IMG/VR virus record: IMGVR_UViG_2974729448_000001
Span: 67,318-101,662 of that record
Length of the DNA: 34,345 nt
Reading direction: 5' to 3' (one strand)
Source: a virus
Taxonomy: Duplodnaviria > Heunggongvirae > Uroviricota > Caudoviricetes > Crassvirales
The notes beneath the pieces are model-generated. The model was not told where the DNA came from. It made no database searches and was given only the letters and a program-made list of their open reading frames with translations. Shown piece by piece: positions 1 to 34,345 of the stretch. The position numbers and the translations under genes were made by a program. Position 1 is the stretch's first letter. Every line of letters begins with the position of its first letter.

Positions 1-3000
1 AAAATGGTTAACAAGCAAGCTATTAAAGGAGGTAGTGCAGTTCAGGTATCAGCAATGGGCATTAAAGGTTATGAGGAAGATGGAGATTTGAGATATGTTA
101 CTGACCCAAATAATCCTAATAACATATTATATGCTGAGTGTGAAATACCTTGGGACATGACCTACTCTGATGCAGATGGTGTAGAACATTCTCTTGAATA
201 TGGTGACTGGTGCAATGAAGATGGAACTCTTAAGACTGATAAAGATGGAAATGCTCTTATTGAGAAGACCTATCCTAATATCTTAAGCCTTCTTGCATAT
301 AGAATTCCTACTGAAAGAGATTACTCTATGATTAATCTAAGAGTAAAGAGGTTTAGTCATAAGATGGCTGGTGGTACTATTAAAGTTCCACCTCAGGGAA
401 CTACTATTGCAGGTTTTGACTTTGATATTGATAAGCTCTATCTTATGAGAAATGAATATCAATTCAAAAAGTTAACAGAGACTGAACTTGAGAAAGCTTG
501 GAAGGACTTTTATAAGGAACATCCTGAGTTATATAAAGAACTCTTAGAATTAAGAGGTGCAGATGAAGGAGTAGGTGACTTACTTACATCTTTGCTTGGA
601 GTAGAGGTATCTTCTAAGGATAGATTATATAAGTATAAAGAAGGGGTTACTGAGCAATTCAGGGAATGGTTAAGTTTAAGAATGGAACAGTATTCTTCTC
701 TTGATACCTATAATTTTGACAAAACTCCTCTTGAAAATAGTAAAGCTGCCAGAAATAATATGCTCATTAGTCTTATTCAGAAAAGATTAAGTGACCCTGA
801 AACCTTTGGTGACAGATACACTCCAGGTGGTTTCTCTAATGCTTCAAGAGCAGCAAGAGTTATGAGAGAGCTTTTGTTTGGTAAAGTTGAATCTTTACAT
901 GAGCAAGGTACTGTTAATCTTGATGCTATAGGAAAAGCTATTGATAATGACTTATTGTCTGACCCTGAGCCTAATTATGACCCAAGTGACCCAATGACTG
1001 TAGTAACCTATAATCAGCAGAATCAAGTTGCAGGTAAGTTAATTGGTATATTTGCCAATCAAAATACTAATCATGCCTTTGCTTCTTTAATGGAGGAATT
1101 CTATTTAAAAGAACCTATTGAATTTGCAGGTAAGAGTTATTCTGATTTATTGCATAATAATGATATAGATACAAGCTTGAATGTTGCTGAGTTCTTAGCT
1201 GCATCAGTAGATGCTGTGAAGGACCCTGTACTTAACTTCTTGAATCTTAACACTATTACTGCTGATGCAGGAGCTATGTTGGCAAGACTTGGTTTCACTA
1301 CAGAAGATATAGGTCTGTTATTTAATCAACCTATTATTAAAGATATATGTGAATACAGCTTTAATAATGGTATGTCTGATATTAACTCTGTGATAGATAA
1401 TGTATTAGACACCTATGAAGTCACTGGAGAATTAAATAAGGTAGTTCCTCAAGTTGAATTTGACAGAGGGGCATTGGCTTATAATATTGTACAGGCTGCT
1501 AATACAAATAAGAAGGAACTCCTGACAGATGATAAGTTTGTTGAGAGACAGATTCATGTAGCTGAGTTATTTAGAAAGATTCTTGAGGCAAGTAATGATG
1601 TTTCTCAGTTTGTTAGAAATACCAAATTCACTGCTTCAAATGCTGTAGGTTCTACCTTTGGTGATGCTTATGCACAACAGATGAAAGTATCAAAGTATGT
1701 TGATTCTTTCAGAAATGCAAAGAATCTTAAGGTAGAAATGAAAGTTGCCAGAGACATTAAAACTCCTCTTAATGATGACTCAGAGAATCTTACCTTAGAC
1801 AAGCAAGCCTATATGGAACACCTTCTGGAGAATCCTTTTGCTTATGAACAGGCTATGTATGATATGAATAGAAAAGCTGAGAAGCTTATCAATAAGTTCT
1901 ATCCTTATAATACACCTAATTATCATTATGCAAGGGAGACTTTAGCAGGTTTCACCAGAAGTGGAATCTTGGATGCAGAGACTATAAACAGTATTCACAG
2001 TGACTTAATGGTATTTATGTTAAGTCAACAAGAGAATAGTCTATTTAATGGTAATAGTCCTATTAGTCTTAATGATGGAAGTATGATAACTTCAAGAGAG
2101 TATTTTACTGAAGTATTCCCTGAAGAATTATTTAATACTCTTCAAGCTAATCCTGCAATGAAATCATTAGCTATATTCCAGTATATGCAGTTTCAAACTG
2201 ATGAAAAGACTGGTAAAGTAAGCATGAATATTCAGGATATAGGAGGTTTAGCACCATATCAGAAAGATGAACTTAAGGAAAGCTGGGGTGATTTAATGAG
2301 AAACCAAGATACTGCTTGGATAGCTCAATCTATGTTTCTTTATAATTATTTCAAGTTAGGCTTTACTTATAGTCCTCTTGCATTTATGAATCTGGCTCCT
2401 ATGGAGGTTAAGCTAAATGTTACTGTAGGTAATGATTATGATGGTAATCCTAAGTCCTATGTAGACTTCTTGAATGAAGTTCAAGATGGGAAGATTAGAA
2501 TAAACCATGATGAATTTGCTAAACAGTATTTACTTAACCACTTAGACAATAACAGGTTAGTATTTACTCCAAAGGGAAGAATAAAGAAACTTGTAAGTAA
2601 TCTTGCTTTTGAATATGGAGAAGCTAAAAGCAGCTTCACCATTGATAGTAGTAAGTTAGGTAAAGATGGTAACAGTTTTCTACTTCCATCCCAAGAGAAG
2701 GGTATAAATATATTTAGACCAGTTATTGTTATTGATGGAGTTCCATATATGTGTAACAGTAATGGCATTGTATTCAATGAAAGTACTTCAGGAAGTATGA
2801 CCTATTACAGGGTAAATGCTTTAGGAGAATCAGGTAAATCCTTACAGTATACCTCAAATAGTGCTACATTTGAAGCTAAGACTATTACAGAAGCTGCTAC
2901 TGAAGGTAACACTTCTGTAGAACCTGAAATATCAAATGTAACTAATGAAGTGATAAGTACTGAAGACTTAATTAAGGAAGCTACTGAACTTGCAATGCAA

Positions 3001-3138
3001 GCTGACCCATCTCTTCAAAGAGATATGGTTGTAGAATTCCTTAGTAAAGTAAGTAGGGAAGACCTGATGAGTACCATAGAGGAACTTAAGACTCAAGCTG
3101 ATAATGTAACAGACCAAGAAGGTAATAAGATTTGTTGA
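1..3138 (+). CDS. Virion-packaged DNA-directed RNA polymerase (crAss-type, two-barrel), C-terminal part; 5'-truncated by the window
   Basis: Frame is open from base 1. Contains YRIPT followed by AGFDFDIDKLY (DFDIDK at 418-435), the DxDxD Mg-binding loop variant typical of crAss-like/phi14:2 gp66-type RNAPs. Ends TGA, 1 nt before the next ATG. Confidence 0.9.
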   Translation, partial: KMVNKQAIKGGSAVQVSAMGIKGYEEDGDLRYVTDPNNPNNILYAECEIPWDMTYSDADGVEHSLEYGDWCNEDGTLKTDKDGNALIEKTYPNILSLLAYRIPTERDYSMINLRVKRFSHKMAGGTIKVPPQGTTIAGFDFDIDKLYLMRNEYQFKKLTETELEKAWKDFYKEHPELYKELLELRGADEGVGDLLTSLLGVEVSSKDRLYKYKEGVTEQFREWLSLRMEQYSSLDTYNFDKTPLENSKAARNNMLISLIQKRLSDPETFGDRYTPGGFSNASRAARVMRELLFGKVESLHEQGTVNLDAIGKAIDNDLLSDPEPNYDPSDPMTVVTYNQQNQVAGKLIGIFANQNTNHAFASLMEEFYLKEPIEFAGKSYSDLLHNNDIDTSLNVAEFLAASVDAVKDPVLNFLNLNTITADAGAMLARLGFTTEDIGLLFNQPIIKDICEYSFNNGMSDINSVIDNVLDTYEVTGELNKVVPQVEFDRGALAYNIVQAANTNKKELLTDDKFVERQIHVAELFRKILEASNDVSQFVRNTKFTASNAVGSTFGDAYAQQMKVSKYVDSFRNAKNLKVEMKVARDIKTPLNDDSENLTLDKQAYMEHLLENPFAYEQAMYDMNRKAEKLINKFYPYNTPNYHYARETLAGFTRSGILDAETINSIHSDLMVFMLSQQENSLFNGNSPISLNDGSMITSREYFTEVFPEELFNTLQANPAMKSLAIFQYMQFQTDEKTGKVSMNIQDIGGLAPYQKDELKESWGDLMRNQDTAWIAQSMFLYNYFKLGFTYSPLAFMNLAPMEVKLNVTVGNDYDGNPKSYVDFLNEVQDGKIRINHDEFAKQYLLNHLDNNRLVFTPKGRIKKLVSNLAFEYGEAKSSFTIDSSKLGKDGNSFLLPSQEKGINIFRPVIVIDGVPYMCNSNGIVFNESTSGSMTYYRVNALGESGKSLQYTSNSATFEAKTITEAATEGNTSVEPEISNVTNEVISTEDLIKEATELAMQADPSLQRDMVVEFLSKVSREDLMSTIEELKTQADNVTDQEGNKIC

Positions 3139-3139
3139 T

Positions 3140-6100
3140 ATGAAGAAATGTGTAATAATACCAAAAGTTAAAAACAAAGATGGTGAATTTGTAGATAGTG
3201 AGCTTTTTAGCTCACTACTACATTACACCAATAACAGGGAAATTGCCAAACAGTATTACTCAGTAGGTACAAGCCCTGAGTTTCTAAGTAGAGTAGGAAA
3301 TAAAGCTAAGTTTGATAAGAATGGAGAGATTACTTTCCAGTCTTTGAGACAGCTTTCTAAACTGAATCTTAACAGTGAGAATATTAAGCAGACCCTTAAT
3401 AAGGATATTAATTCAGGAGTTTATAGCTATAATGAAGCCCTGCCAAGACTTCAATCTTTCAATAGAAACAGTGAGTATAATGATAAGTATCTTGCTACTA
3501 TTATAAATAAAGAAGATGGTAAGGTCGAGTTAAAGGTAGTAGACAAGAATAATACAAGTGAGGCACAGCTTAATGATAATATAGCTAATAGAGGTCTTCA
3601 GGAAAGAATAAAATACTACTTAAACAGAGTTGGTGCAGATTATTCATTCCTTGATGCAGATGATAATGTTAATGGTAGATATAGTACTGTTAATGCAAAA
3701 AAGACTGCTGATGGCTTATATCAACTTATTAAAGTTGCTAATAATCAGGCAATAGATAGCTCACTTGCAGAAGAGGCAGGTCACTTTGCAGTAGGGGCAT
3801 TAGGAAGGTCTCCTCTTGTTAAGAGGTTGGAAAATGTTCTTAGTCCTGAAGTGCAAAAAGAAATAATGGGGGATGAGTATGACTCTATTGCATACAGAAG
3901 TAATCCTGCAAGAGAAGTTGCTGGATATTTGGTAGGTAGAGCTATTAATGGTGAGATAGATAAAAGAGCACCTTGGCAGGCTTTAGTAAATAGAGTAGTC
4001 AATCAGATTAAAAGAGTATTTGCAGGAATAAAAGGAGATGAAATATCTAAAGCCAAGTTAGATGCTGTACAAACAGCAGAAGCTATAGCTAAAGGATTTA
4101 TGTCCCCTAATTTCCAAGGTTCTGTAGAAGAGGCTCTTAATACTAAGGAAACTCTTTATAGTGCCAGAGATTCAGTGAATGTATCAGCCTTTAAATCAGT
4201 TCTTAATGTTCTTAAGCAACAGGCATCAGAGATGAGAGCTATAAATAAGGACTTATACAAAAAATATAATCTAATTGAAGGTCAGGTTGAAGCAGGTAGA
4301 ATTACTTCTAATCCATCACTATTTGCTGATATTGTAGCTGTTGAAGGTATAGTTGAAGCAGTAGATTTAATGGTAGACAATATACCTGAGATGGTTAAAA
4401 AGCTTGATAGTATTGACTTTACCATATCAAGTATTACTCCTGAAAATGCCTCTATATTAAGAGAGGTTGCCACTTTTGTAGAAAATGCTGAAGCTATAAT
4501 TAGTATAATTGAAGATGCTACAACTGAAGAAGATTCAAGGCTAAAGTTACAGAATGTAACTGAGCCTATGATGGATAAGCTAAAGTCACTGAGAAAAGGT
4601 CTGAATGAAGCCATCAATGGGGATAATAGATTACTTGGCAATTTAAAGGTTAAGCAAAGAGAATTCTTCCTTAAGTTCTTGGAAGATGCAATGGGTTCTA
4701 ACTTTGTAGAGAGGTCATCAAGAGTTATCTTTGACTGGAAAAAAGGTCAAAGAGGTCTTAAATGGGTTAGTGCTGAAAAGGTTCCTATTGAAGACTTACT
4801 AAGATATATGGACAAAGATATTACCATATATGAATCTCTTATTGCTTCTATGTCAAACAATTCAGATGTAATTGGTCAGTTAGCAGACAGGGCAGTTAAA
4901 TTAGCTAATAAATATGCTGATGATATGACTATCCAGTCTCAAGACAGATTGAGGAATCTTAAAGCTGACCTTAATGCTATTGGATTAAAGAATACTGATG
5001 TATTTTGTGAGGTAAGTCCAAGAACTGGAAAATTGACAGGCAATATTGTTTCAGAATATGTATGGGGAGATTATGAAGATGATTGGCTTAACTTTAAGAA
5101 GGAGGCAAAGGAAAGATTCCTGAGTAACAATAACCTTGAAGGAAAATCTGAAACTGAGAAAAGTATATTATGGGATATTGAGTTTGGACCACAAGCTAAA
5201 AGCTGGCATAAGCAACATTCAGCATGGAATGAAGCTGCTCAAAGATACTATCCAAATGATAAGTATAAGAGTACTCAGTATCAACAAACTATTGCTGGAA
5301 CCCCTAAAGAAGGATGGTTAAACAAGTACATGTCATTCAAGACAGAGCTTGATGGATTCTTGCCTGAAGGTAGTACTAATTCAGTTAGAATGCCTCAATT
5401 CAAGGGTACTACCATGAATAAAATCAGAAATAGAAGACTTACTGAAGGTACTGGAAAGTCAGTAGTTTATACACTAAGAAGAAACCTTGCTGATACATTT
5501 GTTGAAGATAGTGAAGACAGGGATTTTGGAAGTGACCAGACTTATAATACTATAGAGGAAGACATGTTCTCAAATCAACTTGAATTTGAGGAAGAAAAAT
5601 TAAATAGAGTTCCAATCTATGGTATTAATAAATTAAAAGATAGTGCTGAACTTAGTACTGACTTATTTCAATCTACTCTGGCATATGCTGGAATGGCACA
5701 TACCTATGCAGCTATATCTAATGTAGCAGGTACTCTTGAAATAGGAAAGGATGTCCTGAAGAGAAGAATAATAGGAGGAATTAAGCCAGAGAATAAAAGA
5801 AGTGAGACTTCAAGGGCTTACAAAAGATTCCAAAAGTTCTTGGATAAACAAGTATATGGTATAAATACTACTAAGATTAAGATTGGAAATAAGATAGTCT
5901 TAAATAAAGTGGTAGGATTTTTCACTGGACTTGCATCTAAGTTCTTCTTAGGAGGTAATATAACTGGTGGTGCAGTCAATCTTGGAACTGGTTCTCTTGA
6001 AATATTCAAAGAAGCTCTTGCAGGAGAATATTTCAGTATTAAGGATTGGGAAAGGGCTAATCTTATCTATTGGAAAAACCTTCCATCAAATTGGCTTCAT

Positions 6101-7255
6101 GCAGGAGATGATGTCAAAGAAGACAAAGTAAGTCTGTTCATAAGACATATGAATATTCTAAATGAGAATAAGAAGAAAGAAAGGGAATTCTATACTAATA
6201 AATCAAAGTTGGTTAAGCTTAATCCAGTAGGAGAGAATTTATTCTTGCCTTATAAATGTGGAGAACATTATATGCAAACCATGGCTTTTTTAGCTACTGC
6301 AAATGGAACCAAACTTATAGATGAGAATGGAAATCCTATTAGTTTATTTAATGCTTATGAAGTAGTTCCATCTGATGATGAAAGACCTGAACTTGGAAAG
6401 ACTTTAGCTCTAAAAAGAGGAGTTAAATATGTAGATGAAGAGACTGGAGAAATAAGAGATTGGAGCATTGATGATGAATCAAGATTCATGGATAGGGCAA
6501 GAGAAATAAATAATAGAATGCACGGTATTTATAATACTCAAGATAAAGTAGCAATACAGCAGAATGTATATGGTAATGCTTTACTTGCCATGAGGGGTTA
6601 TGCTTTAGGTATGCTTCAAAGAAGGTTTGGAGTAAATGCTTATAGTGTAGCTTTAGGTGGTGAAACTGAAGGTTCTATTAGGACTCTTGCTAAAGTTATA
6701 GCCTCAACCTTTACTGATAAAGGAGGATTTAAGCTGACTGCAAGAGCTATATTTCTTCCTGTTAATAAGAATACTCAACAGATGATGCTAAATGCTGGTT
6801 TCTCAGCCAATCAGTATTATAATATGAGAAGAAATTGGGCAGATATGGCAGTAATTGCTGCTTTAACTCTTCTTAAATTACTTACTGCTAAACCAGATGA
6901 CGATGATGATGAGGAAGAAGACCAAGCTATGGGTATATTATACTATGCAGCAAGTAGATTATACTCTGAACAGGCAGCATTTAATACTCCTTGGGGCTTT
7001 GTTAAAGAAGCTCCAGTAGTTACTAATATATCTCCAGTAGGATTTAGTCTTGCTCAAGACTTAATTAATATTGCAGACTTATTTATTACTCAAGAGGAGT
7101 ATAAATCAAGTGGTTCTACTTATGAAAAAGGAGACCTTAAATGGCAACATAAAGTAGAAAGATTATTACCTTATTACAGAAGTTATCTTATGATGCAGAA
7201 TCCATATCAAGCAGCTCAGAGTTATCAATATGGTAGAGCAAATCTTACCAAGTAG
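3140..7255 (+). CDS. Large ejected/internal virion protein (1371 aa) with a degenerate zincin-like motif
   Basis: Long helical ORF coupled to the RNAP gene. AEEAGH (3767-3784) plus a downstream REVAG resemble an HExxH...E zincin site. The C-terminal part has hydrophobic/Gly-rich helices typical of internal virion proteins. Ends TAG. Confidence 0.7.
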   Translation: MKKCVIIPKVKNKDGEFVDSELFSSLLHYTNNREIAKQYYSVGTSPEFLSRVGNKAKFDKNGEITFQSLRQLSKLNLNSENIKQTLNKDINSGVYSYNEALPRLQSFNRNSEYNDKYLATIINKEDGKVELKVVDKNNTSEAQLNDNIANRGLQERIKYYLNRVGADYSFLDADDNVNGRYSTVNAKKTADGLYQLIKVANNQAIDSSLAEEAGHFAVGALGRSPLVKRLENVLSPEVQKEIMGDEYDSIAYRSNPAREVAGYLVGRAINGEIDKRAPWQALVNRVVNQIKRVFAGIKGDEISKAKLDAVQTAEAIAKGFMSPNFQGSVEEALNTKETLYSARDSVNVSAFKSVLNVLKQQASEMRAINKDLYKKYNLIEGQVEAGRITSNPSLFADIVAVEGIVEAVDLMVDNIPEMVKKLDSIDFTISSITPENASILREVATFVENAEAIISIIEDATTEEDSRLKLQNVTEPMMDKLKSLRKGLNEAINGDNRLLGNLKVKQREFFLKFLEDAMGSNFVERSSRVIFDWKKGQRGLKWVSAEKVPIEDLLRYMDKDITIYESLIASMSNNSDVIGQLADRAVKLANKYADDMTIQSQDRLRNLKADLNAIGLKNTDVFCEVSPRTGKLTGNIVSEYVWGDYEDDWLNFKKEAKERFLSNNNLEGKSETEKSILWDIEFGPQAKSWHKQHSAWNEAAQRYYPNDKYKSTQYQQTIAGTPKEGWLNKYMSFKTELDGFLPEGSTNSVRMPQFKGTTMNKIRNRRLTEGTGKSVVYTLRRNLADTFVEDSEDRDFGSDQTYNTIEEDMFSNQLEFEEEKLNRVPIYGINKLKDSAELSTDLFQSTLAYAGMAHTYAAISNVAGTLEIGKDVLKRRIIGGIKPENKRSETSRAYKRFQKFLDKQVYGINTTKIKIGNKIVLNKVVGFFTGLASKFFLGGNITGGAVNLGTGSLEIFKEALAGEYFSIKDWERANLIYWKNLPSNWLHAGDDVKEDKVSLFIRHMNILNENKKKEREFYTNKSKLVKLNPVGENLFLPYKCGEHYMQTMAFLATANGTKLIDENGNPISLFNAYEVVPSDDERPELGKTLALKRGVKYVDEETGEIRDWSIDDESRFMDRAREINNRMHGIYNTQDKVAIQQNVYGNALLAMRGYALGMLQRRFGVNAYSVALGGETEGSIRTLAKVIASTFTDKGGFKLTARAIFLPVNKNTQQMMLNAGFSANQYYNMRRNWADMAVIAALTLLKLLTAKPDDDDDEEEDQAMGILYYAASRLYSEQAAFNTPWGFVKEAPVVTNISPVGFSLAQDLINIADLFITQEEYKSSGSTYEKGDLKWQHKVERLLPYYRSYLMMQNPYQAAQSYQYGRANLTK

Positions 7256-7265
7256 ATATAAAACT

Positions 7266-7308
7266 AAAAAAGAGGCTAAGGGAATCCCCCCTTGCCTCTT
7301 TTTTTTTT
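7266..7308. terminator. Bidirectional intrinsic terminator between convergent genes
   Basis: AAAAAAGAGGC-T-AAGGG-AATCC-CCCTT-GCCTC-T11: GC-rich stem with an A-run on the left and an 11-T run on the right. Confidence 0.9.
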
Positions 7309-7324
7309 CAACCTGTTATAAAGC

Positions 7325-10300
7325 TTATTCTAAACACTCCTTCTGGTGTTTCTTTTCTTCCTCAGACATTTCATTCCAAGATTCTTTAGTATAGCCCATT
7401 ATAACAGCAGCCTGCCTTATTTCATCACTAATTGACTCCCAATTGTTTGATGAAGGAGTGATAAGTTGTACTTTCTTAGCAGGTTTAGCAAACCTATTTT
7501 TAACTTTACCCATCTTCAAACCTAAGTTCTTATTTATAGTACTCTTTGGTTCAGGTACTTCTACCTTCTCAACTACAACTTCTGCTGGTAACATATCAGT
7601 AATAATCTGTTTCTCACTATCAGTTAACTTGTCATATTGAATATTCACATCAGTAAATGGAACTGAACCTGTCTCTTCAAGTACAGGCTTAGCATCTTTA
7701 TACTCCTCATCATTAGCAAGTAACTGATTACCTGATGATACTTCATACTTAACCTTTCCATTTCCAAAACCAAAGGGAGTAGGATAAGTAACATTAATAG
7801 GTATAATATTAAGTGAAGCTACTTTAACACCATACTTATCTTCAAGGAACTTTTTATACATTGATACCTGTTTAGCATACTTCTCCTTTTTCTCTTCACC
7901 TATTCCACTTCTATTAGTCTTCATATCAAAGATATGGAAGTTACCTTGAGCATCATAAGCAAGTAAGTCAAGAGTTCCTGCTACTGGTATATTATGTACT
8001 TGACCTTTATCATCCTTTACTTCAATAGTTCCTGTAACAGTCACATCTCTTGGTATAATAGTTAAACCTTTACTATCAAGTGCTTTTTTGAGACCTACTA
8101 ACTGTTTAGCAAAAGTTTTCCATTGCCCTTGACTTGCATTAGGATAATCAAACTCATAGTCATTTAACAGCTCTCCATTCTCATTAAAGAACTCTCCTGC
8201 AAAGAAATCTCTGACAAATTCATCTACACCAGTCCCTATATTAGTTGAAGGTACAATCCAAGGACTATTAGGGTCAAATCTTTCTCCTGCATTTTCATCA
8301 GCCTGAATAATAGAAGTAACCCTTGCATACCTGATACCTTCTTCATTTATATAACCAGAACCATCATCAGCTAATTTGATATTCTTACTATCTTCAACTA
8401 TCCTGTCAGCTATTTCTTTAGCCTTTTCTACAGCAGGATTGATTATAGGTTTAACTTCACCTTGTAGAATGGAACCAGATTCACTGTCAACTATAGCATC
8501 ACCAACTTTAACTTGGTCAGTAGCTGTGATAACTGGAGTATTAAGTGGCTTGCCTTGTGTAGCATTATTAGGATTTGAGACTACTGGAGTAGGAGAAACT
8601 CTAACACCTTCCTGTGAGAAAGGACTGTTAATTTCAACTCCTCTTATAGTATATTTCAGTGATTCTCTACTTGACTCAAGTATATTATCATTGAATATAT
8701 CATTAATATTGGAAAGTCTCATCTTCCTTGCTTCATCAGACTCACCTTCTTTAGTATTGAAGTCGTTATAGTTAACCTGCCATTTTGCAAATGGCTGACT
8801 TCCTTCATATCTAAAGCTTCCATTACTAAGTATCAAGTTTCTTATAGTTTGAGCTTTAGTAGTATCAGTCATTATACCATTAGTTACTTCTGCAAGTGGT
8901 ATGGTATTAGTACCATTACTAACAGATAACTGATACATTCTGTTACCTTCAACTATATTATCAGTAGGAGTTAATGTATACTCATAACCTTTTGGAAGTG
9001 CTATAAAGTTATTCAACTTCTTACCTAAGCTCTCTGCTATAGAGCTTAACTTAGTAGCAGTTTCTGCTGTAGGAATTAATACACCATCTTCTCTTTTAAA
9101 CCTCATTTCTTGGTCAAAAGGAGCCTTTTTAAATGTATCTTCTAAAGTCTTTGTATATCTGGATATCCTACTATTAGCTAAAATTACCTCTTCAGGAGAA
9201 CCAGAATTGAGTACCTCAGCTATAGGTTTACCACTTCTTGATACAGAATTTTGAGGAGTTGCTACATATAATTCAAACTCCTGTTCTCCACCCTTCATAT
9301 TTGAAGTTACATAAGCAAGATGAATTCTTTCCTTTTTGGCATCCTTAGAAATTCTCTGTATCTTGGAAAGTATAGAATCCTTAGCTTTCTTATATATAGC
9401 CTGTCTCTCTGCCATTGGAGTATTTAAATCATCCATTTTAGCTCTTTCAGAGGCATCCATATCATTTCTCATTATCTGATGGATAAGAGTATTAGGAGTT
9501 CCAGCTTTAGTATGTGCAGGAGGATTAGCTCTTACATAACCATTAGTAGTAACTACTTTACCATCCTTATCTTTTATTAACTGACCATCCTGTTGAGTTA
9601 TAGCTAACTGTCTTATTGGATTCATTCTTGCTGCTCCTTGTGTATTTGCACTTGTTCTTGGCATAAATCCAATAGGCTGGTATTTCTTATTACCTAAAGT
9701 AATAGGACCATTAGTATCTTCTACAACTGCCATGATAGGTAGATGGTCTTCTTCATTATAAACATCAGCCAGCTCTTGCTTAGTGCTATTTACAATAGCA
9801 GGGTCAGATATAAACATTATAGGAGTTTTAGGAGTTATAGAACCTTTTCTAAGATACTCTCCTATTCCAAAACTTCTATAAGCCTGCCCCACAGTAGAAT
9901 TAGGATGATTTTCAACCTGAGCTGTAATTATAAGACCATTATTCCTCCTAAGCTCAACAGTCATATCAGGAGTAGAAGCTACTTCCTTCTTAACATTTTG
10001 CTTAGGCTCTTCTTTGACTTCTGTCTTCATTTTTACTGCTACTTGCTTTAATAATGAAGCAGTCTTGTCAAAGGTATCTCCCCCCTTATCTGATTGAATT
10101 TGAAGCTGAAGAGCTTTATTTATTAAAGCTTCACTTAAGGTTGAAGGATTCTCATATTCACTGTCCCCAAGTTCATCCAATATTTGTTTTACCTGAGGCT
10201 TAACCTCATCATAAACAGAAGAGGATTTATTAATAGTTTCTAAAGCATTTGATGCAGCTTGAGCCACTTCATCATTGCTATTAGTCTTATACTTATCAAT

Positions 10301-13300
10301 AACCTCTGGTGTCTCTTCTCTTAACAAACTTGGGTCTTTCTTAATCATTCCAAACAATCCAGGTTCCTTAGTAGACTCAACAGGCTTTTGAGCAGCTTCT
10401 TCAAGGTCTTTCTCTGCAATCAGTTCAGGATTTTCTGTAATCTGTGCAAATAGCCCTATTTCCTTAGGAGGTTTTGAAGCTTCTGATACAGTTGGAGTAG
10501 GTACTATAGGCTTATTTACCTTCTCAACTTCAGTAATATTTTTAGAGTGCTCTTGAAGAACATCATTAAAGAGTTGAGTTACCTCACCTAAGTCTGATGG
10601 AGAAATCTGAAAGCCTTCTGGAAGTCTTCCATTGACTTCATTAATATAGTTAATAAGCTCAGGAGTTCCATTTTCATCAACACTGTTTAATACTTCTGCT
10701 GCAACTGCATCAGTAGGACTAACACCTTTATCAGTTAAGAACTGCATTGAAGTCTTAAGAAGGTTCTTGTCATTTTCATCAAGCTCAGAGAACTTTTCAT
10801 TAGACTCAAGTTGGTCAAACATTCCATCTAATGTCTTATTATCCTGTACAAATCTATCATAGTTAGGAGTACCTTTAAGTATATTGCTTATTACCTGTCT
10901 TTCCCTTATATCAGCCCCTCTGTATGCCTTATCAAGTTTTGAAACAAATGTAGGATAGTCTTCTATATCTCTGAGGTATTCATACTTTTTCTTAGTATTG
11001 TCATTAGCTACTCTTTCCTTTATTCTATTAGAGAAGGCATTAAAGCTTGTAGGGTCACTAAGAATAGAATTGTACTGAGTCAAATAAGACTGTTGAGCTA
11101 TATTTATTCTACCTGCATCCTCTACCTTATCTACAAAATCATTATATCTTAAAGTGCCTTCTTTTATAACATTATCTATAATAGCTTGTTGCTCTTCACT
11201 ATATTTTGACTTATTATCAGGATTAAGAATAGCAGCTCTATCAGCAGGATTGAGTGACATAATTTCAGACTCATTAAGTACTGGGTTACCTTCAAAACTT
11301 TCACCTACTTCAGCTATCTTCTTAGCTTGTCTCTCAAGAGTCTTAATAGAAGCTTTCTTAAGTTTTAAAGTATTCTCTTCTTTAGTACCTAAGTTCTTCC
11401 TTTTTTCTATATTAGCTATGTCTTCCTTAAGCTCACTAATTCTTTCATTAAGTTTAAGATACTCCTTGTTAGCTTTACTTACAGAACCATAGTTGACAAG
11501 CATTTCTTTCTGTTTATCTGAAAGAGTACTTTCAGCAGTAGGAGAAACTTGAACCTCACTCAACTCATCTTCTAATTGAGTAGCTCTTTCTCTCCAATCA
11601 TCCATAGTCAGCTTTCCATAAATTAAAGCTTGCTTAGTATCTTCATCAGCAGCATTACCTAACATCTTATCAATACTCTCAGATTCTTGCTGAATTCTAC
11701 TCATGGTATTAAGAAGCTTTGTTGAGTTCTTCTTAATCATTTGTAATACTTCAGAATCATCCTTATCAATATCCCTATTATTAGGTGCATTCTTAAACTG
11801 TTCCACTAAAGCCTGAGCCTCCTGAGAGCCTTCCTCAGCATTAGCTGCCTTAGTAAGGTCAGTCATGAAGGAGTTATAATACTCTGAGCCTCTAAGCTTC
11901 TCAAGCATCATAACATCATTTATAGTTTTTCCTAATTCATTATTCCTATAGTCAAACTCATCATTCCTTCCAGAAGCATCTTCCATGTTCTTAGCCCAAT
12001 TGAATGTACCTACAAGACCATCATATTTAGCTTTGTTGGTAGGAGTTTGCATCCAGTTATTAAGAACTTCTGAGATTTCAGACCTTTCAGAAATAGCCTC
12101 TCTTTGTTCTTGAACAGCTTCCCAAATAGGATTTCTATATGTAACAGGAGACCTTCTTAAAGCATATTGTAAGGCACTTTCATCTTGCATTCTTACAGCA
12201 GGACCTCTTCTATTATTTATAGTAGGAGTACCCATTCCAGAAGCTAAAGCACCATATATACCAGAAAGTATAGTTTCTTTTGAAGTCATAGCATCTCCTG
12301 CTGCCCTACTTGCAGCAAAGAAGTCATCAGCTAATGATTCATCAACTGCATTTTTACCATCTCCTTCATATTTATTCTTAATAAAGTTCTGTAGATTATA
12401 TTCAGCACCTCCTCTTGAAAAAGCATCAGTAACACTCTGCAAGTATTCTTCACTGAATTCACCAATAGGCTCCTGTGCTACATTCATTATACTCTTCAAC
12501 TTTCCATAAGAAGGAACTACTCTACCTGCTTTATTTATCTTGAATTCTTCAGGATTAAATAATCTTCCAAGCCTGCTTCTTCTTAATGCTTCTTGTACAG
12601 AAGGAGTTTGAAGACCTGCCTTAAGAGTCATATTTAATGCCCCATTAATCATAGAGTTAAGACCCATATTATATACACCAGCCTTAGCAGCATTAGTCTC
12701 TGCCTTCTTTATAGACTCCTCATATTGAGGAGCATAAGAATCATATATATCCTTATATAACCTTTCAAGGTCTTGCTGAGACTGTGGATTATATCCCTGT
12801 TTACTTAACTCTTCAGGATTCTGAAGTCTCTTGTTAAATTCATCATTTACAACCTTAGCTTGGTTTTGGGCAATAATTTCCTTTGCATCATCAAGGAATT
12901 GAATCTTAGTATTAAGCCCTTCTGATACACCTTCAATTGTTCCAACCAAAGAAGGAATGATAAAAGCATTAGTCTTTTGTTGTGCCTGTTGTAAGCCTCT
13001 CAGAACTGTATTAACCCTTTCAAGGTTATTCAGTGCATTAGTTCTGTTAGCTGCCAAAGTAAGTCCTTTTAATCCTTGAAAAGCCTTATTACTTATTGCA
13101 GATAATCCAGCACCACTAAGCATAGAAGCAATAGTAAAACCTTGTTGATTTATAAGTTCAGGTATAGTATTCACACTTAATATATTATCAAGAATACTTC
13201 CTTCTTCCTCTCCTGTAGTTCTGATTACAGGAATATTTGATAGACCAGTCTTTTTAGCTTCTTGAATATCAGCATCCTTAAGACTTCCATACTGCATTAC

Positions 13301-14044
13301 ATCATTACTATACCTTGTCCAGCTATTATCTATTACATGGTCCATGAAGTCTTGAAAGGCATTAAGTTCAGGATTCTCTTCATCTCCTATATAATCAATA
13401 GCTCCTTTCACCATACCAGCAGCACCAATTAAGGCTCCTGCTGTTTGTGCACCCATACCTTTAAAGCCATTCCAGTATTTCTCCCATACACTTTGATTCT
13501 TAGAAGCAGTATTTTGCATCTGTCTTCTAAGTATATTATTAGCCTCCTGTTCTCCATAAGCAGCTTTTGCAGCATTATATTGTGCTGCCATCTGTAATTT
13601 CTCCTCTTCTGAGAAAGGAAGATATTCAGTTCCCTTGTATTTTTTATAGTAAGGAGAAACCTCAGTTGCTATCTTATCAAAGGTATCAAGCTCTTTTCTG
13701 GCTGTTGCAGGGTAATTACTGTACTTGGAGTACATCTGGTCAGCCTCTTGTTGAAACTGTTGGTCTTTACTAAAAGCCTGACTGATATTATCAGTCAGCT
13801 TTTGTTGTTGGTCTCTTGTATCAAGAGGTTGTATCTTAAGGTCTTCATTATATAAACTATCTCTTTGCTCAGGAGAATATTTCTTCAAAGTTTCATAATC
13901 ATTTCTACTTCCAAATTTCTCCTTAAACTTGAAATTCTTATATACTCTATCTATCTGTTCAGGAGTATAGCCCTGTATTTGAGAGCTATACTCCTTTTCC
14001 CAATTAGCTCTATCCTGAGCTGTCAACCCTTTTAATCCTTCCAT
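7325..14044 (-). CDS. Giant cargo/ejection protein (2239 aa) with a C-terminal PD-(D/E)XK RecB-family nuclease domain
   Basis: Last gene of the tail/cargo block. Gly/Ala-rich hydrophobic helices in the N-terminal third, then coiled coils. C-terminal GTLDLLAYD...IFDMKT...KYAKQVSMY matches PD-(D/E)XK motifs II/III and the RecB QxxxY motif. Confidence 0.75.
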   Translation of the reverse strand: MEGLKGLTAQDRANWEKEYSSQIQGYTPEQIDRVYKNFKFKEKFGSRNDYETLKKYSPEQRDSLYNEDLKIQPLDTRDQQQKLTDNISQAFSKDQQFQQEADQMYSKYSNYPATARKELDTFDKIATEVSPYYKKYKGTEYLPFSEEEKLQMAAQYNAAKAAYGEQEANNILRRQMQNTASKNQSVWEKYWNGFKGMGAQTAGALIGAAGMVKGAIDYIGDEENPELNAFQDFMDHVIDNSWTRYSNDVMQYGSLKDADIQEAKKTGLSNIPVIRTTGEEEGSILDNILSVNTIPELINQQGFTIASMLSGAGLSAISNKAFQGLKGLTLAANRTNALNNLERVNTVLRGLQQAQQKTNAFIIPSLVGTIEGVSEGLNTKIQFLDDAKEIIAQNQAKVVNDEFNKRLQNPEELSKQGYNPQSQQDLERLYKDIYDSYAPQYEESIKKAETNAAKAGVYNMGLNSMINGALNMTLKAGLQTPSVQEALRRSRLGRLFNPEEFKINKAGRVVPSYGKLKSIMNVAQEPIGEFSEEYLQSVTDAFSRGGAEYNLQNFIKNKYEGDGKNAVDESLADDFFAASRAAGDAMTSKETILSGIYGALASGMGTPTINNRRGPAVRMQDESALQYALRRSPVTYRNPIWEAVQEQREAISERSEISEVLNNWMQTPTNKAKYDGLVGTFNWAKNMEDASGRNDEFDYRNNELGKTINDVMMLEKLRGSEYYNSFMTDLTKAANAEEGSQEAQALVEQFKNAPNNRDIDKDDSEVLQMIKKNSTKLLNTMSRIQQESESIDKMLGNAADEDTKQALIYGKLTMDDWRERATQLEDELSEVQVSPTAESTLSDKQKEMLVNYGSVSKANKEYLKLNERISELKEDIANIEKRKNLGTKEENTLKLKKASIKTLERQAKKIAEVGESFEGNPVLNESEIMSLNPADRAAILNPDNKSKYSEEQQAIIDNVIKEGTLRYNDFVDKVEDAGRINIAQQSYLTQYNSILSDPTSFNAFSNRIKERVANDNTKKKYEYLRDIEDYPTFVSKLDKAYRGADIRERQVISNILKGTPNYDRFVQDNKTLDGMFDQLESNEKFSELDENDKNLLKTSMQFLTDKGVSPTDAVAAEVLNSVDENGTPELINYINEVNGRLPEGFQISPSDLGEVTQLFNDVLQEHSKNITEVEKVNKPIVPTPTVSEASKPPKEIGLFAQITENPELIAEKDLEEAAQKPVESTKEPGLFGMIKKDPSLLREETPEVIDKYKTNSNDEVAQAASNALETINKSSSVYDEVKPQVKQILDELGDSEYENPSTLSEALINKALQLQIQSDKGGDTFDKTASLLKQVAVKMKTEVKEEPKQNVKKEVASTPDMTVELRRNNGLIITAQVENHPNSTVGQAYRSFGIGEYLRKGSITPKTPIMFISDPAIVNSTKQELADVYNEEDHLPIMAVVEDTNGPITLGNKKYQPIGFMPRTSANTQGAARMNPIRQLAITQQDGQLIKDKDGKVVTTNGYVRANPPAHTKAGTPNTLIHQIMRNDMDASERAKMDDLNTPMAERQAIYKKAKDSILSKIQRISKDAKKERIHLAYVTSNMKGGEQEFELYVATPQNSVSRSGKPIAEVLNSGSPEEVILANSRISRYTKTLEDTFKKAPFDQEMRFKREDGVLIPTAETATKLSSIAESLGKKLNNFIALPKGYEYTLTPTDNIVEGNRMYQLSVSNGTNTIPLAEVTNGIMTDTTKAQTIRNLILSNGSFRYEGSQPFAKWQVNYNDFNTKEGESDEARKMRLSNINDIFNDNILESSRESLKYTIRGVEINSPFSQEGVRVSPTPVVSNPNNATQGKPLNTPVITATDQVKVGDAIVDSESGSILQGEVKPIINPAVEKAKEIADRIVEDSKNIKLADDGSGYINEEGIRYARVTSIIQADENAGERFDPNSPWIVPSTNIGTGVDEFVRDFFAGEFFNENGELLNDYEFDYPNASQGQWKTFAKQLVGLKKALDSKGLTIIPRDVTVTGTIEVKDDKGQVHNIPVAGTLDLLAYDAQGNFHIFDMKTNRSGIGEEKKEKYAKQVSMYKKFLEDKYGVKVASLNIIPINVTYPTPFGFGNGKVKYEVSSGNQLLANDEEYKDAKPVLEETGSVPFTDVNIQYDKLTDSEKQIITDMLPAEVVVEKVEVPEPKSTINKNLGLKMGKVKNRFAKPAKKVQLITPSSNNWESISDEIRQAAVIMGYTKESWNEMSEEEKKHQKECLE

Positions 14045-14045
14045 A

Positions 14046-15455
14046 TTAATCCAATCCTATGTTTACATCAAAGCTATTATTAGTGGGAGTTACAGGAGCT
14101 AAAGGTTGTGTAGGAACATCCTGTTTAGGTATCAATACATAATCATAGTCTCCAATAGCTCTACTTCCCTCTGCCTTAACTCTAACTACATTATAAAAAC
14201 TAAGGTCAATATTCTGGTCTTTAGCTGTCTTAAGCATTTCATCCAAAGCTCCCTTAGGTATCTCATTGTAGTTAGTAACTATATCACTCTTATTTACATT
14301 ATCCATTGTATAATTACCCCATCCAGAAACAGCATTACTTCTTGTCATTCCAAACAAAGTACCTTTCACATCTTTACCTTCAGTTCCAGTTCTCCATTTT
14401 CCATTGGTATTTGCAATAATGATTGGGGTATCCCCCCTCTTAGCTGCTTCTTTAATACCAGCACCAGCTATTCCACTATTTCCAGTATAATTCTCAACTC
14501 TTCCATCTGGATAAATTCTCAATGCCTTTCCTCCACCAATAACTCTGATAGTAGAACCATCTTGAAGAGGAATAGTTGATTTATCTTTATTTGCTTGTTC
14601 CTTAGCAAATTCAAATCTTTCTTTTTCCATTGCAAGTCTTGCAGCTTCTGCTGGACTCATAAAGCTTCTATTAGCTTGAGTATCATATCTTTGAGTTCCA
14701 ATTGCTTCATATAATCCTGCATTTATATAGTCTCTTGCTCTTGATTGAGTTCTTTCATCCCATGTATCAAGACCTGCCTCTTTATATACAGTATCAGCAA
14801 TTTGTCTAAGTTCAGCAGGAGCATTGGGATCATTCATAACTGTCTGCATTATCTGCTGTGGGGTATATCCCATTTGTTGCATTTGCTGATAGTACTGACT
14901 ACCAAGTATTGACCTGTATTGTGGATTTGATTGAATAGTTTTAGCTAAATTCTGAGCCATCTGAGCTGACCTTTTAGTTAATTCTGTACCACTTATTGTG
15001 TTATAAGTAGCATTAGGATTATTAATAAGGTCATCTAAAGATACCATTCCATAATTAACATCAAACATTAAAGATGGGTCTTTCTGAATAGCATCTCTTT
15101 GAGCTTTAGTCAATTCTTCTCTTTTTGATAAAGCAGCTTCAATGGGAACTATTTCTGAACTATACCTCTTTTTCATTTCCAGTAGTCCCTGTCTACTTCC
15201 AGGAGTCAATCCTTGTTTAGCTAATGACTCAGCTTGTTTAGCTAAGTCATCAGAATATTGTTTATACATTGCATAAGTCTTAGGGTCTGTCTGTTCATTA
15301 GCAAGTTTTTCAAATACCCCTGCCTTAGTACTTAACTCTCCCATTCCTTCCTGTATAGTATTATACTCATTAGTATAAGCCTGTAGTGGCTGTAACATTT
15401 CCTGATAAGAGAATGGTCTGAACTTAGCACCACTAACAAAGTTAAAATTAGCCAT
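14046..15455 (-). CDS. Putative cargo/ejection protein (469 aa)
   Basis: Lies between cargo 1 and the giant cargo protein and overlaps the upstream stop. Helical, Q/M-rich, no Cys. Function inferred from synteny. Confidence 0.6.
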   Translation of the reverse strand: MANFNFVSGAKFRPFSYQEMLQPLQAYTNEYNTIQEGMGELSTKAGVFEKLANEQTDPKTYAMYKQYSDDLAKQAESLAKQGLTPGSRQGLLEMKKRYSSEIVPIEAALSKREELTKAQRDAIQKDPSLMFDVNYGMVSLDDLINNPNATYNTISGTELTKRSAQMAQNLAKTIQSNPQYRSILGSQYYQQMQQMGYTPQQIMQTVMNDPNAPAELRQIADTVYKEAGLDTWDERTQSRARDYINAGLYEAIGTQRYDTQANRSFMSPAEAARLAMEKERFEFAKEQANKDKSTIPLQDGSTIRVIGGGKALRIYPDGRVENYTGNSGIAGAGIKEAAKRGDTPIIIANTNGKWRTGTEGKDVKGTLFGMTRSNAVSGWGNYTMDNVNKSDIVTNYNEIPKGALDEMLKTAKDQNIDLSFYNVVRVKAEGSRAIGDYDYVLIPKQDVPTQPLAPVTPTNNSFDVNIGLD

Positions 15456-17814
15456 AAGTAAATCCTTTCTTCTTTTTTAATTTGCCACCTTTAGATTTCT
15501 TCTTTCCTGAGTAATTACCTCTTGTATCCATTTGTAATACTCCTGCATCTGCCAGTCTATCAAGCCAAGTTGCCTGTTCTTGTTCCCAGCCTATATCTCC
15601 TAATCCTTGTAAGAAGTTAGTCATATTAGTACTCTTCCTTGCATCATACTGGTCTTTTATACCTTGCCTCATCTGAGCAGCAGACATAGCAGCTCTCATT
15701 CTTAACTCATCATTCTGATTATTAGCTATTGCAGCTCTCATGGCACCTTCACTATTATATTGATTAGTTCCTCTATTGAAACCTTCAACCTGTTGTCTCT
15801 GAGCTAAGTTATATTCTTCTGCTTTCCTTGCCAAGTCTCCTAAGTTCTGACCATAATTATAATCAGCAGCTAATAAACCAGCCTGCATATTTGCTCTATT
15901 TCCACCAGAGGTATTTTGTAATCCTCTTCTTGTTGCATTTGAGGAAGCATCAAGTCTGTTTATATAATAGTTTCTATCAAAAGGCTGATAACTTAAGTAA
16001 TTACCAATAGGAGTAAAGTCTACATTTCCAAGGTTCTTGGCAGAGTTTAACATCAGGTCTGCATTTCTATAATCAGGTTTACTGAACATATCAGTTATAG
16101 CACCTATTCCTGCTCCTACTACTGGAGCATATCTTAACCAAGAAGGTCTTCTTCCTCTTTTATCTCCATCTTCATCTCCTGAAGAGGTTAATGATTGAGT
16201 GGGGATAGACTTAGGAACTGTAGGAGTAGGAATGTTAAATGAAGGAGCTACAGGAGAAGAAAGAGGTGTATTCTCTCTCTTATAAGTTCTTGAAGCTGCT
16301 TGCATTGCATTATGAACAGGACCTTTCTTTCTATCTGTAGCAAGTCTCTTTATATCTGATATATCAGTAAAAGTATTTCCTCCAATAGGTCCAAACTCTT
16401 GACTATTAATTCTCTTTAACCAGTTAAGAGAACTTGGTTCTCCTTCTTGAAGAGAGTTAACAAAATTCATATAATCTCCTGTATACCAATCATCTTGTAT
16501 TGGTGTAAAGTTCTTATATGTCTTGTAAGGACCACCATATTCAAATTTATTGGAATCCCCTTGACCTCTTCTATTCTTTATTCCTTCTTGAGCCTCAGCA
16601 AGTCTTGACATATTTGCTTCTAAACCTCTTTTACTTATTGGGTCATTAGGTCTTTCCTGACTTTCAAGTTGTGCATATTTAGCAGCATCAGCAAAGGTAT
16701 CACCCTTCAGTTTGTATTTCTTCTTAATAGATTCAGGTAATTTTATTCTATTACTGAATACATAATCATTATATATAACCTCTCCTTGTTCAACTAAGTT
16801 AGGTACACCTTGTTGGTCAACACCCATTTGAACTCCTTCATTAGGATTCTGTTCATGAGTTCCACCTTCATCAATAATAGTAACACCATTATTAAAGTCT
16901 CCTCCATGTGTATTTAACCATCCACCAAAATCATGCTTCCATCCTTTTGCATTTTGTGCAAAAGTGGCTCTTTTTCTTGTAGTTGGATTACTGCTTCTTT
17001 TACCTCTTGCAATACATTCAGAAGTAACTTTACCTCCACAGTATTCAGTAAATTTACCTCTATTCTTTTTCTTTATATGAATGCCTCCACCTTCAGCAAA
17101 AGTATTTAGTTCATCCATAGCTTGGAATGAATTAGGAAGAGAAGTTAATCTCAGTTCTCCCATAGCTTTTAATTCTGAGTTATTTAACTCTCTATTAGCT
17201 AATTCATAATTTAATGCCTGACCTCCAATAGTTCCAATTGGACCACCATAAGCCGCATAGTTAGCCAAGAGAGTTTGGTCACCTATGGTATCAATATTTC
17301 CAGCAGTATTACCTAAGGAACTAAGTGCTCTTTGGTTGGCTTCCTCTATTTGCCTGTTTAATGCTCTTGTCTTCTTCTTGGCTTTATTACTGAACCATCC
17401 ATCAGAACCTACTTGGGATTTACTCACATTAGCCATATTTCTATAATCTCCCCAGTCACTAAGTAACTGCTCATTTGTAGTAGCTCCTGAGACATAATTT
17501 GATTGTTGAGTAGCTCTATTTTCTGTCTGATTAACAAATTCCTTATTTATCTTACTTCCAAAAGCTGCATTGAACAGTCCTCCAACAAGATTAACTCCTG
17601 CCCCAATAAGACCTCCAACTCCTGGAATTGCAGATGCAGCAGAGCCTAAGCCCTGCATTACATTACCAACTCCTGTAGTATTACCTTCAGGATTGGCAAA
17701 TCCACTGATTAGGTTAGCACCTGTATTAGCTAACCCACCAGATAGCCAAGAAGGAAGTCCACCTCCTTCAGCAAACTTCCTATTTCTTCTTGTTATAACT
17801 TTATTCTTAACCAT
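15448..17814 (-). CDS. Cargo protein 1-like virion protein (788 aa)
   Basis: Immediately follows the muzzle gene and has its own promoter. Gly-rich membrane-like helices (GLGSAASAIPGVGGLIGAGV; YAPVVGAGIGAI), a GGTHEQNPNEGVQMG segment typical of crAss cargo proteins, and repeated xxGG motifs. Confidence 0.7.
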   Translation of the reverse strand: MVKNKVITRRNRKFAEGGGLPSWLSGGLANTGANLISGFANPEGNTTGVGNVMQGLGSAASAIPGVGGLIGAGVNLVGGLFNAAFGSKINKEFVNQTENRATQQSNYVSGATTNEQLLSDWGDYRNMANVSKSQVGSDGWFSNKAKKKTRALNRQIEEANQRALSSLGNTAGNIDTIGDQTLLANYAAYGGPIGTIGGQALNYELANRELNNSELKAMGELRLTSLPNSFQAMDELNTFAEGGGIHIKKKNRGKFTEYCGGKVTSECIARGKRSSNPTTRKRATFAQNAKGWKHDFGGWLNTHGGDFNNGVTIIDEGGTHEQNPNEGVQMGVDQQGVPNLVEQGEVIYNDYVFSNRIKLPESIKKKYKLKGDTFADAAKYAQLESQERPNDPISKRGLEANMSRLAEAQEGIKNRRGQGDSNKFEYGGPYKTYKNFTPIQDDWYTGDYMNFVNSLQEGEPSSLNWLKRINSQEFGPIGGNTFTDISDIKRLATDRKKGPVHNAMQAASRTYKRENTPLSSPVAPSFNIPTPTVPKSIPTQSLTSSGDEDGDKRGRRPSWLRYAPVVGAGIGAITDMFSKPDYRNADLMLNSAKNLGNVDFTPIGNYLSYQPFDRNYYINRLDASSNATRRGLQNTSGGNRANMQAGLLAADYNYGQNLGDLARKAEEYNLAQRQQVEGFNRGTNQYNSEGAMRAAIANNQNDELRMRAAMSAAQMRQGIKDQYDARKSTNMTNFLQGLGDIGWEQEQATWLDRLADAGVLQMDTRGNYSGKKKSKGGKLKKKKGFTYG

Positions 17815-17832
17815 CTTATTAATCTATTTTGA

Positions 17833-17865
17833 TACAAAGGTAAGTATAATATTTGACTTATCAAA
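17833..17865 (-). promoter_or_regulatory. Bacteroidota primary-sigma-type promoter for the cargo genes
   Basis: Minus strand reads TTTG-N19-TACCTTTG, matching the established Bacteroides -33 TTTG / -7 TAnnTTTG consensus; 18 nt upstream of the ATG at 17814. Confidence 0.75.
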
Positions 17866-17907
17866 TGTAATATTTAAAATAGTACCATACTATAAATAAA
17901 ATAATTA

Positions 17908-20900
17908 TCACACATTATAATGAACCATTATATCATGTAATTCTGCTCTATAGTTGTTCTTACATATATTTGATAATTTTATATAAGCCCATGTATTTCT
18001 GATTCTATCCCTTCCATTAGCACTATCTCTTGGAACCAAAGCTCTCCATACATTAAACTTCTTCTTTAAGTTTGAAGAAGTAGCCTCATTCATACTTAAC
18101 ATAGATAGACCAGACTGATATTCATTCCATACCTCAAGTTTGTCAAATGAAGTCAGTGGCATAAATACTCCTGACTGGTCATAGAAATCAGCTCTATACT
18201 CAACTACATTAAATATCTTATCATAAGGTTCATCAGGATTACATACTACAGTAACATAATATGGTTTAGGCTCTCCATAAAAACTGTTATAGTCTCCAAG
18301 TTCATGTTGCCATATTGTATTATTCTTATAACTATAGAAATTACCATTCATATTAAACATGAAAGGAACATTTTCATAGTTAAAAAATGAAGTAAACTCC
18401 TGAAGAAGTTCTGAATAGCATAGACAGATATCCTTCTTTATAAAGTAAACATCATCATTTGTAGCATCATATTGTATTATGTAATTTGAAAAGTCTCTGC
18501 TATTCCACTCAGTAAGTGAATTAGTCTCACCAATAAAAGTTCTAAAGCCCTTCTCAGATGATATACTACTTAATTGTTGACCATTAAACAACATTATATC
18601 ATTAGTTATATTATCTATGAAGTACATTCCTGATGGAGTTATAGTCTTAGCCCATTTATTTTGTAGTCCATGTGCTATTGTAACATACCTTTTTCCATCT
18701 ACTTTATAACTATTACTTATCTCAATAGGCACTCCTTCAGATGTAGGAATCTGAACTCTTGAATTAAATAATATATTAGCTATACCTTTATCTTGAAAAG
18801 AGAATATCTCATTACCTAACTTTTCAAGTAGTCTTAATTCTCCTTTATCTCCATCTAAATCAAGTGTAGATGCAACAGTTATATTAGTCCATGTATCAGT
18901 TACCTCACCAAGTAACTTAGTCTTAGTCCATGTTACACTATTTGGGAAATAATCTATATTATACCTATTGTAATTTATGCTTCTATAGTTAAAGAAATTA
19001 TTCTTCTGTGAATAAACAGGATTAAGAAGATTAAAGTTCTGAGGAGTCATTACAAGGTTATTAGCTTGACCTCTATTCCTATCATACCTTCCATCTATAT
19101 TAATTCTTGTTTCACACATAAATGACATAATCTCAACTACACTATTCTGGTCTTCCAAAGTAAATGGGTAAGTCTTCAAACAATCATATCTCTGAAAATA
19201 AGTATCACCTTCATTATATATGATTCTTGCAGATGTAACAACAGCACCACTATCATTTGTAAGATTAACTACTGGACCAGCAGCAACCCATCTATTAGCC
19301 TCAAGTGCCTCTTCAGAAGTACCACCAAACCTGTTTATTACATTATCATTATATAATTCACCTATCCATAGTCCTGCTGAAGTTGCCCCTGAAATAATAT
19401 CCTGATAAATTGGAAGAGTCTCTGTAGTTGGGAATGAGTCTAACCACACAGGAGGAATATTCACATCTACTCCATTAATGGCAGTTGATATAGGATTATT
19501 CCCATTATCTGGAAGAATAACCTGCTGACTTTTTGAAGTATAATTGAATGCAAATACAGCATGTGGAGTTGACTTGTATTTCACACTAATAGGCTCAGTA
19601 AAATACTTCATATTGCTATTAGTTATCTCTTTTATGTTATATGTAGAAACAACTGTGCTATTAAATATAGTGTTGTAGTCTCCATTTTCATAACCTGAAC
19701 CATTATTCCATCCTGCAAGCCAGATTGTATATCCCTTATTATCAATATAATCCCCATAGAATCCAGGAGCAAGAATCCTATCAACATTACCATAGTAATT
19801 TAAGTTTCCAAGACCTGAATTAGTAGGAGGATTAATCTTAATCAGACTTACTTCATTAGAGTTGAATATATTCACATTAGTAATACCATTATGATTTGCA
19901 TCATCTCTTTCAGCATACCATACCTTATCTATATCAAAATAAGTTGTTGAAAGAGAGTATCTAAGATTGGATAATTTCTTCTGTTTAAGTTTTGCAGGAA
20001 TCTTTTCATTCTCTGCAACATTTCCTACATTGACAAGTGACCCATTTCTATGCCAAGGATATACCATCCAACCTACTGGAAAGGAAAATAAATTATTTGC
20101 ATCTTTCTTTCCTTTAGCCATCCATAGAGGAGCTGCACTTAGAATCTTCCATCCATCTTCATTCCCAAGTGAAGAGCTCGTAACTTGTATAAAAGGTTTA
20201 TACATTCCCAAGTCAGATGGGTCTGGATTAGGAGTCTCTGCAAGCACACTTACATCTGACTGTAAAGCATCTAAACTTATAACTCCTACAATTCTAAATT
20301 TAACTGACTGACCATCAATAGACTGTAATTCATCATTAAATTCTATATCAGGTGAATGGAAGGTTACTATATTTTGGTCTATAACAAATTGGTCATCATA
20401 AGGACTTACATAATTAAGCCTTTCCTGAGTTGATGAGAACTTCTTATATGAACTGAATAATCTATTAATATAATCATTACTTTGTACCTCACCACCCTTT
20501 CTGTTTGCACTAGCTAATGTATAGTTATGTATATTAGCTACTGGACATGGTACTTTATCCCAATCTTGAGAGTTCATACTGTTAGGTGCAAAAGGTCTAA
20601 AGAACCATGAAGATTGTGCATATGGAGAATTGTTTATTCTATCCTTTATATTTGCTACTGTAGGACATACAACACCCTGACATAATATAGTCCTGTCACT
20701 TGGCGAAGGATATACTACAATACCTCTTGCTCTTACATAGCCTAAATTAACAAGCTGCTGGATTATTGTAGCATTATTTAAGTCATAATAACCTGTTACA
20801 AGCTTATATCTTTCCTTTCCTCCAGAAGTTGCAACATTTATAACTGAAGGATGTTGATTTACAACTGAATCATTAATGAATATAGCCTCAGACCACTTTC

Positions 20901-22044
20901 CAGTTTTATGTTGAAATTGTACTCCAAACCTGTAAGTCTCACCATATTTAAATGTAGTAATCTGCGATGAAGAAAATTTAAGCTGATTTATATAAGGGTA
21001 AGTTCCATAAACTTCATTTGCATATAAATCTTTGGTACTAAAGTTTATAGTACCTCCTCTTAGTGCATTCTTAATTGTAGGAGTAACTAATTTTCTGTTA
21101 ATCTTATAATTACCTAAGAATAAAGTATTATCCTTCTGGGTCATAGTCTTAAATACTACATCCTCCCCTCCTACATATAATAGTTCTGTTGGGTCAATAC
21201 TACTTCCTGTAGTGTTAGTGTCTACATAACTTACAGTACTTCCACTGATAACAATATCAGCTACATTCTTAACTACAGGAGTTGCATCTATTGAAGTCCT
21301 ATATATGGAGTATAATCTTATGTATTCAAAACTTGTATCTACATTTGATAACTGTATTCTAAATGAATTACTTACCTTATCTTCGGGAGACCCACCTCTA
21401 TCACCAAAAGAAGTATATAGAAGGTCTGAAGTGGCAAATATATTACTCTCCTGCCCATACTTATTAAAGTAGGTCATTGCATACTGAATAACTCCGGGGG
21501 CAAACAGTCCATTGGCTGTATCTATTCTACTGACTTTCAAGGTTTCCTTTAACCCAAGAACCTGAACAAAGTCAAAAGAGTTATTAGTATATTTAGAAGT
21601 ATCTGCTATAATATTTATTACCCTTGGTCTGTTTAATCCATCAGTCCAGTATATCTTCTGAATATTATCATTCTCATATATACTTAAGGCTTCAATAGGG
21701 TATTCCACATTGAAGCCAAGATTACCTTGAAACAATAACTTGCTTTCAAAGAAGTTATTTGGTTTATATTCAAGTCTGTATATTCTGTCTGTGCCTGAAT
21801 TTGTAGTAAATATAACCACATAGTTATTTAGAATGGCACTTCCTAAGTATTGTCCTTCTATTTGGGTAGGAGTTATAGTAACCTCCTTGTTACCTTTTTC
21901 ATTTGTTACTGAAAGGGCAGTGGAGTTCTCTCTTGCAGTTATTCTAATATTCATTGCATCATACATATAATTATTAGATAACTTACTTTTAGAGATATCC
22001 CTGTTCATCCCTTTTGGTATAAATTGTACTACTTTAGATTCCAT
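17908..22044 (-). CDS. Muzzle / tail stabilization protein (P22 gp10-like beta-propeller), 1378 aa
   Basis: N-terminus QFIPKGMNRDISKSK...DAMNIRI and repeated beta-strand blades (IYWTDGLNRPRVINI). C-terminal KKFNVWRALVPRD...RIRNTWAYIKL. Sits after a ring gene, and the size matches recalled crAss muzzle proteins. Confidence 0.8.
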   Translation of the reverse strand: MESKVVQFIPKGMNRDISKSKLSNNYMYDAMNIRITARENSTALSVTNEKGNKEVTITPTQIEGQYLGSAILNNYVVIFTTNSGTDRIYRLEYKPNNFFESKLLFQGNLGFNVEYPIEALSIYENDNIQKIYWTDGLNRPRVINIIADTSKYTNNSFDFVQVLGLKETLKVSRIDTANGLFAPGVIQYAMTYFNKYGQESNIFATSDLLYTSFGDRGGSPEDKVSNSFRIQLSNVDTSFEYIRLYSIYRTSIDATPVVKNVADIVISGSTVSYVDTNTTGSSIDPTELLYVGGEDVVFKTMTQKDNTLFLGNYKINRKLVTPTIKNALRGGTINFSTKDLYANEVYGTYPYINQLKFSSSQITTFKYGETYRFGVQFQHKTGKWSEAIFINDSVVNQHPSVINVATSGGKERYKLVTGYYDLNNATIIQQLVNLGYVRARGIVVYPSPSDRTILCQGVVCPTVANIKDRINNSPYAQSSWFFRPFAPNSMNSQDWDKVPCPVANIHNYTLASANRKGGEVQSNDYINRLFSSYKKFSSTQERLNYVSPYDDQFVIDQNIVTFHSPDIEFNDELQSIDGQSVKFRIVGVISLDALQSDVSVLAETPNPDPSDLGMYKPFIQVTSSSLGNEDGWKILSAAPLWMAKGKKDANNLFSFPVGWMVYPWHRNGSLVNVGNVAENEKIPAKLKQKKLSNLRYSLSTTYFDIDKVWYAERDDANHNGITNVNIFNSNEVSLIKINPPTNSGLGNLNYYGNVDRILAPGFYGDYIDNKGYTIWLAGWNNGSGYENGDYNTIFNSTVVSTYNIKEITNSNMKYFTEPISVKYKSTPHAVFAFNYTSKSQQVILPDNGNNPISTAINGVDVNIPPVWLDSFPTTETLPIYQDIISGATSAGLWIGELYNDNVINRFGGTSEEALEANRWVAAGPVVNLTNDSGAVVTSARIIYNEGDTYFQRYDCLKTYPFTLEDQNSVVEIMSFMCETRINIDGRYDRNRGQANNLVMTPQNFNLLNPVYSQKNNFFNYRSINYNRYNIDYFPNSVTWTKTKLLGEVTDTWTNITVASTLDLDGDKGELRLLEKLGNEIFSFQDKGIANILFNSRVQIPTSEGVPIEISNSYKVDGKRYVTIAHGLQNKWAKTITPSGMYFIDNITNDIMLFNGQQLSSISSEKGFRTFIGETNSLTEWNSRDFSNYIIQYDATNDDVYFIKKDICLCYSELLQEFTSFFNYENVPFMFNMNGNFYSYKNNTIWQHELGDYNSFYGEPKPYYVTVVCNPDEPYDKIFNVVEYRADFYDQSGVFMPLTSFDKLEVWNEYQSGLSMLSMNEATSSNLKKKFNVWRALVPRDSANGRDRIRNTWAYIKLSNICKNNYRAELHDIMVHYNV

Positions 22045-22045
22045 A

Positions 22046-22735
22046 TTAATGTAGTTTTATATATTCCTTGTCTCCCAAATGTTGGAAGCCTTTCTTAAAT
22101 TCATTCATCCTTGGAATAAGTTGGTTCCACATGTTAGTGATTGACTCCATCTCTGATACAGAAGGAATGATAAATTCATTATTACACTGAGCTGCTTTAA
22201 AGGCATAAGATTGTTGTGTATTCTGCATCACAGCAGGACTTATTTTGCCCATATCAAATAGAATGGTAAACCACTCTTTCTTTATATATAACTCCAGTGT
22301 AGCAAGGAAAATAGAGTTATTTGGAAGCAAAGGAAATCCATCACTATCAACTGCTATTGCATTATAACTTATATCCACTTTGCCAGTCCTGAAGGAAGTA
22401 AAGATAACAGAGCCTTGTGTCTTAAAACTATTCTCTCTTCTTTCAGAGTGATTATGGGGGTTTACAAAAGTACTTGTCATAGACCTCAAGCATTCTCCAG
22501 TATCAGATAATCTGACTTGATTTATGGATACTAAATCACATGGTAATATACCTCTGTAGTCCTCTATATTTATTGTACATTCCTTTTGTATTTTAGTGTT
22601 AGGTAGTCCCATTATACCAATAAAGTCAACAGTATATTGTACTGCTGATTCTATTGACAAATCACTTAATAAAGGGTGTCTAAGTAATCTACTTAAGACC
22701 TCTCTGATATTTATAAAATCTATATTGTTAACCAT
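22046..22735 (-). CDS. Tail ring protein (R1-like; tail tubular / P22 gp4-like)
   Basis: 229 aa directly upstream of the muzzle gene. Has the LPCDLVSINQV and FPLLPNN motifs of crAss tail tubular proteins. Confidence 0.7.
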   Translation of the reverse strand: MVNNIDFINIREVLSRLLRHPLLSDLSIESAVQYTVDFIGIMGLPNTKIQKECTINIEDYRGILPCDLVSINQVRLSDTGECLRSMTSTFVNPHNHSERRENSFKTQGSVIFTSFRTGKVDISYNAIAVDSDGFPLLPNNSIFLATLELYIKKEWFTILFDMGKISPAVMQNTQQSYAFKAAQCNNEFIIPSVSEMESITNMWNQLIPRMNEFKKGFQHLGDKEYIKLH

Positions 22736-23288
22736 AATTTACTTTCTTTTCTAAGTATAAGGCATCTACAGAGCCTTCTTTTATTCTTTTACTTAATCTA
22801 ATCTTTAAATCCTTATTAAATAAGAACTCATAGTAGGAGTTATTATTATAATTAGCTAACTCTCTATTATAGTATATTTTAAAGACTTCTTTTTCCTCCA
22901 CTTTAACAAGTGTTTTATTCTTGTGGGCTTCCTCATCTTCATACCAAAGTTCTATTGTTTTATTCCAATCAATAGGAAGGTTAGTTCTGACTTTACCATC
23001 CTCTCCAATTTTAATACTTCTATTATTCTTTCTTAGCTCAATAGAACCCATTCTATGTGGAAGTTTCACATCATGACCTTGAATTATTTCTTCTACAAGA
23101 AGAAGGTTTATCTTTCTTGTAATAGCAAAGTATTGAGACTCAGTAAGTACATATTCTTTAGATTTTGGCTTATTCTTCCTGTAATATTTATAGCCATCAT
23201 ATATTCCTAATGAGTTATTTACTTTATACTTCTTAGGATGATTAACCTTCTTAATCCTTCTCTTAAATTCATCTAAACTTTCTATCAT
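22728..23288 (-). CDS. IHF/HU-like DNA-binding protein (crAss tail-module type)
   Basis: Basic 186-aa protein. The segment LLLVEEIIQGHDVKLPHRMGSIELRK resembles the HU/IHF helix-strand core. An IHF-like gene at this position is a known crAss feature. Confidence 0.65.
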   Translation of the reverse strand: MIESLDEFKRRIKKVNHPKKYKVNNSLGIYDGYKYYRKNKPKSKEYVLTESQYFAITRKINLLLVEEIIQGHDVKLPHRMGSIELRKNNRSIKIGEDGKVRTNLPIDWNKTIELWYEDEEAHKNKTLVKVEEKEVFKIYYNRELANYNNNSYYEFLFNKDLKIRLSKRIKEGSVDALYLEKKVNYG

Positions 23289-23968
23289 CTTCTAACTTCA
23301 TCAAGGTTATCTTGTGCATCATTTACTTCATCTTTTGGAGAATACTCAGGACCCCTCAACTCCTTAACTACAAGCTCTATTAATGGAGGGATAAGTCCAT
23401 CCTCAATAGGAAAGTCTTTATCCATTATATCACAGATATCACCATCTTCTGATGGACATTCATAATCTGCTGCCTTCTCTGCATCTTCAAAGATAGCTGT
23501 AAACCTTACATTTTCAAGATACAGGAACTGAGGATTAAATGATTTAAAATATAGATAGCCATCAGGAGCAATAGAGCAGTAGATTATATTCTGTAGAAAC
23601 TTATTATATCCTACATACCTCATCCTATCTCTACTTATATATGATATTTCTCCTTGATAAAAATCAATAGGATATACTCTTGGATTACCTATCTTCATAG
23701 TGACAGGTAACTTATTTTCACTTCTTAAGTAACATCCTCCTTCACAAGCTTCTCCTGATATAGCTGGAACTTGTTTAAGCTCTAAACATAGTGTCTGATA
23801 GTTACTCTCTGGTATAGGTTTTTTTATATCAGAATATCTTTGCTTAAGTAGAAATACTCTATACTTGAATAGCAAGAATGATATATGGTCTGGTGTAAAT
23901 GTAGCATCATCTGAACTTAACTTAAGCTCATCTATACACATATATGTCAATTCTTTTAATGTCGCCAT
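23285..23968 (-). CDS. Tail ring protein (R2-like)
   Basis: 227 aa. N-terminal helical MATLKELTYMC...SDD and C-terminal FPIEDGLIPPLIELVVKEL are of the ring-protein type; synteny supports the call. Confidence 0.65.
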   Translation of the reverse strand: MATLKELTYMCIDELKLSSDDATFTPDHISFLLFKYRVFLLKQRYSDIKKPIPESNYQTLCLELKQVPAISGEACEGGCYLRSENKLPVTMKIGNPRVYPIDFYQGEISYISRDRMRYVGYNKFLQNIIYCSIAPDGYLYFKSFNPQFLYLENVRFTAIFEDAEKAADYECPSEDGDICDIMDKDFPIEDGLIPPLIELVVKELRGPEYSPKDEVNDAQDNLDEVRR

Positions 23969-23990
23969 AATAATTTATTTAGTTATTAAA

Positions 23991-24046
23991 CAATAAAACC
24001 ATTGCAAATATAAGTAAAGTAACTCATATATACAATGGTTTTATTG
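23991..24046. repeat. 56-nt near-perfect inverted repeat (hairpin)
   Basis: Perfect 14-bp arms CAATAAAACCATTG (23991-24004) and CAATGGTTTTATTG (24033-24046). On the minus-strand RNA the stem extends 11 more pairs (two G-U, one mismatch) around a 6-nt loop. Confidence 0.9.
24003..24035 (-). promoter_or_regulatory. Bacteroidota-type promoter for the R2-IHF-R1-muzzle genes
   Basis: Minus strand TTG-N20-TATATTTGCA (TAnnTTTG), about 35 nt upstream of the ATG at 23968. Confidence 0.65.
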
Positions 24047-24074
24047 ATTTTATTTGTTGACTATAAGGATAATA

Positions 24075-24731
24075 CTACTTTATACCTCTCATCTCAACTA
24101 CAATAGGTTCTGTAGAATAAGAGAAAATCCACAATGAAAAAGTGATTATTCTCTGGTTTTCATTTATGGCTGGGATTATATAATCTCCACTTTTATTTAT
24201 AGGGGTTATATAATCTACTCTCTCTCTTTCAAATATACTATGCTCAATTTCTACCTCCATTTGAATCTGAAAGTTCTTACTATTAGTCTTAACTCTGAGT
24301 ATATAAGAAGGAATTGAAAGAGATGGATATAACTCATTTCTAAGTGGAGTGTTTACCCACTTAATTACATAGTTATCATCTATTACTTTATTTACAGTTA
24401 TCTTATAGTCAGTAATATTCACCCCTTCCATTTGAAATTCTGCATCTGTAAATTTAATAGGAGGAATAATAAAAGGCTCAATCTCTTCCACTTTATCATA
24501 GTATTCTGGAAAATCTATCAAACATGTAGTTCCACACAAGCAGTATACAACTCTTGATATAGTCCTTAAATCTTCTTCTGTAATGAAGCTTTTAAAGTCT
24601 GTGAGTAACTCATCAAGAAATAATAGAGCAAGTAATTTGTATACATCATCATAACTTTTATAACCAAACTGTGATAATGCTATAAAGTAATTATCAAGTG
24701 CCTCTGTTTGTAATTTAGCCAATTCATCCAT
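24075..24731 (-). CDS. Tail hub protein B-like, with a C-terminal beta-rich extension
   Basis: Likely start is ATG 24731 (MDELAK), overlapping the upstream stop, not 24767. A helical ~80-aa N-domain ends YCLCGTTCLIDFP and is followed by ~135 aa of beta-strand-like sequence. Assignment is from synteny. Confidence 0.55.
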   Translation of the reverse strand: MDELAKLQTEALDNYFIALSQFGYKSYDDVYKLLALLFLDELLTDFKSFITEEDLRTISRVVYCLCGTTCLIDFPEYYDKVEEIEPFIIPPIKFTDAEFQMEGVNITDYKITVNKVIDDNYVIKWVNTPLRNELYPSLSIPSYILRVKTNSKNFQIQMEVEIEHSIFERERVDYITPINKSGDYIIPAINENQRIITFSLWIFSYSTEPIVVEMRGIK

Positions 24732-25254
24732 GACAAATACATTTAGTTGTAGTTGAACTTGTATCAAGGAAGAACTTCTTCCAATATTTGATAGCCATAG
24801 TGTAATTCTGTGTCAGCATACTTATTGATATTGCCTTAAGCCTTAACATCTTATTTACAAAGTTCTTAGGTATGCAACAAGTATTTTCTACTTCCTTTAC
24901 ACTATTCATAAGACATCTGTATATAGGGTCAAGGTTAACCACAGCTTTACTTATTGTTGCTTCTTGAGAACCATTCTGACTTTTAACCCAAACTATAAAC
25001 ATTCTATCTTCTAATGGAATCTTCAAATCAGTTTGAGACAGGATAATTGAAGCATTAGCTACAGAACCTGAGCTTAAGTCAATTGTATGTACAGGATTAC
25101 TACTTGGTCCTCCTAAGACATAAGTCTCATCAGAATCTATAATTATAGTTTGGATATATTCTTTAGTAGCTCCTTCATTATAAACAGTTGAAACATCTAT
25201 CATAAGATGTTTGTCATCAGGGCTTATCTCTAATCTGTTAAAATGTACATCCAT
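24724..25254 (-). CDS. Tail hub protein A-like
   Basis: 176 aa. Beta-rich N-domain (HFNRLEISPDDKHLMIDVS), helical Cys-containing C-domain (NTCCIPKNF...AIKYWKKF...KCICHG). First gene after the auxiliary-capsid terminator. Confidence 0.6.
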   Translation of the reverse strand: MDVHFNRLEISPDDKHLMIDVSTVYNEGATKEYIQTIIIDSDETYVLGGPSSNPVHTIDLSSGSVANASIILSQTDLKIPLEDRMFIVWVKSQNGSQEATISKAVVNLDPIYRCLMNSVKEVENTCCIPKNFVNKMLRLKAISISMLTQNYTMAIKYWKKFFLDTSSTTTKCICHG

Positions 25255-25273
25255 AATCTTTATTATTAGTGAT

Positions 25274-25305
25274 AAAAAAAAGGAGCATAGAACCCTATGC
25301 CCCTT
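25274..25305 (-). terminator. Intrinsic terminator after the auxiliary capsid gene
   Basis: Minus strand AAGGGGCATAG-GGTT-CTATGCTCC-T8. Confidence 0.85.
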
Positions 25306-25323
25306 ATATTTTACTAAACTCTC

Positions 25324-26328
25324 TTATGCTGGGTCAGCAATAGATAGTCCTGAAGCTGTATTTACAGCAGCTACCAGAGCTTTCATCAAAGTGTGACTTC
25401 CATCATCTTCACAAACAATTGTGATAGTTTTTTCAGACTTCTGAACTGACTCATTAGAACCAATGTATGAATAGTGAATATCCAGAGTATCATACTTCTT
25501 ACTTGGGTCAACTAAGTAAGTTGTAACAATGTTGTTAGGATATCCCATACCTCTATACATATCTCCTCTTGCACCCATGCAGAAATATTCAAGGTCTGCA
25601 ATATTATGACCATTCTCTACTTTCTTAGTAGAAGCTACTTTCTTAACATCACCCCAAACAATCTCTTCACCATCAACTGTAATAGTTGTAGGCTGTACAC
25701 TGAAAGGAATAAATGCCTGAGGCATCTTACCAAGAATCCAATCTTGTTGTACCTCCTCAATTATAATCTTATCATAGTCAGTCTCGTTAAGTTCAGACTC
25801 TTTAGTTGTTGATGTAACTGGAACATCAGTACCATCTGCTGCTGCACTATTCAGATAGATATTTACCAGAGGAGTAGTCTCATTAGCAATATTCTTAGCA
25901 AGAGACAAAGCCAATGCTTTGTAGAAGTTAGAGGCAGTCATTCCTGAAGTAGCCTTAACAAAGCCATACTTGAAGTACTGGTCATCTTCTCCAAGACCAA
26001 TAAACTGTCTAAATGCAAGTCTCAATACATATTCCTGAGCCTGAACTGGTGCAGGAGCCAATGCTGAAAGAGTTACTTGATATCTTGCCAATTTATGTGC
26101 CATACTGCCTGAAGCAGTTGCTTTAGCAGAGATTATATTGGCAATTGTAATTTTATCACTTGATACAATACCTGCTGGACTCATGTACTGAAAGTACAAA
26201 GTAGATTTGGCAGTATCTGATTTTGGAAGAATAAAACCTGCTGCATCTGTAGGTAGCAAGTTATCATCTGTCTTTAATGCTTTTTCGACATATAAATGTC
26301 TTACTTGGTTGATTGAAAATGTTGCCAT
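25324..26328 (-). CDS. Auxiliary capsid (decoration) protein-like, 334 aa
   Basis: MATFSINQVRHLYV N-terminus and DLEYFCMGARGDMYRGMGYP motif. Follows two ring genes and has its own terminator, as expected for a high-copy protein. Confidence 0.7.
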   Translation of the reverse strand: MATFSINQVRHLYVEKALKTDDNLLPTDAAGFILPKSDTAKSTLYFQYMSPAGIVSSDKITIANIISAKATASGSMAHKLARYQVTLSALAPAPVQAQEYVLRLAFRQFIGLGEDDQYFKYGFVKATSGMTASNFYKALALSLAKNIANETTPLVNIYLNSAAADGTDVPVTSTTKESELNETDYDKIIIEEVQQDWILGKMPQAFIPFSVQPTTITVDGEEIVWGDVKKVASTKKVENGHNIADLEYFCMGARGDMYRGMGYPNNIVTTYLVDPSKKYDTLDIHYSYIGSNESVQKSEKTITIVCEDDGSHTLMKALVAAVNTASGLSIADPA

Positions 26329-26356
26329 TTTAATATAAGTTTAATTAAACAATTCT

Positions 26357-27061
26357 TTATTTACTACCTGCTTGTAGGTTCCTACTTATAATAGCAAGCC
26401 TGACTGCCCTCTCAAGTATTGCCCTATGTGTTACAGGATTTAATTTACATTCTGTTATAGTATTAACTCCATTGATACTTAAATCAGGAGATAGATTAAC
26501 TAATATAATAGGGTCAGGCTTTGATAAGTATCTGACTAAATACTTGTCAATATTATAATCAGATACAATCTCAACTATATTATCTTTTATATCAAGTCTT
26601 AATGCTCTTCCTCTTCCTGGACCTCTAAATGGATTTCTATATACCTTGTAGAAATCATCTTGAGCTACTGGAGTTATAGAAGCTTCTTCTCCATCAAGGC
26701 ATCCTAATCTTGAGTCTTTTAATACTGCTGATTCATAAGTAATAAACCATACATCCTCAGGTATCTGAAAGAACATTGAACTTTTAGATAATCCTAAGTG
26801 ACCTGTTACTTTATCACTTGTTTCAAAGGTCTTTACTAAGTTACTTAAGTATCTTCTGACTTCTTCTGTTCTCTCTAAACTATCTCCATACTGATTCTTA
26901 CCTGTATAGATTTCTATTATAACCTCTTCCTGAGCATTAGTCAGGAATACTGATTTTTCATATTCATCAAAAGCAAGAGGAACAGTGGAACCAAATTCTA
27001 TACTTGCTGAGTATGAATCAAGCAAGGTATCAAATTCATCTGAAAATTCACTTGTAGTCAT
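26357..27061 (-). CDS. Tail ring protein (R3-like)
   Basis: 234 aa; clear paralog of the adjacent gene (MTTSEFSxEFD, EYEKSVFLTxAQEE, YxVRYxxxPxPIIL, ECxLNPxxHxxILxRxVxLA). TAATG stop/start overlap at 27061. Confidence 0.75.
   Translation of the reverse strand: MTTSEFSDEFDTLLDSYSASIEFGSTVPLAFDEYEKSVFLTNAQEEVIIEIYTGKNQYGDSLERTEEVRRYLSNLVKTFETSDKVTGHLGLSKSSMFFQIPEDVWFITYESAVLKDSRLGCLDGEEASITPVAQDDFYKVYRNPFRGPGRGRALRLDIKDNIVEIVSDYNIDKYLVRYLSKPDPIILVNLSPDLSINGVNTITECKLNPVTHRAILERAVRLAIISRNLQAGSK
27029..27061 (-). repeat. 33-nt direct repeat, copy 1 (5' end of the R3-like gene)
   Basis: ATGACTACAAGTGAATTTTCAGATGAATTTGAT; 32/33 identical to 27745-27777. Confidence 0.9.
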
Positions 27062-27777
27062 TATTCACTTCTATTACCTAATTCAACACTTGCCTTTAAA
27101 TCACCTTCATAAGCAGCTTTAGCTAACTCAACACCTCTTTGTAGGATTTCTCCATGAATCAAAGGATTAAGTTCACACTCACTGACAGTATCCTTACCAT
27201 TAATTGAAACATTTCCATATTCACTTGATAAGTTAGTAAGGATAATAGGAGCAGGTCTTCTTATATATCTTACTGTATATTTAGTTATTGTCTCACCAGA
27301 ATGAGCAATTACCTCTGACTGAACAGTATTCCCTTCTCCCTTAGTAACAAGTCTCCATGCTTGATATTTAAGAGGCTCTTTATAAGGCTTTGACATCAGT
27401 CTTGTGTATTCATCATATCTGATTGGTATTACTTGCTTTACTCCTGTATTAGTTGTAAGGCTTTCATTAATCATTAAGAATAAATCATTAGGCAGTTTAT
27501 ATACCTTTGCTCTGATATCAAATGTTGTTGAAGAAGAACTAATAGCAGTTCCATCAGCTACAGTAATAAGTCCTGAAAAATCTATCTGTCTTTTTGCAGA
27601 ACCATCAAACCCCTCAGAGTATTTATTACCTTTGGGGTTGAAGTAGTTCTTTATAATTTCCTCCTGTGCCTTAGTTAAGAATACTGATTTCTCATATTCA
27701 TTCAAGCCAGGAGCAGCATTAGACATTATATTGTTATACAGGACATCAAATTCATTTGAAAATTCACTTGTAGTCAT
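27061..27777 (-). CDS. Tail ring protein (R4/R5-like; conserved crAss protein)
   Basis: 238 aa with FDVLYNNIMSNAAPGLNEYEKSVFLTKAQ, characteristic of this conserved crAss family. Paralog of the next gene. Confidence 0.75.
   Translation of the reverse strand: MTTSEFSNEFDVLYNNIMSNAAPGLNEYEKSVFLTKAQEEIIKNYFNPKGNKYSEGFDGSAKRQIDFSGLITVADGTAISSSSTTFDIRAKVYKLPNDLFLMINESLTTNTGVKQVIPIRYDEYTRLMSKPYKEPLKYQAWRLVTKGEGNTVQSEVIAHSGETITKYTVRYIRRPAPIILTNLSSEYGNVSINGKDTVSECELNPLIHGEILQRGVELAKAAYEGDLKASVELGNRSE
27745..27777 (-). repeat. 33-nt direct repeat, copy 2 (5' end of the R4-like gene)
   Basis: ATGACTACAAGTGAATTTTCAAATGAATTTGAT; 716 bp from copy 1. Confidence 0.9.
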
Positions 27778-27792
27778 TTCATTTATACTTGA

Positions 27793-28773
27793 TTACTCTT
27801 TTACTTTAGCTTCTATACTAAACTTCAAATCCTGATTCTTTGGAAGATTCAGATATTTAGCAGCTATATTGAGAGTAGGTTCTTCATTATCACCACATAA
27901 TGGGGTGCCATCAGACTTCAAGTATAACATACCACCTCTGTTACTGATTACTCCTTCCTCAATAGCTTTCTTAATTAAGCCTTTGGTTGGAAGTAATGGG
28001 TCAGTTGCAACTCTCAAGAAAAGTTTAGCATCTGCTTTAATCAGGTTATTAATCTTTTCCTGCAAGAACTCAAGCTTAGAATTCTTTGAGGTTGGTCTGC
28101 CATCAATAGTCTCAATGATTGTTCTGAGGATTAAGATGTCATCTTGGATTTTACCAAATTCCATATAAGATTGCATTGTTAAGTTCATATCCTTCTTAGC
28201 ATTCTTAACTTCTTCACCTTCCTGTATAATCACAAATTGATATGTGGCTTTAGGATAATCTTGTAACTCTTGAAGAGATGGTGCAATATAAGTCTTGTTT
28301 GCAAGTAGGATTTTATACTTAATATAATCATCAGGGTCAGCCAAATTGAGGAAGTTATCTCCTTTGGTCAATCTAACCATAGCATTTTCCCAGAAGTTAT
28401 CTACTTTCTTATAGATACTAAGTGCATTGAATTCAAGTCCCATAATATCCTCAAGGAAGGATTTCTCTTTATCTGTAAGTACATTTACAAACATTCCTGA
28501 AGAAAGCTTAGGTACTGTAAACCATCTTACTGCTGCTTCAGCCATACCTCCATATAGAATATGTTTTGGGTCTCTTACTATACCACTTTCCTTTGGTACA
28601 AATCTTACAATAATTCTTTCATTTCTTAAACAGTTAATAGTATCCTCTCCCTCTACAACTGCTTGTTTCTTTTGCTTTTTAACAGCCTTAGGTTCAGGTG
28701 AAATAACATCAGTTACATCTTCTTGCTTCATAATTTCATCATCATCTAAAACTATACTAACTTCTTTAGCCAT
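27793..28773 (-). CDS. Conserved crAss-like protein downstream of MCP, function unknown
   Basis: 326-aa intact ORF in the position conserved in crAss genomes immediately after the MCP gene. No catalytic motif recognised. Confidence 0.7.
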   Translation of the reverse strand: MAKEVSIVLDDDEIMKQEDVTDVISPEPKAVKKQKKQAVVEGEDTINCLRNERIIVRFVPKESGIVRDPKHILYGGMAEAAVRWFTVPKLSSGMFVNVLTDKEKSFLEDIMGLEFNALSIYKKVDNFWENAMVRLTKGDNFLNLADPDDYIKYKILLANKTYIAPSLQELQDYPKATYQFVIIQEGEEVKNAKKDMNLTMQSYMEFGKIQDDILILRTIIETIDGRPTSKNSKLEFLQEKINNLIKADAKLFLRVATDPLLPTKGLIKKAIEEGVISNRGGMLYLKSDGTPLCGDNEEPTLNIAAKYLNLPKNQDLKFSIEAKVKE

Positions 28774-28796
28774 ACTTTACTTCTCCAATTTAAAAT

Positions 28797-28833
28797 AAAA
28801 AAAAAATAGGGAGAGGGAATATCCCACTCCCCT
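28797..28833 (-). terminator. Intrinsic terminator after the major capsid gene
   Basis: Minus strand GGGAG-T-GGGA-TAT-TCCC-T-CTCCC-TA-T10. Confidence 0.85.
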
Positions 28834-28838
28834 TTATA

Positions 28839-30350
28839 TTACCCTTCCAGTATTGCTGGAATTAATGACATAGTTCTTGTTGGGTCAAGCACACAAACAC
28901 CTAATGTTGCCATCTTGTGAATCACTGCTGAATCCTCATCATATGACATATGATGATTACCCATAGCACCTGTGAATGGATTTCTCAAACCCCACTGATA
29001 ACTTCTAAGTTCATTATCACCTTTAATCTTACATTTAAAGATATTAGGTTGGTCCATAGTACCAATATACCAGATATCAAATCTATAAGACATAGCAGGA
29101 CCACCCATTGGGTGAATAATCTTATTTCTTACAGGGTCATCATAGAATGGGTCTACATCAAGTCTAACTCTAACACCATTAGGAGCCTTATATTCCACAA
29201 ATTGGAAACCAGCACTAAGTGCATTTGAGTGAAGTTTAGATTGAGTCTTTTCTACAACTCTTGTAGAATTATTATCAAGTACAAAAGTAGTCCAACCAGA
29301 TACAGTCTGTAGAACTGCTTTATGGAACAAGATAGCACCTCTTTCACCAGTCTTGATGATAAACAGTCTATCACTCATAGACAATTTAGAAGCTGACAAT
29401 TCATACAAAGCATCTTCAAGCAACTTCAAGCTGAATGTATTATAGTACATAGTATTGGCAACTTCTGTCTGTTCAAAGATACCAGCACCAGTCTTAATAA
29501 CATTACCTGACTTACCAAAGTTCATGTATTCACCATTAGCATTCCTATTTGAAGTACCAAATGCCATAGCATTATTCTTGTACTCAGAGAACTGTTCCTC
29601 TACTTCATAGTCTACATAGTGCATCCACATATTAGCAGTATCCTTGACTTGCTTGCCATTTACATTCCTTACCATAGGAATACCCATAGCAAGTTTCTTG
29701 CCAAGCTTATTACCAGCTACCTTATGTTGGATTCTAATAACAGACCACTCATTTCTCATAGAGACAGGAGTACTGAATCTAATATCACCTACCTTTCTTG
29801 AGAGTTCCTTTTCTACAGGAGCAAAGTCTACAGAGAATCTTTCACCTGCCTGAAGTCTTTCAGCAGGACATCCAGTGGTATTACCACCCATAAGTTCTAC
29901 TTTGTAGACAGCATTAGTACCTTCCATTCTTGCATCACCAAGAATTCTAAATGGATATACTTGGTTCAAGTTACCTACAATAACTTCACCATCTGCAAAC
30001 CAATCTTCTGGAAATACAAGATAGAAAGGAGATGTTCCCACACCAACATTAGCTGCACCTTCTGCAACTACTGTACCATTCTCATCTCTTGCTTCTACAA
30101 GTGGAATATTTCTTCTTGAAGAACCAATAACATCCCAATAATATTCATTATCATCCTCAAACTCTCTTACTGGGAATTGATTCAGGAATGTATCCAGAGT
30201 TTTCCCTCTATTAAATGCCAGCAACTGCACCATAAGGTTTGTAGCCTTTTGAGGTTGCATCTGGAAGATAGAGCCAAGGTGATTATCACTTGTCAGACCT
30301 TTCCAGTGTTGGAAGCCTAACATTTGAAATTTACCTAATTTACCAGCCAT
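28839..30350 (-). CDS. Major capsid protein (crAss-type HK97 fold), 503 aa
   Basis: Characteristic N-terminus GKFQMLGFQHWKGLTSDNHLGSIF, internal KTGAGIFEQ and TGERGAILFH, C-terminal GVCVLDPTRTMSLIP. Follows the putative scaffold gene and precedes a terminator. Confidence 0.92.
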   Translation of the reverse strand: MAGKLGKFQMLGFQHWKGLTSDNHLGSIFQMQPQKATNLMVQLLAFNRGKTLDTFLNQFPVREFEDDNEYYWDVIGSSRRNIPLVEARDENGTVVAEGAANVGVGTSPFYLVFPEDWFADGEVIVGNLNQVYPFRILGDARMEGTNAVYKVELMGGNTTGCPAERLQAGERFSVDFAPVEKELSRKVGDIRFSTPVSMRNEWSVIRIQHKVAGNKLGKKLAMGIPMVRNVNGKQVKDTANMWMHYVDYEVEEQFSEYKNNAMAFGTSNRNANGEYMNFGKSGNVIKTGAGIFEQTEVANTMYYNTFSLKLLEDALYELSASKLSMSDRLFIIKTGERGAILFHKAVLQTVSGWTTFVLDNNSTRVVEKTQSKLHSNALSAGFQFVEYKAPNGVRVRLDVDPFYDDPVRNKIIHPMGGPAMSYRFDIWYIGTMDQPNIFKCKIKGDNELRSYQWGLRNPFTGAMGNHHMSYDEDSAVIHKMATLGVCVLDPTRTMSLIPAILEG

Positions 30351-30382
30351 AAATTTTAATTATTTTTTAGTTATAAATATGT

Positions 30383-31534
30383 TTAGACATCAGGAGTCCA
30401 GCCATTTCCAATATAGGATTCATTGTCCTCCTCAATACCACCAACATATCTTGGATTACCTGCTGAGGACCTTGAACTGCTACTTAATTTGTGTTCCAGT
30501 TCTCTTAGACTTTGCTTGACTTCCTTCTTTACTTTGCCCTTGACTAAACCATCAAGATTTTTGAAGCCATCAGTAAGTGTGAAGAGTACACTAAGATATT
30601 TCTTAAACTCAACTGGATTATCTCTTTCATACTTTCCAATTGTAGTCAAATACTCACCATCTTCTGTTTTGAATACAGGCTTAGCAATATTATCAAAGGC
30701 TTTCTGTCTTGTGGTTTTATCCAATGGTATTCCTTCAAATACTTCTTTGTCCTCAAGCATTACCTTCTTAAGCTTTTCAGCCTGTTCCCTAACCCTTCTC
30801 TCTTCTTCTTTTGCTTCTTCTTGTGCTTCTTTGATAAGTTCCTGATAACTCTCAGTGAAGTACTTTCTGTTTTCTTCTAATGCTTCTTTAGCATCCTCAA
30901 CATCAGTACCTGCATTGATAGATTTCTGAACTTCCCTTTGTGCCCTTGCATCACTGTATCCTCTATTTCTAAAGTCCTGATAAATAAGCTTTTGCCTAAG
31001 CATTTCACCTTTATCATTTTCAGCAGTGATATCCTCTTCTTTAATTGAATCCAAATAAGAAAGAATATTCTCATACTTCTTTATTTCTTCTGGTTCAATA
31101 TCAGCATTAAGAGCAGCATCAATTCTCCTTTGTCTTTCATCAAGTTTTGCTTGAATTTGTTTTTCAACTGCCTCAGCAAAGTCCTCAGGTTCATTGATAC
31201 TCTTTAATGTTTCATCATCAAGGTCAGGGAAGATACCCTCATCTTTCAAGGCACTGGCAATGGAAGAGTAGAAGTTAGTTTTGGGAGAAGTACCATCCTT
31301 TTCAGATTTGGTATCTTCCTCTTCTTGATTATCTTTATCTTCACTACCTACGCCCTCTGGAGTATCAAATAGATTATCTGCATCTACTATCTCCTCCTCA
31401 GTAGTTTCCTTTTTTTCTTCAGTATTTACAGACTCTTCAGTCTTAGTTTCTTCTTGACTATCCTCAGAAAATAGACCTTCAATGTCTACTATTTCATCTC
31501 CAGACAGTATAAAATCTTCATTTAATCCATCCAT
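30383..31534 (-). CDS. Putative capsid scaffolding/assembly protein (acidic, coiled-coil), 383 aa
   Basis: Very acidic disordered N-terminus plus long coiled coils, directly upstream of and co-transcribed with MCP. Function inferred. Confidence 0.6.
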   Translation of the reverse strand: MDGLNEDFILSGDEIVDIEGLFSEDSQEETKTEESVNTEEKKETTEEEIVDADNLFDTPEGVGSEDKDNQEEEDTKSEKDGTSPKTNFYSSIASALKDEGIFPDLDDETLKSINEPEDFAEAVEKQIQAKLDERQRRIDAALNADIEPEEIKKYENILSYLDSIKEEDITAENDKGEMLRQKLIYQDFRNRGYSDARAQREVQKSINAGTDVEDAKEALEENRKYFTESYQELIKEAQEEAKEEERRVREQAEKLKKVMLEDKEVFEGIPLDKTTRQKAFDNIAKPVFKTEDGEYLTTIGKYERDNPVEFKKYLSVLFTLTDGFKNLDGLVKGKVKKEVKQSLRELEHKLSSSSRSSAGNPRYVGGIEEDNESYIGNGWTPDV

Positions 31535-31560
31535 AATTTTCTCCCTAATTATTAACTGAC

Positions 31561-31593
31561 TGCAAAGTTATAATAACTATTTGATGTAGACAA
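31561..31593 (-). promoter_or_regulatory. Bacteroidota-type promoter for the scaffold-MCP genes
   Basis: Minus strand TTG-N20-TAACTTTGCA, 26 nt upstream of the ATG at 31534 and downstream of a terminator. Confidence 0.75.
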
Positions 31594-31646
31594 TATGGTA
31601 ATTAAGATGCTTTAGATTGTATAAATAAAACCCTTATTTACTGAAC

Positions 31647-31682
31647 AAAAGAAAAGGTGTAATAACAAGTATTACACCCTCT
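31647..31682 (-). terminator. Intrinsic terminator closing the four-gene cassette
   Basis: Minus strand GGGTGTAATA-CTTGT-TATTACACC-TTTTCTTTT. Confidence 0.85.
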
Positions 31683-31688
31683 CAATCA

Positions 31689-32345
31689 TTATGCTTCCTT
31701 AAAATATTTCCATATTTTACATCCACCCTTATAATCATCATCCTTAAACCAGAAGTTGATTGCAGACTCTATGATTTTTGTATCAATATTGTCTCCAAAC
31801 CAAGCTTTAAACAGTTCACAGTAGTCATGATATTGGGCATTGATTGCAACATATACATCAGCATGAGTTACAGACTGAGGAATAATTCCTCTGTATCTTT
31901 CACACACTTCCTTAGCTTTAGACATGTCAAATTTTTCTCCAACATATTTTCTTCCATTTTCAGTATGATACATTTGAGATACAGTATATTTTGCATAGGA
32001 CTCATTGAAGTGTTCACCTTCATTTCCTTCTAACATCATTTCCATCAGTCTCTTTTTATCCTCATGGTCCATATACTTCATTTGTTCTATAAACTCACCT
32101 TTTGGGCTATGTCTATTGAAATAGAAATCCTCATACATTTCATAAGGGTCTCTTATATCTTTGAAGTCTTCTTCAAAGAACTCTCCTCTTTCAGAGTCTC
32201 TTCTCATGCCTCTACCTCTTCCTCTACCTCTTGCAAACTTTTCAGTTTCAAAATGCTCTTTGAGTTTTCTCATAAAGTCATCATCAGACATTCCTCTACC
32301 CTTATTTTTAAGGTACTCTCTTAATATAATTTCATCCATAATCAC
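31689..32345 (-). CDS. Hypothetical protein (cassette gene D): charged N-terminus with an RG repeat, globular C-domain
   Basis: 218 aa. FARGRGRGRGMRR is encoded by a 12-nt tandem repeat (32209-32232). C-domain ADVYVAINAQYHDY...FWFKDDDY...KIWKYF. Confidence 0.7.
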   Translation of the reverse strand: MIMDEIILREYLKNKGRGMSDDDFMRKLKEHFETEKFARGRGRGRGMRRDSERGEFFEEDFKDIRDPYEMYEDFYFNRHSPKGEFIEQMKYMDHEDKKRLMEMMLEGNEGEHFNESYAKYTVSQMYHTENGRKYVGEKFDMSKAKEVCERYRGIIPQSVTHADVYVAINAQYHDYCELFKAWFGDNIDTKIIESAINFWFKDDDYKGGCKIWKYFKEA

Positions 32346-32347
32346 AG

Positions 32348-32725
32348 TTATTTAGCAGTTAATAATTCCTTGAAACCTTCTAAGTCCTGCCCATTAAATA
32401 CTAAACTTTTATTTGTTAATGGTATATTGAGTTTAATTGTCCCTCCTCCAATATTAATGTCTCCCATAAATGGGGTCTTGAAGGTGAATGGTTCAGTAGT
32501 CATGACTGATTCTATCATTTCAGATAAGATAGCTTCAACATCTATTTCACCATTTTCATCTGCAATAAGCTCAAGTGTTTTGTTTATTTTGCTGAGATTC
32601 TTGTCTAATGCTCTTGTAATTAAAGGCTTAGTAAAGCTAATCATAGGATTTGTCTTTGCTACAGCTTCAATTTGAGTACCAAGGAATGTCTTTAATCTAT
32701 TTGTCAGTTGGGGTATAGTTACCAT
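32348..32725 (-). CDS. Hypothetical protein (cassette gene C), 125 aa
   Basis: Intact ORF with 2-nt spacings to both neighbours. Amphipathic N-terminal helices and a beta-rich C-terminus. Confidence 0.7.
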   Translation of the reverse strand: MVTIPQLTNRLKTFLGTQIEAVAKTNPMISFTKPLITRALDKNLSKINKTLELIADENGEIDVEAILSEMIESVMTTEPFTFKTPFMGDINIGGGTIKLNIPLTNKSLVFNGQDLEGFKELLTAK

Positions 32726-32727
32726 AA

Positions 32728-33237
32728 TTACATATTAGCTTTAATAAATTCTTCATAGGTTACATTAGGGTTAGATTTACTAAACTCTCTGAACCTTCTA
32801 AACATCTCCATCTCTTTATTAGTAGTATCAATTATCTTACCTTTTAACTTTTTTACTATCTTAAGTTGATGTGTTAATAGGTCTTTACCTTCCTGAGTAC
32901 CCTCAATTCTACCCTTCACAAGGTTTAGAATTTCAGCTTGTACAAGACCTTGTAGCTTATTATAAGTATCTACATAGTCTTCATCTTGAAACAGCATATT
33001 CTTTTGTTCATCTGTCATAGGCTCTATCTCTGAATCTATATCATCCCAGATTAACTTCTGAGGAGGCTGTTGTACTTGGGGTTGGGTCATTTGTTGCATT
33101 CTTTGTTGCTTTGCATTTTCAAGTAGCTGTTTCTGTTTCTCAAGAAACTGAATTTGCTCCTCAATATTACTTCCAACAGAAGTTGTACTTAATAATGGGT
33201 CCCCTCCCCCTAATATTACTTGATTTACTGGAAACAT
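32728..33237 (-). CDS. Hypothetical Gln-rich coiled-coil protein (cassette gene B), 169 aa
   Basis: Intact ORF with a QQRMQQMTQPQVQQPPQ linker between helical segments. Confidence 0.7.
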   Translation of the reverse strand: MFPVNQVILGGGDPLLSTTSVGSNIEEQIQFLEKQKQLLENAKQQRMQQMTQPQVQQPPQKLIWDDIDSEIEPMTDEQKNMLFQDEDYVDTYNKLQGLVQAEILNLVKGRIEGTQEGKDLLTHQLKIVKKLKGKIIDTTNKEMEMFRRFREFSKSNPNVTYEEFIKANM

Positions 33238-33264
33238 AATTAAAACAAATAAAAGTTAGTATTT

Positions 33265-33293
33265 AAAAGAAAGGGGAGAATTAACTCCCCTTT
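33265..33293 (-). terminator. Intrinsic terminator after cassette gene A
   Basis: Minus strand AAAGGGGAG-TTAATT-CTCCCCTTT-CTTTT. Confidence 0.8.
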
Positions 33294-33299
33294 AATTTA

Positions 33300-34076
33300 T
33301 TAAGCAGTAGGAGTAGCAGGAGCAGTTACTATTCTTGGGCAACCACATTGATTGGCTCCTACATAGCCAGTTATAGTAGGTTCATTAGGAAGACAAACCT
33401 GACCATAGATTACATTACAAGTCTTTCTATCAGTGTAATTAATACCAGCAGTAAATGCCTTATCAATCTCACATTGGATTAACTTATCTTGGTAAGGTCT
33501 TACAGCAGCATTAATAGCTACCTGAGCCTTCAAGTCAGATAGTTCTTTCATTATGCTGTCATCTGCATCTCTCTGAGATTTATATAGATTGAATGAATCT
33601 CTATTATGTTGAGCAGTCAATACATCAAATCCATCTCTTGTAGACTTGTACAAACCAAAGTCTGCATCTACTTGACTCTTATAGATACCAAATAATTCTT
33701 GGTCAATAGTTTGTCTATCTTGGAATCTTTGATTTTGTTGAGTCAATGCCCACTGATAAAGACCTCCTTGAAGTGCAAGAACATCTTCACATTCTTTCAT
33801 CTGAACCTCATATGCAGATGGACAATTTCTGCTACCTCCTGCCATTCCAGTTTCAAGACCATTGATGTTAATATTAGCACCACCAAGTCCAGAACCCAAG
33901 CCACTACCACCTAACAGACCAGCTCTTCTATTACCAAAGAGTGCCCATGCACCAAGAGCAGTACCAATGATACCCAATGTCAAACCTGCATTGGCTTTAC
34001 CATTAATATCTCTCTTATTAGGACCATAATAACCATCTTGATGTTCTACAATCTTTTCTTTTTCAATAATTTCCAT
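33300..34076 (-). CDS. Hypothetical protein (cassette gene A): Gly-zipper helix, 11-residue repeats, Cys-rich tail, 258 aa
   Basis: ANAGLTLGIIGTALGAWALFG hydrophobic Gly-zipper, GS-rich linker, repeats FGIYKSQVDAD / FGLYKSTRDGF / FNLYKSQRDAD, and a C-terminal CNV...C...QCGC. Confidence 0.75.
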   Translation of the reverse strand: MEIIEKEKIVEHQDGYYGPNKRDINGKANAGLTLGIIGTALGAWALFGNRRAGLLGGSGLGSGLGGANININGLETGMAGGSRNCPSAYEVQMKECEDVLALQGGLYQWALTQQNQRFQDRQTIDQELFGIYKSQVDADFGLYKSTRDGFDVLTAQHNRDSFNLYKSQRDADDSIMKELSDLKAQVAINAAVRPYQDKLIQCEIDKAFTAGINYTDRKTCNVIYGQVCLPNEPTITGYVGANQCGCPRIVTAPATPTA

Positions 34077-34127
34077 AATACCTGAAATTAATTGTTTTTA
34101 ATAATTTATCTATCTCTGTAAGCTTAC

Positions 34128-34165
34128 ACTGCTAAAGTTATGTAAATTATCTCAGGTATCATAAC
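34128..34165 (-). promoter_or_regulatory. Possible degenerate promoter for the cassette
   Basis: ACTGCTAAAGTTA differs from the ACTGCAAAGTTA of the MCP promoter by one inserted T (minus strand TAACTTTAGC). No clear -33 TTG. Confidence 0.35.
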
Positions 34166-34171
34166 ATTACT

Positions 34172-34206
34172 AAAAAGCCCCATAACTATTTAAGTTACAG
34201 GGCTTT
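34172..34206 (-). terminator. Intrinsic terminator upstream of the cassette
   Basis: Minus strand AAAGCCC-TG-TAACT-TAAAT-AGTTA-TG-GGGC-TTTTT: 14-bp stem with G-U pairs followed by a U-run, just after the stop at 34231. Confidence 0.7.
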
Positions 34207-34230
34207 AATTTAGCATTATGTTACTAATGC

Positions 34231-34345
34231 TTAACTATCAAATGCTATTGAATCTTTTCTTCCTTGATGTCTATAGAATACATCAACTATTTTATTATAT
34301 ATGTATGTTATGACATAAGCATCAATTTCATCATTATCTCTTTGT
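34231..34345 (-). CDS. C-terminal fragment of a gene entering from the right edge
   Basis: My own translation of the minus frame from 34344 gives QRDNDEIDAYVITYIYNKIVDVFYRHQGRKDSIAFDS*, with TAA at 34233-34231 followed by a terminator. Below the ORF-track length cutoff. Confidence 0.5.
   Translation of the reverse strand, partial: QRDNDEIDAYVITYIYNKIVDVFYRHQGRKDSIAFDS

What the first reader, a model, noticed from the sequence alone, without database searches (positions are those of the whole stretch)
1..34345. Near-total elimination of the CpG dinucleotide across 34 kb
Seen: reading by eye I found only about 14 CG dinucleotides (3526, 6523, 6901, 8764, 17254, 20179, 20704, 20965, 21384, 21495, 23963, 25785, 26286, 31351); I may have missed a few. 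GpC is abundant. None of these is a CGN Arg codon, and most fall at codon junctions, so codon bias alone does not explain the deficit. At roughly one-third GC (eyeballed), on the order of 900-1000 CGs would be expected. Established: depletion this deep is known where a CpG-specific C5 methyltransferase drives deamination (Mollicutes with M.SssI/M.MpeI-type enzymes) and in viruses under CpG-sensing pressure. Inference: the phage or its Bacteroidota host carries a CG-targeting modification or defence activity, or the phage is selected against CpG sensing in the mammalian gut (e.g. TLR9).
Basis: partly seen in the sequence, partly recalled or inferred. Interest (0 to 1): 0.75.

Follow-up and report, generated by a model that had tools for sequence, protein, structure and literature searches.

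The report
CG-purged gut crAss-like phage genome
This human-gut phage has lost about 98% of its CG letter pairs because natural selection keeps removing new ones, as in its whole clade and in a separate freshwater phage clade, which points to a still unidentified activity that reads plain CG in phage-infected bacteria.

Summary
Confirmed: 14 CG against 997 expected (o/e 0.014); whole 101.7-kb genome 92 against 2,839. The phage is a Steigviridae member (Kehishuvirus; capsid 98% identical to cr112_1). The purge covers codon junctions, Arg codons, spacers and tRNA genes, regardless of flanking bases.

It reflects selection, not methylation decay. On trees, new CGs appear at 0.10x the control rate, transversion gains included, and are lost only about 4x faster. 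Conserved arginines use CGN in 2/614 cases against 137/395 in unpurged relatives. No methylase or deaminase was found.

TLR9 is not supported: an FpV4-like Flavobacterium clade is equally purged while largely keeping restriction palindromes, and other gut phages keep CG. Other phages of three host species keep CG, so the trait follows phage lineage.

My best guess (about 40%) is phage-encoded. One candidate, imperfectly correlated, is a RecB/Cas4-like nuclease domain in the injected cargo protein (window 7610-8389).

The scan noted this purge before in other crAss-like genomes; I found no paper on it.

The parts
1..34345 (.). CG-purged region, part of a genome-wide purge: 14 CG at 3526, 6523, 6901, 8764, 17254, 20179, 20704, 20965, 21384, 21495, 23963, 25785, 26286, 31351
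   Evidence: The window is G000:67318-101662 of a 101,662-bp record with direct terminal repeats.
1..3138 (+). 3' part of the large virion RNA-polymerase-associated gene (2246 aa, begins before the window); 0 CG in the window part
   Evidence: cr112_1 homologue annotated putative RNA polymerase; RNAP tree
3140..7255 (+). RNA-polymerase-associated cargo protein, 1371 aa (crAss001 gp49 size class); 3 CG, all at codon junctions
   Evidence: virion cargo list in PMC10172136
7325..14044 (-). Virion cargo protein, 2239 aa (matched to crAss001 gp47 by size, position and homology); 1 CG in 6.7 kb
   Evidence: gp47 detected in virions by mass spectrometry, PMC10172136
7610..8389 (-). PD-(D/E)XK nuclease domain (RecB/AddA/AdnA/Cas4-like) in the cargo protein, aa ~1886-2145, catalytic-type motifs DLL, DMK and Q..Y present; candidate CG reader, untested
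   Evidence: PHROG 298 exonuclease E 1e-5; Pfam PDDEXK_1 21.7 bits, cut-off 22; model pLDDT 60; Foldseek Cas4-family ACE1 E 4e-5; VIA Z 10.4, rmsd 3.6, 179 aligned to AdnA
17908..22044 (-). Tail stabilisation/structural protein, 1378 aa; holds 5 of the 14 CGs and the only CTAG (20510)
14828..14831 (.). The only GATC in the window; marks the separate, ordinary restriction-site purge
   Evidence: GATC and CTGCAG are methylated motifs in all five Bacteroides-group species studied, PMC10333322
28839..30350 (-). Major capsid protein, 503 aa, 0 CG; 98% identical to cr112_1 (Kehishuvirus splanchnicus), 90% to crAss001

Best explanation
Shown: ongoing purifying selection removes the bare CG step from the phage genome. 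It acts in genes, spacers and tRNA genes, about equally in all gene modules, nearly independent of flanks, with a weak cost per site (scaled strength S about 3.5-4.4). Inferred: it acts on DNA rather than RNA, and the agent is an inefficient CG-reading activity that travels with the phage lineage. Most likely this is a phage-encoded nuclease-type factor that attacks CG-containing host DNA during takeover, so that the phage marks its own genome as self by lacking CG. The best candidate found is the RecB/Cas4-like domain of the injected 2239-aa cargo protein; its specificity is unknown. Selection itself I put at about 0.9; the confidence given is for the phage-encoded reader.
For: Selection: tree fit on synonymous junction sites gives gain 0.10x (95% range 0.08-0.14) and loss 4.2x; pure hypermutation is worse by 95 log units, and a one-parameter selection model (S 3.7) fits within 0.1. 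Replicated in the FpV4-like clade, gain 0.03-0.05x. Transversion gains suppressed: 2/338 vs 21/589 and 2/723 vs 17/617. Conserved Arg CGN 2/614 vs 137/395. Spacers 5 vs 110, tRNA genes 7 vs 58. Nearly all core families lie at 0.02-0.09, two at 0.11-0.12. Flank effects are under about twofold apart from CCG/CCGG. Lineage link: B. cellulosilyticus tikkala 0.02 and frurule 0.05 vs jaberico 0.58; B. thetaiotaomicron DAC15 0.02 vs ARB14/SJC12 1.36; F. psychrophilum FpV4 0.065 vs 6H 1.09. B124-14 lacks CTAG, GGCC and CGCG yet keeps CG at 1.17. No bare-CG methyl motif in the readable part of the Bacteroides methylome table. crAss001 shuts off host transcription genome-wide at 10-30 min (PMC8375218). 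[quoted passage not shown]
Against: No enzyme tracks the purge cleanly. The cargo nuclease domain also occurs in unpurged relatives (cr108_1 0.51, Dulem 41 0.38, cr55_1 0.63, G060 0.36), was not found in purged G053, and the FpV4-like clade has only a weak standalone match (E 1e-4 to 1e-6). RecB/AddA-type domains usually read little sequence (own knowledge). Values form a continuum from 0.02 to 0.7. The unrelated B. thetaiotaomicron phage DAC16 is also depleted, 0.13-0.23. Within the gut clade CG co-varies with host restriction motifs (Spearman 0.4-0.6). Only a few independent phylogenetic contrasts exist, and the tree model ignores recombination.
Confidence: 0.4

Rival explanations
1. A host-encoded, undescribed defence in Bacteroidota reads unmodified CG with low efficiency per site. 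It hits large virulent phages (crAss-like, DAC16) but spares temperate or small tailed phages and the chromosome by some means other than CG methylation.
For: Convergent depletion in the unrelated DAC16 from the same host species. CG co-varies with GATC, CTAG and GGCC in the gut clade. Virulent phages purge sites more than temperate ones (PMC6286503). CCGG is 2-5x better tolerated, and CCGG-core motifs are methylated in some hosts. No shared phage enzyme was found.
Against: Phages of the same three host species keep CG. B124-14 purges restriction sites but not CG. No bare-CG methyl motif that would protect the host was seen. The FpV4-like clade purges CG while largely keeping palindromes.
Confidence: 0.33
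2. No reader: CG steps carry a small intrinsic cost in crAss-type transcription, replication or packaging (for example polymerase pausing), seen by selection in proportion to population size.
For: Most crAss-like relatives show a mild deficit (0.26-0.72, S 0-1.1), the small non-crAss phages of the same hosts do not, and S about 3.7 is codon-bias-like.
Against: The purge does not follow RNAP type: purged phages carry very divergent RNAPs, and those of Dulem 41 (0.38) and G047 (0.34) nest among them. Capsid, replication and other genes are equally purged, so there is no sign of an expression effect. No pause-type flank signal out to 14 bases. cr118_1 has 0.96.
Confidence: 0.13
3. Summed avoidance of many ordinary CG-containing restriction sites across the host pan-methylome.
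For: The same genome clearly purges known host motifs GATC, CTGCAG and CCWGG; CG-containing motifs occur in the host table.
Against: All NCGN contexts, palindromic or not, are depleted alike and CCGG least. The host motif lists hold many motifs without CG. B124-14 loses only CGCG. CG is decoupled from palindromes in the FpV4-like clade and DAC15.
Confidence: 0.07
4. CpG-specific C5 methylation with deamination (M.SssI/M.MpeI type) erodes CG by mutation.
For: Precedent in Mycoplasma penetrans (cited in PMC11282364); slight TpG/CpA excess of 1.08; NCG codons are lost somewhat faster than the selection model predicts.
Against: Gains suppressed tenfold, loss only about 4x where 30-50x is needed; transversion gains suppressed; conserved Arg avoids CGN; no C5-MTase, N6/N4-MTase or dCMP-type deaminase found.
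Confidence: 0.04
5. Selection by mammalian CpG sensing (TLR9) in the gut.
For: The deepest purge among Steigviridae is in the gut clade.
Against: 80 FpV4-like loci are purged, most at 0.03-0.14; their cultured members infect Flavobacterium psychrophilum. Gut phages cr108_1, cr118_1, crAss002, B124-14 and ARB14 keep 0.5-1.4. No TLR9-type flank preference.
Confidence: 0.02

Closest known systems
Restriction-site avoidance in virulent phages (Rusinov et al. 2018, PMC6286503)
   Same: Selective, synonymous removal of a short word from a virulent dsDNA phage; this genome also shows the ordinary form (GATC, CTAG, GGCC, CTGCAG).
   Different: The word is a bare dinucleotide, flank-independent, 60-300 copies are tolerated, no cognate host methyl motif is known, and phages of the same host species keep it.
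CpG loss in Mollicutes with M.MpeI/M.SssI (Wojciechowski 2013, as cited in PMC11282364)
   Same: Deep, context-free CG deficit.
   Different: Here gains are blocked rather than losses much accelerated, and no C5-MTase is encoded.
T4 endonuclease II (denA) host-DNA degradation (PMC2764454)
   Same: A phage nuclease with loose specificity attacks host DNA while the phage's own DNA is exempt.
   Different: T4 is exempt through hydroxymethyl-C, and EndoII conserves one C:G base pair, not the CG step. This genome has no GIY-YIG gene; exemption here would be by sequence alone.
CpG suppression in vertebrate viruses (ZAP, TLR9)
   Same: Selection against CG as a non-self mark.
   Different: These sensors are vertebrate-only (PMC11282364); the purge also occurs in Flavobacterium phages and is absent from many gut phages.

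Membership tests
Steigviridae, Kehishuvirus | Major capsid protein and gene order match | tested here: met
   98% to cr112_1, 90% to crAss001; syntenic structural block
CpG methylation-deamination decay | C5-MTase encoded by the phage | tested here: not met
   No PF00145 hit over cut-off in this genome or 53 related records
CpG methylation-deamination decay | Normal CG gain with 30-50x faster loss by transition | tested here: not met
   Gain 0.10x, loss 4.2x; hypermutation worse by 95 log units; FpV4-like clade likewise
CpG methylation-deamination decay | CGN retained at constrained arginines | tested here: not met
   2/614 vs 137/395 in unpurged relatives
CpG methylation-deamination decay | 5mCG present on phage or host DNA | not testable with these tools
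   No modification data for this phage; host table read only in part
Type II restriction-site avoidance | Depletion confined to a 4-8 bp site | tested here: not met
   All NCGN contexts depleted; flank effects small. Met separately for GATC, CTAG, GGCC, CTGCAG
Type II restriction-site avoidance | Cognate methyl motif in the host | tested here: inconclusive
   No bare CG motif in the stored, truncated table of PMC10333322; B. intestinalis and B. cellulosilyticus are not covered
Type II restriction-site avoidance | Shared by other phages of the same host | tested here: not met
   jaberico 0.58, ARB14/SJC12 1.36, 6H 1.09, B124-14 1.17; DAC16 is a partial exception
Vertebrate CpG sensing (TLR9/ZAP) | Restricted to viruses exposed to mammalian sensors | tested here: not met
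   FpV4-like clade purged; several human-gut phages not
RecB/Cas4-like PD-(D/E)XK nuclease (cargo domain) | Fold and catalytic motifs | tested here: met
   Invariant D141, D155, K157, Q174, Y178 in alignment A3; fold matches AdnA, AddA, Cas4 family
RecB/Cas4-like PD-(D/E)XK nuclease (cargo domain) | Nuclease activity and CG preference | not testable with these tools
   Needs a biochemical assay
Phage-encoded CG reader | A gene whose presence tracks the purge | tested here: inconclusive
   No family tracks it cleanly; changed specificity or analogous genes are not excluded

The most novel reading that the evidence does not exclude
crAss-like phages use the absence of CG as a self mark: a phage-encoded, possibly virion-injected RecB/Cas4-like nuclease cuts CG-containing host DNA, and the phage genome has been recoded to escape it. 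This would be self/non-self discrimination by dinucleotide content with no base modification, reached in at least two clades.
Probability: 0.2. Interest if true: 0.9.

Novelty: new variant of a known kind. Interest (0 to 1): 0.62.

Why it matters
Something selects against a two-letter DNA word in abundant human-gut phages and in a distant Flavobacterium phage clade, and no known bacterial or phage system explains it. It is directly testable: crAss001, DAC15, tikkala, frurule and FpV4 are cultured, each genus of host has a cultured phage that keeps CG as a control, and the per-site selection estimate (S about 3.7) says that hundreds of added CGs, not a few, are needed to see an effect.

Tried and rejected
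C5-MTase, N6/N4-MTase, dCMP-type deaminase and GIY-YIG searches of the genome: none (one sub-threshold PF00145 hit, 12 bits). Ubl-E2-JAB-E1 cluster: the only homologous genes shared by both purged clades and absent from 8 unpurged genomes, but carriers with CG 0.51-0.89 exist (L478-L480, L484) and IAS and G022 are purged with remnants only, so rejected as cause. UDG: catalytic motifs the same in purged and unpurged phages and degenerate in FpV4-like ones. The 174-aa gene after UDG: clade-specific, no family or fold match. The vWA gene: no link. RNAP type does not track the purge. Rerouting test (new CG converted at once to TG/CA): full rerouting rejected in both clades, half rerouting not excluded in the gut clade. 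Host chromosomes were not obtained, so the host CG level was not measured here. Ten literature searches found no paper on CG loss in Crassvirales; subscription papers are not searched. Sequence search of the nuclease profile against the PDB gave nothing.
Full report
Observation. The window has exactly the 14 CG listed, against 997 expected (rho 0.014; GpC 1.02). It is the last third of a 101,662-bp record with direct terminal repeats; the whole genome has 92 CG against 2,839. In the window, 9 CGs are at codon junctions, 5 are NCG codons and none of 472 Arg codons is CGN; shuffling synonymous codons gives 299 +/- 13 junction CGs against 9. Genome-wide the figures are 38 against 760, and 11 CGN of 1,201 Arg. 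Spacers (5 vs 110) and tRNA genes (7 vs 58; most T-loops read TTCAA) are purged too.

Identity. The capsid protein is 98% identical to cr112_1 (Kehishuvirus splanchnicus, Steigviridae) and 90% to crAss001 of Bacteroides intestinalis. The window holds the RNA-polymerase-associated cargo genes, tail and capsid genes.

Two separate signals. GATC, CTAG, GGCC, CTGCAG, CAGCTG, ATGCAT and CCWGG are also depleted. GATC, CTGCAG and CCWGG are documented methyl motifs of Bacteroides-group hosts (PMC10333322), so this part is ordinary restriction-site avoidance. The CG purge differs: all NCGN contexts are reduced alike, flank effects out to 14 bases are mostly under twofold, and only CCG/CCGG is 2-5x better tolerated, in mirror-image form on the two strands.

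Distribution. 74 loci of the gut clade have a median of 0.04; crAss001 0.03, DAC15 0.02, tikkala 0.02, frurule 0.05, IAS 0.09. On the capsid tree the deep purge is one clade with partial reversals (0.28-0.48); Pipoluvirus (0.31-0.72) and the phi14:2 side (0.26-0.72) are only mildly low. A second, distant clade around Flavobacterium phage FpV4 (capsid 26% identical) is purged as deeply, most loci 0.03-0.14, while most members keep GATC, CTAG and GGCC at 0.3-1.2. Same-host-species controls keep CG: jaberico 0.58 (B. cellulosilyticus), ARB14 and SJC12 1.36 (B. thetaiotaomicron; one lineage), 6H 1.09 (F. psychrophilum, temperate); B124-14 (B. fragilis) has 1.17 yet lacks CTAG, GGCC and CGCG. One unrelated large B. 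thetaiotaomicron phage, DAC16, is partly depleted, 0.13-0.23. This pattern contradicts TLR9 and ties the trait mainly to phage lineage. Isolation hosts need not be natural hosts, and I did not measure host chromosomes.

Mutation or selection. On per-block trees for three gut clusters, synonymous TG-to-CG gains at junctions run at 0.10x control (95% range 0.08-0.14) and losses at 4.2x. A pure hypermutation model needs about 32x loss and is worse by 95 log units; a one-parameter fixation model with S 3.7 fits within 0.1. NCA-to-NCG sites give gain 0.18x and loss 9.8x. In stretches under 1% diverged, CG differences are already tenfold rarer than controls and existing junction CGs are 96% shared. 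Transversions that create CG are suppressed too (2/338 vs 21/589; 2/723 vs 17/617), which deamination or biased G:T repair cannot do. At 72 conserved Arg columns, purged gut genomes use CGN 2 of 614 times, unpurged ones 137 of 395; deamination cannot turn CGN into AGR. The FpV4-like clade replicates the result (gain 0.03-0.05x). Caveats: recombination is ignored, rows are related, and confidence ranges are from a coarse grid.

Nature of the cost. Core gene families are purged about equally whatever their module, and a relative carries 74 CG in one 3-kb, probably acquired, stretch. With 60-300 sites tolerated, the cost per site is small; an efficient cutter would not leave such a gradient. Spacer and tRNA depletion, evenness across modules and strand symmetry favour a DNA-level effect, but untranscribed DNA could not be isolated, so this is an inference.

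No C5-MTase in this genome or 53 related records, and no N6/N4-MTase, deaminase or GIY-YIG gene here. No bare-CG motif appears in the readable part of the host methylome table. Across 26 whole genomes, the only homologues shared by both purged clades and absent from unpurged ones are a Ubl-E2-JAB-E1 cluster, but carriers with CG up to 0.89 exist. UDG, RNAP type and a clade-specific 174-aa gene were rejected. The remaining lead lies in the window: the 2239-aa cargo protein (equivalent of crAss001 gp47, found in virions; PMC10172136) has a PD-(D/E)XK domain at 7610-8389 with conserved catalytic-type residues, folding like AdnA, AddA and Cas4-family nucleases (Z 10.4; model pLDDT 60). An injected nuclease meets host and phage DNA together, and crAss001 shuts down host transcription at 10-30 min (PMC8375218). 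But the domain is also in unpurged relatives, was not found in one purged genome, and is only weakly matched in the FpV4-like clade. It is a candidate, not a result.

Verdict. Real, selection-driven, clade-wide and independently repeated; mechanism open. Odds: phage-encoded reader 0.40, host defence 0.33, intrinsic cost 0.13, summed R-M avoidance 0.07, deamination 0.04, TLR9 0.02. It works like motif avoidance but fails the tests for ordinary restriction-site avoidance, methylation decay and vertebrate CpG sensing. Earlier scan notes reached 'selection, reader unknown' on other crAss-like genomes; they are not independent support. New here are the rate estimates, the conserved-Arg test, same-host controls in three species, the FpV4-like clade with decoupled palindromes, and the tested candidate list.

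Noticed in passing
window:7610-8389 (-): RecB/AddA/Cas4-like nuclease domain inside the virion cargo protein (crAss001 gp47 equivalent), conserved across most Steigviridae outside the phi14:2 side; in IAS and Pipoluvirus it sits in a different large protein. The two crAss001 papers read call gp47 only RNA-polymerase-associated.
   Followed up: partly
L156:9376-14347 (G000 43376-48347): Ubl-E2-JAB-E1 cluster between primase and UDG, shared with FpV4-like phages. Pipoluvirus and the phi14:2 side lack it and instead carry amidoligase, GATase and ATP-grasp genes plus GroEL, so two protein-ligation kits appear mutually exclusive.
   Followed up: partly
L156:9376-10579: The Ubl gene is interrupted by an HNH endonuclease gene directly after the KKIKSG motif, possibly an intron.
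   Followed up: no
window:1-14044: The RNA-polymerase cargo block is DAC15/frurule-type (67-73% identity) while cr112_1, 98% identical in the capsid, shares only 22-29%: a module swap.
   Followed up: partly
L174, L175 (DAC16, 178 kb): A non-crAss B. thetaiotaomicron phage with CG o/e 0.13-0.23 and GATC about 0.1.
   Followed up: partly
L092, L173, L501, L093: CCGG is over-represented (1.9-2.6x) in B124-14, ARB14, SJC12 and Dulem virus 41 and is the best-tolerated CG context in purged phages, while CCAG/CTGG is low; this may reflect very-short-patch repair in the hosts.
   Followed up: no
L135-L139 (G016), L457-L460 (G047): Two Steigviridae relatives read through TAG (coding density rises under table 15).
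   Followed up: no
L412:4394-4930 (-) and homologues: Several FpV4-like phages carry a degenerate UDG lacking the catalytic motifs.
   Followed up: no
L156:2546-3721: The gene whose relatives are annotated 'HKD family nuclease' scores as a superfamily-2 helicase in Pfam.
   Followed up: no
L157:7465-7971: DUF1599 (nucleotide modification associated domain 1) gene near DNA polymerase and ThyX; also in unpurged cr108_1.
   Followed up: no
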